DNA of 63,312 nt, counting the filler, from Candidatus Tectimicrobiota bacterium (GTDB lineage Bacteria; JACPSX01), in NCBI GenBank assembly GCA_016193065.1. It is 5 parts of 5 records of this genome, joined end to end, with 100 filler letters (N's around TTAATTAATTAA, not from the genome) between each part and the next. Parts side by side here need not be neighbours in the genome. Positions count along the whole stretch, not along the records: positions 31,697 to 59,784 come from JACPSX010000219.1; 4 more parts are not named here. One strand, 5' to 3'. Below the pieces are notes generated by a model, which was given only the letters and a program-made list of their open reading frames with translations, did no database searches and was not told the DNA's origin. How positions within the stretch are numbered: position 1 is the first letter of the stretch; each line of letters begins with the position of its first letter. Below are positions 1 to 63,312 of the stretch, one piece after another. The translations under genes were made by a program, and so were the position numbers.

Positions 1-253
1 AGGACTCCCGGAGCGGAACCTGGACGGAGCAGCGAGCACCCAGAGCGGGTACCCTTCCAGGGTGGCGCCACCGAGGCCTGGGCCGGATGAAAGCTGGAGA
101 TGACCGCAGGGAATTCCGGAAGGTTCGTCCGAGCGCAGGCCCGAGAGAGTCGCTGCGGAACACCCGCGATGTGGGTGCGGAAGCGAAGAGCGGGAGGCCG
201 TCCCCTTGCTACGGATTCGCAAGAACTGGGGGTGGGCAAGAAGCGGGAAGTCC

Positions 254-282
254 TTGACAAGAGGGGAGAGGATGCTAACAAT
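254..282 (+). promoter_or_regulatory. Candidate sigma70 promoter for the SDR-clpC-arginase run
   Basis: TTGACA at 254-259 followed by TGCTAACAAT at 273-282 (extended -10-like). Confidence 0.4.
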
Positions 283-354
283 GGATTGCGTCGGCTCCGG
301 AACACGGTTTTTCCCACGGCGACCTCGTCTACAACCAGCAGAAGGAGGTTCTCC

Positions 355-1116
355 ATGCGATTGCAGGGCAGAGTAGCGATTGTCACCGGCGGTGGCCACG
401 GGATTGGCCGGGCCTATTGCCTCGGCCTAGCCCGGGAGGGGGCCACGGTGGCGGCGGCCGACATTGATGGAGAGGCAGCCCGCGAGACCCAGCGGGAAAT
501 CGAGAAATTAGGCGGCAAGGGGCTGGGGTTGGAGACCGATGTGGCGAGCGTCGAAAGTACTCAGATGATGGCCCAGCGCACGCAGGAAACCTTCGGGAGC
601 ATTGATATCCTGGTGAACAACGCCGCGGTCTTTTCCACCATCCCCATCTCCCGTGTCCCCTTCGATCAAGTTCCGCTGGACGAGTGGGATCGGGTCATGA
701 CGGTCAACCTGAAAGGGTTGCTCCTGTCTTGCCGGGCGGTGGTCCCCGTCATGCGCCGGCAAAAAAAGGGGAAAATCATCAACATTTCCTCGGCCTCCAT
801 TTATAAAGGGACCGGCAACCGGATCCACTACGTGACTTCAAAGGCCGGAGTCATCGGCTTCACCCGCACGCTCGCCCATGAACTGGGGGACGACGGAATT
901 TGCGTAAACGCCGTGGCTCCAGGGTCCACTTTGAGCGAATCCCCCAAAGACACATCGGCCGTCGCCTTCCGGCAGTCGGCCGTGTCAGATCGCTGTCTGA
1001 AGAGAATCGAGACCCCACAAGATCTGGTCGGGGCCATTCTCTTCCTGTCCTCAGACGACAGTGATTTCATCACAGGCCAGACCATCGTGGTGGACGGGGG
1101 CAGCAGCTTGATCTAG
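355..1116 (+). CDS. SDR family NAD(P)-dependent oxidoreductase (FabG-like)
   Basis: TGGGHGIG Rossmann motif, NNAA and YVTSK catalytic motif; ATG 355 follows an AAGGAGG RBS, so the ORF-track start at 100 is too long. Confidence 0.92.
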   Translation: MRLQGRVAIVTGGGHGIGRAYCLGLAREGATVAAADIDGEAARETQREIEKLGGKGLGLETDVASVESTQMMAQRTQETFGSIDILVNNAAVFSTIPISRVPFDQVPLDEWDRVMTVNLKGLLLSCRAVVPVMRRQKKGKIINISSASIYKGTGNRIHYVTSKAGVIGFTRTLAHELGDDGICVNAVAPGSTLSESPKDTSAVAFRQSAVSDRCLKRIETPQDLVGAILFLSSDDSDFITGQTIVVDGGSSLI

Positions 1117-1154
1117 GATGATTGGAGAAAGCGTAGTGAGGAAGAACCGCCTCC

Positions 1155-3513
1155 ATGTATAAGTATTTTCGCTTTTTTACCGAACAGGTCATCGAGGCAA
1201 TTAACATCGCCTCCTCGGAGATGATGAATCTCCAGCAGACGGAACTAACCCCCGAATTCCTCCTGATCGGCCTCCTGGAACAGGAGGATTCGCTGGTCTT
1301 GAAGATCTTCCGAGAAATGGGCTTTGAACCCCAATCCATGAAAGACCAGATTCTCGATCGCATTTACGCCGCCCAGGAAAATCGCCCGAAACATCCCAGA
1401 ACCGGCCCCATGCAGATTTACATTTCCCGGGAGACCGAGCAGGTCCTCCAGATCGCCAAGCGCGAGGCGGACTCGCTGAAAGACAAGTTTGTAGGGGTGG
1501 GGGCCCTCTTTCTGGCCCTCCTGGATGTCTCCTCCGGCTCCACCTCTTCTCTCCTCCGGGATCTGGGGATCCATTACGAAAAAGCCAAGAACGCCTTGCT
1601 CAGGTTACGAGGGGGCCGCCTGGTCGAAGATCGAGAATCCGAAATGCGCTACGACGTGCTGCGAAAATACACCACGAACCTCACGGACTTGGCCCGCCGC
1701 GGCGAACTCGACCCGGTCGTCGGCCGGGAAACGGAAATCAACCGGGTCATCCAAATTCTTTCCCGGCGCAAGAAGAACAACCCGGTCCTCATTGGAGAGC
1801 CCGGGGTTGGCAAGACGGTCATCGTCGAAGGGCTGGCCCAAAGGATCGTGGACGCGGATGTCCCCGAGAACCTTCTCAACAAGCAGGTCCTGCAACTGGA
1901 GATGTCCGAGGTGATTGCGGGTGCCAAGTTCAGGGGGGAATTCGAAGAGCGGCTCAAAGCCATCAAGGATGAGGTGATCTCCGCGGCGGGCCAGGTCATC
2001 CTGTTCATCGATGAGCTGCACACGGTCGTGGGGGCCGGGGCGGGGGCCGGAGGACTGGACGCCTCCAACATGCTGAAGCCGGCCCTGGCGCGTGGCCAGT
2101 TGCAATGCATCGGGGCGACCACCTTGGAAGAATACAAGAAGCATGTTGAGCAGGACAAAGCCCTGGAGCGCCGCTTCCAAACCGTGCTCATCAAAGAACC
2201 CACGGTGGAAGAGACTTACAGTGTGTTGCTGGGGCTAAAATCCAAGTACGAAAGCCATCACCAAGTGCGTTTCACGGACGAAGCATTGCTCCTGGCAGCA
2301 AAGCTCGCGGAGCGTTACATTGCAGACCGTTTCCTGCCCGACAAGGCCATCGACCTGGTGGACGAGGCAGGCTCCAAGAAACACCTCGACCTGAATTACA
2401 TCCCCTCCGACCTCCGCAAACTTCAAAAAGAGCGAGATCAAACGCTCCACTACCAGCGCAAGGCTTACGAGGCGGAAGACTATGAAGCGACAGCCCGCTA
2501 CCAGCAGCAAATTCTTCTGTTAGGAAAAACTCATGCGGATGGAGGACAACCTGCACCGGCGCATCATCGGTCAGGACAATGCCGTGAAAGCCGTCAGCAA
2601 TGCCATCCGCCGCAACCGGGCGGGATTGAAGGAGCAGAATCGTCCCATTGGGTCCTTCCTCTTTCTGGGCCCCACGGGGGTGGGAAAGACAGAGCTGGCC
2701 AAAGCACTCACCGAATTTCTCTTTGACGATGAAAACAAACTCATCCGACTGGACATGTCCGAATTCATGGAGCGCCACACGGGCTCCAAACTCATCGGGT
2801 CTCCTCCGGGATACGTGGGCTACGGGGAAGGAGGGCAACTCACCGAGAAAATTCGTCGCAACCCCTATGCGGTCATCCTCCTCGACGAGCTTGAGAAAGC
2901 CCACCCCGACATCTTCAACATCCTGCTGCAGATTCTGGACGACGGCCGGCTTACCGACTCCCAAGGGCGCACGGTCAGTTTCAAGAACACTATCATTATC
3001 GGAACCTCAAATATCGGCAGCGAGCTCATTACCCGGGAGGCTCCGGAAATCGGTTTCGGCAGGGATTTCACCCAGCAGCGCTACGAAGACATAAAGAAGA
3101 TGGTTCTCCACGAAGTCAAGAAAGCCTTTAAACCCGAGTTCCTAAACCGCATTGACGACCTGATCGTCTTCCACCAGTTGACGAAGGCGCACATCCGTCA
3201 GATCGTTGACCTCCTTCTGGCCACCCTGGCCAAGCGTCTCCTAGAGCAAGGGCTCACCATCGAGATGCGTGACGAAGTCCGAGAAAAACTGGCCGAGGAG
3301 GGTTACGACCCCTTCTACGGCGCCAGGCCATTGCGGCGCGCCGTGGAAAACCTCGTTGAGAACCCTCTGGCCCAGAAAGTCATCACCCGGGAGTTTTCCC
3401 GGGGGGATCGGATTGAGATTGCCCTGGAGGCGGGGGAGATTGTTTTCACCAAACCCGCCGGGCAAGCCGTTCCCCACACCCTGCCATCCTCATGGGACCG
3501 GTCGACGTCTTAG
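1155..3513 (+). pseudogene. clpC: ClpC-type ATP-dependent Clp protease ATPase, split by an internal deletion/frameshift near 2522
   Basis: Clp-N repeat and NBD1 ([14 protein letters not shown]) in 1155-2522; NBD2 ([25 protein letters not shown]) in another frame 2524-3513; the WTGIPV linker region is absent. Confidence 0.85.
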
Positions 3514-4394
3514 GCGTCCCCCTGGATCTGGGGGCCGGTCGACGAGGGGTCGACATGGGCCCCAGTGCCCTGCGAGTTGCAGGGCTCCATCGCACACTGC
3601 GGGGGTTAGGGCACCAGGTCATCGATTGCGGGGACCTGTCGATCCCCATTGCCGAAACGCGCTCCTTCGGCCATGCTCACCTGAAATTTCTCCAGGAAAT
3701 CGCGGAGACCTGCACCCGGCTGGCCCGGGAAGTCGAAGGGGTTTTCCGAAAAGGAGGATTCCCTCTGGTATTGGGGGGAGACCATTCGCTGGCCATCGGA
3801 AGCGTGTCGGGAGCGGCTTCCTATTGGGGTCCGTCGAAGTTTGGTCTCATCTGGTTTGACGCCCACGGGGACCTTAACACCCCGGCCACAACTCCGACCG
3901 GAAACATCCACGGCATGCCCCTTGCCGTGTTGCTGGGCTACGGGGATCTTCAGCTTGCAGAGCTTGGGAGTACCCGTCCCAAGCTGTCAGGCAAAGACAC
4001 CGTTTTGGTAGGGGTGCGCCGCCTGGATCCAGGCGAGAGGGAACTGCTCGCCGCGAGCGGGGTGACGGTTTTTACCATGCGCGACATCGACGAAATGGGG
4101 ATGAAGGCCGTGATTCAGGCGGCCCTGAAGATCGCAACGGCCGATGGAAAACCGCTCCACGTGAGCTTTGATATCGATGTCATCGATCCCGGCTACGCGC
4201 CCGGTGTGGGAACCCCTGCCAACGGGGGAATCACTTACCGGGAAGCCCACCTGGCCATGGAGCTCATCGCGGATTGCCAGCGCCTCTCTTCCTTTGATTG
4301 CGTGGAAATTAATCCCCTTCTTGACAACCGCAACCGCACCGCCGCCCTGGCGGTGGAACTGATCGGTTCCGCCTTCGGCAAATCCATCCTTTAA
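3492..4394 (+). CDS. rocF: Arginase
   Basis: GGDHS, DAHGDLN, GNIHGMP, SFDID and EINP motifs of Mn-dependent arginase. Confidence 0.93.
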
Positions 4395-4557
4395 GCGGCC
4401 GCCACAAAACGCTAAACCCATAGGCGCGCACACGTGCGAGGTGGATCTCCTCTTGCCAGCGGGATCTTTTGAGCAGACCGGTGTTCGGAGACCATTTCAG
4501 CATCCGCCGGCCTACTTCCGGCGGCGGCGGGGATTCGATCCGGAGTCAGCCCTCGGA

Positions 4558-5091
4558 TCAGAAGCCGAGCTTGCGGCCGAATCGCTCCCGGAGCTCCCGC
4601 TCTTCTCTCAGGGAAACGTGCGGGAAGCGAAAGAGCCCCTTGTCGTAGCGGTAGCGGCCAATCCACACGAAGTTCGGATCAAGACGATCCTGTCGGGGAA
4701 CAAGGAAGCTTTCCGGAAAGAGAAGTTCCCGTGACTGGAACCGCGGGCGCTGGGCCAGCAGGGGCTTGGGCTTCGGGATAATCCGGAACGAAGGTGCAAA
4801 CGGTTTATGAAACTCCTTACGGGGCTCGATCCTATTTGGAGAAGGGGCCGGGCTTACTGTGACGCCTTGAATCCAAGCTGGTTGCGGAGTCCAGAACCGG
4901 ATTTCGATCTGTGCGTCGCTCCGGGCAGGGATTTGCCCGGGGTTGTCCGTAAAAAAGATCTCCCCGTTTGGACCGACCCCACGGTAGATGGTTTCTGCCT
5001 GAGCCCAGGGAGCTAAAATGACTACCAGGAAAAGAGTCAACCCCCAGAGGCTTCGGAAATTTCCTCTTCTCTTTTCCGTGCCGTGGAGCAT
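4558..5091 (-). CDS. Secreted hypothetical protein, DUF4124-like N-terminus
   Basis: Hydrophobic signal peptide ending AQA, then ETIYRGVGPNGEIFFTDNP (DUF4124-like pattern). Confidence 0.6.
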   Translation of the reverse strand: MLHGTEKRRGNFRSLWGLTLFLVVILAPWAQAETIYRGVGPNGEIFFTDNPGQIPARSDAQIEIRFWTPQPAWIQGVTVSPAPSPNRIEPRKEFHKPFAPSFRIIPKPKPLLAQRPRFQSRELLFPESFLVPRQDRLDPNFVWIGRYRYDKGLFRFPHVSLREERELRERFGRKLGF

Positions 5092-5103
5092 AGCAACTCC
5101 TCC

Positions 5104-6564
5104 CTAGCCTGTGACGTTCATCGCCACGAACAGGTGGGTCCCCCGGCGGTTGATCAGGAGCAGGACCGTCCCATCCAGCCCGCTTTCCCTGACTACACGC
5201 CAGAAGTCTCGAACCGTCGGCACCTCCTGCTCATCCACTTCCTGGACCACATCACCTTGGCGAATTCCGGCCCGATCGGCCGGCCCCCCCGGCACCACCC
5301 GGGTAACGACCACTCCTCGAGTTCGGGACAGGCCCAGCCCCCGGGCTAGATCCGGGGTGAGATCCTGAACGGTCATCCCAAATTCCGGCGCGGCGGGAAC
5401 CGAACGGCCGGCTCGCTCCTCTTTCAGCTCGGCTACGGTCACCCGGAAAATCTGCTCCTTGCCTTTCCTGAGAATCCGCAGCGGGATCTCTTTGCCCACG
5501 GGGGCGTTCGCCACCAGCCGAGGAAGCTCCACGATCTCCTCCACCGCTTTCCCATCAAAGGAAACAATGATGTCACCGCGCAGGATCCCCGCTTTCTTGG
5601 CCGGCCCCCCTTCGCTGACCTCGGTTACCAGGGCCCCTTGCGGGCGGGAAAGCCCCAGGGACTTTGCCAAGTCCGGTGTCACGGCCTGGATCTGAACCCC
5701 AAGCCATCCGCGCGTGACGGAGCCTTTGTCCCGCAGCTGCAAGAGGATCGGCTTGGCCAGATTCACCGGGGTAGCGAAGCCCAGTCCCTGGCCGCCGGCA
5801 ATGATCGCTGTATTGATGCCGACGATTTCCCCTCGCATGTTGATGAGAGGCCCGCCACTATTGCCGGGGTTGATGGACGCGTCGGTCTGGATAAAGTCGT
5901 CATACGGGCCTGCTCCAATAATTCTCCCTTTGGCGCTCACGATCCCCGTGGTTACCGTATGTCCAAGACCAAAAGGGTTGCCGATGGCCATCACCCATTC
6001 CCCGACGCGCAATTTGTCCGAATCCCCCAAGTGGGCAAATGGCAGCGGCTGCGGGGAAGAAATCTTGATGAGAGCCAGATCGGTTTTCGGATCGCGCCCC
6101 ACGATTTTTGCGTCGTATTCCTGCTTATCCGACAGGATGACTTTGATCTCGGAGGCCCCCTCGACCACGTGATTGTTTGTCACGATGTACCCATCTTTGT
6201 TAATGATGAAGCCGGACCCCAAGCTTTGGCGTTTAAATTCCTGCTGGGGAATATCCCCGAAGAAGCGGCGGAACAGATCTTCAAACGGATTGCCTTGAAA
6301 GGGGCTCTCTCCGGAAGGACCGCGCGGTGGGCTTTCTCCCCTCACTACTTGGGTGGTGCTGATATTGACGACAGAGGGCTTGAGCTTCTCCGCCAGATCC
6401 ACAAAAGGCGGCAGTTCGACCTTCGGAGTAGCTGCCAGGCCGCCCTCGGTCCACAAGTTCTGCCCCCACCCAGTGCCAGAACCTGGAAGGATCAGAAAAA
6501 GGATCAAGACAACACACAGTGCCCCTGAATTCCGGCGACTCCATGGACCGAGCGAAATCCTCAT
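5104..6564 (-). CDS. degP: DegP/DegQ (HtrA) periplasmic serine protease with two PDZ domains
   Basis: GSGFII, TNNHV, DLALIK and INPGNSGGPL triad motifs; two PDZ repeats; signal peptide. Confidence 0.95.
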   Translation of the reverse strand: MRISLGPWSRRNSGALCVVLILFLILPGSGTGWGQNLWTEGGLAATPKVELPPFVDLAEKLKPSVVNISTTQVVRGESPPRGPSGESPFQGNPFEDLFRRFFGDIPQQEFKRQSLGSGFIINKDGYIVTNNHVVEGASEIKVILSDKQEYDAKIVGRDPKTDLALIKISSPQPLPFAHLGDSDKLRVGEWVMAIGNPFGLGHTVTTGIVSAKGRIIGAGPYDDFIQTDASINPGNSGGPLINMRGEIVGINTAIIAGGQGLGFATPVNLAKPILLQLRDKGSVTRGWLGVQIQAVTPDLAKSLGLSRPQGALVTEVSEGGPAKKAGILRGDIIVSFDGKAVEEIVELPRLVANAPVGKEIPLRILRKGKEQIFRVTVAELKEERAGRSVPAAPEFGMTVQDLTPDLARGLGLSRTRGVVVTRVVPGGPADRAGIRQGDVVQEVDEQEVPTVRDFWRVVRESGLDGTVLLLINRRGTHLFVAMNVTG

Positions 6565-6736
6565 TTTCAGTTACTCCCGTCCGCGCTTTGAATGGTTGGG
6601 GACTCGCTGGATTCAGCGCTTTGGCTGGTCGATTCCCCGGCAGCAGTGGAATTCCCTCGGCCTTTAACCGGCCCCCAGGGGAAACACTTGCGGGCAACCT
6701 CCCCTCGATTCCAGGAACGGGTCGGCAGGCCTCCGG

Positions 6737-9099
6737 TCAGGCCCCCACCTTGCGTCGTCTCCGATTTCTTTCCTCCAGCTCCACGGGGCCTGGCCGCGAA
6801 TCCTCTTCCGCAGCTTCCGGAACCCGGCCGTCGGAAAAGACCAGTTTAATAACTTCCTCCATTTTGCTGATAAAGCGAAATTCCAAGCCGCTCTTCATGT
6901 GGTCCGCAATCTCGCTCAAATCCTTTTCGTTCTTGCTTGGCAAAATGATCGTCGTGATCCCTGCCCGCTTGGCGGCCAGGACCTTTTCTTTGATCCCCCC
7001 TACGGGCAACACGAGCCCTCTCAGGGTAATTTCCCCGGTCATGGCCGCATCGCCCCGAACCGCCCGGTTGGTTAAGAGGGAGACCAGCGCCACAAACATG
7101 GTAATTCCCGCCGAGGGTCCGTCTTTCGGGATGGCCCCGGAGGGGACGTGAATGTGAATATCACTCTTATCGTAGAAATTAGCCGGGATCCCCAAGGCCT
7201 TCGCGCGGGAGCGCACATAGCTCAGGGCCGCCTGGGCCGATTCTTTCATCACGTCTCCGAGCTGCCCGGTCAGCGCGAGGTTCTTTTGCCCCGGCATCTT
7301 GGTCGCTTCCACAAAGAGAATGTCTCCTCCCGTTGAGGTCCAGGCCAATCCCGTAGCAACGCCGGGGACGGAAGTGCGCTCGGCCACCTCCGAGAAAAAC
7401 TTGATGGGCCCCAGATAGCGGGAAATGTCCTCGCCGGTCACCCGGGCGGGATCCTGTTTGCCGTCGGCCACTTCTTTGGCGATCGCCCGGCAAATCCCGG
7501 CAATTTCCCTCTCCAGATTTCTCACTCCGGCCTCTCGGGTATAGGAACGAATGATTGTTTGCAGCGCATCTTCCGTTAACCCGGAAGCTCCAGGACTTCC
7601 ATCCTGTCCCTGAGGGCAGGAGGGACTGGTTCCAGGATGTTCGCCGTGGCAATGAACATCACCCGGGAGAGATCAAAGGGCACATCGAGATAATGGTCGG
7701 AGAAGGAAAAATTCTGTTCCGGGTCGAGAACCTCCAAGAGGGCCGAGGAAGGATCCCCCCGGAAGTCGATGCCGATCTTATCCACCTCATCCAGCATGAA
7801 AATGGGGTTGTTGGAACCCGCTTTCTTGAGCCCTTGGATGATCCGGCCCGGCAGGGCCCCCACGTACGTGCGGCGATGCCCCCGAATTTCGGCCTCATCC
7901 CGAACTCCTCCGAGAGAAATCCGCGCAAAGCGGCGTCCGATGGCGCGGGCAATCGAGCGCCCGAGGGAGGTCTTTCCGACTCCCGGAGGTCCCACAAAGC
8001 ACAAAATGGGCCCTTTCAGGTTCTGCTTCAATTTCCCCACCGCCAGGTATTCCAGTATCCGTTTCTTGACCCTTTCCAGGTTAAAATGATCCTCATCGAG
8101 GATCTGTTTGGCCTTCTCCAGATCGAGGTTGTCTTCGGTGCTGACAGACCAGGGGAGATCCACGAGCCAATCCAGGTAGGTACGAGAGACCGTGTACTCG
8201 GCTGCCGCGGGCGACATGCGCGATAGGCGATCGAGCTCCTTTTCAGCGGCCTCGGCAGCCTCCTTGGGCATGTGGGCTTTGCCAATTTTATCGCGCAGCT
8301 CTTTAATCTCCTGGGTACGCTCGTCCTCTTCTCCAAGCTCTTTCTGAATGGCCTTCATTTGCTCGCGCAGGTAGTACTCCCGTTGGGTTTTCCCCATGCC
8401 TTCCTGGATCTGGGACTGGATCTTGTCCTTGAGCTCCAGAACCTCCTTTTCCCGGTTGGCCAGGATGTTCACTTTTTCCAGGCGCTCTTTGACGTCCAGG
8501 ATCTCCAAAATCTCCTGCCTCACCGAAGCCGGCAGGTTGAGGTTTGAGGCGACAAAATTCGCCAGATGAGAGGTGTCCTCCAGTTGCATGGTCAGGTGGG
8601 AAATATCCGAAGACAAATAGGGAGCCAGATCGACCAGTTTCTTGAAGAGGGCTTTCAAGTTGATGGCCAGGGCCTCGACCTCAACCCCCTCCGCCGCCCG
8701 ATCCTTGAGTTCTTCAACCCGGACGTGAATATAGGGCTCCCCCCCCAAAAACTCCGTCGCCTTGAACTTACCGATCCCCTGGACAATGACGTTTTTCTTG
8801 CCGTCTTGAGTCTTGAAGACCTTCAGGATCTGGGCAATCGTCCCAACCAGGTACAGATCATCCGGGGTCGGATCCTCTATTTCCGAGCTCTTTTGCGTAA
8901 TAACACCGATTAGCTCTTCGCGGGCCACCGCGTCCTCAACCAGGCGAACAGACTTCTCCCGGCCCACGACCAGAGGCAAGATCAAGCCAGGGAACAGGAC
9001 CGTTCCTCGCAGCGGCAAAATCGAAAGCTCAGAGGGGAAGGAGGCTTTTTCCCCTCCAACTTCTTCGGGGTTTCCCGGTGATTTTCCCAATAAATTCAT
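6737..9099 (-). pseudogene. lon: Lon protease, split by an internal deletion at about 7578
   Basis: LON N-domain and AAA+ (GPPGVGKT, LDEVDK) end at MEVLELPG-stop; the next frame resumes [22 protein letters not shown] and carries PKDGPSAG and GGIKEK (Ser-Lys dyad). Confidence 0.9.
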
Positions 9100-9189
9100 T
9101 CGGATATCCTCGCTCCGACGCGCGGAGTCGCAGAAGATTGTTCTTTGAACCGCACAGCAGAAACAATAAATAATATTAATTTGTCTTTG

Positions 9190-9651
9190 TCAAATTTTTT
9201 GATTGTCCTGCTGGCTAAGATTGTAGGGAGGGACGGGGGCAAATACCCGATCGGGCTCCCTCCCCTCCGCGTCCTGACTCCGCTCTGCATCGAGCGCGGT
9301 CATTCGGCAATGCCCTTCGTACACAGCACCCTCTTCAACGACCAGAATCGGCGTGCTGACATCCCCCAACAAAACGCTCCCTTTCTGGATTTCGATGCGG
9401 TGGCGAGCTCGCACGTTCCCGCTAATTTTTCCACACCCGATCAACGTCCCCACATTGATCTCGGCCCGAACCTCCGCGCTTTCCCCGACAATGAACGTGT
9501 CCGGAGACAAGATCTCTCCCTCGAATTTTCCGTCCACCCGCACCGTTCCCTGAAAGGAGAGGATACCGTGAAACTGGGTCCCCTCCCCTAAAAAGGCTCG
9601 CAACGTCTCCCGGTTTGCCCCTTCTTTTTTTCCAACAGACTTCAATCCCAC
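9190..9651 (-). CDS. Bactofilin (polymer-forming cytoskeletal protein)
   Basis: FLGEGTQFHGILSFQGTVRVDGKFEGEI...VEEGAVYEGHC beta-helix pattern; lies downstream of parB. Confidence 0.88.
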   Translation of the reverse strand: MGLKSVGKKEGANRETLRAFLGEGTQFHGILSFQGTVRVDGKFEGEILSPDTFIVGESAEVRAEINVGTLIGCGKISGNVRARHRIEIQKGSVLLGDVSTPILVVEEGAVYEGHCRMTALDAERSQDAEGREPDRVFAPVPPYNLSQQDNQKI

Positions 9652-9655
9652 AGGC

Positions 9656-10516
9656 TCACCTCCTGTCGGCTCGCTTCGCTTTGCTTAAAATGTCGGCAAA
9701 TGCTTGCAGGTCGTCAAGCGAATAATAGGAAATAACCAGAGCCCCTCTTTCGGCCGTGCCCCGAATTTGAACCCGGGTCATCAAGGCGCGACTCAACTGC
9801 TCAGCCACTGCCTGCAAATGAACATCCTTTTGGGCCCCCCTTTTTCTCTCTTCCGGCTTGCGTGCCCGCACCACGGCTTCTTCGGTTTGCCGGACCGAAA
9901 GACCCTGCCGGAGGATCTTGCCGCAAAGCCCCTTTTGTTCTTCCGCCGATTTCAGCCCCAAAAGGGCCCGGGCGTGCCCCATGGTCAAGCGGCCCGCCAC
10001 CACCTCCGCCTGAATCTCCGGCGAAAGCTTTAACAGCCTGACCTGATTTGCCACGGAACTGCGGTCCTTTCCGACCCGGCGGGAGATCTCTTCCTGGGAG
10101 AGGCCAAATTCCTCGGAGAGCCTCTGGTACGCGTGCGCTTCTTCGATCGGGTTCAGATCTTCCCGCTGGAGGTTCTCAATCAGCGCGACCTCCAAGCGAT
10201 CGGCGCTGCTCACCTCCCGCACCACGGCCGGCACTGTAGAGAGCCCCGCCAAGCGGGCCGCACGCCAGCGGCGCTCTCCGGCCACGAGCTCGTAGCTCCC
10301 CTCGGACCTCCTCTGAACGAGGACAGGCTGCAATACCCCTCTGGACCGGATCGATTCGACAAGCCCATCGAGCCCCTGCGGATCCGGAGACAGGCGCCGA
10401 GGTTGATCGGGATTGGGCACGATCGCGTCAATGGGGATTTCCTCTATCCACCGCCCATCCTCGACTCGATCCGAGAGCAGAGCCTCCAATCCTCTACCGA
10501 GAGCCTTGCGTTGCAT
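9656..10516 (-). CDS. parB: Chromosome partitioning protein ParB
   Basis: LGRGL N-terminus, GERRWRA box, ENLQREDL and HTH. Confidence 0.96.
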   Translation of the reverse strand: MQRKALGRGLEALLSDRVEDGRWIEEIPIDAIVPNPDQPRRLSPDPQGLDGLVESIRSRGVLQPVLVQRRSEGSYELVAGERRWRAARLAGLSTVPAVVREVSSADRLEVALIENLQREDLNPIEEAHAYQRLSEEFGLSQEEISRRVGKDRSSVANQVRLLKLSPEIQAEVVAGRLTMGHARALLGLKSAEEQKGLCGKILRQGLSVRQTEEAVVRARKPEERKRGAQKDVHLQAVAEQLSRALMTRVQIRGTAERGALVISYYSLDDLQAFADILSKAKRADRR

Positions 10517-11270
10517 GGTCCAGTAATTCCTCTGCCAGAGTGCGATAGGCCTGCGCCCCCCGGGAACGGGGGTCGTACAACAAGATGGGCAATCCGTGGC
10601 TTGGTGCCTCGCTGAGGCGGACGGTCCGCGGGATCACGGTAGTAAAAACGGTGCCCTCAAAGTGGCGGCGAACCTCGTCAGCCACCTGCTGGGAGAGCAG
10701 CGTGCGCACGTCAAACATCGTCAGCAAAACCCCTTCAATGGAGAGGTCCGGATTTAGATTCTGCTTGATCCGGCGGATCGTTCGGAGCAACTGGGTCAGC
10801 CCTTCCAGAGCGAAAAATTCACACTGCAAGGGTATCAGGACGCCGTTGGCCGCCGTAAGGGCGTTGAGCGTCAACAGCCCCAATGAAGGAGGAGAATCAA
10901 TTAGAACATACTCAAAGCGATCGTGCACACCGTTCAACGCCCGGCAGAGGCGCTTCTCCCGCTCTTCCAGAAAGACAAGCTCAATCTCGGCTCCAATGAG
11001 GTCCACCGTGGCCGGGAACAGATAGAGGTTGGAAAGCTGGGTGGGAACAATCGCCTTTTCTGCCGGCTGCAGTCCCAGGAGACACTGATAAACGGTCACA
11101 TCCACGTGATTCTTGTCGATGCCTACCCCGCTGCTGGTATTGCCTTGCGGGTCCAGATCGATGAGTAGCGTGGGGTGCCCCGCCAGGGCCAATGCTGCCC
11201 CCAGATTAATGGCGGTGGTTGTTTTCCCTACCCCCCCCTTCTGGTTCGCGATGGCAATGACGCGCCCCAA
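10494..11270 (-). CDS. parA: Chromosome partitioning ATPase ParA/Soj
   Basis: NQKGGVGKTT deviant Walker A, DLDPQGN, DSPPSLG, EAPSHG; TTG start. Confidence 0.96.
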   Translation of the reverse strand: MGRVIAIANQKGGVGKTTTAINLGAALALAGHPTLLIDLDPQGNTSSGVGIDKNHVDVTVYQCLLGLQPAEKAIVPTQLSNLYLFPATVDLIGAEIELVFLEEREKRLCRALNGVHDRFEYVLIDSPPSLGLLTLNALTAANGVLIPLQCEFFALEGLTQLLRTIRRIKQNLNPDLSIEGVLLTMFDVRTLLSQQVADEVRRHFEGTVFTTVIPRTVRLSEAPSHGLPILLYDPRSRGAQAYRTLAEELLDHATQGSR

Positions 11271-11352
11271 ACCCGACCCCCCCGTTTAAAGCCCTTGACA
11301 AATCAGCCGTAATTCTACTCTCGCCGGAGGATGAAAGGCAAGTTGTTTCCCG

Positions 11353-11370
11353 TTGTTCCACGTGGAACAA
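11353..11370. promoter_or_regulatory. parS centromere site
   Basis: Perfect palindrome TTGTTCCACGTGGAACAA matching the consensus TGTTNCACGTGAAACA, just upstream of parA. Confidence 0.93.
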
Positions 11371-11372
11371 AC

Positions 11373-12038
11373 CTACAGCCCGCGACGTCGAATGGTCACA
11401 AACCGGAGCCGTGCTCCCCACGGGGACAAGATCTCTTGTACTCCTTCCAGATCTCCCCCAAAGCGCTCACAACGGCCGGATGCCTGGGCGATTTCTTGCT
11501 CAAACCCCTCGCCTTTTTGGGTAATGAGAACTCCTCCAGGACTCATCAGGGGAAGACAGGAGGAAACAAGCCGGGGGAGCTTCAGGGCCGCCCTGGAAAC
11601 CACGACCTGAAACTGACCCCTCCAGGACTCATCCCGGGCCAATTCCTGAAGGTCCGCCCCCACCACGTGCAGGCCAGGGAGCCCCAGCAGAGCAGCCATA
11701 TGTTTCAAAAAACTCGCTTTCCGGCGGGAGCGCTCGAGCAAAGTCCAGGTCCCTTCCGGATGCAAGATCTTCAGCGGGATTCCCGGGATGCCGGCGCCGC
11801 TTCCCACATCCAGGAACCTTCCGCCCGGCTCCTCCTGGGGTAAGGGCCAGAGGGCAGCAGCAGCAAACAGGGATCTGATAATCCCGGCTTCGTCGCGCAG
11901 TCCCGTCAAATTCACCACCCGATTCCAGCGCTGAATCTCTCGGAGGTAGGTCAGGAAGAAGGCCTTTTGCACGGGCTGCAAGGAGACCCCTAACCGCTCA
12001 AATTCTAGGGAAAGAAGGTCTTCAAGCGGTGCGTTCAT
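11373..12038 (-). CDS. rsmG: 16S rRNA m7G527 methyltransferase RsmG (GidB)
   Basis: WNRVVNLTG, LDVGSGAGIPG and VVSRA motifs; start at ATG 12038 or GTG 12128. Confidence 0.9.
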   Translation of the reverse strand: MNAPLEDLLSLEFERLGVSLQPVQKAFFLTYLREIQRWNRVVNLTGLRDEAGIIRSLFAAAALWPLPQEEPGGRFLDVGSGAGIPGIPLKILHPEGTWTLLERSRRKASFLKHMAALLGLPGLHVVGADLQELARDESWRGQFQVVVSRAALKLPRLVSSCLPLMSPGGVLITQKGEGFEQEIAQASGRCERFGGDLEGVQEILSPWGARLRFVTIRRRGL

Positions 12039-12182
12039 GGGGGAGGCAGATTTCACAGGCTTGCCGGGACGCCAGATCCCGCGCCCAGAGGCCCATCTCC
12101 CGGACCGGGACTCGGCCCCCTTGCTCACGCCGGTTCCTGGTCTCCCCTGCTAATCCCGGGAACAGAACGGGCAGACTGGATG

Positions 12183-12848
12183 TCACGGATTAGGCAGCTC
12201 AGGGGCAGCCTCTTCTCTTCTCCGGAGCAGGGCGATCATCACTTGGCGGTGGTCCCCATCCCCGGTGCTGAACGTCTCGACAAAGCGGTCATTTTTTAAC
12301 GATAGATGGATGACGCGTCGATCCCACGAACTCATGGGAGCCAGGGTGACAGCCTTGCCTGAAGATTTGACCTCTTGGGCCGCCTTTCGAGCCAAGCTCT
12401 GGAGGCGCTCAATACGCCTCTCCCTGTACTCCGCGGTGTCAATCACAACCCGGGTCCGTTCCCCCCCCACCGCCCTCCGGTTCACGATTCGGTTGACAAG
12501 ATACTGGAGAGCATCGATCGTCTCGCCGTGCCGCCCAATCAGCAACCCGCCGTCACTGCTGAGAATCTTCAAGCTGACCGTGCCGTTCTCTTCCTGTCCT
12601 TGTGCGGTCCCATTCACACCCATCCGCTGGAGCAATGCCTCCAGAATCTCCACGGCACGCTGGACTGCGGATGTCGTCGGTGTGCGGCCCACCCGGATCC
12701 GCACATTGGCGCTGCCGAAAAATCCCAGAAGGGGACGATTTTCTTCCAAAACCTCGACGACTACTTCCTCCCGTCTTGCTCTCAACCGGCTCAAGGCTCT
12801 CTCAATCGCCTCGTCAATTGACTTCCCTTCTTCCTCAATCCAGTCCAT
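12183..12848 (-). CDS. jag: Jag/EloR RNA-binding protein (Jag_N, KH, R3H)
   Basis: EGKSIDEAI Jag-N, LIGRHGETIDALQY KH and DRRVIH R3H motifs. Confidence 0.93.
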   Translation of the reverse strand: MDWIEEEGKSIDEAIERALSRLRARREEVVVEVLEENRPLLGFFGSANVRIRVGRTPTTSAVQRAVEILEALLQRMGVNGTAQGQEENGTVSLKILSSDGGLLIGRHGETIDALQYLVNRIVNRRAVGGERTRVVIDTAEYRERRIERLQSLARKAAQEVKSSGKAVTLAPMSSWDRRVIHLSLKNDRFVETFSTGDGDHRQVMIALLRRREEAAPELPNP

Positions 12849-12882
12849 CTTGATGATCTCCTACCTGCTCCCTCCGGGCCCT

Positions 12883-14460
12883 TTACGAAGCCCGTTCCCG
12901 GCTCTGTTGCCAATTCATGAAATATTGCTGGGCGATGGTCAGGACGTTGTTCACAAGCCAGTATATGACCAGCCCCACTGGAAAATTCAGGAACATAATC
13001 GTGAAGACAATCGGCATCAGCATCATGATCTTGGCTTGCATGGGATCCGCTGCCGAGGGAGTCATTTTTTGTTGGATCACCATGGAGATCCCCATGAGGA
13101 TGGGCCAAACGTAGTACGGGTCTTTGGCCGAAAGATCCGTGATCCACCAGAAAAACGGCGTGTGTCTCAGCTCAATGGCGTCCAAAAGCACCCGGTAAAG
13201 AGCAAAAAATACAGGGATTTGTAGTAACATGGGGAAGCAGCCACCCATGGGAGTTAGCTTCCGTTCCCGGTATAGGCTCATGACTTCCTGATTGAGGCGC
13301 TGCTTGTCGTTCTTGTAGAGCTGTTGCAGTCTTTTGATTTGTGGTTGGAGCGCTTGCATCTTCTGCATGGACTTAAAGCTTTTGTGGGTCAAGGGGGAAA
13401 AGAGCACTTTGATCACCACCGTCAGCAGAATAATGGCCACCCCGTAGTTCTTGGTGAACCCATACAAAAAGCGCAGCAAATCCAAGAGCGGCTTGGCCAG
13501 AAAGCTAAACCAGCCATAATCGATCACGCGCTCCAGCCCTACTCCCAGAGCCTCCAACCGTTCATGCTCTTTGGGCCCGACAAACAGCGAAAATCGCCTC
13601 TCCCCAGGGGGGAGGCTCAACCCAACAAAGTCTCTCTCCGCGGTATCCCGGAAGAAAATCGCCTCTTGTCCTCTTTGGGCCAAGAAAGCCGCGAGAAAAT
13701 ACTTGTTTTGCAGGGCGGCCCACTTCACCTCCCCGGAAACACGAGAGGGGGCACCCCCGGCTACAGGCTCCTCTTTCTCAAGTTTCTCATTACTGAACGC
13801 CACCGGCCCCTCATATCCACCCGACTGGCTACTGTCGCTCCCTTGCCCAAGTCCGGGGCCCCAAAAAACCGCCAAAGAGCTCAGGTCCTCGTTTCCTCCT
13901 TTGGCGACGACTTCCGTTTCGATCTGATATTTCCCCCGCTGGAAACGGAACCGCTTTTGGATTTCCAGCCCGGAATCGGTCTTTAGTGAGAATACGAGGT
14001 CTGCGCTTGGCGCCCTTCCGTCCACGGTCAGGGAGCGCCGGGAAGCCGCGTATATCCCCTCATTGGCGAGTCTCGAGAGCTCATCGGATGGGAACTCCAG
14101 ATAGAGCGGGAGCGCAGCGCCAGGGGTGTCCCTTACCATGTCGATGGGCTCACCCTGCATTGAGACCCGGTAGTTTTTGAGGAGATATTTCTTGATCTGC
14201 CCTCCCCGGGTTGTAAAAACAACCCTCACCAGATCGGTTTCCACGACCACATCCTGGCCGCGAGAGTCACTCGAGGGAAGGCTCTGCGGTGTGGGCGCGA
14301 CGGCAGGGGCTTCCTTCTGGGCAGGTGCGACGGCTGGTGTTTTCTCCTTGTCGGGGGTGGCTGGTTTCTCCCGCTGGGTCGCTGGCGGGGCAAAGAGGAC
14401 TTGATACAGAACGATGATGACAAACGAAAGAAGCACAGCAAGAATCGCTCGTTTTTCCAT
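12883..14460 (-). CDS. yidC: Membrane protein insertase YidC
   Basis: DYGWFSFLAKP, GGCFPMLLQIPVFFALY and GLVIYW motifs. Confidence 0.96.
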   Translation of the reverse strand: MEKRAILAVLLSFVIIVLYQVLFAPPATQREKPATPDKEKTPAVAPAQKEAPAVAPTPQSLPSSDSRGQDVVVETDLVRVVFTTRGGQIKKYLLKNYRVSMQGEPIDMVRDTPGAALPLYLEFPSDELSRLANEGIYAASRRSLTVDGRAPSADLVFSLKTDSGLEIQKRFRFQRGKYQIETEVVAKGGNEDLSSLAVFWGPGLGQGSDSSQSGGYEGPVAFSNEKLEKEEPVAGGAPSRVSGEVKWAALQNKYFLAAFLAQRGQEAIFFRDTAERDFVGLSLPPGERRFSLFVGPKEHERLEALGVGLERVIDYGWFSFLAKPLLDLLRFLYGFTKNYGVAIILLTVVIKVLFSPLTHKSFKSMQKMQALQPQIKRLQQLYKNDKQRLNQEVMSLYRERKLTPMGGCFPMLLQIPVFFALYRVLLDAIELRHTPFFWWITDLSAKDPYYVWPILMGISMVIQQKMTPSAADPMQAKIMMLMPIVFTIMFLNFPVGLVIYWLVNNVLTIAQQYFMNWQQSRERAS

Positions 14461-14650
14461 TGGATCTACCTATGTGGTACGGATTTCATCCCTGCGGGCC
14501 GCTGCAAAACGCCGACACCCCCGCATTGGTGCAGCGCCCGCTCCAGCATCTGGCGAGTGTCCTCCCGGCGTCCCTCTCTGCCGTCTCGGTTGTCCCCGTC
14601 ACGGCGGCAGGATCTGTTGGGCGGCTGGCCTTGGCCTCCTCGGGGCCTTT

Positions 14651-14893
14651 TCAGCACCTTCCTGGAGGGAAATCAACGCCCCCGGGGTGGAACGGGTGAC
14701 ACCGCAGGATCCTGCCCAGAGCAAGCCAGCATCCCCGCAGCACGCCGCAGCTTTGCACCGCCAAGCGCGCGTATTCCGAGCACGAAGGGTAGAATCGGCA
14801 ACAGCGCGGCAGGAGAGGGGAAAAGAGGCGCTGGTACACCCCGATGGCCCCCACGAAAAGACCTGGTACAGGATTCCGCTCTTGCCTGTTCAC
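14651..14893 (-). CDS. yidD: Membrane protein insertion efficiency factor YidD
   Basis: [17 protein letters not shown] and [11 protein letters not shown] motifs. Confidence 0.92.
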
Positions 14894-15255
14894 CCCATTT
14901 TCCCTTCCGAAAAGTGCGCCAGCGCCCCAAGGACTTCCCGGCAGGCTACCTCAAAGGATACCTCCAGCAGAGCCGGTCGGGCAATGAACACCATATCCAG
15001 CCCGCCGGGAAGGCGCTCCTTGTGGCGGCGCAGGATTTCCCGCAACCGCCTTCTGGCCCGATTCCGTTGGACGTGAGTTCCCAGAGAACGAGCCGCCGCC
15101 AAACCCACCCGTGTTTTTCTTTCCACCCCCGGCACCCACACCAGAACAATACAGCGACATACCTGGCGCCGTCCCAAATTATAGACCAGCCGGAAATCTT
15201 GGCTCTTACGTAAACGCCATTTCTTCGGCCAGCTAAGGTCTGCCCTCTTCTCCAT
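14890..15255 (-). CDS. rnpA: Ribonuclease P protein component
   Basis: [14 protein letters not shown] and [12 protein letters not shown] (RNR motif); lies between rpmH and yidD. Confidence 0.9.
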
Positions 15256-15266
15256 CCCAATGGATA

Positions 15267-15401
15267 TCACACCGCGAGCCGTTGTCTCCCTTTCGCACGC
15301 CGGGCCTTCAAAACCAGACGCCCCCCCTTGGTTTGCATTCGAGCCCTGAAGCCGTGGGTGCGCTTGCGCTTGACATTGCTTGGCTGGTAGGTCCTTTTCA
15401 C
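15267..15401 (-). CDS. rpmH: 50S ribosomal protein L34 (not in the ORF track)
   Basis: Manual translation from [47 protein letters not shown], 44 aa. Confidence 0.96.
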
Positions 15402-15878
15402 TTGTGGCTCCCTTTGCCTGTTTTTCGCTTCGCGAAGGCATTAAAACTTCCCAAGGAGAAACTCGCAACTTTAAAAATTTTATCTCCTTTTTGTCAAGAA
15501 ATATTTTGTCCTGTTTCCATCACTAGTTGCAAGCCAGAAGCCGTAGAAGCCGCGCCGAATCGGGTTTCTCCTCTCTCACCCTCGCCGAACCCCTTTCCGG
15601 GACGGACTTGTCCGGGGTCCCTTTCCCTATGGAAGGCCAAATCCTCCAGTCTCCATAACAAACGCATTATCAAGTGGTTGCATTTTCTCCTGCGGCCTTG
15701 ACCTGGGGAAACCCCTCTGCTAGGATGCGCCATCTCGGATCGACTGAAAAGGGGAGTTGCGCTTGGCTGGGCAACCAGCTACGTGGCCTCCTTTCACTGT
15801 GCGCGCAAGAGTCCGGCCCGCCACCATCGGGAAGATTCCAGGGCGGGCCAGACTCTATCAGGCGGAAGGTACCTTTAG

Positions 15879-15918
15879 TTATACACAGTTGTGGAAAACC
15901 CTGTGGACAACTTCCACA
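15879..15918. promoter_or_regulatory. DnaA-box cluster upstream of dnaA (oriC half and/or autoregulation)
   Basis: TTATACACA 15879-15887 (consensus), TGTGGAAAA 15890-15898, TGTGGACAA 15902-15910, ACTTCCACA 15910-15918. Confidence 0.82.
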
Positions 15919-15951
15919 ACCAGACCTGCATCGCAAGGGGGCAATTTCTCC

Positions 15952-17292
15952 ATGCGTGACCTTTGGTACAAAAGCTTAAAAGAGATTGAAAAAAAGGTAA
16001 GTCGGCAGATTCTTGACACCTGGTTCCGGCCCATCTCCATCCATTCTGTCTCTCCTGGAAGGGTCGAGATTGCCGTCCCGAACAAGTTTTACAAAGACTG
16101 GCTGGCTGAGCATTATCATGTCCTCATCCGGGATAGCGTCAGTTCCATTGCAGGCCGTCCCCTGGAAGTCTCCTGGGTCGTCGACGAGAGCTTGTCCCTG
16201 ACGGATTCCAACCCGGAGGACCTTCCCGACAGGAAGTTTGCCCCTTCGGCTCCTGAGCCAGAACCTTTGTCTTGCACCTTTTTGAATCCCCGTTACACCT
16301 TCTCAAGTTTCGTGGTCGGATCCTGCAACCAGTTTGCTCACGCTGCCTGCGTTGCCGTGGCTGAGACTCCCGCCTATACCTACAATCCCCTTTTCATCTA
16401 CGCAGGGGTGGGGCTGGGCAAGACCCACCTGATGCACGCCATTGGCAACTACTTGTGCACCACCAGAAATTCCACCCGGCTTGCCTACATTTCCTCGGAG
16501 ACCTTCGTCAATGATCTGATCCTCTCCATCCAAAGAGATCGAACGGCAGAATTTCGGGCCAAGTACCGCAACATCGACGTCCTGCTGATGGATGATATAC
16601 AGTTCCTGGCTGGAAAAGACCGTTCTCAGGAGGAATTCTTCCACACGTTCAATACACTGTTCGACTCGCGCAAGCAAATCGTCCTGTCCTGCGATCGCTA
16701 CCCGCGGGACATCCCCACGCTTGAGGAGCGCCTGCGCTCGCGATTCGAGTGGGGCTTGGTCGCTGACATGCAGCCCCCCGACCTGGAAACCAAAGTGGCG
16801 ATTCTCAACCAGAAAGCAGAAGAACGGGGGGCTCTCCTTCCCCAGGACGTGTCCCTATTTATCGCCGCCAAGATCAAATCCAACGTCCGGGAACTGGAAG
16901 GCTGCCTGAATCGCCTCATGGCCCTTTCCTCTCTGTCGGGACGGCCCCTCAGCTTGGCGCTGGCCGAAGAGACCTTGCAGGACTTTTTTTCCCGCCCTAC
17001 GGCTTCCCCGGATCTCAATGCAATCCAGAATGCCGTGGCTGAGTACTTCCATCTGCGCCCAGGGGATCTCAAATCCAAGCGCCGCACTCGTTCTATTGCC
17101 CTGCCTCGCCAGGTGGCCATGTACCTGTGCCGGCAGCTGACCTCCGCATCTCTGCCTGAGATTGGCCGTTTCTTCGGGGGCAAGGATCACACCACCGTCA
17201 TTCATGCCTGCAACAAGATTCTCAATTCCCTGGCCAAAGACCCCAAGATTGCCGCCTCGGTAAACGACCTCCTGCGCACCCTGAAGACCTGA
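15952..17292 (+). CDS. dnaA: Chromosomal replication initiator DnaA
   Basis: YNPLFIYAGVGLGKTHL, LMDDIQF, RELEG and GGKDHTTVIHA; ATG 15952 (MRDLW) is the likely start. Confidence 0.98.
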   Translation: MRDLWYKSLKEIEKKVSRQILDTWFRPISIHSVSPGRVEIAVPNKFYKDWLAEHYHVLIRDSVSSIAGRPLEVSWVVDESLSLTDSNPEDLPDRKFAPSAPEPEPLSCTFLNPRYTFSSFVVGSCNQFAHAACVAVAETPAYTYNPLFIYAGVGLGKTHLMHAIGNYLCTTRNSTRLAYISSETFVNDLILSIQRDRTAEFRAKYRNIDVLLMDDIQFLAGKDRSQEEFFHTFNTLFDSRKQIVLSCDRYPRDIPTLEERLRSRFEWGLVADMQPPDLETKVAILNQKAEERGALLPQDVSLFIAAKIKSNVRELEGCLNRLMALSSLSGRPLSLALAEETLQDFFSRPTASPDLNAIQNAVAEYFHLRPGDLKSKRRTRSIALPRQVAMYLCRQLTSASLPEIGRFFGGKDHTTVIHACNKILNSLAKDPKIAASVNDLLRTLKT

Positions 17293-17492
17293 AAAATCCG
17301 TGGGATCTCTGGGACTTTTGTGTTAAAATTTAAAGGATTACCAGATTGCCGGGGAGGCAGGGTAACCATTGTGAACAACTTGTTCTCGCCGAGAGTCTCT
17401 GTGTTCGACGTTGGTTTTGAGGGTTATCCACATATTCACACTACGGATCCTATGACTCTCCAATTTCTAAATCTCTGAGGAGGAGAGCGGAT
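17293..17492. promoter_or_regulatory. Probable oriC in the dnaA-dnaN intergenic region
   Basis: TTATCCACA 17424-17432 (perfect), ATATTCACA 17432-17440, TGTGAACAA 17370-17378; AT-rich stretch at 17316-17340. Confidence 0.72.
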
Positions 17493-18587
17493 ATGGAGTT
17501 TCGCGTCTCTAGAGAACCGCTCCTGAAGGTCGTGCAGAGACTGCAACCAGTGGCTGAAAGGAAAAGTACGCTACCGATTCTCGGCAACATTCTCATCTCG
17601 GCCAAAGCCAACGGCGTTGATTTCTACGCAACGGACCTGGACATCGGATACCGAGACTTTACGGAAGCGGAAATCAAGAAGGAAGGAGCCATAACGGTTC
17701 CAGCCAAATCTCTTCACGAGATTCTGCGCGAGCTTCCTCCTGGAGTTCAGGTCCGGGTGGATGAAGAAAAACAACGACTCCTCCTGCAGGCAGGCAATTC
17801 CAAATTTCGGCTTCCTGTTATGTCTCCTGAAGAGTTCCCATCGTTCCCAAACTACTCTAAGGAAAACTCGCTGGAAATTTCCGCGGAAATCCTCGCGGAA
17901 ATGATCCGTAAGACCATCTTCGCCATTTCCCCGGACGAAACCCGCTATACTCTGAACGGGGTCCTTCTCCAGCAAGACGAATCAGAAATGCGCATGGTGG
18001 CCACGGACGGTCATCGCCTGGCTATGATCCGGAAAAAAATTGCTGCGGGCTCCCCACGGAAAGCCATTATTCCCCGCAAGGCCCTGTCTGAGATCCGCAG
18101 GTTGTGTGAGGAAGAATCAGGAAACCTCTCCCTCATCCTCACGGAAACCCACCTGGTCGTCCTCCAGGGAGGGGTGATTTTCTTCAGCCGCTTGATCGAG
18201 GGGGAGTTTCCCGATTATCGCCAGGTGATCCCCAAAGAATGCAAGCGTTCGATCTCCGCGGAGCGCAAGCTCGTTTGGGATGCGGCCAGGCGAGTCTCTT
18301 TGCTGGCGGGAGAAAGGACGAAACCCGTTCGTCTGGAAATCTCTCCGGGAAGCCTCTGGATGCGTTCCCAGACCCCCGAGCTGGGAGAGGCGGAAGAACA
18401 AATTCCTGTTCGTTATGAAGGAGATGAGATCACCATTGGTTTCAACGGGCGCTACATCACGGAAGCCCTGGCGGCTCTGGACAGCCAAGAGGTTACCCTC
18501 GAGCTAAACGAACCCCTCACGCCCGGGATCCTGCGGCCGTTTCAAGATGAGGAATATCTCTGTGTGATTATGCCCATGCGGTTGTGA
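17493..18587 (+). CDS. dnaN: DNA polymerase III beta sliding clamp
   Basis: LPILGNIL, ATDGHRL, IEGEFPDY and VIMPMRL motifs. Confidence 0.97.
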   Translation: MEFRVSREPLLKVVQRLQPVAERKSTLPILGNILISAKANGVDFYATDLDIGYRDFTEAEIKKEGAITVPAKSLHEILRELPPGVQVRVDEEKQRLLLQAGNSKFRLPVMSPEEFPSFPNYSKENSLEISAEILAEMIRKTIFAISPDETRYTLNGVLLQQDESEMRMVATDGHRLAMIRKKIAAGSPRKAIIPRKALSEIRRLCEEESGNLSLILTETHLVVLQGGVIFFSRLIEGEFPDYRQVIPKECKRSISAERKLVWDAARRVSLLAGERTKPVRLEISPGSLWMRSQTPELGEAEEQIPVRYEGDEITIGFNGRYITEALAALDSQEVTLELNEPLTPGILRPFQDEEYLCVIMPMRL

Positions 18588-18600
18588 TGGTTGAAAAGAG

Positions 18601-19734
18601 GTGCCAGAAAGCGGCGTGCTGACAAAGGTATCCACGTACGGGTTCAGAAATTTATTAGACCAGGAGTTTTATCCCGCGGCGGGGCTGAACATCCTGTTAG
18701 GAGAAAATGCTCAGGGAAAGACCAACGTTCTTGAGGCCATATACCTCCTTAGGCATGCCCGATCTTTCCGGCCGGGAGGGCTTACGGACTACTGCCGATG
18801 GGGGCAGAGTGCCTTTGCCCTGGCCGCTATGATCCAGTTAGAGGGGGAGGCGCGGCAGGATCTGAGAATCCTTTTTGAGAATGGCAAGCGCAAAGCAACG
18901 GTCAACGGGAACGGCTGCGCCACAAGTCAAGGGTCGCTAAGGAGCGGCATGAGGGTTTGCGGTTTGTTCCCCGAAACGGTGGCTTGGTTGGAGGGAACAG
19001 CCTCTTCGCAGCGCCGCTATCTCGACCAGATGATCGTGAACATCGATGGGACCTACCTGCCGCTGGTGAGAGCGTTTCACCATGCCCTGGCCCAGAGAAA
19101 CGCCCTTCTCAAGATGTCTTCCTATCCCGGCTGGGATCTGGCTATGGAAAGCTGGGAAGAGAAGCTCGCTTCCTTGGGTTCCCGGATCATTCTGACCCGC
19201 AGGTTCTGGGCCGCGGCGATTCAGAAGCGGGTAGCGCTGGCGGGAAAAAGCTGGCCGGGGGATGTCCGGGTGGAGATTTCCTATACGCCGAGCGGCGAGG
19301 ATTGGGCGGGCGAGGACCAGGCTGAGGAGCTCCAGGCCGGACTGGCTGCTGGTTTGCGCCGCTGCCGGCCGGAAGAGAAGCGCTACGGTGCGACGCTCGT
19401 CGGACCCCATCGGGACCGGGTCCGTTTTTTCAATGGGGGGGTGGATCTAAAACCCTGCGGCTCACGAGGCGAGAGATGGCTTGCCGCCATCCTCTTGTTG
19501 GTTGCCGAGGTCTCCCTGTGCCGGGAGGCCGGCTATAGCCCGATTGTTCTCATGGATGAGATTGAGGCGGAACTGGACAACTGCCGGGCGGCTAGCGCGG
19601 CGCTGCTCGTGGAGAAATTCGAGTGCTGCCAGGTCTTCGCGACGAGCCTTGGCAAGGGAGCCTTGTGGGCTGTGTGCTCAGGGAAAAGCCAGGTTTTTGA
19701 AGTGAGGCAAGGGCAGTTGAGGACCGCAGCGTAA
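18601..19734 (+). CDS. recF: DNA replication/repair protein RecF (divergent)
   Basis: GENAQGKTN Walker A, QRNALL and GPHRD; lies between dnaN and gyrB. Confidence 0.88.
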   Translation: MPESGVLTKVSTYGFRNLLDQEFYPAAGLNILLGENAQGKTNVLEAIYLLRHARSFRPGGLTDYCRWGQSAFALAAMIQLEGEARQDLRILFENGKRKATVNGNGCATSQGSLRSGMRVCGLFPETVAWLEGTASSQRRYLDQMIVNIDGTYLPLVRAFHHALAQRNALLKMSSYPGWDLAMESWEEKLASLGSRIILTRRFWAAAIQKRVALAGKSWPGDVRVEISYTPSGEDWAGEDQAEELQAGLAAGLRRCRPEEKRYGATLVGPHRDRVRFFNGGVDLKPCGSRGERWLAAILLLVAEVSLCREAGYSPIVLMDEIEAELDNCRAASAALLVEKFECCQVFATSLGKGALWAVCSGKSQVFEVRQGQLRTAA

Positions 19735-22185
<2,451 letters not shown>

Positions 22186-22229
22186 GAGAGCGGGCACAAA
22201 GTTAAGCTTCTGCACAAAGAGGAATAGCG

Positions 22230-22978
22230 ATGGCGGAGGTTTCAGCTCCGGAAGAGAAGCCGGTTCCAATCAAGATCGAAGATGAGATGAGGCAGTCCTA
22301 TCTGGATTACGCCATGAGCGTGATCATCGGCCGGGCCCTGCCGGATGTCCGGGATGGGCTCAAGCCCGTTCACCGCCGCACCCTCTTTGCAATGCACGAG
22401 ATGGGCCTTTTGTGGAACAAACCGTACAAGAAATCAGCCCGGCTCGTCGGAGACGTCATCGGTAAATATCATCCCCATGGGGACGCGGCGGCCTACGATA
22501 CCATCGTGAGGTTGGTGCAGGACTTTTCCATGCGCTATCCGCTGATCGATGGGCAGGGAAACTTCGGCTCCATCGATGGCGACGCAGCAGCAGCCATGCG
22601 CTACACGGAGATCCGCATGGCTCGCATTGCCCATGAGCTGCTGGTAGACATCGACAAGGAAACGGTTAATTTCGTCCCCAATTATGACGAATCCCAGCAG
22701 GAGCCGCAGGTTCTCCCTTCCCGGATTCCGAACCTCCTGATCAACGGGTCTTCGGGAATCGCCGTGGGGATGGCGACGAATATCCCTCCTCATAACTTGG
22801 GGGAGGTTGTAGACGGCTTGACCATGCTCCTCGACAATCCCCAGGCCACAATTGAGGATCTCATGGCCGAGATTAAGGGGCCCGACTTCCCCACCGCGGC
22901 CTTTATCCACGGGCGCCGCGGAATCGGGGAAGCGTATCGCACAGGTCGCGGCCTCCTTCAGCTCAGGGCTCGGGCCTT
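22230..22978 (+). CDS. gyrA: DNA gyrase subunit A, 5' part (truncated by the contig end)
   Basis: [17 protein letters not shown] and AAAMRYTE motifs. Confidence 0.97.
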
Positions 22979-23078
22979 NNNNNNNNNNNNNNNNNNNNNN
23001 NNNNNNNNNNNNNNNNNNNNNNTTAATTAATTAANNNNNNNNNNNNNNNNNNNNNNNNNNNNNNNNNNNNNNNNNNNN
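22979..23078. other. Artificial contig linker
   Basis: 100-nt N run containing TTAATTAATTAA (stops in all six frames). Confidence 0.98.
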
Positions 23079-23661
23079 ATTCTTTTTCGCTATCCTGGCT
23101 TCGGGACAGGGAAATACGCCGGCGCTGGTTCTGGCTATGGCCGTGCTTGGAACCACCCTCGGCTTCCTCCCATACAACTTGCCGATTTCGGATTTCGGAT
23201 TTCGGATTTCGGATTTACCACAAGGGAAGGCGCGAGCTGCGATTTTCATGGGTGATTCTGGAAGCCTTTTTCTAGGCTTTGCGCTGGCAAGCATCGCAAT
23301 CCTTTTTACGGACCGGCCTTACGATCTCGTCGCCTTTATCGCGCCGCTCATCGTCATCTCCATTCCCATCCTGGACACCGCCCTTGCCATCTTACGCCGG
23401 CTCATCCATGTGGAGGGGCCCTTCAGCGGCGACCGACAGCATCTCTACGACCTCCTGGCCGGTACGGGGTTGGGGAATGGACGGGCCGTCCTGATGATCT
23501 ATCTTACGAGCTTGATGCTCGGTACGCTCAGCCTCGTCATGATTCGCCTCACTCCCGTGTCGGTTGCTCTCCTGGCCACAGGAATCGTGACGATCCTGTG
23601 TCTCGTCGCCATCCGCCTGGGGGCCGTGAGGCATCCGGCGTCGCGACTGCCTGGGGGTTAA
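23079..23661 (+). CDS. MraY/WecA-family (GT4) undecaprenyl-phosphate sugar transferase, 3' part
   Basis: GFLPYN...IFMGDSGSLFLG, PILDT and DRQHL motifs; multiple TM segments. Confidence 0.85.
23184..23216 (+). repeat. (GATTTCG)4 + GATTT heptamer array inside the WecA-like CDS
   Basis: Read directly; translates in frame as ISDFGFRISDL. Confidence 0.95.
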
Positions 23662-23671
23662 GGGGCGACAG

Positions 23672-24805
23672 ATGACGCAAGACCCTGAGGGGTTCCTGCC
23701 CATCATCCGACCGACGCTTCCATCCCTTGAGGAAGTTGCGAATACCGTTCGCTCCAGTTGGAGATCGGGTCTCGTAAGCCTCGGATCCATTGTGCAATCC
23801 TTCGAGGCGGAGGTCTCCGCGCGAACGGGTGCGCGGCATGCAGTCGCTGTCTCGTCATGCACGGCAGGCTTGATGCTCATCCCGCAGGCATTGGATCTTC
23901 CCAGGGGGAGCGAGGTCATCGTTCCCTCCTTCACCTTTGCAGCCACGGCGCAGGCTCTGGTGTGGAACGGCCTGGTGCCGGTATTCTGCGATTCTCTCCC
24001 GGGGACGTGCACCCTGGATCCCGAGGATGTGGAGCGGAACCTGTCGTCAAAAACTGCGGCCATTTGCCCCGTGTATACCTTCGGTCTGCCGCCGGATATT
24101 GACGAATTGACGGAAGTGGGAAGGCGGAAGGGCATCCCGGTGTACTTCGACACCGCTCAGGGCCTGGGCGCGACCTATGGGGGGAAACCTGCCGGGGGCT
24201 CGGGCATCTGCGAGGTCTTTTCCCTGAGTCCCACCAAGGTGGTCACAGCGATCGAGGGGGGGGTGATCACGACCGATGATGATGCGCTTGCCGACCGACT
24301 GCGGTCCTTGCGGGATTACGGGAAGGATCCTGAGGACGGGGAGGACATGATCCACCTGGGCCTGTCGGCTCGAATGGGTGAACTCAATGCCGCTGTGGGG
24401 CTCCTGTCTCTGCGGAACGTGGACGCCCTTGTCAAGTCGCGTCTGGAGCATATTGCACGGTATCGTGAGCGGCTCGGCTCGCTGCCAGGCTGCTGGGTTC
24501 AGGAGTTTCCAGAGGATCGCACGACGAGTGGCAACTACTTCGTCCTTTTCATCACGGACAGGGCCCGCCGGGACCGGGACGAGGTCCACCGCGCCCTCAA
24601 GGCCGCCGGGATTCAGACGAAGCGTTATTTCTTTCCTCCAGTGCACAGGCAGACGGTGTTTCAACGGGTCCCCATGCGGGTGAGTGACCGGATGCGGCAC
24701 ACCATGAAGGCGAGCGGGGAAGCGTTGGCGCTTCCTCTCTATTCGCATATGACGCACGAGGAGTGTGGGGCGATTTGCAACCACATCGAGAGGTTACTGG
24801 CATGA
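23672..24805 (+). CDS. DegT/DnrJ/EryC1/StrS PLP-dependent sugar aminotransferase
   Basis: AVSSCTAGL, VPSFTFAAT, DTAQGLG and FSLSPTKVVTAIEGG (PLP lysine). Confidence 0.93.
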   Translation: MTQDPEGFLPIIRPTLPSLEEVANTVRSSWRSGLVSLGSIVQSFEAEVSARTGARHAVAVSSCTAGLMLIPQALDLPRGSEVIVPSFTFAATAQALVWNGLVPVFCDSLPGTCTLDPEDVERNLSSKTAAICPVYTFGLPPDIDELTEVGRRKGIPVYFDTAQGLGATYGGKPAGGSGICEVFSLSPTKVVTAIEGGVITTDDDALADRLRSLRDYGKDPEDGEDMIHLGLSARMGELNAAVGLLSLRNVDALVKSRLEHIARYRERLGSLPGCWVQEFPEDRTTSGNYFVLFITDRARRDRDEVHRALKAAGIQTKRYFFPPVHRQTVFQRVPMRVSDRMRHTMKASGEALALPLYSHMTHEECGAICNHIERLLA

Positions 24806-26805
24806 GGCATCCGAAACCGCGCACGATCGCGATCATCCTCAAGTACCGTCGTGCCCTGATAATTTTTGTCCAGGCGGTCTTCATGGTGATCGCCAATTAC
24901 CTGGCCTTCTGGCTGCGGTTCGATGGAGCCATCCCGGATAACTATGCGCAATTGCTCATCCGGATGCTTCCGTGGCTTCTGGCGGTCCGACAGATTGCGT
25001 TCATTCCGTTTCGGCTGTACGAAGGCCTCTGGCGCTATACGAGCATCTGGGACCTGCGGAATATCATCGCCGGCGTCCTGTCCAGCTCGGCGGTGTTCTA
25101 TCTGCTGGTTCATTGGGGCTTCGGCCTGACCCAGTATCCGCGGTCGGTCTTCATCATTGACTCCGTTCTGCTGATCCTTTTCCTGGGTGGAGTCCGCCTG
25201 GCCCGCCGAATCTATCGAGAGCTGGGACATCTTGAAAAGGGAAGGCGCATCTTGATCTTCGGCGCAGGCGATGCCGGAGAGATGATCGCTCGCGACATGA
25301 AGAACAGCCCTCACCTCGACTTCGAGCCGGTCGGCTTCGTGGATGACGATGCGACCAAGGTGGGCCATCGAATTCATGGAGTCCGCGTGCTGGGGACGCG
25401 ACAGGATCTCCCCACGGTCATGTCCACCGCAAAGCCCCACGAGGTGCTGGTAGCCATTCCCGGCGCGGAGCCGGCGACGATCCGGGGAATCGTGAAAGCC
25501 CTGCAGCCATTCAAGGTGCCGATCAGGACGGTGCCGAGCATGCGGGACATCCTGGACGGGAAGGTCGCCTTGGGCCAGGTCCGGAACCTCGCGATTGAAG
25601 ATTTGCTGTCGCGCGCACCGGTGGGGTTGGATCCTGAGCCCGTGCGGCATCTTGTAACGGGGAAACGGATCCTCGTGACTGGTGCGGGAGGATCTATCGG
25701 CTCAGAGCTGTGCCGGCAGATTGCGGCGTTGCAGCCCAGTGCCTTGATTCTCTACGAACGATACGAAAACGGCCTGTATTCGATCTCCACCGAACTGAGT
25801 GACCGGGACCCGTCTCTGGTCATACATTCCGTCGTCGGCGATGTGACCGATTCGATTACGGTGAACCGTGTGATGGCGGAGTACCGGCCGGAAATTGTCT
25901 TTCACGCGGCGGCTCACAAACACGTGCCGTTGATGGAGCTGAACCCGTGCGAAGCGGTCAAGAACAATGTCGTCGGGACGCGCACGGTCGCGGAAGCTGC
26001 TGCGGCACACCGCGTCGAGCGGTTCATATTGATTTCCAGTGACAAGGCGGTCAACCCATCGAGTATCATGGGAGCCAGCAAGCGGGTAGCCGAATACATC
26101 GTGCAGGCCTTCAACTTCCAGATTGAGACGCGGTTTGTGGTTGTTCGGTTCGGGAACGTCCTGGGGAGCAGCGGAAGCGTGGTGCCGAGGTTCATGGAGC
26201 AGATCAAGGCCGGGGGTCCGGTGACCGTAACGCATCCCGAGGTGTATCGGTATTTCATGCTGACCTCCGAGGCGGTGCAACTGGTCCTTCACGCGGCTAC
26301 TCAACGGCTGACGGGCGTGATCTACGTTCTTGACATGGGCGAGCCGATCAACGTACTGGAAATGGCCCGAAATCTGATCCGGCTATCCGGCTTTGTTCCG
26401 GAGGAGGAAATCCCGATTACGATTGTGGGACTACGCCCGGGCGAGAAACTTTTTGAGGAACTGGTCGGAACCGACGAGATCGCAGAGCCGTCAGGGATGG
26501 AGGGGATCCTGAGAGTTCGGCCGGTGTCCTCACCGAATCCGGGACTCCTCATGCAAAAGATCTCCACGCTGGAACAGCTCGCTGCTGAGGGGAAGCCCAA
26601 GGCTGTCACCGAGCAATTGTTTGACATCGTGCCGACGTTGCTCTTCCGGCACGGAGAACGACGGCGTCGGCCGCCCCGGTACCGAACCATGCTGGTCCGA
26701 AACACTTTGCCCCTGCTGGAGCGATGTGAAACCGTAGCCCCATTGGCGGAGCGCCGTGAATGGCGTGGGCGAAGTGGTGGTCCGAGAGACGGATCCATTT
26801 CGTGA
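24802..26805 (+). CDS. CapD/PglF/WbpM-like nucleoside-diphosphate sugar 4,6-dehydratase
   Basis: Four N-terminal TM helices, GAGDAG, TGAGGSIGSEL, HAAAHKHVP, MGASKR, RFGNVLGS; ATGA overlap with the upstream stop. Confidence 0.94.
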   Translation: MRHPKPRTIAIILKYRRALIIFVQAVFMVIANYLAFWLRFDGAIPDNYAQLLIRMLPWLLAVRQIAFIPFRLYEGLWRYTSIWDLRNIIAGVLSSSAVFYLLVHWGFGLTQYPRSVFIIDSVLLILFLGGVRLARRIYRELGHLEKGRRILIFGAGDAGEMIARDMKNSPHLDFEPVGFVDDDATKVGHRIHGVRVLGTRQDLPTVMSTAKPHEVLVAIPGAEPATIRGIVKALQPFKVPIRTVPSMRDILDGKVALGQVRNLAIEDLLSRAPVGLDPEPVRHLVTGKRILVTGAGGSIGSELCRQIAALQPSALILYERYENGLYSISTELSDRDPSLVIHSVVGDVTDSITVNRVMAEYRPEIVFHAAAHKHVPLMELNPCEAVKNNVVGTRTVAEAAAAHRVERFILISSDKAVNPSSIMGASKRVAEYIVQAFNFQIETRFVVVRFGNVLGSSGSVVPRFMEQIKAGGPVTVTHPEVYRYFMLTSEAVQLVLHAATQRLTGVIYVLDMGEPINVLEMARNLIRLSGFVPEEEIPITIVGLRPGEKLFEELVGTDEIAEPSGMEGILRVRPVSSPNPGLLMQKISTLEQLAAEGKPKAVTEQLFDIVPTLLFRHGERRRRPPRYRTMLVRNTLPLLERCETVAPLAERREWRGRSGGPRDGSIS

Positions 26806-27214
26806 CCCGAATCTGGTAGAGGTGAGCGGTTCGCCGAGTTGGTCAGGATCGGCGAAGATCTTTATCGAGCCGAGAGCTGCGAAACGTGAGGACGTGACAC
26901 GTGAAGAGGTGAAACGTGAAGTCACAACGGGGAAGCTGGTGACACCTGCAGACAAATCCGAAATCAGAAATCCGAAATCCGAAATTGCGCAGAGGATGGT
27001 GGTGGGCGAGGTCATGGCGACCAAACCGGCCTGGAAGCGGCGCCGCTCCAGCGAGACCGACGACGAATTACTCCAATGGCTCGCGGATGGACTCGGGAAA
27101 TGGATCGCCGCAAAGCAAAAAGTCACAGGAAAGCTGCCGCCTGCCTCAATCCTTCCGGAAGATTGGAGCGTAGGAAATCTCGAAGACGAGAAGATCCAGA
27201 GGCAAGAAAGCTAA
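26756..27214 (+). CDS. Possible hypothetical protein, largely encoded by repeat arrays
   Basis: 152-aa ORF from GTG; no recognised motif; contains two heptamer arrays. Confidence 0.25.
   Translation: MNGVGEVVVRETDPFRDPNLVEVSGSPSWSGSAKIFIEPRAAKREDVTREEVKREVTTGKLVTPADKSEIRNPKSEIAQRMVVGEVMATKPAWKRRRSSETDDELLQWLADGLGKWIAAKQKVTGKLPPASILPEDWSVGNLEDEKIQRQES
26881..26985 (+). repeat. Two heptamer arrays: about 5 x nACGTGA (26881-26920) and (AAATCCG)4-like (26954-26985)
   Basis: Read directly; the second is the reverse complement of the GATTTCG array at 23184. Confidence 0.88.
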
Positions 27215-27371
27215 CCAGCAAGATGTAATCCAATTCTGGATGAATCAGAAGCTGGGAGGGGGCAGCCTTCCCGGCTTTTTCGCGTTCAAGCCAGGTTCGA
27301 TGTGAGGCGGGCGAGTGGGGGGCGGGGCTGGGGAAGTAGGTTGCCGAATGAATGAAGCCGCCAGGCATAAG

Positions 27372-27452
27372 GGCGTAAGGCGTGAGGGGTGAGGCGAGGG
27401 GCGTGGGGAAGCTGGAAGGCGGGAAAGCTAGCAGGCTGGAAGGCTTCAAGCT
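27372..27452 (+). repeat. Heptamer array (GGCGTGA-like x5) followed by an octamer array (GGAAGGCT-like x6)
   Basis: GGCGTAA GGCGTGA GGGGTGA GGCGAGG GGCGTGG, then GGGAAGCT GGAAGGCG GGAAAGCT AGCAGGCT GGAAGGCT TCAAGCT. Confidence 0.85.
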
Positions 27453-27502
27453 GGCAGACCGAGAACGCAGAGGAGTAGCGCCTGAGGCGGGGAGGAACGC
27501 AG

Positions 27503-27679
27503 ATGGCAAGGATGAGCAATGGAGCTGAACGGTACAAGAAATTGGAGGTATGGCGGCTTGCAGACTCCTTCTTGGATACCTTTCAGAGCAGAAATATGAT
27601 GAGCTGGAGTCCCGGGCCGCCGACCTCGGAGGGAAGTTGTGGAGGTTCTATGACAAGGTACGAGGGGGGACGAAGCGTC
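27503..27679 (+). pseudogene. Four-helix-bundle (23S IVS protein / S23-like) gene with an internal deletion
   Basis: N-terminus ERYKKLEVWRLAD joined out of frame to C-terminus LGYLSEQKYDELESRAADLGGKLWRF; both ends are typical of the family and the middle helices are missing; GGAGGA RBS. Confidence 0.72.
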
Positions 27680-27779
27680 NNNNNNNNNNNNNNNNNNNNN
27701 NNNNNNNNNNNNNNNNNNNNNNNTTAATTAATTAANNNNNNNNNNNNNNNNNNNNNNNNNNNNNNNNNNNNNNNNNNNN
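27680..27779. other. Artificial contig linker
   Basis: N run with TTAATTAATTAA. Confidence 0.98.
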
Positions 27780-27816
27780 CCTCCCCCTTGAAGGGGGAGG
27801 GGAGGGTGGGGGTTGA
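27780..27816. repeat. REP-like GC hairpin repeat (same family as 30598-30688), at the contig edge
   Basis: CCTCCCCCTTGAAGGGGGAGG hairpin followed by GGAGGGTGGGGG. Confidence 0.7.
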
Positions 27817-27862
27817 CAAAGTTTGTCAGTTGAAGGGTAAACCGTTTGACAAAAATTGTCAA
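27814..27862. promoter_or_regulatory. Tandem palindromic sites, candidate enhancer (UAS) for a PilR-like sigma54 activator
   Basis: TGACAAAGTTTGTCA 27814-27828 and TGACAAAAATTGTCA 27847-27861, 33 bp apart, about 105-155 bp upstream of the sigma54 promoter. Confidence 0.65.
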
Positions 27863-27966
27863 TTCTGAAGGCAAATTCAGGTCCTCTCAGGGGGAAAAAC
27901 GCCTTAAGTTTTTCTAAGCTTTGTCGTTAGAACGCCTTGTGGGGAGTGATGGGGATCACAGAGAAC

Positions 27967-27982
27967 TGGCATGAGGGTTGCT
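27967..27982 (+). promoter_or_regulatory. sigma54 (-24/-12) promoter of pilA
   Basis: TGGCATGAGGGTTGCT, exact GG-N10-GC spacing. Confidence 0.82.
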
Positions 27983-28134
27983 GTCTTACGGGGCGTCTCC
28001 CGAAAGAGAGCATTTTCGAAAGGGGGTAAACGGCGGACCAGGTAGGGACTCGGAGCTAAGGCATCATCCGTTCCTCTTCCGTTGGGGGAGGGGGCGGTGT
28101 CGAGAGGGTTTTCAAACAAGAGGAGATGGACAGC

Positions 28135-28677
28135 ATGTTGTGCAAGATGAGAAAAGCAATGTCGGGCGAGAAAGGTTTTACCCTGATCGAGCTCATGATC
28201 GTCGTGGCGATCATCGGTATTTTGGCGGCCATCGCGATCCCCAACTTCCTGCGCTACCAGTTGAAGGCCAAGACCGCCGAGGCCAAGGTGAACCTGGGGG
28301 CGATCAAGACCTCTGAGGAATCGTACCGGGCTGAAAACGATATCTACTTCCCGGCTGCGGCTTCTCCTGCTGTGGCTGGTGTGGATACGGCCAAGCTCGC
28401 CTTCGTCACGAACGCTGGGTTTACAGCCATCGGCTTTGCCCCTTCGGGCAACGTTTATTACTCCTATGCCGTGGATAGCGCCGCAGCGTCCCAGGCTGCG
28501 CTGGCAGACGGTGGCGGCTTTGCGGCCGCGACAGGGGCAGGGGGCACGACAGCTCCACTCCTGGGTTATACGGCGACCGCCACGGGTGACCTGGACGGTG
28601 ATAACGCGAACCAGATCTATGGCCTGACGAATGGAGGCGCCAACGTGGCGCGCTCTGGCGCAGCGAACGTGTTCTAG
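28135..28677 (+). CDS. pilA: Type IV major pilin
   Basis: Prepilin cleavage site KG/FTLIELMIVVAIIGILAAIAIPNF (F1 at 28177); C-terminal GDLDGD motif; start at 28126 or 28135. Confidence 0.93.
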   Translation: MLCKMRKAMSGEKGFTLIELMIVVAIIGILAAIAIPNFLRYQLKAKTAEAKVNLGAIKTSEESYRAENDIYFPAAASPAVAGVDTAKLAFVTNAGFTAIGFAPSGNVYYSYAVDSAAASQAALADGGGFAAATGAGGTTAPLLGYTATATGDLDGDNANQIYGLTNGGANVARSGAANVF

Positions 28678-28691
28678 AACGTGCTCAACTA

Positions 28692-28728
28692 GGGCCGCTC
28701 ACGTCCTGTGGGCGGCCTTTGGTTTCTT
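28692..28728 (+). terminator. Rho-independent terminator after pilA
   Basis: GGCCGCTCAC-GTCCT-GTGGGCGGCC stem followed by TTTGGTTTCTT. Confidence 0.7.
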
Positions 28729-29657
28729 TGGCCTTGAAATCAGCCCTCCTACAGAAGACAAATCTCCTGCTAATCGGACTCCTCATGGTGCTGGCGGCGG
28801 GGACCTACGGGATTCAGAAAAACCTGGAGGTTTTTCACGCGCGGGCGCGGAAAATCGAGGATCTCAAATACCTCCCCTCGGGAAAATTTCTAAAGCCGGC
28901 TTCTCTGGGCTATCAAAACCTGCTGGCCAGTATGTTCTGGGTCAAGACCGTGGGGTATTTCGGCAGCCACGTTTTGACCGACCGGCAGTACCCCTACCTC
29001 TACCAGCTCGTGGATGTGGTCACCACTCTGGATCCTCTTTTTGAGTACCCTTACGAGTTTGGCGGCATCGTGTTGGCGCTGGAGGTGGGACATTTGCAGC
29101 TCTCCGATGCCGTTTTGCGCAAAGGCCTGGGGAACGTGCAGCAGAGTCACCCCCGCTACTGGTATCTCCCGTTTTTCCTGGGGTTCAATTCCATGTTTTA
29201 CCGGCGCGACTTCCAGACCGCGGCTCGCTACATGGAGATGGCAGCCCGTCACCCGGGCCGTCCGGAATACCTTCCGTTGCTTGTAGCCAAGCTGTACGCC
29301 AAGGCGTACGAGCCCGCCGTGGGGCTGCAGTTTCTGGAGGAAATGTACCGCTCCACGGAAAACCGTGAGCTCAAAGAGCGGATTGCCCAGCGGATTCGGG
29401 AGGTCATCGTGGATCGCGACATCCAGCTTCTCGAGAAGTCCCGGGACGAGTACAAGAAAACCAGGGGCGCTTTTCCTGAGAGCCTGCAGGCGCTGGTTCA
29501 GGCGGGGATCATCCCCGCGATTCCGAGGGAACCGTTTGGAGGACGTTATCAGATCAATGCCCGGACCGGGGAGGTTTTCAGCACGAAATTCAAGGAGCGT
29601 CTGCAGATCTACCTTCCCGGGGAACCGGGCCGCCGGGAGGGAGTCGGGAAACCATGA
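28719..29657 (+). CDS. Pilus-associated membrane-anchored helical-repeat protein (PilG/XapA-like by position)
   Basis: N-terminal TM, TTLDPLFEYPY, helical repeats and EPFGGRY; between pilA and the ABC exporter; start uncertain. Confidence 0.65.
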   Translation: MVSLALKSALLQKTNLLLIGLLMVLAAGTYGIQKNLEVFHARARKIEDLKYLPSGKFLKPASLGYQNLLASMFWVKTVGYFGSHVLTDRQYPYLYQLVDVVTTLDPLFEYPYEFGGIVLALEVGHLQLSDAVLRKGLGNVQQSHPRYWYLPFFLGFNSMFYRRDFQTAARYMEMAARHPGRPEYLPLLVAKLYAKAYEPAVGLQFLEEMYRSTENRELKERIAQRIREVIVDRDIQLLEKSRDEYKKTRGAFPESLQALVQAGIIPAIPREPFGGRYQINARTGEVFSTKFKERLQIYLPGEPGRREGVGKP

Positions 29658-30562
29658 GTGCAATCCAGGTGGAAAATTTTTCCAAAGAGTTCCGGGTGGG
29701 CTTCCAGATGCGCCGCCTCATGGCCGTCAAGGACCTTTCCTTCACGGTGGAAGAGGGGGAGATCTTCGGGTTCATCGGTCCCAACGGCGCCGGCAAGACG
29801 ACCACACTGAAAGCCCTCGTGGGGCTCCTCTCTCCTACCCGGGGCCGACTCCTGATTTTCGACCGTGACGTCCGCCAGGCGGCCAGCCGGCAAACGCTGG
29901 GCTTCCTTCCGGAGGAGCCTTATTTTTACCGGTATTTAAAAGGGCGGGAGTTTCTCGATTTTTGCGGCCAGTTTTTTGGTCTGCCTTTCCCTTTCCGGCG
30001 CCGCCGCATTGAGGAGATGCTCGATCTGGTGGGGATGAAGGAAGCGGCCGATCTCCCCCTGCGGAAATATTCCAAAGGGATGCTGCAGCGGATCGGCCTA
30101 GCCCAGGCTCTCATCAACGATCCCAATCTAGTGATCCTGGATGAGCCCATGTCGGGGCTCGACCCCGTGGGCCGCAGCCAGATCCGCCGGATCATCCTCC
30201 AGCTCAAGGAACAGGGGAAGACGGTGCTGTTTTCTTCTCATATTCTTTCCGATGTGGAGATGATCTGTGACCGGGTGGCCCTGATCGTGCGTGGAGAGCT
30301 GCGCCAGTTGGGAGCCCTGAGCTCGTTTACCCCGGGCCAGACCCGCCGCATTGAAATTGCTGCCGACCGGGTTGATGTGGAACGGATGAGGCAAGCGGGG
30401 TTTCCCGCCGTGGAGCGGGATGGCGCCCTTTTCATCCAGGTGGAGTCGGAGGACTCCAGGGACCGGGCCATCGCGGAGGTTCTGGCGCAGAAGGGCCGGA
30501 TTCTCTCCGTGGTTCCCCAGCGGGAGAGCCTGGAAGAGGTCTTTGCCCGGGAGATTCGCTAG
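29654..30562 (+). CDS. ABC transporter ATP-binding protein (PilH/XapD-like)
   Basis: GPNGAGKTT, YSKGMLQR, ILDEPMSGLD and SSH motifs. Confidence 0.92.
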   Translation: MSAIQVENFSKEFRVGFQMRRLMAVKDLSFTVEEGEIFGFIGPNGAGKTTTLKALVGLLSPTRGRLLIFDRDVRQAASRQTLGFLPEEPYFYRYLKGREFLDFCGQFFGLPFPFRRRRIEEMLDLVGMKEAADLPLRKYSKGMLQRIGLAQALINDPNLVILDEPMSGLDPVGRSQIRRIILQLKEQGKTVLFSSHILSDVEMICDRVALIVRGELRQLGALSSFTPGQTRRIEIAADRVDVERMRQAGFPAVERDGALFIQVESEDSRDRAIAEVLAQKGRILSVVPQRESLEEVFAREIR

Positions 30563-30597
30563 CGATGAATCTCTTCTACGCGACGACTGCTCCGTTG

Positions 30598-30688
30598 CCC
30601 CCTCACCCCGGCCCTCTTCCCCGGTGGGGGAGAGGGAGAAGAATAGGGATCCCCTCTCCCTTGAGGGAGAGGGAAAGGGTGAGGGTGA
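30598..30688. repeat. Inverted pair of REP-like GC hairpin repeats
   Basis: CCCCCTCACCCCGGCCCTCTTCCCCGGTGGGGGAGAGGGAG and the oppositely oriented TCCCCTCTCCCTTGAGGGAGAGGGAAAGGGTGAGGGTGA. Confidence 0.8.
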
Positions 30689-30704
30689 TCAGAGGTTGCG
30701 AGTC

Positions 30705-31469
30705 ATGAAGATCATCGCAATTGCAGTGAACACGTTTCGGGAAGCGGTGCGCGATAAGATCCTCTACAGCCTCCTCTTCTTTGCTCTGGTCATGATGAGC
30801 CTGTCCGTGATCCTGGGAAACTTGACGATCGGCGAGCAGATCAAGATCATCGAGGACTTCGGTTTGGGAACGATCTCCCTCTTCGGGGTCTTGATTGCGG
30901 TTTTTGTCGGGGTGGGATTGGTGTACAAGGAGATCGAGCGGCGGACGATCTACACCATCTTGTCCAAGCCGATCCCCCGCTGGGTTTTTCTGCTGGGAAA
31001 ATACGGCGGTCTCCTTCTGACCCTCCTCGTGGAAGTCTCCGTGATGGCGGCGTTTTTTGTCCTTCTGGTTCTCTACTACGGCGTGGGGTTTGACTTTGCC
31101 CTCCTCAAGGCCATCGGGCTCATTTATCTGGAGCTGGCCCTGATTACCGCCGTGGCCCTGTTTTTCTCGGCCTTTACCACTCCCACCTTGAGCGGGCTGT
31201 TTGCCCTGGGGATCTTCGTGATCGGCCACCTGAGCTCGGATCTGAAGATTTTCGGCCAGGGGGCCCAAGACCCGTTCATCTCCGGGCTCACCAGCTTCCT
31301 CTATTATCTGCTGCCGAACCTGGAGAACTTCAACATCAAGGGGCAGGTGGTCCACGGCATCCCGGTCCCGTGGGAATTCATCGGGTGGTCCACGCTGTAC
31401 GGGCTCCTATACATCACCGGCACCCTGCTGTTGACCGTTCTGGTCTTCCAGCGCCGGGATTTCCGCTGA
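30705..31469 (+). CDS. ABC-2 type permease (PilI/XapB-like)
   Basis: NTFREAVRDK, EIERRTIYTILSKP, six TM helices, ends FQRRDF. Confidence 0.9.
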   Translation: MKIIAIAVNTFREAVRDKILYSLLFFALVMMSLSVILGNLTIGEQIKIIEDFGLGTISLFGVLIAVFVGVGLVYKEIERRTIYTILSKPIPRWVFLLGKYGGLLLTLLVEVSVMAAFFVLLVLYYGVGFDFALLKAIGLIYLELALITAVALFFSAFTTPTLSGLFALGIFVIGHLSSDLKIFGQGAQDPFISGLTSFLYYLLPNLENFNIKGQVVHGIPVPWEFIGWSTLYGLLYITGTLLLTVLVFQRRDFR

Positions 31470-31536
31470 TGCGGTTTGTCTTTCGCTTGCCATATTCCGA
31501 TAAGCATTTCACGGGCTTGTGGGAGGAAATCTTTGC

Positions 31537-31596
31537 ATGAGGATGCGAGGGCAGCAAACCTCCTCAGGGGAGAGAGGGTTTACCCTGATCGAGCTC
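31537..31596 (+). CDS. Second prepilin-type gene, 5' end only (contig end)
   Basis: MRMRGQQTSSGERG/FTLIEL, preceded by GGGAGG. Confidence 0.75.
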
Positions 31597-31696
31597 NNNN
31601 NNNNNNNNNNNNNNNNNNNNNNNNNNNNNNNNNNNNNNNNTTAATTAATTAANNNNNNNNNNNNNNNNNNNNNNNNNNNNNNNNNNNNNNNNNNNN
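31597..31696. other. Artificial contig linker
   Basis: N run with TTAATTAATTAA. Confidence 0.98.
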
Positions 31697-32629
31697 ATTG
31701 GCCCCCGTGGCCTGGACATAGATTTCCTGCCCCTCGTAGCTCAGAATCCAGTTCACGTAGAGCTTGGCGGCAAAGGGGTGCGCCGCCTTCTTTAGAATCT
31801 GGATGTTCCCCAAACCCACGGGCAGAGGCTCAACGGCAAAGAAGTCAACAGGTCCCCCCTGCTTGGCGACCCCGTAGACGTTGTACTCCGAAAGCGGTAT
31901 GGCAATCTTGAACTCCCCCGCAGCCAGCAACACGACCGCTGCATCAGCCCCCTCGGTGCGGAACTGGGCCTTATTCCTGGCAAAGCCCGCCATGAGCTTT
32001 GTGGTCCTCTCAGCACCCAGGCTGTTCCACAGGGGATTGAGCCAGACGCCGGCGGTAATACTGTTAAACGCTACCTGGCCGCTCCACTTGGGGTCCAGAA
32101 GGTCCTCCCAGGTCTTGGGCAGGTCCTTCTTGGAGACGAGGTTCGTGTTGTAACCCAGGCTGTAATAGCGCTTACGAAAAGCGATGGACGTAGTGCCGTA
32201 TTTCAGATCACCGGAATAGGTCCGCCAGGCGGGCAGATCGGTCAATTCGGCCAGTGCCTGGGCATCTAAATAGTTCTTCAGGGCTCCGCCGATTCCCGTG
32301 ACAATGTCTGCGATGGGTGCTCCCTGGCGGGCGGTAAAAAGAAGCTTCTGGTAGCGCACCTCGGTGGAGGCTAATGTGTAATCGACCTTCACGAACGGGT
32401 ATCTTTGGTTAAACGCCTTGAGAACCTCCGCGTGCTCCCGGACAGTATCCGTGGAGTACACGCTGACTTTCCCCTCTGCTCTAGCCTTCTCCAGCCAATC
32501 CTTGGGAACCGCCAGCTCGGCGTCAACTCCCTCCGCTCCCGCCGCGGCGACTGTCCTCTCCGCCGATGTCAGGAGCAATAAAGGAGCAATGACCGCCACC
32601 AGGATAGCTGCCATCTTGTTTGTCTTCAC
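31697..32629 (-). CDS. ABC substrate-binding protein (FbpA/PotD-like), 3' truncated; close paralogue of 43890-44990
   Basis: Signal peptide, ARAEGKVSVYS, YNTNLV...PKTWEDLLDPKW, AAHPFAAKLYVNW. Confidence 0.9.
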
Positions 32630-32728
32630 CGTGCTCCCTCCAATCCCTTTTTCTCCTCGCGGGCCAGGAGCGACGAGAGCCTCGCGTCTCTCTCTCCAAC
32701 CAGTGCCACCTGTCTCAGAGAACTGCCT

Positions 32729-34468
32729 TCAGCGTCGCCCTCCGACTTCCCGGAATCCCAGGCGACGCATCCCCATTGCCACCATGAAAAGGAACAGGAT
32801 CGTAAGGACGCCAATACCGGAGACCGCCCCCATCTGACCGTCGTCCCACATCATCCAGATAAACACGGAGAGCACCTGGTTCTCGGCCCCTTCGTAAAGC
32901 ATCAACGGCAGACCCGTCAGACGCACCGAAAGAAACATGGACCAGATCCCCAGGCCAACGAACGCGGGGATCAGGAGGGGGAAATGGATGCGTCGAAATG
33001 TCTCCAGCAGGGTCGCCCCGCTCAAGTACGCCGCCTCTTCCAGCTCCCGGTGAATTTGCAGCAGCGAGGCGGTCATCGCCCGTGTCCCGTAGGCCATAAA
33101 GCTCATCATGAAGCCCAGGGAGATCAGCCAGATCGTACCGTAGATGGGAACGTAGGGCTTCAGCATCAGAAAGATCCAGATTAGGGCCAAGGCCATGACG
33201 ATGCCGGGAATCGAGCGGGGCAGAAAGGCCAGCATGTCCATGAGCCTTCTCCCCCAAAACCGCGTGCGCACCAGGACCCAGGAGATCATGAAGGAGAGAA
33301 GGATCGTGCCGACGGCCGTGACGGCAACCATGAGAACCGTGTTTTTCAGCACCTTCCAGGTGGCCCCGTAAATGGCGATGGTGCGGTAATTGTCCAGGGA
33401 GACGAGGGAGAGGCTTTTCGCCGTCGGCAAGGTCGGAAAGGGGATCAGAGAGGTCCACAAGAGCACCAGCAAGGGCAAGACCAGGGTCAGGAGAAGGTAG
33501 AGCACAACGGCCCCAAAAGCCACATATTTCCAGCGCCCCAGGTCCAGCCGCTTGGGCTTATAGTCCCGGCCGCTCACCACGGCGAACTTCTCGGCCCGGC
33601 GGATCGCCTTGGAGTAGAGAACAACTCCGACGGCCGCCAGGAGCACGTAGGCGACGGAGAGGGCATTGGCCTGCCCGTAGTCGGGGGTCTCCAGACCCTG
33701 GGTTACGGCGTAGATCTTCGTGCTGAACACGTAGATCCGGGCCGGCAGGCCCAGGATCCCCGGAATCTCGAAGGTCTCCAACACCGTGATTGTCTCGTAG
33801 ATGAGAACCGCCACGATCCCCGAAGAGAGGACGCGCAGCGTGATCCGCCGCAGGCGGGAAAAGGGCCCCGCTCCGGAGACGGCGGCCGCTTCCTCCAGGG
33901 CCGGATCCATGTTCCGGAACAGGGGGACCATGAGCAGGAAGGAGGTCGGCACCACCCGCAGGGATTCCAGGATGATCATCCCCGGCAGGGTATAGGTGTT
34001 AAACGGCGCCGTGCCGAGACCGAAGAGACTCATCAGCCAGCGATTGATGTATCCCATGCGCGGGCTAAACAGCATGACCCAGGCAATGGCGTGCAAGACC
34101 CCGGGAATGGCCAGGGTCAGGGGGATGGCGGCAAAGGCGATCCCCCGACACGGGAGGTTGGTGCGCTCCACAAGCCAGGCCATCACTAGAGCCAAACTCA
34201 CCCCCAGAAGCACGCTCCCCGCCGTCAGAATCAGGGTGTTTCCCAAGATGACCATTGTGGATTTCCGCAGGTAGGCCCGGGCATAATTTTGCAGACCGGG
34301 GTTTTTAAACTCCCCGATGGCCGTGGAGTTGCTGAAGCTGCCCAGGATCAGGGTCAACAGGGGAACCAACGTAAAGGCAAGCAGAAACAGCAGGAGAAGC
34401 GTGGCCCCAGGATGGCGGATCCTCACACCGCGGAAACGACTCATACCCAAGGTACCGGCTAGCTCCAT
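32729..34468 (-). CDS. ABC permease, fused two-domain FbpB-like
   Basis: Two EAA loops (LEEAAAVSGA, LEEAAYLSGA), about 12 TM helices. Confidence 0.92.
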   Translation of the reverse strand: MELAGTLGMSRFRGVRIRHPGATLLLLFLLAFTLVPLLTLILGSFSNSTAIGEFKNPGLQNYARAYLRKSTMVILGNTLILTAGSVLLGVSLALVMAWLVERTNLPCRGIAFAAIPLTLAIPGVLHAIAWVMLFSPRMGYINRWLMSLFGLGTAPFNTYTLPGMIILESLRVVPTSFLLMVPLFRNMDPALEEAAAVSGAGPFSRLRRITLRVLSSGIVAVLIYETITVLETFEIPGILGLPARIYVFSTKIYAVTQGLETPDYGQANALSVAYVLLAAVGVVLYSKAIRRAEKFAVVSGRDYKPKRLDLGRWKYVAFGAVVLYLLLTLVLPLLVLLWTSLIPFPTLPTAKSLSLVSLDNYRTIAIYGATWKVLKNTVLMVAVTAVGTILLSFMISWVLVRTRFWGRRLMDMLAFLPRSIPGIVMALALIWIFLMLKPYVPIYGTIWLISLGFMMSFMAYGTRAMTASLLQIHRELEEAAYLSGATLLETFRRIHFPLLIPAFVGLGIWSMFLSVRLTGLPLMLYEGAENQVLSVFIWMMWDDGQMGAVSGIGVLTILFLFMVAMGMRRLGFREVGGRR

Positions 34469-34742
34469 GCCCTTCTCCTGGAGAAACAATCCGGATGCTG
34501 CAGAGTCACAGGCTCAATCGCCAGACAATTTCATTCGGAACTCTGTTGACCTTAAAGCTTGAGGTTTGGAGTTAGCGCTTCTATATCACACCGGCTCCAG
34601 GGAAACAACCTTCTTTTCCCAGCCGGCCGGGTGAACTCTTAAATGCCCGATCTTCCGACTCAGGGAACCCGTCAAAAATCCTGCCCAATCCCTGAAACCG
34701 CACAAAGTGCCCGGAGAAACGGCGGGATCCGCCCTGCGATGC

Positions 34743-34929
34743 TTACTCCAGCCTCTTTCTCTCTCCTTCCCCCAGCTTGGCCCCCGTCTTGTAGTGTTCT
34801 CCCCGAATCGCCAGATCCGCCTCCTCTTCGTGTCTTCTGGTCCAATAGCCCGGGGGTAGCCATGCCATGGCACCTTCGGGTCAACTTCTCCCACCGCTCC
34901 TCTTCCCAAACCTTCAGGGCTCGTTCCAT
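34743..34929 (-). pseudogene. Frameshifted C-terminal remnant, probably of a UbiD-family decarboxylase
   Basis: Three frames piece together MERALKVWEEE.../PKVPWHGYP/GYWTRRHEEEADLAIRGEHYKTGAKL; family assignment is from recall. Confidence 0.5.
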
Positions 34930-35033
34930 ACATCTTCGGTATCCCGTCTTTGATCTTCCCTTGGTCAGCAGGCATGGAACTGCAGTGCGAAGGAACCGGA
35001 CCCGCTAAGCTCTTGGACGACGGTAATCGCGTT

Positions 35034-36131
35034 TCACGCTTTCCTTGACAAAGAAGACAGTTCTCTATTGTAGAACACCCTGATCCTGTCCTTGGAAATC
35101 TGGAAATATGCCTTCCCGGGTGCAATGGGACTTCCCATCGCTTTCTTCAATATCCTCTTACTGGTTCGGGTCTGGACTTGATACAGGCTGTAGTCACCCA
35201 AAAAAGTAGTACTAACTATCTCTCCCTCGAACTCATTGGCATTGCCTGAGGGGGAAGCGCTTAGTTGAATGTCCTCGGGCCTGATTGCGATGACCACTTG
35301 AGAACCGACGCTGCTCGCCGAATCCGCATGTAGCGTTCCGATCTCGGTTTTTATGACTCCTGCCTCGGTAATTCTGCCCTCTAACCAGTTCACGGAGCCG
35401 AAGAACTCAGCCACAGTGACATTGACAGGCTGGTGATAGAGTTCCTGTGGATGCCCCACTTGCAGAATGACTCCATGATCCATCATGGCGGTTCGATCAG
35501 CCAAGGCCATGGCTTCTACCTGGTCGTGTGTCACATAGAGAACGGTGACGCCGATCTTTTTCACCAGCTCTCGTAACTCAGAACGGACATCCTCCCGTAA
35601 ACGGGCATCCAGGTTGCTGAGGGGTTCGTCCATGAGGAGGGCCTGGGGTTTAATCGCCAGGGCTCGAGCGAGGGCGACTCTTTGTTGCTGGCCCCCGCTC
35701 AGCAGTGGGGCAGGTCTTTTCTCCAGTCCTTCCAGTTGGACCAATTGGAGCGCTTCCCTGACCCTATCCTGAACCACTTGCTTGGAAAGTTTTCTTTTGG
35801 CTTGCGTCAAAGGTAATGCCACGTTTTCGAAAACCGTCAAGTGAGGCCAAATGGCGTAGGATTGAAACACCATGCCCAACTCTCTCTCCTGGGGCGGCAC
35901 GAAAATCCGCTCGCAGTCAGAGAATACCACCTTTCCTGCCAAGGAGATTTGGCCGGTATCGGGCTTTTCCAATCCTGCCAAGCAGCGCAGGAGGGTCGTT
36001 TTGCCTGATCCACTCCGCCCCAACAGGACGAATATCTCTCCTCTCTCCACCTGAAGATCAATGCCCTGGAGCGCCTGAACCGTTCCCTGCTTCGTGTGGA
36101 ATTTCATGGTGACGTTTCGAATGGCAATCAT
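35034..36131 (-). CDS. ABC ATP-binding protein (FbpC/PotA-like, TOBE domain)
   Basis: GRSGSGKTT, LSGGQQQR, LMDEP, VTHDQ; ATGA overlap with the permease stop. Confidence 0.94.
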   Translation of the reverse strand: MIAIRNVTMKFHTKQGTVQALQGIDLQVERGEIFVLLGRSGSGKTTLLRCLAGLEKPDTGQISLAGKVVFSDCERIFVPPQERELGMVFQSYAIWPHLTVFENVALPLTQAKRKLSKQVVQDRVREALQLVQLEGLEKRPAPLLSGGQQQRVALARALAIKPQALLMDEPLSNLDARLREDVRSELRELVKKIGVTVLYVTHDQVEAMALADRTAMMDHGVILQVGHPQELYHQPVNVTVAEFFGSVNWLEGRITEAGVIKTEIGTLHADSASSVGSQVVIAIRPEDIQLSASPSGNANEFEGEIVSTTFLGDYSLYQVQTRTSKRILKKAMGSPIAPGKAYFQISKDRIRVFYNRELSSLSRKA

Positions 36132-37864
36132 AGGGTCCGCTCCATGGCTGTAGCGCGTCTTCCCACATACCAATAGAGGAAGACGAGGGGGACCATGACG
36201 GCAACGACCAGCAAGGCCGCGGCGGCAGCTTTTGGATAAAGTCCCGACAGCCAGATTCCCCACATGGCGGCCGGGAGCGTGATATTACGCGTGGTAGCCA
36301 GAATTGACGCCACGGTAAGCTCCCGGTAAGTCAATAGGGCAACCCATAACCAAGTGTTCAGCAATGCCGGACCGAGCAGGGGCAACAAAATCTTCCGCAG
36401 AATCCGTAATAGCGGGATGCCGCTGACCGCTGCCGCTTCCTCGAGTTCCTTGTGAATTTGAATCAGAGCGCTGTTTAGATTCCGCGTTGCAAAGCTGAGC
36501 CACACCAAGGTATAGACCGCCATGAGGAGATAGATTGTACCGTAAATGGGAAGGAACCCACTGAGAAGAAAGATGGACACATAGGCTGCGCTTACAGCGA
36601 AAATAATATGGGGAACGGCATGGGGAAGGAAAGAGAAGACGTCAAAGAAAAACCTGCTCCGAAATCCTGAACGAACCACCACCCAGGAAAGTCCTAGACT
36701 GAATAGCAGCGTTAACGTGGGCACTGAAACGGCCAAGATGAACGTATTTTGCGCCCCGATCAACAGTTGGTGGATCGGGAGCGCCCTGAAGTTATTCAGG
36801 GAGACATGACCCAGGGCGCTCAGAGAGGGTACCTGCGGATAGGGAAGTAGGGCATTCCAAACGAGCATGGATAGTGGCAACAGCTGGCCCAGAAGGAAAT
36901 AACCTCCGAGAAAGGCCCAAGCCCAAGGCTTCCAACGGCCCAACTCCACCTGCCTCGGCCGGTACGACTGGCCGGTGACCACGGCATAGCGGTGGCTCGA
37001 CTTCAGCGCGCGGTAGTACCAACAAAGGAAGAGAAGGGAGATGCAAATCATCAACACGGCGGAGGCGCCGGCCAGGTCGTGCCTCGGCAAACCGTCCAGC
37101 GGCTGGACCTGAATGTAAAGAAAGGTGCTGAAGGTGAACACGCGATTCGACAGGCCGATCACAGCCGGGATATCGAAGGCGGCGACACCGATCATAAAGA
37201 TATAAATTGCCGCCGCTAATACTCCGGGATAGGCGAGTGGCAGGGTCACTTTGTGGAGGGTCTGGAAAAACCTAAGGCCATGGACCTCAGCGGCCTCCTC
37301 GAAGACAGGGTTCATCGCTCGAAACGTCGGCGACACCATGATGAAGGCCACGTTTGCCAGGCCAAGACCCTGGATGATCCCCATTCCCGGCGCTGTGGCC
37401 ACGTTGATACGGGCCCACTCCATCCCCGGGATCCCGGTAATGAGCGTATTGATGATACCGATCCGGGGGTTAAGCAGGAAAACCCAGCCCATGCCGGTGA
37501 GAAAGCTGGGAATCAGCAGACCCAAAACCATAAGGGTCTGGGGAATTTCTTTGGGGCGCAGGTCAGTTCTCTCCACAAGCCAGGCAGCCGGGATACCAAA
37601 TAATAAGGCCACCGCCACCGTTATCAGAGAAAAGACGGCGGTGTTCAGCAACGCCTTGTACGTGAAGGGGTCCAAGTACAGCTCCCGATAGGCATCGAGA
37701 CTGTAACCGGCGGCAGCGCCCGCCAACTGCCGGAAACTTATCCAGACAATTACACTGACCAGGACAGTCAACGCAGCAACGGGAATCAGTGAAATGCCGA
37801 CCAAAACCGTACGGCGATCAAGCAGCGGGCCGATCACCAGTCTACGAAGAACCGCTCTCCGCAT
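36128..37864 (-). CDS. ABC permease, fused two-domain FbpB-like
   Basis: FEEAAEVHG and LEEAAAVSG loops, multiple TM helices. Confidence 0.92.
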   Translation of the reverse strand: MRRAVLRRLVIGPLLDRRTVLVGISLIPVAALTVLVSVIVWISFRQLAGAAAGYSLDAYRELYLDPFTYKALLNTAVFSLITVAVALLFGIPAAWLVERTDLRPKEIPQTLMVLGLLIPSFLTGMGWVFLLNPRIGIINTLITGIPGMEWARINVATAPGMGIIQGLGLANVAFIMVSPTFRAMNPVFEEAAEVHGLRFFQTLHKVTLPLAYPGVLAAAIYIFMIGVAAFDIPAVIGLSNRVFTFSTFLYIQVQPLDGLPRHDLAGASAVLMICISLLFLCWYYRALKSSHRYAVVTGQSYRPRQVELGRWKPWAWAFLGGYFLLGQLLPLSMLVWNALLPYPQVPSLSALGHVSLNNFRALPIHQLLIGAQNTFILAVSVPTLTLLFSLGLSWVVVRSGFRSRFFFDVFSFLPHAVPHIIFAVSAAYVSIFLLSGFLPIYGTIYLLMAVYTLVWLSFATRNLNSALIQIHKELEEAAAVSGIPLLRILRKILLPLLGPALLNTWLWVALLTYRELTVASILATTRNITLPAAMWGIWLSGLYPKAAAAALLVVAVMVPLVFLYWYVGRRATAMERTL

Positions 37865-37953
37865 CGAAATTCCCAGATCCGCTTTCCGGCAGACCTTCCC
37901 CTCTTCGCATCCCCGAGTATTTACTCTGACCTCCTGTTCCTGAGGTCGCTCCC

Positions 37954-39042
37954 CTAACGACCGGCCAGAACTTTCGCAAACTCGGTAGCGGCCTTGCTGA
38001 GGATGGCTCCTTCTTCCCCCCTCCAGGAAGCGGCCGTGAATCTCAATGTTTTCATACTCTTCGCCTCCGCTTCCTTGTATTGCTTATGGGCTGGAGTCCC
38101 TTCCACCGAGGCCGAGGACCAACCCACCACCCGGGAAAGGATGTCTTGGCCTTCCTTGCTCATGAGAAAGCCGACCAAGAGAGTGGCCAGGTTCGGATGT
38201 GCCGAGTGCGCGGGAACTACAAAATAGAAGGAGTCAATCAACGAGGGATCCTCCTCCCATACCGTGCCCACAGGTCCGCCGGTCTGTCGAGCATAGGCAT
38301 CTCCGCCATAGTTCCCGCAGTTCTTAACCAGCATCAGAAACTCTCCGCTGGCGATCCGGGACTCTTCCCCGCACCGGATCAAACCACCGATCTGGCGGCT
38401 CAGGGCCTGGACAAATTCCAAGGCTTTGTCGTAACCCCACGCCCGGTTGGAGGCCAAGAAATAGAGTCCCGATGCATAGGGAGTGGAAGCGATCTTCCCC
38501 TTCCATTTCGGGTTCAGGACATCTTGAAGCCGGCGCGGCGCTTCCGCCGTCTTAATCTCGCGGGTGTTGTAAGTAATCCCGTGGAATACGTCCACAAACC
38601 GGATTAACTGTCCTTCGGCCTCTACGGTATCCCCCGGAACGTGGGGAAAAACCTCCCGCCAGGGATAAGGTCTCGTCACTCCTTTCCCCAAAACCATGTT
38701 GACGGGGCGCGCGTTGGCCACAAGAATATCCGTGTCCGACTTCACACCCGCCTGGCGCGTCTCTATGACACGGCCTGTCATAACGGGCATTGCAGGCCCG
38801 GCGGCGTAACGGATCCTTATATTGAGACCGTATTTCTTGTTGAGCGCGTCCTGGATGATCCTGACACCCTCTGCCTCTCCCCAAGTTCCGCCCCCTGCCA
38901 CCAGATTGAGCTCGCCCTCAGCCTGCGCCGCTTTGATCAGCTCATTAAGCCTCTGCGCAGGCCCCTGCTGAGCATATCCGATTGGAACCGACACGATCAT
39001 CACGGCAAACACGCAGCCCAACCACATCATCCTCTTGCGCAT
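37954..39042 (-). CDS. ABC substrate-binding protein (FbpA/PotD-like)
   Basis: Signal peptide, AAQAEGEL, YNTREI...LNPKWKGKI, SAHPNLATL. Confidence 0.88.
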   Translation of the reverse strand: MRKRMMWLGCVFAVMIVSVPIGYAQQGPAQRLNELIKAAQAEGELNLVAGGGTWGEAEGVRIIQDALNKKYGLNIRIRYAAGPAMPVMTGRVIETRQAGVKSDTDILVANARPVNMVLGKGVTRPYPWREVFPHVPGDTVEAEGQLIRFVDVFHGITYNTREIKTAEAPRRLQDVLNPKWKGKIASTPYASGLYFLASNRAWGYDKALEFVQALSRQIGGLIRCGEESRIASGEFLMLVKNCGNYGGDAYARQTGGPVGTVWEEDPSLIDSFYFVVPAHSAHPNLATLLVGFLMSKEGQDILSRVVGWSSASVEGTPAHKQYKEAEAKSMKTLRFTAASWRGEEGAILSKAATEFAKVLAGR

Positions 39043-39088
39043 GGCTCATTTCCTCCTTTGCAGCCTCCTAAACACACGGTTGCCCTGG

Positions 39089-40093
39089 TCAGACTTCTCC
39101 GCGCAGCAAACCACTCTCCTTGTAGTACGATTCGGCTCCCGGGTGGAGGGGAACCGGCATAGTTTTCCATACCTCTTCGGGTCGAATTGGATAATGAAGG
39201 GGGCTCTCCATGACCGGCATGTGCCGGTATTTGACCTCGAAATCATCCCGGTCTTCGATGAGAACCTGAGCCATCAGACGGGCCACCCGGTCCGGCATGT
39301 CGCCGCGGACCAAGACGATCCATTGGCTCCAATCCACGGTGGTCACCGCGCGATCAAGCCCGAAAAATTCCCCGGCCTCAATGGTCTCCGCTTGATATCC
39401 ATAGTCTTTGTTTAAACTCTGCAATTGCGGCTCGTCGATGGAAAGAAAGCGCATCGGCCGCCGATCCGTAAATCGGTGCCAGGTCATGATAGCCTCATAA
39501 AAGATGGCATCGGCCTCCCCGGAGACCAGGAGTTTGGGGGCTTTGGGGGGGCGTTCAAATTCGATCCATTTCCCTCCCCACTTCGGGATGTCGCCCCATT
39601 CGATGCCGTAGGCATTCAGGATGCGCTCGGCGACAAATCCGATGTGATTAATCCCGTCGTTCAGTCCCGTCACGATCCTGAGGGGGGGCTTCTTCTCGCG
39701 CAGGTCGTGAAACGAGCGGATCCCATAGCGCTGAGCCACATCCTCGGCGATGGCCAGAACCATGCGGTCCCTGTGAGGCAGGGCCGCGATTGCCCGCAGA
39801 TCAGGATAGGCGCGTTCGAACATTCCCCTGCCTTCCAAGGCCTGCGCCGCCGTGACGATCGGTGTCGTGACCGCCATATCCACAAGCCCCTCCGCGACCG
39901 AAAGGACATTATCCTTGTATCCTCGGCCCGTGTGAATTACAAAGGTTGAAGTCTTGGCCGTCCTCCATCGCATGCCCGTAGCGATCCAACCACAGAGGCT
40001 CGTCAAGTTCGTTATGCCCCAATCCCCCATAAGGCGCAGATGAACTTCTAAATCGCTTTTTCCCCATTCGGCTTCCACATCCATGATGTCCAT
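39089..40093 (-). CDS. TAXI-family (TRAP) solute-binding-fold protein with no visible signal peptide
   Basis: LRAIAALP, IRSFHDL and C-terminal PVPLHPGAESYYKE TAXI signature; start at 40084-40108. Confidence 0.75.
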   Translation of the reverse strand: MDIMDVEAEWGKSDLEVHLRLMGDWGITNLTSLCGWIATGMRWRTAKTSTFVIHTGRGYKDNVLSVAEGLVDMAVTTPIVTAAQALEGRGMFERAYPDLRAIAALPHRDRMVLAIAEDVAQRYGIRSFHDLREKKPPLRIVTGLNDGINHIGFVAERILNAYGIEWGDIPKWGGKWIEFERPPKAPKLLVSGEADAIFYEAIMTWHRFTDRRPMRFLSIDEPQLQSLNKDYGYQAETIEAGEFFGLDRAVTTVDWSQWIVLVRGDMPDRVARLMAQVLIEDRDDFEVKYRHMPVMESPLHYPIRPEEVWKTMPVPLHPGAESYYKESGLLRGEV

Positions 40094-40145
40094 TCCTCTG
40101 TTGAGCACGTATAATGATCAATTCAGTCCGTTGAATCTCCACGTT

Positions 40146-41129
40146 TCAAATTTTCGGCAAGATTTCCTTCTCGATCCGCTTGAGCTGAGTTGCCGGATCT
40201 ACGGAATGAATATAAAACACAATCCGCTCGGGGCCCAACGCCCACAATTCCTTCATCTTTTCAATTAACGGCCCCGGAGGACCGTAGAAGTTGGCCGCGA
40301 GCTTGTATTCGGTCAACCGGACTCCTTCGATCTCCTTACCCATGCGCTCCCAGTGATACTTCATCTCCTCTATGGCCTTGTTGCGATCCTCGTTTATGTT
40401 TATATGCAACACAAATGAATACCTTACGGATTTCGGGTCTCTGCCCAATTCCCGGCAATATCCCCACAACGTCTGAAGTCGCTCCTCGGGTGACCAGGGT
40501 TTATAGTCTTCCAGGGCTCCCTTGTAGCTCCAGGTGGGAGCCACCAGAGTTTCATAGTCCGCACTCCATCCATCCATCATTCTCGCCACCCTTTGCAGAG
40601 CCCTGTCCCCCCAGCCTCCATACCATATAGGAGGGTAAGGCTTTGTATAGGGTTTCGGGTAAAAGACCATGTCTTTGAACTGATAGAATTCGCCATTGTG
40701 CGTAACCGATTCCTCGGTCCAGAGTCGTTTGATCACCGCAATCGATTCTTCAAACCTGCGTCCCCGGCTTTTCCAGTCTATCTGCAGGGTTTGAAACTCC
40801 CGCTGGACCCCTCCCAATCCCACGCCAAAGATGAACCGACCTTCAGACATTATGTCCAGGGTTAATACACGCCTGGCAATATCGATGGGATGCCTTAAGG
40901 GAACCTGAAAAACATCGGTGCTGAACTTTATCCGTTTCGTCCTTGCTATCAAAGCCCCCAGGAATACTGTCGTCTCGAGACGCGGGAAATACCGGCCGAT
41001 GGAATCAGGAACAGCGATTAAGTCGAGACCAATAGCCTCTGCCCTTTCTGCCACCTCCAAGTGCTGATGGAAAAAATCTACTTCCCTGCCGTATCCTCTG
41101 CTAGGCGCCAGCTCAATTCCAATCTTCAT
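40146..41129 (-). CDS. LLM-class (luciferase-like) flavin/F420-dependent oxidoreductase
   Basis: ARTKRIKF, PLRHP, TLDIMSEGRFIFGVGLG, PKP..KP.PPIWYGG. Confidence 0.92.
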   Translation of the reverse strand: MKIGIELAPSRGYGREVDFFHQHLEVAERAEAIGLDLIAVPDSIGRYFPRLETTVFLGALIARTKRIKFSTDVFQVPLRHPIDIARRVLTLDIMSEGRFIFGVGLGGVQREFQTLQIDWKSRGRRFEESIAVIKRLWTEESVTHNGEFYQFKDMVFYPKPYTKPYPPIWYGGWGDRALQRVARMMDGWSADYETLVAPTWSYKGALEDYKPWSPEERLQTLWGYCRELGRDPKSVRYSFVLHININEDRNKAIEEMKYHWERMGKEIEGVRLTEYKLAANFYGPPGPLIEKMKELWALGPERIVFYIHSVDPATQLKRIEKEILPKI

Positions 41130-41271
41130 GTTCATGGCTTTTCTCCCGTCAATCCCGTCATTCTGTGTTGCCGCAAGACTGCCAGCCTTTTCCGCCTTCA
41201 ATGCAGCCTCTGTTGTCCTCCTCCCTCCGCAGCAGGATTCCCTCCGCTGCTTACTCCAAATCCGAGCCCGT

Positions 41272-42747
41272 CTATTCCACCCGGCGCAGGCTTTCCCGAG
41301 CAATGGCAAACGCAGTGCCCGGAGCGGCCTCCTGAAGGAGACCCGCGGCCCAAAGAAGGTAACCGGAGTCCAGGTGGAGCGCCGGACTCACAGGGGACAG
41401 CACCCCGTCCCCTTGGTTTTGGAGAGATCTGCGCAACAAATCCGCGGCTCTCTCCTGGTAGGAGAAAATCCCTCCGGTTCCGATCAGATGCGGGACTTCC
41501 CTGAGGTCTTTTCCGCGCTGGATGAGGAACGGCTTCATGGCCATCGAGGAGTGAATTTCGCCGATCATCCTCCCCGCATGACGATTCAGGGCGATCCTCA
41601 GGCAGACGCTGGCCAGGGCAAAATCAACCTCTCTTTCCCACGGCGTCTCCGGGAGACGGGTAGTGTCCCGAGACAGCAGATTAACATGGTGGAGGAGTTC
41701 CGCCTCCGATGAGGGGCCGGAATCCCCGGCAAAACACCCCAATTCCTCCTGCACTGCCGGTAATCCCATATGGCCCACGATCGTGCTCGCGTTGCAGCGA
41801 ATCCCCAGATCCCCTTCCACGGTTCTCTTCGCAAAGGGCTCCTCCAATCCTTCCATCACCACCCCCCCATGCTTCGGTTTACCCCAGGCAATCGAATGGA
41901 CGTCGGTCGTGGCCCCGCCAACGTCCAGAACGATGAGTTCCCCCAGCCCGGGGGCATCACTCGTTCCCTGGGAGAGGATCGAGGCTCCCTGGAGGACTGC
42001 CATGGGGGTGGGCATGATGACAGGAAACCATTGCTTGACGACTTCCAGGCCCTTGGCTTCGGTGATCCGCTCAAAGAAAACGTCCCGGATCTCCTTGCCG
42101 GCCGAAACCGGATTCAGTTTCAGCAGATCCGGCATCACGTTCTCCGCGGTTCTAACCTCCTTCCGCCCGCTCTGCAGGATGTGGGCAACCTCCCCCGCAC
42201 ATTCCCGGTTTCCTGACGCGACCACAGGGCAGCAAATCTTGGAAAGGGCCACAGCCATAGCGTTGTGAAGTATGGTGTCCCTGTCTCCTCCATCCGTCCC
42301 TCCGGCCAGGAGGATGATGTCGGGCGAGAGCTCCTCGATCCGGGAGATCTCCTGCGGACCCAGCTTGTCACCGAAACCTCCAATTACTTTGGCGCCGGCT
42401 CCCAGCGCAGTCCGCCTCCCGGCCTCCACCGTGAGGGAGGCGACCAGGCCGATGACGACCATGCGCAGCCCGCCCGCGGCGCTGCTGCTGGCAAACAGAT
42501 GCCCGAACGGCGAGAGCCCTTCTTTCAGAGAACTCACCGGTTCACCCGTGAGCCTCCTCAATGCCTCCAGAAGCCCGTGCTGTACCCCTCGCCCCACGGT
42601 GCTCGGAGCCGCGCTCCGGCCGACGACGAGATTGCGCCCGATATCGACCGAAATCATCTTTGTGTAGGTGCTGCCGATGTCCACCAGAAGGGCAAGCTCG
42701 CTATTCACGCCGTCCATATTTCCCAATTCAAAAGGAAAACCCTCCAC
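41272..42747 (-). CDS. glmL: Glutamate mutase accessory protein GlmL/MutL (ASKHA-fold ATPase)
   Basis: VDIGSTYTK, SSSAAGGLRM, LGAGAKV, AGGTDGGD, MPTP, DVGGATTDVHS, KRTVEGDLG. Confidence 0.85.
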   Translation of the reverse strand: MEGFPFELGNMDGVNSELALLVDIGSTYTKMISVDIGRNLVVGRSAAPSTVGRGVQHGLLEALRRLTGEPVSSLKEGLSPFGHLFASSSAAGGLRMVVIGLVASLTVEAGRRTALGAGAKVIGGFGDKLGPQEISRIEELSPDIILLAGGTDGGDRDTILHNAMAVALSKICCPVVASGNRECAGEVAHILQSGRKEVRTAENVMPDLLKLNPVSAGKEIRDVFFERITEAKGLEVVKQWFPVIMPTPMAVLQGASILSQGTSDAPGLGELIVLDVGGATTDVHSIAWGKPKHGGVVMEGLEEPFAKRTVEGDLGIRCNASTIVGHMGLPAVQEELGCFAGDSGPSSEAELLHHVNLLSRDTTRLPETPWEREVDFALASVCLRIALNRHAGRMIGEIHSSMAMKPFLIQRGKDLREVPHLIGTGGIFSYQERAADLLRRSLQNQGDGVLSPVSPALHLDSGYLLWAAGLLQEAAPGTAFAIARESLRRVE

Positions 42748-42748
42748 C

Positions 42749-43732
42749 TCAAATCTTAGGCAAGATTTCCTTTTCGATGCGCTTTAGCTGAGTCGCCGTG
42801 TCTACCGAGTGAATATAGAAGACGATCCGCTCCGGGCCCAGCGCCCACAATTCTTTCATCTTTTCAATTAATGGCTCCGGGGGGCCGTAGAAGTTCGCAG
42901 TGAGCTTATATTCGGTCATTCGGACTCCTTCGATCTCCTTCCCGACACGGTGCCAAAAATACTTCATTTCCTCTATAGCCTTGTCGCGATCTTCATTTAT
43001 ATTGACATGCAAAACAAATGAAAATTTCACAGATTTGGGATCCCTTCCCAATTCCCGGCAATATCCCCACAGCGTCTGCAGCCTTTCTTCGGGTGACCAG
43101 GGCTTATAATCCTCCAGGGCTCCTTTGTAGCTCCAGGTGGGAGCCACCAGAGTCTCATAATCCGCGCTCCACCCATCCGCGATTTTCGCCACCCTTTGCA
43201 GGGCCTTATCCCCCCAACCGCCGTACCATATTTCAGGGCAAGGTTTCGTGTAGGGCTTCGGATCCATCACCATGTTTTTGAACTGATAGAATTCACCATG
43301 GTGAGTCACCGAGTCCTCGGTCCAGAGTCTTTTGATCACCTCGATCGATTCGTCAAACCGGCGCCCCCGACTCTTCCAGTCCACTTGCAGAGTTTCAAAC
43401 TCCCGTTGCACCCCGCCTAACCCGACCCCAAAGATGAACCGCCCTTCGGACATGATGTCCAGGGTCAATACGCGCCGGGCAATGTCGATGGGATGCCTCA
43501 GGGGGACTTGGAATACATCCGTGCTGAACTTGATCCGCTTGGTCCGCGCCACCAGCGCTCCCAGAAACACCGATGTCTCCAAGCGCGGAAAATAGCGCCC
43601 GATGGAATCTGGCACCGCAACCAAATCGAGCCCGATGGCGTCCGCCCTTTCCGCTACCTCCAGATGCTGATGAAAAAAATCCACCTCTCGCCCGTATCCC
43701 CTCGAAGGCGCCAATTCAATTCCCAATTTCAT
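42749..43732 (-). CDS. LLM-class oxidoreductase, near-duplicate of 40146-41129
   Basis: Same motifs; about 31 substitutions in 327 aa by manual alignment. Confidence 0.92.
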   Translation of the reverse strand: MKLGIELAPSRGYGREVDFFHQHLEVAERADAIGLDLVAVPDSIGRYFPRLETSVFLGALVARTKRIKFSTDVFQVPLRHPIDIARRVLTLDIMSEGRFIFGVGLGGVQREFETLQVDWKSRGRRFDESIEVIKRLWTEDSVTHHGEFYQFKNMVMDPKPYTKPCPEIWYGGWGDKALQRVAKIADGWSADYETLVAPTWSYKGALEDYKPWSPEERLQTLWGYCRELGRDPKSVKFSFVLHVNINEDRDKAIEEMKYFWHRVGKEIEGVRMTEYKLTANFYGPPEPLIEKMKELWALGPERIVFYIHSVDTATQLKRIEKEILPKI

Positions 43733-43889
43733 CCACGTCTCCTCCTCGGCATTACATCTTTCTGCCCGCGACCAACCATCCGCCAGTGCCGGCCTCTCCT
43801 CCTCCGCCCCGTGACTTCATCCTGTCGCGTCACTTCCCCTGCAGCGCGCCCGAAGTCCGAGAGCACACTCTTGTTCCCAAGTCAGGAAT

Positions 43890-44990
43890 CTAAAATCCCC
43901 CCAGAGCCACCTTCTGCCAGAGCTTCACTCCCGCGTGATCCGCTCCCCACCCCATTTCCATGTCTGTCCGCAGGACGACCTGTTTCTTTCCTTTAACTCT
44001 TTGGGCCAAGTCGGGAAAATTGAAGCTCTTTGCCTGGAGGTCGGGATGCACCGGATTGGCCCCCGTGACCTTCGCATAGACCTCCTGCCCTTCCTCGCTC
44101 AAGATCCAATTCACGTACAGCTTGGCGGCAAAGGGGTGAGCCGCCTTCCTCAGAATCTGGATATTCCCCAGGACGACGGGTAGAGGGTCAACAGCAAGCC
44201 AGTCCACGGGCCCCCCTACCTTGGCCACCTCATAAGCGTTGTATTCCGAAACCGGGATCGCGAATTTGTATTCCCCCGCGGCCAGAAGCTTGACCGAGGC
44301 ATCGGCTCCTTCGGTGCGGAATTGGGCCTTGTTCCGCGCAAATCCGTCCATGAGTCTTGCGGCCCTCTCGGGGCCCAGACTGTGCCACAAGGGGTTGAGC
44401 CAGACGCTGCTGGCAATGCTGTTGAACGCCACCTGGCCGTTCCATTTGGGTTCCAATAGGTCTCCCCAGGTTCTCGGAAGATCCTGCTTGGAAACGAGGT
44501 TCGTGTTGTAGGCCAGGCCGTAGTAGCGCTTGCGGAATCCAATGGACATGGCGCCATGCTTGAAATCTTCGGAATAGGTCCGCCAAGCGGGGAGATCGGA
44601 TAATTCCGCCAGAGCCTGGGCATCCAGATAGTTCTTCAGTCCCCCGCCGTTGATTCCCGTGACGATGTCGGCAACGGGGATTCCCTGCCGGGCGGTCAGG
44701 AGAACCTTCTGATAGCGAACCTCCGTAGGCGCCTTCAGGTAATCTACCTTCACGAACGGGTATCTCTGGGTAAACCGCTTCAGGATCTCCGCCTGCTGTT
44801 GTGGAGTATCCGTGGAGTACAGGACAAGCTTCCCTTCAGTCTTCGCTTTTTCCAGCCAATCCCTCGGAACCGCCAGATCGGCGTCAACGCCCTTCGCTCC
44901 CGCAGCGGCGACTGTTCTCTCCGCCGATGCAAGGAGCAATAAAGGGGTGATGAATGCCACCAGGACAGCAACAATCTTGTTTGTCTTCAC
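43890..44990 (-). CDS. ABC substrate-binding protein (FbpA/PotD-like)
   Basis: Signal peptide, AKTEGKLVLYS, YNTNLV, AAHPFAAKLYVNW; GTG start. Confidence 0.9.
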   Translation of the reverse strand: MKTNKIVAVLVAFITPLLLLASAERTVAAAGAKGVDADLAVPRDWLEKAKTEGKLVLYSTDTPQQQAEILKRFTQRYPFVKVDYLKAPTEVRYQKVLLTARQGIPVADIVTGINGGGLKNYLDAQALAELSDLPAWRTYSEDFKHGAMSIGFRKRYYGLAYNTNLVSKQDLPRTWGDLLEPKWNGQVAFNSIASSVWLNPLWHSLGPERAARLMDGFARNKAQFRTEGADASVKLLAAGEYKFAIPVSEYNAYEVAKVGGPVDWLAVDPLPVVLGNIQILRKAAHPFAAKLYVNWILSEEGQEVYAKVTGANPVHPDLQAKSFNFPDLAQRVKGKKQVVLRTDMEMGWGADHAGVKLWQKVALGGF

Positions 44991-45017
44991 CCTGCTTCCT
45001 CCATTCTCTCTCTTTGC

Positions 45018-46339
45018 TTACCCGCCTTCTCCCTCTGATTCTGCGGATTTGAATCCTCTTGGTTCCCTAACAGGCTCGATTTCACCCGCCCACTTTTCCA
45101 AAATCCGCTCCATGAGATCCCGGTTTACCCCGTTTGCGGGCGGAAAGCGGTCGCGCCACGTGTAGGGCCGGCAGGCGTTGATTAATACCTTGCTGGCCGT
45201 CAGGTCGCCTTGCCGCCTGCGGTCCGGATGAACGATGGGATCAATCTCCGTTGTCCAGGTATCCCGCAAAATCTCTATGTCGGTGTTCGGGTCGACTCGC
45301 GTGGTCAACGCCCACATGACTTCATTCATGTCGCAGATGTTGATGTCGTCATCCACGGTCACGAAGTAACGCATGACGGAGGATTGGCCGCGGGCGCCGG
45401 CGGCCGCCACGAGAGCCTGCCGGGCATGGGCCGCGTACTGCTGGCGCAAGCTGATCACCACGAAGAGGGTATTGCAGTATGCCCAAACCCCCTGCACGTC
45501 CGTAATCCCGCAGACTTCCAGGTGATCCCAGATGGTGGCACCCACAAAGGGGAATCCTTTTCCTTCCAGATACGGGCGCACGTTTCGCCAGCCCGTCAGG
45601 ATCGGATCCGGGCAATGGTAGACGGCCTCGACTTCGACCACCGGTTCCGGGCGAGACGACGAGGCCAGATAGCCGGGCCACTCGGGAAAAGGCCCCTCCA
45701 TCCGGCACTTCTCGGCCGGCGGCGGCATGAACCCTTCCACGGCAATCTCCGTCGTGGCGGGGACGGGCAGGCCGCTGATCGGCAAGCGCACGAGATCGAC
45801 CGGCTCCTCCCGAATCCAACCGGCCAGATCAAACTCGCCCCGGCCCACCGCCGCTCCCATGGAGGCCGCCAGCCAGATTGCGGGCTCCTGTCCGAAGGTC
45901 AGGGCGATGGGGCACGGCTCGCCCCGGCTCCAGTAGCGCTGGGCCAGCACCTGTCCATGATGGCCGGCCGCAATGAAGATCCCCAGCGTCCTCTCGTCGT
46001 GAACCATCGACCGGTACACACCGGCGTTGACCCACTCGCTCTCGGGGTCCTTGATGATGACCATGCTTCCCGTGCCGATGTATCGTCCTCCGTCCATTTC
46101 CCCCCACTGCGGAACGGGGAACTTGAGCAGGTTCGGGAAGCCAGGAACAAGGTGCACACCCTGTACCCTTCCGGGTAGCCGGGGATACGGTCGAAGAGGA
46201 GGGAGGGATTGCGCTGTTGCCCGGCATACCATTCCGTGAGCGCGCCGATTTCCAGGTTCCAATCTGCGCCGTAAATTGTCTTGAGCTCTCCGATGCTTTC
46301 CACCGCGCCGAGAAATTCACGCAGGCTCGCGTACGCCAT
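45018..46339 (-). pseudogene. UbiD-family prFMN-dependent decarboxylase with an internal deletion/frameshift near 46145
   Basis: N-terminal frame SLREFL...ADWNLEIG...LLFDRIPGYP; second frame LLKFPVP..DGGRYIGT, EGPFPEWPGY, VDDDI, WALTTR, INACRP. Confidence 0.85.
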
Positions 46340-46394
46340 CTTCCCTCCTCCCTCGGCGGCAAAGACGCTTTTTCAGAGCACCCTGAACTTAAGG

Positions 46395-46538
46395 AGGATG
46401 CTGAAAAACCCTCCATTCACCCTTCGACCGGGTACCCGGCTTCCGGGTGAGGGCGAACGGAGGAAGTCTTGAAATTGCCGATGATTTCCCGTTCGTGGTG
46501 AGCTTGTCGAACCACGAAAAAGACTTCTTCAGTATCCT
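46395..46538. mobile_element. 144-bp MITE-like element with imperfect terminal inverted repeats and internal palindromes
   Basis: AGGATGCTGAAAAA ... TTCTTCAGTATCCT (12/14 inverted match); internal TTCGAC/GTCGAA and CGAACGG/CCGTTCG. Confidence 0.55.
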
Positions 46539-46539
46539 A

Positions 46540-46766
46540 TTAGAGCCCCTTCAGCACCAGCCGGCTCCAGGCGTTTTCCACCGGGCTGCCCCCGGGCTTG
46601 GTGGCTTCGTACTCTTGCTCCAGCGTGCGGATGGCCTTTCTCTTTCCCGCCATGCGCCTTGACCAGTCCTTGAAGTTGGGCGTCATGTCGGCCAGCTTCG
46701 GGTGATGAGAACTCCCAGCAGCAGAAAAAGTCCCGCCATCCGAAACCGCAACCCAGGAGACATCAT
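46540..46766 (-). pseudogene. Substrate-binding protein gene reduced to its signal peptide and C-terminal ~55 aa
   Basis: RBS GAGGAGG and MMSPGLRFRMAGLFLLLGVLIT joined out of frame to HPKLADMTPNF...GSPVENAWSRLVLKGL, which resembles the C-termini of the 53055 and 43890 SBPs. Confidence 0.7.
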
Positions 46767-46792
46767 CCTCCCTCCTCATCCCGCCAAACTCC

Positions 46793-47899
46793 TCATTCCT
46801 GTACCGACTCAACGGCAATGCAATGCTCGGGCGGGACCCGCAAGTAGACCTCGGCGCCGTCCTCCAGGGCCAGAGCCGCCGGGGCCTTCACCTGTATCAA
46901 CCGCCCCTCCACCTCCACCTGACAGTCCAGCGTCTCCCCCAAAAACAGCAGGTTCGACACCTTCCCCCTCAGCACATTGACCGCCCCCTCGGGCTCCCGC
47001 AACGAAACCTCAAAATGCTCCGCCCTCACCGCCAGCACCACCGCACTCCCAAGGCCCAGCCCCTCCGGCAATACACAGCGCAGCCTCCCTACCCCCACGT
47101 CCACCACGGCAGCCTCCCCCGGGCCGCCAACACTGAGAACCTGCCCCTCCCAAAAATTGCTCGTCCCGATAAAGCCCGCCACAAACCGGTTTTTGGGCTT
47201 GCGGTACAGATCCCGCGGACTACTGACCTGAATGATCTTCCCCCCGTGCATGACCGCCACCTGATCCGACATCGTCAACGCCTCGAGCTGATCGTGCGTC
47301 ACATAGAGCGTCGTGATCCCCAGCCGCTTGACCAGGCTCTTCAGCTCAAAGCGCATCTCCGCCCGCAACTGCGCATCCAGATTACTCAGCGGCTCATCCA
47401 GCAGCAGCACCTTGGGCTCCCTCACAATGGCCCGCGCCAGGGCCAGCCTCTGCTGCTGACCCCCGCTTAACTGCGGCGCCGGCCGCTCCTCCAACCCGTC
47501 CAGATGCACCAGCGAGAGGGCTCTGTGCACTTTCTCCCGGATCACCCGCTTGGAGGGCCGCTCCTTCATCTGGGTCAACGGAAACGCCACATTCTCAAAC
47601 ACGCTCATATGGGGCCAGATCGCGTAGGACTGGAACACCATCCCGATGTCCCGCTGGTGCGGGCGCACGAAGACCCCCCGGCGCACCGAGCTCACCACCT
47701 GTCCGTCGATCTCGATCTCCCCCTCGTCGATCATCTCCAGGCCCGCCACGGAGCGCAGCGTCGTCGTCTTGCCGCAGCCGCTGGGACCCAGCAGCGTGAA
47801 GAACTTCCCCTGGGGAACCTCAAAGTCCACGCCCCGCACGGCCTGCACATCTCCGCTCTCGACCTCATAACGCTTGACCAGTCCCCGCACCTTCACCAT
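46793..47899 (-). CDS. ABC ATP-binding protein (FbpC/PotA-like, TOBE domain)
   Basis: GPSGCGKTT, LSGGQQQR, LLDEP, VTHDQ. Confidence 0.95.
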   Translation of the reverse strand: MVKVRGLVKRYEVESGDVQAVRGVDFEVPQGKFFTLLGPSGCGKTTTLRSVAGLEMIDEGEIEIDGQVVSSVRRGVFVRPHQRDIGMVFQSYAIWPHMSVFENVAFPLTQMKERPSKRVIREKVHRALSLVHLDGLEERPAPQLSGGQQQRLALARAIVREPKVLLLDEPLSNLDAQLRAEMRFELKSLVKRLGITTLYVTHDQLEALTMSDQVAVMHGGKIIQVSSPRDLYRKPKNRFVAGFIGTSNFWEGQVLSVGGPGEAAVVDVGVGRLRCVLPEGLGLGSAVVLAVRAEHFEVSLREPEGAVNVLRGKVSNLLFLGETLDCQVEVEGRLIQVKAPAALALEDGAEVYLRVPPEHCIAVESVQE

Positions 47900-48010
47900 C
47901 GAGAAGACCTCCTTCTACAAAGCCTAGATATAAGACCAATGGAACCCGCAAGATCCCCCTTGCTTCCGCGTCCCTCCTCTGCTCCCTGAGCATCTCCTCA
48001 TCGAGCCGTG

Positions 48011-49003
48011 TCAAATCCTGGGCAGGACTTCGCTTTCAAGGCGACGGAGTTGGGTCTTGAGATCAAAAGAATGCAGATGAAGGATGACGCTGTTGACCCC
48101 CAGCGCTTCGATTTCCTTGAGCTGATCCACCAAGGCCTCGGAAGGCCCATACACACCGTATTCCTTTTTGACCCCGAAGGGCATCGCACCCTCGATGGAG
48201 CTTAACTGCAGTTGCCAGAACTGTGCCGCTTCCCGGCGAGCCTCCTCTTCATCCGGATTCAGGTTGACCTTGAGGCAAACGGAGACGTGCATCGGCTCCC
48301 CTCCCCGCCCTTCCTCTTTCATGAGATCCTTGAGCCTGGCGAGGGCCGCGGGAAACGAACCAAACACCAAGGCCGCCATCTCCAAGCTGGCCGCCCAGCC
48401 GCTTGCAAAGCGCGCCGTGCGTCGCAGCGCCGCCTCGCTGTTCCCGCCAACCCAGATGGGCGGGTGAGGTTTCTGATAAGGTTTCGGCTCAAAAACGACG
48501 TTTTCAAACTGGAAGTACTTGCCGCGAAAGCTCGCGGAGGGCTGGGTCCACAGGATCCGCAGGGCCTCCAGAATCTCGTTCGTGCGGCCTCCCCGCTCCT
48601 GCCGCGGGATCCCCACGTCCACGAACTCTTTGTGATACACGGAAGTTTCCGCTCCCTGGGGTTTTTCCCCGCCGCCCAGGCCCGCCGCGAAGATGAACCG
48701 CCCTTTGGAGAGGTGATCCACAGTGACAATTCTCCGCGCCAGCTCGATGGGATGGCGCAGCGGCGTCACGAACACATGGGTCTTCATGCGGATCTTTTGG
48801 GTGCGCAGCGCCAGGGCCGCCATGAGGGTGAGGGTGTCAAATCGCGGCACGGGCCTGGACACCCGATCCGGAAGCGCCAGGTATGCAAGTCCGCTTTTAT
48901 CCGCCCATTCGGCCGCCTCCAGGAGATCCCAAGGCCGGATCTCCTGCGACTCGCCGCTTCTCAGTTCGAACAGGCAAATACCCAACTCCAGTTTCCCTGC
49001 CAT
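48011..49003 (-). CDS. LLM-class oxidoreductase
   Basis: PLRHP, TVDHLSKGRFIF, PKPYQKPHPPIWVGG. Confidence 0.92.
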   Translation of the reverse strand: MAGKLELGICLFELRSGESQEIRPWDLLEAAEWADKSGLAYLALPDRVSRPVPRFDTLTLMAALALRTQKIRMKTHVFVTPLRHPIELARRIVTVDHLSKGRFIFAAGLGGGEKPQGAETSVYHKEFVDVGIPRQERGGRTNEILEALRILWTQPSASFRGKYFQFENVVFEPKPYQKPHPPIWVGGNSEAALRRTARFASGWAASLEMAALVFGSFPAALARLKDLMKEEGRGGEPMHVSVCLKVNLNPDEEEARREAAQFWQLQLSSIEGAMPFGVKKEYGVYGPSEALVDQLKEIEALGVNSVILHLHSFDLKTQLRRLESEVLPRI

Positions 49004-49072
49004 GGCTGCTCTCCTTGTGGCCGTCTCTTGCCCTGTGCGTTTCACCGGATCAGATGATCCCCCCGGCCAAAC

Positions 49073-50824
49073 TCAGCGCAGTTCCATCCCGTACAGGATC
49101 CTTTTCGCCATCCTCTGCAATCCCAGCAGCAAGAGCATGATGGTGAAGAACATGACCACTCCCAGGGCCGCCGCATCGGCCGGGTTGTTGGAATCCCAGA
49201 GATTCCAAATGGCGGTCGACAGGACCTGGTTGCGAGGACTCTGCAGAAAGAGCGCCATGGTCACTTCCCGGTAGGAAAGCAACGCAACCCACAGCCCCGT
49301 ATAGAACAAGGCAGGGGCAAGCAAGGGGAGGATCACACGGCGCAGGGCCACGAGCCTCGACCCTCCACTGGTAAAGACGGCCTCCTCCAGGTCACTGTGG
49401 ATCTGAATCAATGTTCCGTTCACTGTCCGCGTGCCAAAGGCAATGAAAGCGATGCTGTGGCTGACGACGATGGCCGCCAGGGTGCCGTAGATGGGAACAC
49501 CCCTGGCGATGTACAGTCCCACGAAGGAAAGGGCAAAGGCGAAGGCTAGGTGCGGTATGGCCATGGGCAATGTGACCACAGCGTCAACACCTCCACGGCC
49601 CCGCATCCGGGTTCTGACAATGATCCAGGAGGTAATCGTGCTGAAGAGCAGCACCACTGCCGGAACGAAGATCATGAGCAGGCCCGTGTTGATGAGGGGC
49701 CTGCCGGACAACGTGGTGAGAGCCCTGCGGTAACTTTCCAGCGTCAGGGCCGAGAAAGCGGCTCTGGAGGGGAGTTGCATGTAGGGGAGCAGAGAGGTCC
49801 ACACCAGGACGAAAAAAGGTAAAACCAGGTTCAAGAACAAATACGCGCACACGAAGGCGACCCCGGCGTATTTCCACCTTCCCAGGTCCGTTAACTTCGC
49901 CCTGTACCCCTTCCCCGAAACCACGGAATAGCGCTGGCCCTGTCTCATGAGCTTCTGGTAGTAGTGGACGGCAATCAGGCTGGGCAACGCCAGGAGAACC
50001 CCGTAGACTCCCGCCACTCCGTAGCGGGGCAGGCCCACGCTGGTCTGCACGGTGTAAAACATAAGTGTGCTTAGCACCTGGATCCGGCTCGTCGTTCCCA
50101 GCAGGGCCGGAATCTCGAACAAGGCCACGGCGGTCATGAAATTGTAAATCGCTGCCCCAGCCAGCGCCGGCAGGATCAGCGGCCCCGTAACGCGCAGAAA
50201 GACGGCCGTACGGCCGGCGCCTGAAACCTCGGCGGACTCCTCCAGTTGAGGGTCCACGGCGCGGAATGCGGCGGCACACATGAAGAACATCACCGGCGTC
50301 AGCATGAGCCCCTGAACGAAGGAGATTCCCGCCAGGTTGTAAACGCTCAGGGGGCCTTCCTCGACGGGAATGAAGCTCCGCAGAAACTGGTTCAAAAGAC
50401 CTACCCTCGGGCTCAACAGGAGGATCCAGGCGATGCCCTTGAGAAAGCCCGGGATGACGATGCCCAGCCCCATAAATGTGACCAAAATCGTCTTCAAGGG
50501 CAGGTTCGTGCGGTAAATAAGCCAGGCAGACGGCAGGGCAAAGAACAAATTGACCAGTACGGTGCCGGCCGCCACAAGGAAGCTGTTGAGCATGGCGCGA
50601 TAGGTCTCACCCGAGAGAAAAACCTCCCGGTAGTTTTCCAGGGTCAAGGAGGTGCCGGCTCCCGGCATCCCTGCCTGGAACGTGGACCAGAAAACGATCA
50701 GCAGGAGAAAGAGAATCAGGAGACAAAACAGGCTGCTGCCGATGAACAAGAGATGTTCCCCGCGCAGGTCGAAGAGCCTTCTGGTCCTGCGGGACAGCGC
50801 CGGGTAGGAGATCTCACCGTCCAT
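49073..50824 (-). CDS. ABC permease, fused two-domain FbpB-like
   Basis: LEESAEVSGA and LEEAVFTSGG loops, multiple TM helices. Confidence 0.92.
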   Translation of the reverse strand: MDGEISYPALSRRTRRLFDLRGEHLLFIGSSLFCLLILFLLLIVFWSTFQAGMPGAGTSLTLENYREVFLSGETYRAMLNSFLVAAGTVLVNLFFALPSAWLIYRTNLPLKTILVTFMGLGIVIPGFLKGIAWILLLSPRVGLLNQFLRSFIPVEEGPLSVYNLAGISFVQGLMLTPVMFFMCAAAFRAVDPQLEESAEVSGAGRTAVFLRVTGPLILPALAGAAIYNFMTAVALFEIPALLGTTSRIQVLSTLMFYTVQTSVGLPRYGVAGVYGVLLALPSLIAVHYYQKLMRQGQRYSVVSGKGYRAKLTDLGRWKYAGVAFVCAYLFLNLVLPFFVLVWTSLLPYMQLPSRAAFSALTLESYRRALTTLSGRPLINTGLLMIFVPAVVLLFSTITSWIIVRTRMRGRGGVDAVVTLPMAIPHLAFAFALSFVGLYIARGVPIYGTLAAIVVSHSIAFIAFGTRTVNGTLIQIHSDLEEAVFTSGGSRLVALRRVILPLLAPALFYTGLWVALLSYREVTMALFLQSPRNQVLSTAIWNLWDSNNPADAAALGVVMFFTIMLLLLGLQRMAKRILYGMELR

Positions 50825-50836
50825 CCGCTGAACTCC

Positions 50837-51883
50837 TCAAGGCTGGACCGGGCTCCCGGGATCCCTCAGCTTCAAGAGCGGGCGCACTTCATGGTGAAAG
50901 CGCTCGAGCTGGCCAATGGGGTCCAGCGAGGCGATCATCAGAATGATCCGTTTGAGGGCCGGAACTGTGTGTTCGTAGCTCAACCATTCGTTGACCTTCT
51001 CGGCGATCATCTCCGGAGGACCGAAACAGCCTCGCTCAAGCCAGGTGTCCAGATCGGGATTCCCCTGAACCTGGTAGAACCCTCCGGCGACCCTCGATCC
51101 ATAAAAATCCCGAGCTTCCTGGCGGGCGGCCGCAACGGACTCCCCCACGGTCAGATAACCCGACTCGAGCGTGAGGTCGAACTCCGCATCCCGGATCTCC
51201 CGGCCGATCTCCTGGGCAGCCCGCTTGATACGCTCCATGCCTTCCAGGAGCTCCTCCGCAATCATGCCCGAGACGCTGATCCAGCCGTCCCCGAAGCGGG
51301 CGATCCTGCGAATGGCTCCCAGGCTCCACTTGGATTTCTCGGCGGCGCCCGGCGCTCCCCGGGTGATCCCGTGGTAGCCGCCTCCCACGAGGATCTTGAT
51401 CCGGGGTCTCTGCACGGGTTTTGGTTCCAGGACAACCTCACGGAGCTTGTAATACTTGCCCTCGAAAGTCACTTCCGGCTCTGTCCACAGTTTCTCCAGG
51501 ATCTCCAGAGCTTCCACGGTTCGCGCGGACCGTTCCTGGTACTCCACTCCGAGATTACTGAACTCCTTGGGGATGAAACCAATTCCGACCCCCAAGATGA
51601 GACGGCCGTCGGAGAGATGATCCAGCGTCACGAGGCGCCGGGCCAGGTCCACAGGCTGGTAAAGGGGCACCTGCAAGACCGCAGTACCCAAGCGGATTCT
51701 CTTGGTGCGGGCCGCCACGGCCGTAAGAATCTCCAGCGAATCAAAGGCATAAATGTCCCGTGAAACGATGTGGGGAAACCAGAAGGACTCGTAACCCAAT
51801 TCCTCGAGTCTCTCGGCAAATCGAGGTCTGACGGAGGCGGGTATACCGGAGCCGATGGGGAGACGAAAGCCGATGCGAATCAT
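50837..51883 (-). CDS. LLM-class oxidoreductase
   Basis: AERLEELGYESFW, TLDHLSDGRLILGVGIG, PKPVQRP. Confidence 0.92.
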   Translation of the reverse strand: MIRIGFRLPIGSGIPASVRPRFAERLEELGYESFWFPHIVSRDIYAFDSLEILTAVAARTKRIRLGTAVLQVPLYQPVDLARRLVTLDHLSDGRLILGVGIGFIPKEFSNLGVEYQERSARTVEALEILEKLWTEPEVTFEGKYYKLREVVLEPKPVQRPRIKILVGGGYHGITRGAPGAAEKSKWSLGAIRRIARFGDGWISVSGMIAEELLEGMERIKRAAQEIGREIRDAEFDLTLESGYLTVGESVAAARQEARDFYGSRVAGGFYQVQGNPDLDTWLERGCFGPPEMIAEKVNEWLSYEHTVPALKRIILMIASLDPIGQLERFHHEVRPLLKLRDPGSPVQP

Positions 51884-51941
51884 GTGACACTCCTTCGCGG
51901 ATGCTCTTATCCGCGCTGTAGACAAGCAGAAGAGAACCGCC

Positions 51942-53012
51942 TCACTGCGCCCGCAAGATCCTCGTCATTTCTTTCGCCAGATCCTCGGAGGCCTTCGTGC
52001 CCATGAACTCCAGGGCTCCCGGCCACTGCGACCAGTTGAAAATCTTGAGACCCGATTTTTGGGCTTCCTGGCTCAGTTTATGCTCGTAGGAATCCGGGTA
52101 AAAGGCGTTCCCGTTGCCGATCTCGTTCTCCCAGATCCGGTGAGCCTCCGGCCCGGACATGTAGGCGATCAGGAGCCTGGCCGCGTTCGGGTGTCTCGCC
52201 CCTTTGCGGACTCCCAGTTGATGAATCGTCACGTAGGCGAAATCCAGACTCTTGAAGCGGGCCGGAATCCCTTTCTTCACGGCCTGAGAGTAGAATGCTG
52301 AAGTAATCAGGATCATGGGATACTCTCCCACCGTAAACCGCCGATACTCGTTGGGGTAAGTGTCCACCACGGCGCCATTGTTCATCATGGCTTTCAAGTC
52401 GGTCAGGATGCGGGCATTGTCATAGATGCGCGAGTAGGCGCTGTAGAGGTCGGTGTAGGGGAAAATGACGAACTTCCCCTTCCACTTGGGCTTCCCCAGA
52501 TCGCTCAAGGAGACTGGAGCGTCCTGAGGGGAAATCACTTGAGGGTTATAGAGCAGTCCCACGTGTCCCGTGTAAATTGCCACACTTTCCCCGCCAAATT
52601 GCACGACCTGCGGCGGCGTTCCTTCCGGTAGCAGGGGCCCCCAATCCACCTTTTCCAGGACTCCCGCCCGGACGGCGTCAAACATGTTGCTGTCGGAAGA
52701 GACGTGGAGATCGTAGGAAGGGGTCACTTTGGCCCGGAACTCGGAAATCGCCTGGGCGGTCAACTGGGGATAACTACGGGCCGGAGTATAGTTAATCTTC
52801 AAACTGACCCCGTACTTCGCAGCAATTGCCTTCTCAACCTTACTGACCCCTTCGGGAGTAAGGCTGGAGGGGAGAACGACATCCACCGCCCCCTCTTTTT
52901 TTGCCCCTTCAATCACCCGTGTCAGCGCATCACTGGCAGCCCGTGCCCCCGGCGCAGACACCAGAGCCCCAAGAGACATCAACAGCACCGCCAGCACAAT
53001 CCCTCTTTTCAT
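51942..53012 (-). CDS. ABC substrate-binding protein; close paralogue of 58068-59147
   Basis: Signal peptide, GAKKEG, LLYNP...PKWKGK, ARHPNAARL. Confidence 0.88.
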   Translation of the reverse strand: MKRGIVLAVLLMSLGALVSAPGARAASDALTRVIEGAKKEGAVDVVLPSSLTPEGVSKVEKAIAAKYGVSLKINYTPARSYPQLTAQAISEFRAKVTPSYDLHVSSDSNMFDAVRAGVLEKVDWGPLLPEGTPPQVVQFGGESVAIYTGHVGLLYNPQVISPQDAPVSLSDLGKPKWKGKFVIFPYTDLYSAYSRIYDNARILTDLKAMMNNGAVVDTYPNEYRRFTVGEYPMILITSAFYSQAVKKGIPARFKSLDFAYVTIHQLGVRKGARHPNAARLLIAYMSGPEAHRIWENEIGNGNAFYPDSYEHKLSQEAQKSGLKIFNWSQWPGALEFMGTKASEDLAKEMTRILRAQ

Positions 53013-53054
53013 CCTTGCATCCTCCACAGCGTGGAAAGAACCTGAACCGCGAGG

Positions 53055-54143
53055 TTACAAACCTTTCATCGTCACCTCAATCCAGACCTTCTCCAGCGGG
53101 CTGTTGCGGGTCAGGAGCTTTTCCACCATGTCCATGGTCCGCACGATGACTTTACCGCTCTTGATCTTCTCCCGGATCTTCTCCGGGTAGGCGATCAGTT
53201 CTCCCCTCAACTCGGGGTGAGCCGGGGCGATTGCGGTCGCCTTCGAATAGGCCCTCTGCCCCTCCTTGGAAAGAAGCCAGTTCAAGAACACCTTTGCCGC
53301 GTTGGGGTGCGGGGTCGAGCGCAGGATGACGATCATGTCAGCGGCGGCCAGCAACGGATCGAGAGCCACCCAGCTCACCGGCACCCCCTTCTGTTCATTC
53401 TTGAAAGTTTCCTTCTCCATGGCGGGGATCACGAACTTAAGCTCCCCCGCCGCCGTGAGCTTGAGGGCGGCATTCGTCCCTTCGGAGCGGAACTGGGCGT
53501 TGGCCGAGAAGAGCTTCCTCATGTAATCGGTCGTTTTCTCGGCCCCCCAGGCCGTCCACAACTGGGGGAAGATAACCGCGTTGGCCGTGCGGGTGACCCC
53601 GATGACCCCCTTCCACTTGGGGTCGAGCAGATCCTCCCAGGTTTTCGGAAGATCCCGCTCGCTGACCAAATCCCGGTTATAGGCCACACTCCAGTATTTG
53701 ATGACAAACCCGATAAAGTGATCTTGCTTCAAATCCGCCGGATATCGCTTCCATATGGGAAGGTCGCGCAAATCCATGAGGACGCCGGCCTTGATGTAGT
53801 CTTCAAGGTTTCCGAGACTGGAGATCAGGTCGGTAATGGCTTCCCCTCGTTTGGCGGCAAAAAGCACCTTATCCCTGCGCACCTCTGTGGAGGCCTCCAG
53901 ATACTCGACCTTGACGAACGGATATCTCCGGTTGAAGACCCGCACCACCTCGCGAATCTCCAGGGGCCGATCGCTGCCGTAAAAAACGACCTTCCTCTCC
54001 TTCTTGGCGCCCTGGACCCAGGATTCCGGCACGGCAAATTCCGCCTCGTCCGCCGAGGTCTGCGCCTTGACAACCCCGCACGCGAGAACTGCCAGAAACG
54101 CCGCGGCCACCGCCAGCGCACCCCCATTCCGCTTCCACTTCAT
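53055..54143 (-). CDS. ABC substrate-binding protein (FbpA/PotD-like)
   Basis: Signal peptide, YNRDLV...PKTWEDLLDPKWKG, PHPNAAKVFLNWLLSKEGQ. Confidence 0.9.
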   Translation of the reverse strand: MKWKRNGGALAVAAAFLAVLACGVVKAQTSADEAEFAVPESWVQGAKKERKVVFYGSDRPLEIREVVRVFNRRYPFVKVEYLEASTEVRRDKVLFAAKRGEAITDLISSLGNLEDYIKAGVLMDLRDLPIWKRYPADLKQDHFIGFVIKYWSVAYNRDLVSERDLPKTWEDLLDPKWKGVIGVTRTANAVIFPQLWTAWGAEKTTDYMRKLFSANAQFRSEGTNAALKLTAAGELKFVIPAMEKETFKNEQKGVPVSWVALDPLLAAADMIVILRSTPHPNAAKVFLNWLLSKEGQRAYSKATAIAPAHPELRGELIAYPEKIREKIKSGKVIVRTMDMVEKLLTRNSPLEKVWIEVTMKGL

Positions 54144-54203
54144 GGCACCCTCCAGAGCGCCCCTACGAGTCAACGTTTGTAGGAGAGCCTCAACCACTGC
54201 GCT

Positions 54204-55226
54204 TCACATGTCCAGCAAGGGCTGAACTTCATCGTGAAACCGCTCCAGTTGCTGCACCGGATTCAAGGAAGCAAACATGATCACGATGCGATTCAAGGCG
54301 GGAACGGTTCTTTTGAACGAGAGCCAGTTGTTGACCACCTCGGCCACTTTCTGCGCAGGACCGTAGCAGCCGCTCCGCCTCAAGTCCTCAAAGGAGGGGT
54401 TCGCCTGCACCTGATAGAATCCCTTGCGCAGTCTGGTGTTATAGAAGCGCTCCGCCTCGTGCACGGCTTTCTCCCCGTCCCCGTCGATATTGAACTGTCC
54501 GAAACTGCTCAGCGTCAGGTCAAAATTCTCGTCCTCCAGGGTGCGCCCCTCTTTTCCGGCCACCTCCTTGAGAAGTTCCATCCCCTCCCGGCATACGTTC
54601 AGATCAGGCCGTCCTCCGGGGATCCAGCCCGTGGCAAATCGGGCGGTCCGCCGGATGCCCGGATGGTTCCACCCTCCTTTGCGCGCGGCTCCCGGAGCGC
54701 CCCGCTGGATGTTGCTGTGGAGACCGCCCATGAGGATCCCGGGATAGGGTTTCTGGACGGGCTTCGGATCCACGATGATCTCTTTCAGGCGATAATACTT
54801 GCCCTCGTACGTGACCTCGTCTTCGGTCCACAGCCGGGTCAAGATGTCCAAAGCCTCCTCCATCCGGGCTCCCCTCTCCTGAAACGGAATCCCCATCCCG
54901 GCGAACTCAGCGGGGATAAATCCGATCCCGACTCCGAGGATAAACCGGCCGCCGGAGAGGTGATCCAGGGTCACCACGCGCCGGGCCAGATCCACCGGCT
55001 GGTAGAGGGGAACCTGCAGCACGTCCGTTCCCAGCTTGATCCTGCTCGTCCTGCCCGCCACCGCAGCCAGCGTGTCCAGCGCGTCAAAACCATCCACGTC
55101 CCTGGCGATGAAGTGCGGCAACCAGAAAGATTCGTAGCCGAATTTCTCCACTTGCTCGGCAAATTGCAGGCGCACGGAGACCGGAATCGTAGACCCGATA
55201 GGCATCGCAAATCCCAGTTGCACCAT
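54204..55226 (-). CDS. LLM-class oxidoreductase; paralogue of 50837 and 59247
   Basis: GYESFWLPH, TLDHLSGGRFILGVGIG, PKPVQKP. Confidence 0.92.
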   Translation of the reverse strand: MVQLGFAMPIGSTIPVSVRLQFAEQVEKFGYESFWLPHFIARDVDGFDALDTLAAVAGRTSRIKLGTDVLQVPLYQPVDLARRVVTLDHLSGGRFILGVGIGFIPAEFAGMGIPFQERGARMEEALDILTRLWTEDEVTYEGKYYRLKEIIVDPKPVQKPYPGILMGGLHSNIQRGAPGAARKGGWNHPGIRRTARFATGWIPGGRPDLNVCREGMELLKEVAGKEGRTLEDENFDLTLSSFGQFNIDGDGEKAVHEAERFYNTRLRKGFYQVQANPSFEDLRRSGCYGPAQKVAEVVNNWLSFKRTVPALNRIVIMFASLNPVQQLERFHDEVQPLLDM

Positions 55227-55247
55227 CGCAAGCCCTCCTCTTATGAC

Positions 55248-56360
55248 TTATTTGCGGGTTAACAAGCGGCCGATTTCTCCCTCCCAGGCTTCCGCTTCCG
55301 GAGTGGACATGTAGCGCACGCGCTCCGGGGTCCACAACCAGGGGCGGACTCCCTCCCACTCCGGCCCCAGTTCAAATAGGGATTGACCTCTATAGTGCAG
55401 ATTCGGGGCACTGGCGACCTCTTGCCAGATCTTCAAAGCTTCGGGTCCGGCCAGAAAGGCAGCCAGCAGCTTCGCCGCATTGGGATGGCGAGCACCGGTT
55501 CGAACCGCGACATTGTGCTGGTTCATAAGAGCAACATCCATCGGCCTAAAGCCCGCGGACAATCCCTTGGCCTTCAACTGATGCGCAAAGGTTTCGCTGA
55601 TCAGGGCCACTATGGGATATTCCCCCAGGGTGAAACGGTTGATGGCAGTGGGCCATTCGGCCACCACGGCACCGTTCTTCATGATCCCCTCCACCACCGA
55701 AAGACTCGTTTGGCGCCCGAGGGGAATCACCAGTGGCATCCATACCAGGGGATAGGGAGGCACGAGAACCTTCCCACGCCACTTCGGATTCGTAAGATCC
55801 CTGAGACTTGCAGGCGCCTCCTGGGGAGACACCACCTTGGGGTTATACAGGAGACCGAGGTACGTTGTGTTGACGACCAGGCCGGACCCGCCAAAAACCA
55901 CGACTTCCCGTGGCGTCTTTGAGACGAGATAGGGTCCCCAGTCCACGCGCTCGACGGCCCCTGCCTCGGCCAGAGCGAAGAGGCGGAAGTCCTCTAAAGT
56001 GATGAGATCGTGGCTCGGTGGGGTCCCGGCCTTGTGCTCCGTCAAGGCTTGCGCCTGGATTCTCGGATAGCTTCGGGTCGGAGTGTAATTGATTTTCAGG
56101 TCAACGCCGTACTTTTTGCGGATTCCCTCCTGAATCGCCGCTACCCCTTGTGGAGTGAGTGAGGATTGCAGCGCCACGTCCACAACTCCTTCCCGCTTGG
56201 CTCCTTCCACGATGCGGGCCAACGGGTCTGCGGCCGGCGCTCCCCCCGGGGAGGCCGCCGCCGCCCCCTGGGGATACAACCAGGCCCCAGCCCACAAGAT
56301 TCCCAAAAACCCCAGCATCCGCGCACAAACCCGCCATCCGGTTCTGAATCCGCAGTGCAT
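55248..56360 (-). CDS. ABC substrate-binding protein; close paralogue of 56655-57791
   Basis: Signal-like N-terminus, GAKREG, LLYNP...NPKWRGK, ARHPNAAKL; start uncertain. Confidence 0.86.
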   Translation of the reverse strand: MHCGFRTGWRVCARMLGFLGILWAGAWLYPQGAAAASPGGAPAADPLARIVEGAKREGVVDVALQSSLTPQGVAAIQEGIRKKYGVDLKINYTPTRSYPRIQAQALTEHKAGTPPSHDLITLEDFRLFALAEAGAVERVDWGPYLVSKTPREVVVFGGSGLVVNTTYLGLLYNPKVVSPQEAPASLRDLTNPKWRGKVLVPPYPLVWMPLVIPLGRQTSLSVVEGIMKNGAVVAEWPTAINRFTLGEYPIVALISETFAHQLKAKGLSAGFRPMDVALMNQHNVAVRTGARHPNAAKLLAAFLAGPEALKIWQEVASAPNLHYRGQSLFELGPEWEGVRPWLWTPERVRYMSTPEAEAWEGEIGRLLTRK

Positions 56361-56546
56361 AATTTCACTCCCGTTGTCCCGCTGGTGAAAACAATATCTC
56401 TCCCTTAGCCACATTGCCGCCCGGGCTAGAGGCAAGCAGAGGATACGTGCCCCGCTCTCACTGGAAAACATGAAGTATTGATATTCGATCTTCTAACATT
56501 GCCCGGAATTGCTGTCAAGGGATATTCGAGGCAATGGGCAGAGCGT

Positions 56547-56642
56547 TCAGAGTCAGCACTCAGCTATCAGCCTGAGACCCGGGGGAGAATCAGGAAATTC
56601 TGCCCTCCAGAGCTGACAGCTGATCGCTGAAAGCTGAGAGCT
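56547..56642. repeat. Inverted pair of heptamer arrays (TCAGCnn x4 / nGCTGAn x4-5)
   Basis: TCAG at 56547, 56553, 56560, 56567; GCTGA at 56612, 56619, 56626, 56633 (period 7). Confidence 0.85.
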
Positions 56643-56654
56643 ATCCTTGTCTCT

Positions 56655-57791
56655 CTACTTGCGGATCAACAAGCGACCGATTTCTTGCTCCCAGGCTTGC
56701 GCTTCCGGGGTGGACATGAAGCGCAGGCGCTCCGGAGTCCAGAACCAGGGCCGTACTCCATTCCACTCCGGCCCCAGGTCAAAGAGGGATTGGCCTCGAT
56801 AATAAAAGTTGGGGTTGCTGCCAATCTCCTGCCAGATCTTCAAGGCATCGGGGCCAGCCAGGAAAGCAGCCAGCAGCCTTGCCGCATTGGGATGACGCGC
56901 ATTTCTCCTCACCGCGACGATGCGCAGGCCCAGGTTGGCGGTATCCAACGGCCTGAACCCCACGGCCATGCCCCGCGCCTTGACCTGACCGGCATAGATT
57001 TCGCTGATCAGAGCCACCAGGGGATACTCTCCCAAGGTAAAGCGGGTAATCGCAGTGGGCCATTCGCTCACCACGGCCCCGTTCTTCATAATCGCCTCCA
57101 CCCCCGAGAGGCTCGCCTGCCGACCCATAGGAATCGCCAGGGTCATCCACGTCGAGGTGTAAGGGGGAATCAGGATCTTTCCTCGCCACTTGGGATTGGC
57201 CAGATCTTTCAAGCTTGCCGGAGCTTCCTCGGGACGGATCACCTTGGAGTTGTACAGGAGACCCACAAACGCCGTGTTCACCACAAGACCCGAGCCCTCA
57301 TAGACCACGCTCTCCGGAGGAGTCCCGGGAGGAAGCAAGGGTCCCCAGTCCACGCGCTCGACGGCCCCAGCTTCGGCCAAATCAAATATATGAGTTTCCG
57401 CACCGGTGATAAGATCGAAGCTTGGAGGGACCCCAGCCTTGTGCTCCGTGAGAGCTTGCGCCTGGATTCTCGGAAAACTCCTGGTGGGGGAATTATTGAT
57501 TTTCAGATCGACACCGTATTTTTTCCGGACGGCTTCTTGAACCGCCGCTACTCCCCGGGGGGTGAGTGAGGATTGCAGCGTTGCATCCACAACTCCTTCT
57601 CGTTTGGCCCCCTCAATGACACGGGTGAGTGAGTCTGCAGATGAGGTCCCTCCCGGCGAAGCGGCCGCAACTCTGTCTGTCTTCTGTGCCGCCACCGCCG
57701 CCGGATGCAGCAAAACGCCGGCGCACAAAATCCATACGGCCACGAGGAACAGCGTACATGCCAGGCACCCGGCACTGATTCGACGGACCAT
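56655..57791 (-). CDS. ABC substrate-binding protein
   Basis: Signal-like N-terminus, GAKREG, NPKWRGK, ARHPNAARL. Confidence 0.87.
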   Translation of the reverse strand: MVRRISAGCLACTLFLVAVWILCAGVLLHPAAVAAQKTDRVAAASPGGTSSADSLTRVIEGAKREGVVDATLQSSLTPRGVAAVQEAVRKKYGVDLKINNSPTRSFPRIQAQALTEHKAGVPPSFDLITGAETHIFDLAEAGAVERVDWGPLLPPGTPPESVVYEGSGLVVNTAFVGLLYNSKVIRPEEAPASLKDLANPKWRGKILIPPYTSTWMTLAIPMGRQASLSGVEAIMKNGAVVSEWPTAITRFTLGEYPLVALISEIYAGQVKARGMAVGFRPLDTANLGLRIVAVRRNARHPNAARLLAAFLAGPDALKIWQEIGSNPNFYYRGQSLFDLGPEWNGVRPWFWTPERLRFMSTPEAQAWEQEIGRLLIRK

Positions 57792-57869
57792 GATTTCCTC
57801 CTCCCTTTTTTCCTTACTCGATCCCACGGCCTTCCGAGGAGATCCGAGATGGGGAAAGCAGTGGACATC

Positions 57870-57990
57870 CTACATGCAAGGGAGAACCGTCTTCTCCAGC
57901 CGATCCACCTGGGTTTTGATGTCGAAAGTGTGGAAGTAGAGAACGATTCTTTCGGCACCGTAACCCCAGAAGCAATGCAGTTTCCATTCT
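57870..57990 (-). pseudogene. C-terminal remnant of an LLM oxidoreductase
   Basis: FWGYGAERIVLYFHTFDIKTQVDRLEKTVLPCM-stop aligns with LWALGPERIVFYIHSVDTATQLKRIEKEILPKI of 42749. Confidence 0.72.
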
Positions 57991-58067
57991 CGCTCACTCT
58001 TGCTCAGGCGACAGTGCCAGAAGGATTCGAATCCTCTCCTCCCGCTCTCTCAGGGAGAGGAGGCACT

Positions 58068-59147
58068 TCACTGTCCCTGCAAGATTCTGGACACTTCTTT
58101 TCTCAGGTCGTCCGCCGCCTTGGTACCCTGGAATTCGAAGGCGCCCGGCCAATGGGACCAGCTGAACGTCTTGAGGCCTGCTTTCTGGGCCTCCTGAGCC
58201 AATTTATGGTCGTAGGAATCCGAATAGAAAGAGTTCCCGTTGCCAATCTCGTTCTCCCAGATCCGGTGAGCTTCCGGCCCGGACATGTAGGCGATCAGCA
58301 GCTTGGCCGCATTGGGATGCCTGGCTCCTTTGCGGACTCCGAGTTGATGAATCGTCGCGTAGGCAAAATCCAGACTCTTGAAGCGGACCGGAATCCCCTT
58401 TTTCACAGCCTGCTCATAGAACGCCGAAGTGATCAGGATCAGGGGATACTCTCCCACTGTAAACCGGCGGAACGCGGAGGGGTAAGTATCCACCACGGCT
58501 CCATTGTTCATCAGAGCCTTCAAGTCGGACAGAATTCGGGCCTTGTCGTAGACGAGCGAGTAGGCGGTGTAGAGGTCCGTGTAAGGAAAAATGACGAACT
58601 TGCCCTTCCATTTCGGCTTTCCCAGATCGCTCAGTGAATTTGGCACGTCCTGAGGAGAGACCACCCGGGGGTTATAGAGCAGTCCCACATGCCCCGTGTA
58701 AATGGCCACGCTTTGCCCACTAAACTGCACGACCTCCGCAGGTGTTCCTTCCGGCAGCAGGGAGGCCCAATCAACTTTCTCCAGGATTCCCTCCCGGACG
58801 GCACCATATATGGTGCTGTCCGAGGAGACATGGATATCGTAGGAAGGAGTCACCCTGGCCCGGAACTCGGAAATCGCCTGAGCGGTCAACTGGGGGTAAT
58901 TGCTGGTCGGAGCATAATTAATTTTCAAATTGACCCCGTACCTTGCAGCGATCCCCTTTTCCACCTTATTGGCTCCTTCGGGAGTAAGGCTCGCGGGGAG
59001 AACAGCATCCACCACCCCCTCTTTTTTTGCCCCCTCAAGCACTCTGGTCAGCGCCTCACTGGCAGCCCAAGACCCAGTCGTAAGCACCAGAACCCAGAGG
59101 CTCGTCACGAGCCCGCCGGCCACAACACTCCACTGCTCTCTCCTCAT
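58068..59147 (-). CDS. ABC substrate-binding protein
   Basis: Signal peptide, GAKKEG, PKWKGK, ARHPNAAKL. Confidence 0.88.
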   Translation of the reverse strand: MRREQWSVVAGGLVTSLWVLVLTTGSWAASEALTRVLEGAKKEGVVDAVLPASLTPEGANKVEKGIAARYGVNLKINYAPTSNYPQLTAQAISEFRARVTPSYDIHVSSDSTIYGAVREGILEKVDWASLLPEGTPAEVVQFSGQSVAIYTGHVGLLYNPRVVSPQDVPNSLSDLGKPKWKGKFVIFPYTDLYTAYSLVYDKARILSDLKALMNNGAVVDTYPSAFRRFTVGEYPLILITSAFYEQAVKKGIPVRFKSLDFAYATIHQLGVRKGARHPNAAKLLIAYMSGPEAHRIWENEIGNGNSFYSDSYDHKLAQEAQKAGLKTFSWSHWPGAFEFQGTKAADDLRKEVSRILQGQ

Positions 59148-59246
59148 CTGAGCATCCTCCCTAACATGAAAAGAATTTTTGATCTCATGAGTTCCTCCCC
59201 CTTCTACGGGCCGCTGCTTAGGAAGGAACTTTGCCCTGCAATAGCT

Positions 59247-59784
59247 TCACAAGCCCAGCAAAGGCCGAACTTCATTGTGAAACCGCTCCAGTTGCTGCAC
59301 GGGGTCCAGGGAAGCAAACATGATGATGATTCGCTTTAGCGCCGGCACCACCTTCTTGAACCCGATCCAGCGATTGATAACCTCCGCTACCTCCTCCGCA
59401 GGGCCGTAACAGCCGCTCGCCTTCTGGGATTCGAAAGATGGATTCCCCTGGAGCTGATAGAAGCCCTTGCGGACCCTCGTGTTGTAGAAGCGCTGGGCTT
59501 CGCTGAGCGCCTTGTTGCGGTCGCCATCAATGTTGAACTGGCCGTAGCTGGTCTGCGTCAGATCAAACTCCTCATCTTTCAGGGAACGCCCCTCTTTGCG
59601 GGCTGCTTCCTTAAGAAGTTCCATCCCTTCCCGGCAGACCTCCAGGTCAGGCCTTCCTCCGGGTATCCAACCCGTGGCGAACCGGACCGTCCGCCGGATC
59701 CCCCGCTGGTTCCATCCTCCCTTGCGGTCGCTTCCCGGAGCGCCCTGCTGGATGTTCGTATAGAGACCCCCCATCAGAATCCCG
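59247..59784 (-). CDS. LLM-class oxidoreductase, 3' part (contig end)
   Basis: Colinear with the C-terminal half of 54204-55226 (RFATGWIPGGRPDL...QLERFH). Confidence 0.9.
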
Positions 59785-59884
59785 NNNNNNNNNNNNNNNN
59801 NNNNNNNNNNNNNNNNNNNNNNNNNNNNTTAATTAATTAANNNNNNNNNNNNNNNNNNNNNNNNNNNNNNNNNNNNNNNNNNNN
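59785..59884. other. Artificial contig linker
   Basis: N run with TTAATTAATTAA. Confidence 0.98.
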
Positions 59885-60044
59885 ACCCAGGTGGTTACCC
59901 AACTTCAGGTGTTTCAACGACACCAAGATTTGAAAGGGCCAAATTTTATGCAACGTTTGGTTTTACGCGAAATAGACAAATAGGGGACGTAGGTTCTAAA
60001 GCACATTGATGGAACGAGAGACGGAAACGGGAATTGCGGGAATT

Positions 60045-60291
60045 GGGGTCAGAGAACTATTTTATTGATGGCACTCGGATCAAATTGTAAGCTCCGTCAG
60101 GTTCTTGTCCCAGTTCGGAGTGAGGTATTGCCCATGGCTCGGGCACCCCGCATTATGATTCCCACGTATCCACATCATATCATCCAGTGCGGGAACAATC
60201 GCCAGGCTATATTTTTTGCAGAAGACGATGAGTAGAGTCGAGGATCAAGGAAGGGGAGTGGGAGCAAATAATGAAAAAGTACTCTGACCCC
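60045..60291 (+). mobile_element. Internally deleted REP-associated tyrosine transposase (RAYT/Y1) element with flanking inverted repeats
   Basis: 60134-60235 reads MARAPRIMIPTYPHHIIQCGNNRQAIF; GGGGTCAGAGAACTATTT at 60045 and AAAAAGTACTCTGACCCC at 60274 match 16/18 as inverted repeats. Confidence 0.72.
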
Positions 60292-60358
60292 CTATTCCGG
60301 ACTCCCTATTCCTCGCCCACGGCGACAAGTGGGTTCCTGCGAATAGGGGCGGGCGTGC

Positions 60359-60422
60359 GCTGCCGCGGGTACGGCACGCTGCGCGTCCTGCCCGCGGCAG
60401 CTCAATCCGCGGGCCGTTAGCC
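60359..60422 (+). other. attC-like site (right part), preceding the TA cassette
   Basis: 11-bp inverted repeat GCTGCCGCGGG/CCCGCGGCAGC followed by core GTTAGCC at 60416-60422; left core not recognisable. Confidence 0.5.
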
Positions 60423-60482
60423 GCTGGTTGAGATGGTAGCCCAGCTACGAGATTTGTGGTATGCTCGACTGGAGGTCTAGCA

Positions 60483-60716
60483 ATGAAGTACACTTCGATT
60501 CCCGAACCGCCAGGATTCAGCAAGCTATCCAAAGCGGAGCAGATTTGCTACTTGCAGGTGCTCTGGGACCGCATTGTTGAAAGTCCAGGTGAGCTTCCGG
60601 TGCCGCAGAGCCACATTGAGCTGGCAGAGCAAAGGCTTGCTGATTACCGCCGTGACCCAACTGTGGCTCGGCCGGCACACGACGTCCTAGAACGTTTGGG
60701 CAAGAAAACTCGGTGA
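60483..60716 (+). CDS. Addiction-module antitoxin (TIGR02574-like)
   Basis: LSKAEQICYLQVLWDRI...HIELAEQRLADYRRDP pattern; GTGA overlap with the toxin. Confidence 0.8.
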   Translation: MKYTSIPEPPGFSKLSKAEQICYLQVLWDRIVESPGELPVPQSHIELAEQRLADYRRDPTVARPAHDVLERLGKKTR

Positions 60717-61015
60717 CTGGGTATCGGCTGGTTTCGGAGCCGCGGGCCGATCTGGATATTGAGGCGGCCTTCCAGTGGTACGAGAACGAACAGCCAGGGC
60801 TGGGGCCAGAGTTCCTTGACGAGCTGCGTGCTACCTACGACCGCATCGTCGATGGTCCGCTGAGATACCAAGAACTCAGGTCTGGGATCCGCCGGGCGCT
60901 GGTGAAACGCTTCCCGTATGCCGTTTACTTTGTCGTCGAGGTCGATGTCATTGTGGTGCTTGCTGTGCTTCACGCCAGTCGAGATCCGGCGGAATGGCAG
61001 CGGCGGAGAAGTTAA
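60713..61015 (+). CDS. RelE/ParE-family type II toxin
   Basis: ADLDIEAAFQWYE..PGLG, RRALVKRFPYAVYF, VLAVLHASRDP. Confidence 0.9.
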   Translation: MTGYRLVSEPRADLDIEAAFQWYENEQPGLGPEFLDELRATYDRIVDGPLRYQELRSGIRRALVKRFPYAVYFVVEVDVIVVLAVLHASRDPAEWQRRRS

Positions 61016-61455
61016 CTTTCCTGCCGAATTCCTGGGACGCCATATATAATCTTCCTTGGGAATCTTCCTTGTGGGTCGGATTTTCCTTGCCGGACTCCTT
61101 GCGGTTCCTTGCGGGTCGGGCCAAGCTAAGTATTCGAGATCCATGGGAATGTTTTGGAAAGAGTGTTCTTTTTCGAATGTATAAGCGTCTTTTTGACATC
61201 AAAACCAGCGCTCGTCGCGCACCCCTATGGCAAGAGCAAAGAGGCACTATGATATAGGGGCAGAAAATCTCTATCTTTGGGAAATGAATCCAGAATAATC
61301 AGTTGTCTGGCCTGGCCCGACCCCAACCATGTGACAGATCGATTCGCAGGAGTATTGGTGCTGTTTGGTGTAAAATCTCATTGGGGTCTCCTCCTCTAAA
61401 GTGGTTTGCCTAAGCACGAGCATACCAGGTGGCATGCTCAGGAGGGGGCCTCAAT

Positions 61456-61518
61456 GAGTATCAAGCGGATGGAACCGATGGCCCTGCGGGCCACGGCTCA
61501 TCCGCCGCCCCGTTAGCC
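61456..61518 (+). other. attC-like integron recombination site
   Basis: Nested inverted repeats GCGGATG/CATCCGC, GAACCG/CGGCTC and TGGCCC/GGGCCA ending in core GTTAGCC (61512-61518); left core degenerate (GAGTATC). Confidence 0.65.
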
Positions 61519-61542
61519 AGTCAGTCTAGGTGCGAACGAGAC

Positions 61543-62898
61543 ATGGATTTTCTTGATTTCCTCTACCGAATGCTCTGGTCCTGCCGCCTGTTCCTATACT
61601 TGTGGGGCAAGCCACGCGTGTGCGCCCGGCTTGGGTTCGAGGTAGACCGACCGCCGGGCAGCCCGTCCGGGGTTTGGCTGTATTACGAGCATTGGCCTTC
61701 TGCGTGGAAGGCGCGTCTGGTGGATTTCTGTGTGGCCTACGCACGCGGCAGGTCCTTGCCAATGTCAAACCCGCTTCCATTGGCTGACCCAGCAGCCATG
61801 GGGGACACGAGCCGGTTGGGATACCGTAGCGTGGAGGTGGCGCGAGACACCTACCTTGCTCAGGTGGCGCACGCCCTGTGGCTGGACATGATCGGCGGCG
61901 TCCCGTGGCGACTCCAGGACTGGTCGGACCACGAGCTGAGTTACTTACTCTCCAGCCACGTGTGTTTTTCGGCCTATCGCACGAATCCGGACAATACGCT
62001 CTACTACGTCGTATACGTTGGCTCCCGTAGCGAGGCCACAGAGAATATTCTCGGAGACCCACGTATTGCTCGTCAGTTCCTTCTAACCGAGCCGGAACAA
62101 GGCAGGCCTCTGGTCGGGGCCACCCCGAGCGAAACGGGGCAGAAGCTTTCGGAGTGGTTCCACGACTATCTCTGGCACAATCCGGGGGACTTTCCAGCGC
62201 ATGAGTTTCACCGTGCTCATCCCTTGCTGAGTGATCGCCTCCGTCGCTACGACGTGGAGGGCGTGGGCCATCTGTATGTCACGTCGGCTGGCTGCGGCAG
62301 CGCCTCGTCTCTGTTCACCGATCTCATGCGCGCTGTGAGCATCCCGGTGCGCAAGGTCAACAACATGATTGAGTCGTTCGCGGGCGTTGAAGAACGACAC
62401 GTCGGGCTGGTCTTTGACTGGCAGGGAGGCCAAGGCACGGGGCGTTACCTGCTGCATACCGATGACCTCTATACGTCGTCGTACTTCAAAGATCCGGCGC
62501 CCGCTCCCCAGGGGACGGAGCGGGGAGTTGCCCTCTGGAACCACGCGTGGCTGGACCCAACCACCTTTGGGGACCGCTTCAGTTACGACCCACGCGACGA
62601 CGTGTTTGGAAAGGCGACCTCGCCGCAGAAAGTCAAGTTCTGGGAGGTTGGAGACTGGCTCGTGAGCTCGGCTAATGCGATACAGGGGGCGCGTGTTACA
62701 GGACGGCAAGGAGTGATTGCTTTTCTGGAGCAAGAGCGAGGCTTCACGCGGGCTGAGGCTGAGGCCTGCTGGAACCATGTAGAGGCATCCGTGCTGGCCT
62801 ACGGTGATGGGGATATGTCGCTGGGCTACGAGCGACTGCTGGACGGTCCCGGCTCACGCCATGGGCAGTGGTGCATGCGCACGGGGAAGTGCGGCTAA
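61543..62898 (+). CDS. Hypothetical cassette protein with a transglutaminase-like Cys-His-Asp arrangement
   Basis: GCGSASSLFTDLMRAVSIPVR...HVGLVF...LLHTDD; ATG 61543 lies 25 bp after the attC core. Confidence 0.7.
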   Translation: MDFLDFLYRMLWSCRLFLYLWGKPRVCARLGFEVDRPPGSPSGVWLYYEHWPSAWKARLVDFCVAYARGRSLPMSNPLPLADPAAMGDTSRLGYRSVEVARDTYLAQVAHALWLDMIGGVPWRLQDWSDHELSYLLSSHVCFSAYRTNPDNTLYYVVYVGSRSEATENILGDPRIARQFLLTEPEQGRPLVGATPSETGQKLSEWFHDYLWHNPGDFPAHEFHRAHPLLSDRLRRYDVEGVGHLYVTSAGCGSASSLFTDLMRAVSIPVRKVNNMIESFAGVEERHVGLVFDWQGGQGTGRYLLHTDDLYTSSYFKDPAPAPQGTERGVALWNHAWLDPTTFGDRFSYDPRDDVFGKATSPQKVKFWEVGDWLVSSANAIQGARVTGRQGVIAFLEQERGFTRAEAEACWNHVEASVLAYGDGDMSLGYERLLDGPGSRHGQWCMRTGKCG

Positions 62899-62949
62899 GG
62901 TCACCCACCGAAAGAGCACACCGGGCTTCGCGCATTATTCCTGGCTAAC

Positions 62950-63312
62950 TCCTATGAGGCCCCCGGTTGTCAAGGACGAAAAACTCCGTTGACGAAAAAC
63001 TCTTCGCCCCAGGGACGACATCGTTTCCGGAAGTGATTGCGCTCTGACTTGGTTTCCGAATTTCCGGTGCTGGGCTCACGAGGCCCTGCACCAAACACCT
63101 ATCTGCCTGTGCGTTGCACGCAGACAGGTCGAGGTATCTCTGGCCCGGGAGGTTATGGCGCAGAAAGAGGACCGAGGCTTCCGAGAAGGCCCACTTGAGG
63201 TGCACATTGCCGATTTTGGCTCCCCCGGATCCGTGCCGCTTGCCGGCGGATTCCTTGGAGCATTTGACCAGCCGGGCACCTGCCTGCCTGCAGGCAGGTA
63301 GGAGGCGAAGTC
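62950..63312 (-). mobile_element. IS110-family transposase remnant (C-terminal part) and element end
   Basis: Minus strand reads DFASY/ARLVKCSKESAGKRHGSGGAKIGNVHLKWAFSEASVLFLR (IS110 C-terminal SAG/GN motifs), interrupted by two short palindromic inserts. Confidence 0.75.

Follow-up and report, generated by a model that had tools for sequence, protein, structure and literature searches.

Does an array of many solute-binding proteins (SBPs), interleaved with LLM oxidoreductases and served by few transporters, take up iron, or does it import and convert organic solutes? The question is raised by one contig (C162) of an uncultured groundwater bacterium, Candidatus Tectimicrobiota (GCA_016193065.1), whose MAG is split into 294 contigs. 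The window, that is, the whole 63,312-nucleotide stretch of DNA analysed, consists of five contigs with N spacers between them, and the interval 31697-59784 is exactly one whole 28,088-bp contig; since separate contigs were joined, the neighbouring genes in the window are unlinked to the array. Scoring the 27 ORFs of the interval against Pfam and NCBIfam, together with homology searches for the remnants, confirmed the array much as a preliminary description had drawn it: eight SBPs of FbpA fold (SBP_bac_1/6/8/11) plus one remnant, three permeases of ~580 aa with two BPD_transp_1 domains each, two ABC ATPases with TOBE domains, six LLMs (five full genes and a C-terminal piece at the contig end) plus one remnant, and a single UbiD, GlmL/MutL-family protein and TAXI/NMT1_3 protein. 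The gene content thus bears out the proposed excess of receptors over translocators. Every gene lies on the minus strand, as had been stated, and the 10 largest plus-strand ORFs gave no Pfam match at E<=0.01. A UbiD C-terminal remnant and a MITE-like repeat are additional, and the features are as follows:

31697..32629, minus strand: SBP1, subfamily A (SBP_bac_8/1/6/11), C-terminus lost at the contig end, 77% identical to SBP3
32729..34489, minus strand: PERM1, fused two-domain ABC permease, two BPD_transp_1 stretches
34749..34929, minus strand: UbiD C-terminal remnant, from a second paralog, within the 545-bp ATP1-PERM1 gap (tblastn)
35034..36263, minus strand: ATP1, ABC ATPase with TOBE domain (ABC_tran 120.8 bits; TOBE_2)
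36128..37864, minus strand: PERM2, fused ABC permease, two BPD_transp_1, 34-41% identical to PERM1 and PERM3
37954..39042, minus strand: SBP2, subfamily C (SBP_bac_6/8), ~25% identical to the remaining SBPs
39089..40108, minus strand: TAXI/NMT1_3-like protein (NMT1_3 73.5 bits; TIGR02122 80.3 against a cut-off of 84.35)
40146..41135, minus strand: LLM1, clade X (Bac_luciferase 168.6 bits; TIGR03619 159.1 against 166.9), 91% identical to LLM2
41272..42747, minus strand: GlmL/MutL-family ASKHA-type protein (PF13941 456 bits)
42749..43732, minus strand: LLM2, clade X (Bac_luciferase 173.3 bits; TIGR03619 162.6)
43890..44990, minus strand: SBP3, subfamily A (Pfam), immediately downstream of UbiD
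45018..46416, minus strand: UbiD decarboxylase, PhdA-like (UbiD and UbiD_C domains), with 157 nt missing
46392..46545, no strand assigned: MITE-like interspersed repeat, ~150 nt, with terminal inverted repeats
46561..46779, minus strand: SBP C-terminal remnant (matches residues 290-355 of an SBP from the sister genome by tblastn, 56% over 73 aa, E 2e-19)
46793..47899, minus strand: ATP2, ABC ATPase with TOBE domain (ABC_tran 119.1 bits; TOBE_2)
48011..49045, minus strand: LLM3, clade X (TIGR03619 168.2 bits, above the 166.9 cut-off)
49073..50824, minus strand: PERM3, fused ABC permease (Pfam)
50837..51925, minus strand: LLM4, clade Y (TIGR03619 169.9 bits, above cut-off)
51942..53027, minus strand: SBP4, subfamily B (Pfam), immediately upstream of LLM4
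53055..54197, minus strand: SBP5, subfamily A (Pfam), 41-45% identical to SBP1 and SBP3
54204..55226, minus strand: LLM5, clade Y (TIGR03619 163.0 bits; predicted model pLDDT 87.5)
55248..56471, minus strand: SBP6, subfamily B (Pfam), immediately upstream of LLM5
56655..57827, minus strand: SBP7, subfamily B (Pfam), 68% identical to SBP6
57873..58049, minus strand: LLM C-terminal remnant (custom LLM HMM positions 291-326, E 4.5e-8)
58068..59147, minus strand: SBP8, subfamily B (Pfam), 78% identical to SBP4
59247..59784, minus strand: LLM6, clade Y, N-terminus lost at the contig end, 75% identical to LLM5 over 178 aa (Pfam 24 bits for this fragment)

Both ends had been called open: genes are indeed cut on either side, but these ends are simply the contig ends. 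The absence of flavin reductase and ubiX likewise holds for the contig, where no regulator or flavin-reductase domain was detected among the 27 ORFs (Pfam, NCBIfam), but not for the genomes, as Flavin_Reduct genes occur in this genome and in its sister and ubiX is found in the sister genome; cofactor genes are missing here because of the contig boundary. As for the remnants, the SBP and LLM relics that had been reported both exist, the latter aligning at 83% DNA identity, along 101 nt, with the 3' terminus of an LLM from another contig, C48. The UbiD remnant, retrieved with the sister-genome UbiD located before the PERM1 orthologue, matches in broken frames (72% over 36 aa and 62% over 24 aa), and the ORF at 34586-35125 has no Pfam match. 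Across 53 contigs of the genome, blastn gives 81 HSPs to the MITE-like repeat, of which 18 span 95 nt or more; contig depth climbs to ~31,000 at the repeat, and it matches nothing in Rfam.

In such a fragmented MAG, which contains several split genes, one may ask whether the contig of the array is chimeric, collapsed or binned into the wrong genome, all the more so as C162 carries one proven assembly error. Indeed, its UbiD is split over two frames by the absence of 157 nt from the MAG contig between positions 46134 and 46135. This gap is seen against the metagenome locus L090, a Logan contig from one sequencing run (X1) holds 157 extra letters at the site, and contigs from two further runs (X2, X3) break there with extra letters. 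The assembly, then, dropped 157 nt, which mimics a frameshift; independent assemblies from the same environment contain the missing letters. The array as a whole, however, is corroborated: an independent assembler produced a 14.1-kb contig in which the SBP1 and SBP3 copies again lie 12.36 kb apart, the sister genome and metagenome loci preserve long runs of the same gene order, other contigs of the bin carry paralogous modules, and GC content (0.53-0.62) is similar to that of the remaining window. We therefore hold an artefact to be extremely improbable.

Are the receptors, then, iron binders? Their profile matches the ferric binders HitA/FbpA (E 1e-25), their relatives are labelled Fe3+ transport proteins in public sources, and fused permeases with TOBE ATPases are of the type found in ferric importers, so that the SBPs could be read as serving the import of iron, or of some other metal, in chelated form (metal-citrate, for example), with the LLMs as unrelated passengers. 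The fold of the SBP4 AlphaFold2 model (pLDDT 95.1) comes closest to MctA, a metal-citrate binder (TM 0.75); on the strength of this neighbour, the SBPs may have a metal-chelate role. Other matches are ferric binders (TM 0.64-0.70), and the fold is also near glucose-6-phosphate, agropinic acid and polyamine binders (TM 0.66-0.70). However, the tyrosine pair that serves as Fe3+ ligand of VmFbpA and TtFbpA (PMC10804667) is replaced in the C162 SBPs, at the HitA positions, by Ala-Phe, Glu-Thr, Glu-Ile, Glu-Tyr, Glu-Lys or Gly-Asn. It is absent from all 39 SBPs of the two genomes in which the site could be located (out of 43, four having no locatable site), and the His position is Thr in the profile alignment. 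The C162 SBPs are not canonical ferric-binding proteins, and the doubt already voiced about iron(III) labels was warranted. Moreover, 15 and 31 family SBPs in genomes below 3 Mb would exceed any known metal need, SBP genes co-duplicate with LLM genes, and distant SBP relatives adjoin UbiD, hydantoinase A/B, amidohydrolase_2, CoA ligase and acyl-CoA dehydrogenase genes, which is catabolic rather than metal-uptake company. Metal acquisition thus seems to us improbable. Among the translocators, PERM1 has PhnU2 as its top NCBIfam match, far below cut-off (159 bits against 593).

The enzymes point to the kind of chemistry that may follow import. The best PDB match of UbiD, with a lead of ~200 bits, is 7pda (E 1.7e-92, 314 bits), which is PhdA, the phenazine-1-carboxylate decarboxylase acting on an N-heterocyclic aromatic acid; to judge from this likeness, the aromatic or N-heterocyclic ligand class guessed beforehand would fit. 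For the LLMs, TIGR03619 is the top NCBIfam match of all five full genes (159-170 bits, two above the cut-off and three just below it), and F420 families beat FMN families by ~80 bits in every LLM, the top FMN family being SfnG (79-86 bits). The F420 genes whose search had been advised were found on contig C37: cofH (491 bits against 374), cofG (462 against 213), the NADPH:F420 reductase npdG/Fno (204 against 150), cofE, cofD and an FrhB-like gene, co-linear with a paralogous TAXI-LLM-SBP-ATPase-permease module in an order shared by the sister genome and metagenome locus L091, hence in three sources. The LLM cofactor is, on these family scores, most likely F420.

Nevertheless, the layout is not without precedent, contrary to what had been supposed: sulfonate ssu/msu systems combine an SBP, an LLM and an ABC transporter, and these and sfn systems join binding protein, ABC importer and LLM as the island does. 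The LLMs could accordingly be FMNH2/O2-dependent monooxygenases, and the island a means of scavenging an element such as sulfur or nitrogen or of oxidising xenobiotics. Weaker NCBIfam matches include the SfnG, SsuD and NtaA-type families (E 1e-13 to 1e-24), the two Flavin_Reduct genes of each genome make an FMN route possible, and LLM1 is followed by a TAXI/NMT1-fold protein, NMT1 being the fold of SsuA-type receptors. FMN-type enzymes also lead the PDB sequence matches (RslO1 80 bits, myxobacterial luciferase 74, F420-type Mer 63), and F420 and FMN enzymes are mixed among fold matches (TM 0.68-0.78), so that PDB comparisons do not part the two for these LLMs. Set against this, besides the family scores and the three-source F420 linkage, are SsuD scores of 55-59 bits against a cut-off of 518, an SsuE-type FMN_red found in neither genome searched, and flavin reductase genes lying on contigs without LLMs. 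The island's eight SBPs also fall outside the NMT1 class (Pfam). We thus consider the FMN alternative unlikely.

How tightly, then, are receptors and F420-type enzymes coupled? In this genome, an LLM lies right next to 7 of the 15 family SBPs, when ~1% would be expected by chance (a rough estimate that takes ~20 LLMs in a total of roughly 2,800 genes). Only LLM clades X and Y, which correspond to SBP subclades, show this adjacency (11 of their 20 members, against none of the 11 LLMs outside), four SBP subclades match four LLM-Y subclades one-to-one, and the SBP-then-LLM unit recurs with short gaps on three contigs (C162, C37, C48). A Mantel test on SBP-then-LLM pairs gave r 0.72 (p 0.0004, n=9), a value inflated by orthologues common to the two genomes; within single genomes, r was 0.79 (p 0.07, n=5) in G000 and 0.14 (n=4) in G001, and for LLM-then-SBP pairs 0.2 (n=4). 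The suspected co-diversification is upheld inasmuch as the two genes duplicated largely as units. Both genomes are rich in all partners (SBP family 15 and 31; TIGR03619-like 20 and 18; UbiD 18 and 45).

Conservation follows the lineage. SBP-LLM, LLM-TAXI and UbiD-permease pairs are neighbours in the sister genome, where the SBP2 orthologue comes after a clade X LLM and the UbiD-SBP order seen at SBP3 recurs; locus L090 keeps the LLM-PERM-LLM-ATPase-UbiD order around PERM3, and an adjacent SBP is present in 14 of 19 related metagenome loci (LLMs 51-85% identical), several with the C162 gene order. The adjacency anticipated in other genomes does not extend beyond: outside the lineage, SBP relatives (20-35% identity) had an adjacent LLM in none of 24 loci and LLM relatives (29-48% identity) an SBP in none of 16, the recurring linkage being SBP-UbiD only. 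This makes the pairing a recent and narrowly distributed trait. It might even be a by-product of tandem segmental duplication, with LLMs acting on endogenous metabolites and SBP ligands unrelated to them. Such a view would accommodate the restriction to one lineage, the fast birth and death of genes (LLM1 and LLM2 at 91% identity, three remnants, a MITE) and co-diversification statistics that weaken without orthologues. It sits poorly with an SBP-then-LLM order kept in those 14 loci despite LLM divergence, with a unit repeated on three contigs, and with 11 other LLMs that have no SBP beside them, and we find it rather doubtful.

We consider it somewhat likelier than an even chance that C162 is a lineage-specific, paralog-expanded island of repeated cassettes for uptake and F420-redox/decarboxylase catabolism, which lends partial support to the modular capture-and-convert reading of the preliminary description. 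Eight periplasmic SBPs of FbpA/MctA fold devoid of the iron tyrosines would capture related small organic anions, putatively (hetero)aromatic carboxylates, and pass them to three fused-permease ABC importers powered by two ATPases. Solutes brought into the cytoplasm would encounter the LLMs, most likely F420-using, as well as a prFMN-dependent PhdA-type UbiD decarboxylase, F420 being made and re-reduced by genes on the other contig, adjoining the paralogous module. We infer that the ligand of each SBP is the substrate, or a precursor thereof, of the adjacent LLM. What multiplied would be a two-gene unit, SBP first and LLM right after it, and the remnants and the MITE suggest that the array expanded as such units arose and decayed. 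If this reading is true, the island is a kit to import and process a family of organic acids, not iron.

Two genes are given no part in this scheme. The GlmL/MutL-family protein (TIGR01319 340 bits against a cut-off of 204; NF040745 468 against 475) occurs in this genome only, of the two in the phylum, and the TAXI-like protein, a member of a ~328 aa family, begins 37 nt past the LLM1 stop, which leaves no room for a signal peptide.

The array, at window positions 31697-59784, coincides exactly with a single contig (C162; 28,088 bp) of the genome under study (G000), a 2.9-Mb MAG in 294 contigs that is 86% complete with 0.95% contamination. Because the window joins five separate contigs by N spacers, the genes that stand to the left and right of the array in it are not its neighbors, and the two ends that the preliminary description called open are both edges of this contig. 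Its gene counts, both remnants included, are borne out by Pfam and NCBIfam scans of 27 ORFs, by an LLM profile, and by a comparison with an SBP of the sister genome (G001), as is the location of all genes on a single strand, none of the 10 largest plus-strand ORFs having a Pfam match. Read in the direction of transcription, FbpA-fold solute-binding proteins (SBP1-8), luciferase-like enzymes (LLM1-6), fused permeases (PERM1-3), and ABC ATPases (ATP1-2) are arranged with UbiD, GlmL-family, and TAXI-like genes as follows:

Gene order, part 1 (minus strand): LLM6 (truncated at the contig edge), SBP8, LLM remnant, SBP7, SBP6, LLM5, SBP5, SBP4, LLM4
Gene order, part 2 (minus strand): PERM3, LLM3, ATP2, SBP remnant, MITE-like repeat, UbiD, SBP3
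Gene order, part 3 (minus strand): LLM2, GlmL-family gene, LLM1, TAXI-like gene, SBP2
Gene order, part 4 (minus strand): PERM2, ATP1, UbiD remnant, PERM1, SBP1 (truncated at the contig edge)
57873-58049, minus strand: LLM remnant, matching the last 36 positions of our own LLM profile (E 4.5e-8)
46561-46779, minus strand: SBP remnant, sharing 56% identity over 73 aa with the C-terminal end of an SBP from G001
545-bp gap between ATP1 and PERM1, minus strand: UbiD remnant, comprising ~60 codons from the 3' end of a second UbiD paralog, with the reading frame broken
About 46392-46545: MITE-like repeat of ~150 nt with terminal inverted repeats and internal hairpins

The second UbiD paralog is intact in the sister genome, where it stands ahead of the PERM1 orthologue. 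An ORF at 34586-35125, considered as an SBP remnant, was ruled out, as it has no SBP similarity and overlies the UbiD remnant. For the MITE-like repeat, blastn yields 81 HSPs spread over 53 contigs of the 2.9-Mb genome, 18 HSPs covering nearly its full length, and contig depth at this repeat reaches about 31,000 in groundwater runs; the repeat has no Rfam match, nor has the contig of the array as a whole at E<=0.1. The remnants and the repeat together point to a region with rapid gene gain and loss. Duplicated segments of the array share 72-82% DNA identity, and a promoter/terminator scan gave no excess over shuffled sequence (3 vs 5.5; 15 vs 19.2). Another short interspersed repeat, located in the SBP7-SBP6 spacer (56536-56640), has counterparts of 77-86% identity on contigs C118, C166, and C72, in alignments of 69-104 nt.

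The eight binding proteins fall into three subfamilies: A, in which SBP1 and SBP3 are 77% identical and SBP5 shares 41-45% with them; B, with the pairs SBP4/SBP8 (78%) and SBP6/SBP7 (68%) at 41-45% identity between pairs; and C, consisting of SBP2, which is about 25% identical to all others. The translations of all eight start with a hydrophobic, signal-like segment. Relatives of these proteins are labeled Fe3+ transport proteins in public sources, and the class II periplasmic binding fold and FbpA/HitA homology are present, as seen in the SBP profile and in the SBP4 model. The profile matches HitA (E 1.3e-25), MctA as second-best (E 3.7e-24), a pyridoxal-phosphate binder (4e-15), and, more weakly, aminoethylphosphonate and polyamine binders (about 1e-6), while the confident SBP4 model (pLDDT 95.1) has the metal-citrate binder MctA as its best structural neighbor in Foldseek (TM 0.75), with the ferric binders FbpA/HitA/FutA at TM 0.64-0.70 and glucose-6-phosphate, agropinic acid, and polyamine binders about equal.

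In VmFbpA, the tandem tyrosines Tyr195/Tyr196 are Fe3+ ligands (PMC10804667). In keeping with the nonferric ligands proposed in the preliminary description, this Tyr-Tyr pair is replaced in all eight array SBPs (by AF, AF, ET, EI, EY, EY, EK, or GN), and YY occurs in none of the 39 family members whose motif could be located across the two genomes (it was not placeable in 4 of the 43 SBPs); such subfamily-specific residues are what would be expected if the pockets had diverged. The N-lobe His (and Glu) are Fe ligands in the Haemophilus influenzae/Neisseria class of ferric binders, and in a single profile alignment, the residue opposite the His of HitA's Gly-Gln-His stretch is Thr. Compared with FbpABC/HitABC/SfuABC, the array is alike in its SBP fold, its fused two-domain permease, and its TOBE-type ATPase, but it differs in the lost Tyr-Tyr pair, in the residue opposite the His (one profile alignment), and in having eight receptors, interleaved with oxidoreductases, where these systems have one. 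The evidence says that the array transporters are probably not iron(III) importers despite their automated annotation, a reading that matters for interpreting the metabolism of uncultured groundwater bacteria. Uptake of metal chelates by these SBPs would be another reading, given that the closest fold is that of MctA, which binds metal-citrate for an ABC transporter (PDB 7f6e and mutants); we consider this reading quite unlikely. MctA is only 17-18% identical, the likeness lying at the level of fold and sequence. It shows that organic anions can be bound by this fold, and we know of no report of it as a partner of LLM genes.

The LLMs form two clades, X, with LLM1 and LLM2 at 91% identity and LLM3 at 38-39%, and Y, with LLM4 and LLM5 at 57% and LLM6 at 75% to LLM5. 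For all five full-length enzymes, the top NCBIfam family is TIGR03619 (159-170 bits), whose curated cut-off of 166.9 bits leaves two above (LLM3, 168.2; LLM4, 169.9) and three just below (LLM1, 159.1; LLM2, 162.6; LLM5, 163.0); TIGR03560 and TIGR03621 come next, and FMN-type families reach at most 86 bits. The F420 label of TIGR03619 stems from phylogenetic profiling, not biochemistry; to our knowledge, no member of this Rv2161c family has a known substrate, and the listed papers that mention Rv2161c, judged by titles, do not deal with the biochemistry of the protein. The likeness of the array LLMs to this family goes along with the presence of F420 genes, a search for which the preliminary description proposed and which we found on contig C37 (C37:7819-20867; loci L054 and L055). 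There, one strand carries cofH (491 bits), cofG (461.6 bits), an NADPH-dependent F420 reductase, cofE, cofD (split into two frames in the assembly), and an FrhB/FpoF-like gene, followed by TAXI-like, LLM, SBP, ATPase, and fused permease genes. This gene order is repeated in the sister genome and in metagenome locus L091, perhaps of the same population as the sister genome. Going by these genes, the organism is predicted to make coenzyme F420.

An alternative is that the array encodes an FMN/O2 monooxygenase system of the ssu kind. In the ssuEADCB, msu, and sfn systems, a single locus brings together a periplasmic binding protein, an ABC importer, and an LLM; the LLM depends on FMNH2, O2, and a flavin reductase. 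In line with such a system, each of the two genomes has two Flavin_Reduct genes, and PDB searches by sequence and by fold (the latter with the LLM5 model) returned FMN and F420 enzymes mixed at similar scores, without separating the cofactor classes. However, these reductase genes lie on contigs without LLMs, and an SsuE-type reductase (FMN_red, PF03358) was found in neither genome. The array further departs from ssu/msu/sfn in that its LLMs match F420 families, scoring 55-59 bits against a cut-off of 518 for the SsuD family TIGR03565, in that its eight SBPs are of the SBP_bac_1/6/8/11 rather than the NMT1 class, and in that its receptor-enzyme pair is multiplied. We regard the FMN/O2 system as improbable and F420 as quite probably the cofactor of the LLMs. 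The ssu-type loci are a precedent for a receptor, an importer, and an LLM side by side, contrary to the earlier remark that no characterized pathway is known to have this layout; the multiplied cassette is new.

The array UbiD carries PF01977 (175.5 bits) and PF20696 (87.3 bits), its N-terminal domain being interrupted by a 157-nt assembly gap. When aligned with L090, a metagenome contig of 82-85% identity, the window proves to be missing a stretch at 46134|46135, which produces an apparent frameshift. A contig of metagenome run X1, from an independent assembler, has 157 extra letters at exactly this point, and contigs of runs X2 and X3 break there with unmatched letters, no contig bridging both sides without them; X1 is perhaps the sample behind the MAG, and X2 and X3 come from the same study. 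These extra letters in independent contigs imply that the population carries an intact UbiD gene and that the deletion in the MAG contig arose in assembly, and on this ground, UbiD as a pseudogene was rejected. Despite such a local defect, it is very improbable that the array itself is an assembly artefact. The DNA is present in four groundwater metagenome runs, all of a single study.

The best PDB match of this UbiD is 7pda (E 1.7e-92, 314 bits over 347 residues, the N-terminal third falling outside the comparison because of the contig deletion), and the next hit, at 118 bits, is about 200 bits lower. 7PDA is PhdA, the prFMN-dependent phenazine-1-carboxylic acid decarboxylase of Mycobacterium fortuitum (PMC10850782). 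The array enzyme is alike in sequence, and its neighbors are an ABC importer and LLMs. UbiD-family matches amount to 18 in G000 and 45 in the 2.7-Mb sister genome, an extreme expansion; family SBP hits number 15 and 31, respectively, and TIGR03619-like LLM hits 20 and 18. As for ubiX, noted as absent from the array in the preliminary description, the sister genome has it among UbiD genes (234 bits vs a cut-off of 108.9), but it was not found in G000, which is incomplete and in which CoaBC is likewise undetected. Elsewhere in G000, on contig C68 (L057:7399-10652), two Pup-ligase family genes (PafA/Dop type) adjoin a UbiD-permease-SBP-ATPase module; these are pupylation genes in a deep-branching, non-actinobacterial lineage.

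Among about 200,000 species representatives, the phylum consists of G000 and its congeneric sister genome only; the GyrB of G000 is 91% identical to one other MAG protein, and the next matches, at about 61-62%, include Nitrospirota, Nitrospinota, Tectimicrobiota, and Desulfuromonas proteins. In G000, an LLM is the immediate neighbor of 7 of the 15 family SBPs (contigs C162, C37, and C48), and in the sister genome, with its 31 SBP hits, SBP-LLM, LLM-TAXI, and UbiD-permease neighbors occur across many short contigs. In a tree of 31 LLMs, from which fragments <230 aa were left out, all 11 SBP-adjacent LLMs fall within one 20-row group (SH-aLRT 90) that unites clade X (support 99, 8 rows) with clade Y plus one long branch (support 82, 12 rows; 97 for the 11-row core), whereas none of the 11 LLMs outside this group is SBP-adjacent. 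In the SBP tree, which has 43 rows, subfamily B (13 rows, support 100) is the partner of clade Y, and each of four subclades of SBPs matches one of four subclades of LLM-Y. SBP-then-LLM pairs are correlated in a Mantel test (r 0.72, p 0.0004, n=9, orthologous pairs of both genomes included), with r 0.79 within G000 (p 0.07, n=5) and r 0.14 within the sister genome (n=4), and LLM-then-SBP pairs give r 0.2 (n=4). We therefore grade co-duplication of the SBP-then-LLM unit as likely rather than proven.

A metagenome scan with the LLM-Y alignment retrieved 35 loci, 19 at 51-85% identity (14 record prefixes) and 16 at 29-48%. An SBP adjoins the LLM in 14 of the former, and several loci repeat the order of the window (SBP-LLM-SBP-SBP-LLM-PERM-LLM or LLM-PERM-LLM-ATPase-UbiD); the remaining five of the 19, which lack an SBP, comprise two 1.3-kb contigs, two loci with a different ABC gene, and L090. 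At 29-48% LLM identity, an SBP was found in 0 of 16 loci. A scan from the SBP side, with four subfamily-B sequences as query, led in other lineages to relatives at 20-35% identity (loci labeled Deltaproteobacteria, Burkholderiales, Binatia, and others), where tandem SBPs occur and no adjacent LLM was found at any of 24 loci, two of which have only a weak opposite-strand LLM match 1.7-2.7 kb off. The absence of pairing at distant SBP and LLM relatives indicates that the cassette, an SBP gene directly followed by an LLM gene, is specific to the lineage: its adjacency is conserved within, in the sister genome and the metagenome loci, but was not found beyond. Adjacency without functional coupling seems unlikely to us. 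In 2 of the 24 loci, UbiD lies near SBPs together with hydantoinase A/B, amidohydrolase_2, CoA ligase, acyl-CoA dehydrogenase, and NMT1/TAXI proteins, and the link of the SBP family to UbiD-type catabolic genes extends beyond the lineage.

On balance, the array may well be an uptake-and-conversion island, in which diversified periplasmic receptors would deliver to few shared importers, the imported acids would be passed to F420-dependent LLMs and a PhdA-like decarboxylase, and genes at another site in the genome would supply F420. Other systems are known in which several receptors share one importer. That the ligands are aromatic-type acids is a guess, for which we draw on the likeness to PhdA and on the catabolic genes around the distant SBP relatives. 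More tentatively, and with a good deal of doubt, the receptor and the F420 LLM of each cassette might be matched on the same (hetero)aromatic carboxylate scaffold, so that duplication of the pair with shared translocators would give rise to new specificities and, with 18-45 UbiD enzymes, would form the core strategy of a phylum-level groundwater/soil lineage. Each part belongs to a known family, and what is new is the multiplied cassette of a receptor and a (probably) F420-dependent enzyme, together with its link to extreme UbiD expansion in a phylum of two genomes; a prior description of such an island was not found in the literature searched, which is not proof of none. In SAR202 Chloroflexota, many flavin/LLM monooxygenase paralogs in a small genome have been read as a way to a wider range of organic substrates (PMC5395668). 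The array enzymes are receptor-paired, probably F420-linked, located beside UbiD enzymes, and found in a groundwater lineage. If receptor and enzyme share a ligand, the soluble receptors could be used in simple binding screens to find substrates for the large family of orphan Rv2161c-type F420 LLMs, as the ligand of the neighboring receptor could be screened instead, which we see as the most valuable consequence of this reading. The heavy investment of this phylum-level lineage in receptors, LLMs, and UbiD enzymes points to an unusual life on aromatic/heterocyclic acids.

Two further genes of the array resemble known families without fully matching them. The TAXI-like protein (39089-40108) scores 80.3 bits against the TIGR02122 cut-off of 84.35, has no room for a signal peptide, as its ORF starts 37 nt past the LLM1 stop, and has no TRAP membrane gene on its contig, three features in which it differs from TAXI-TRAP receptors. 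It belongs to a widespread TAXI/NMT1_3 subfamily of about 328 aa (relatives P0002-P0120), with relatives in a Chloroflexota MAG (70% identity), Actinomycetota, a cyanobacterium, Eremiobacterota, and a fungus, and a search of 399 other genomes gave nothing at E<=1e-30. In all three cases with a visible upstream gene, across both genomes, the TAXI-like gene directly follows an LLM, as it also does in L091; a complex prediction for LLM1 and the TAXI-like protein (score 0.00) is uninformative either way. The GlmL-family gene, lying between the 91%-identical LLM1 and LLM2, scores 468 against 475 for NF040745 and passes the broader TIGR01319 (340 vs 204). Compared with GlmL, the methylaspartate mutase accessory protein, it thus falls below the equivalog score, is flanked by LLMs, and has no mutase on its contig. 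Its product has no PDB sequence match at E<=0.001, the gene was not found in the sister genome or related loci, and it looks like a recent arrival.

Elsewhere in the window, on contig C159, ClpB and Lon (1155-3513 and 6737-9099) are each represented by two overlapping or adjacent ORFs in different frames, which may be further assembly indels of the MAG. The same contig carries a typical replication-origin neighborhood, neither related nor linked to the array, at 9190-22185 (bactofilin, parB, parA, rsmG, jag, yidC, rnpA, dnaA, dnaN, recF, and gyrB), followed by gyrA (22230-23030), which is truncated by the contig end.
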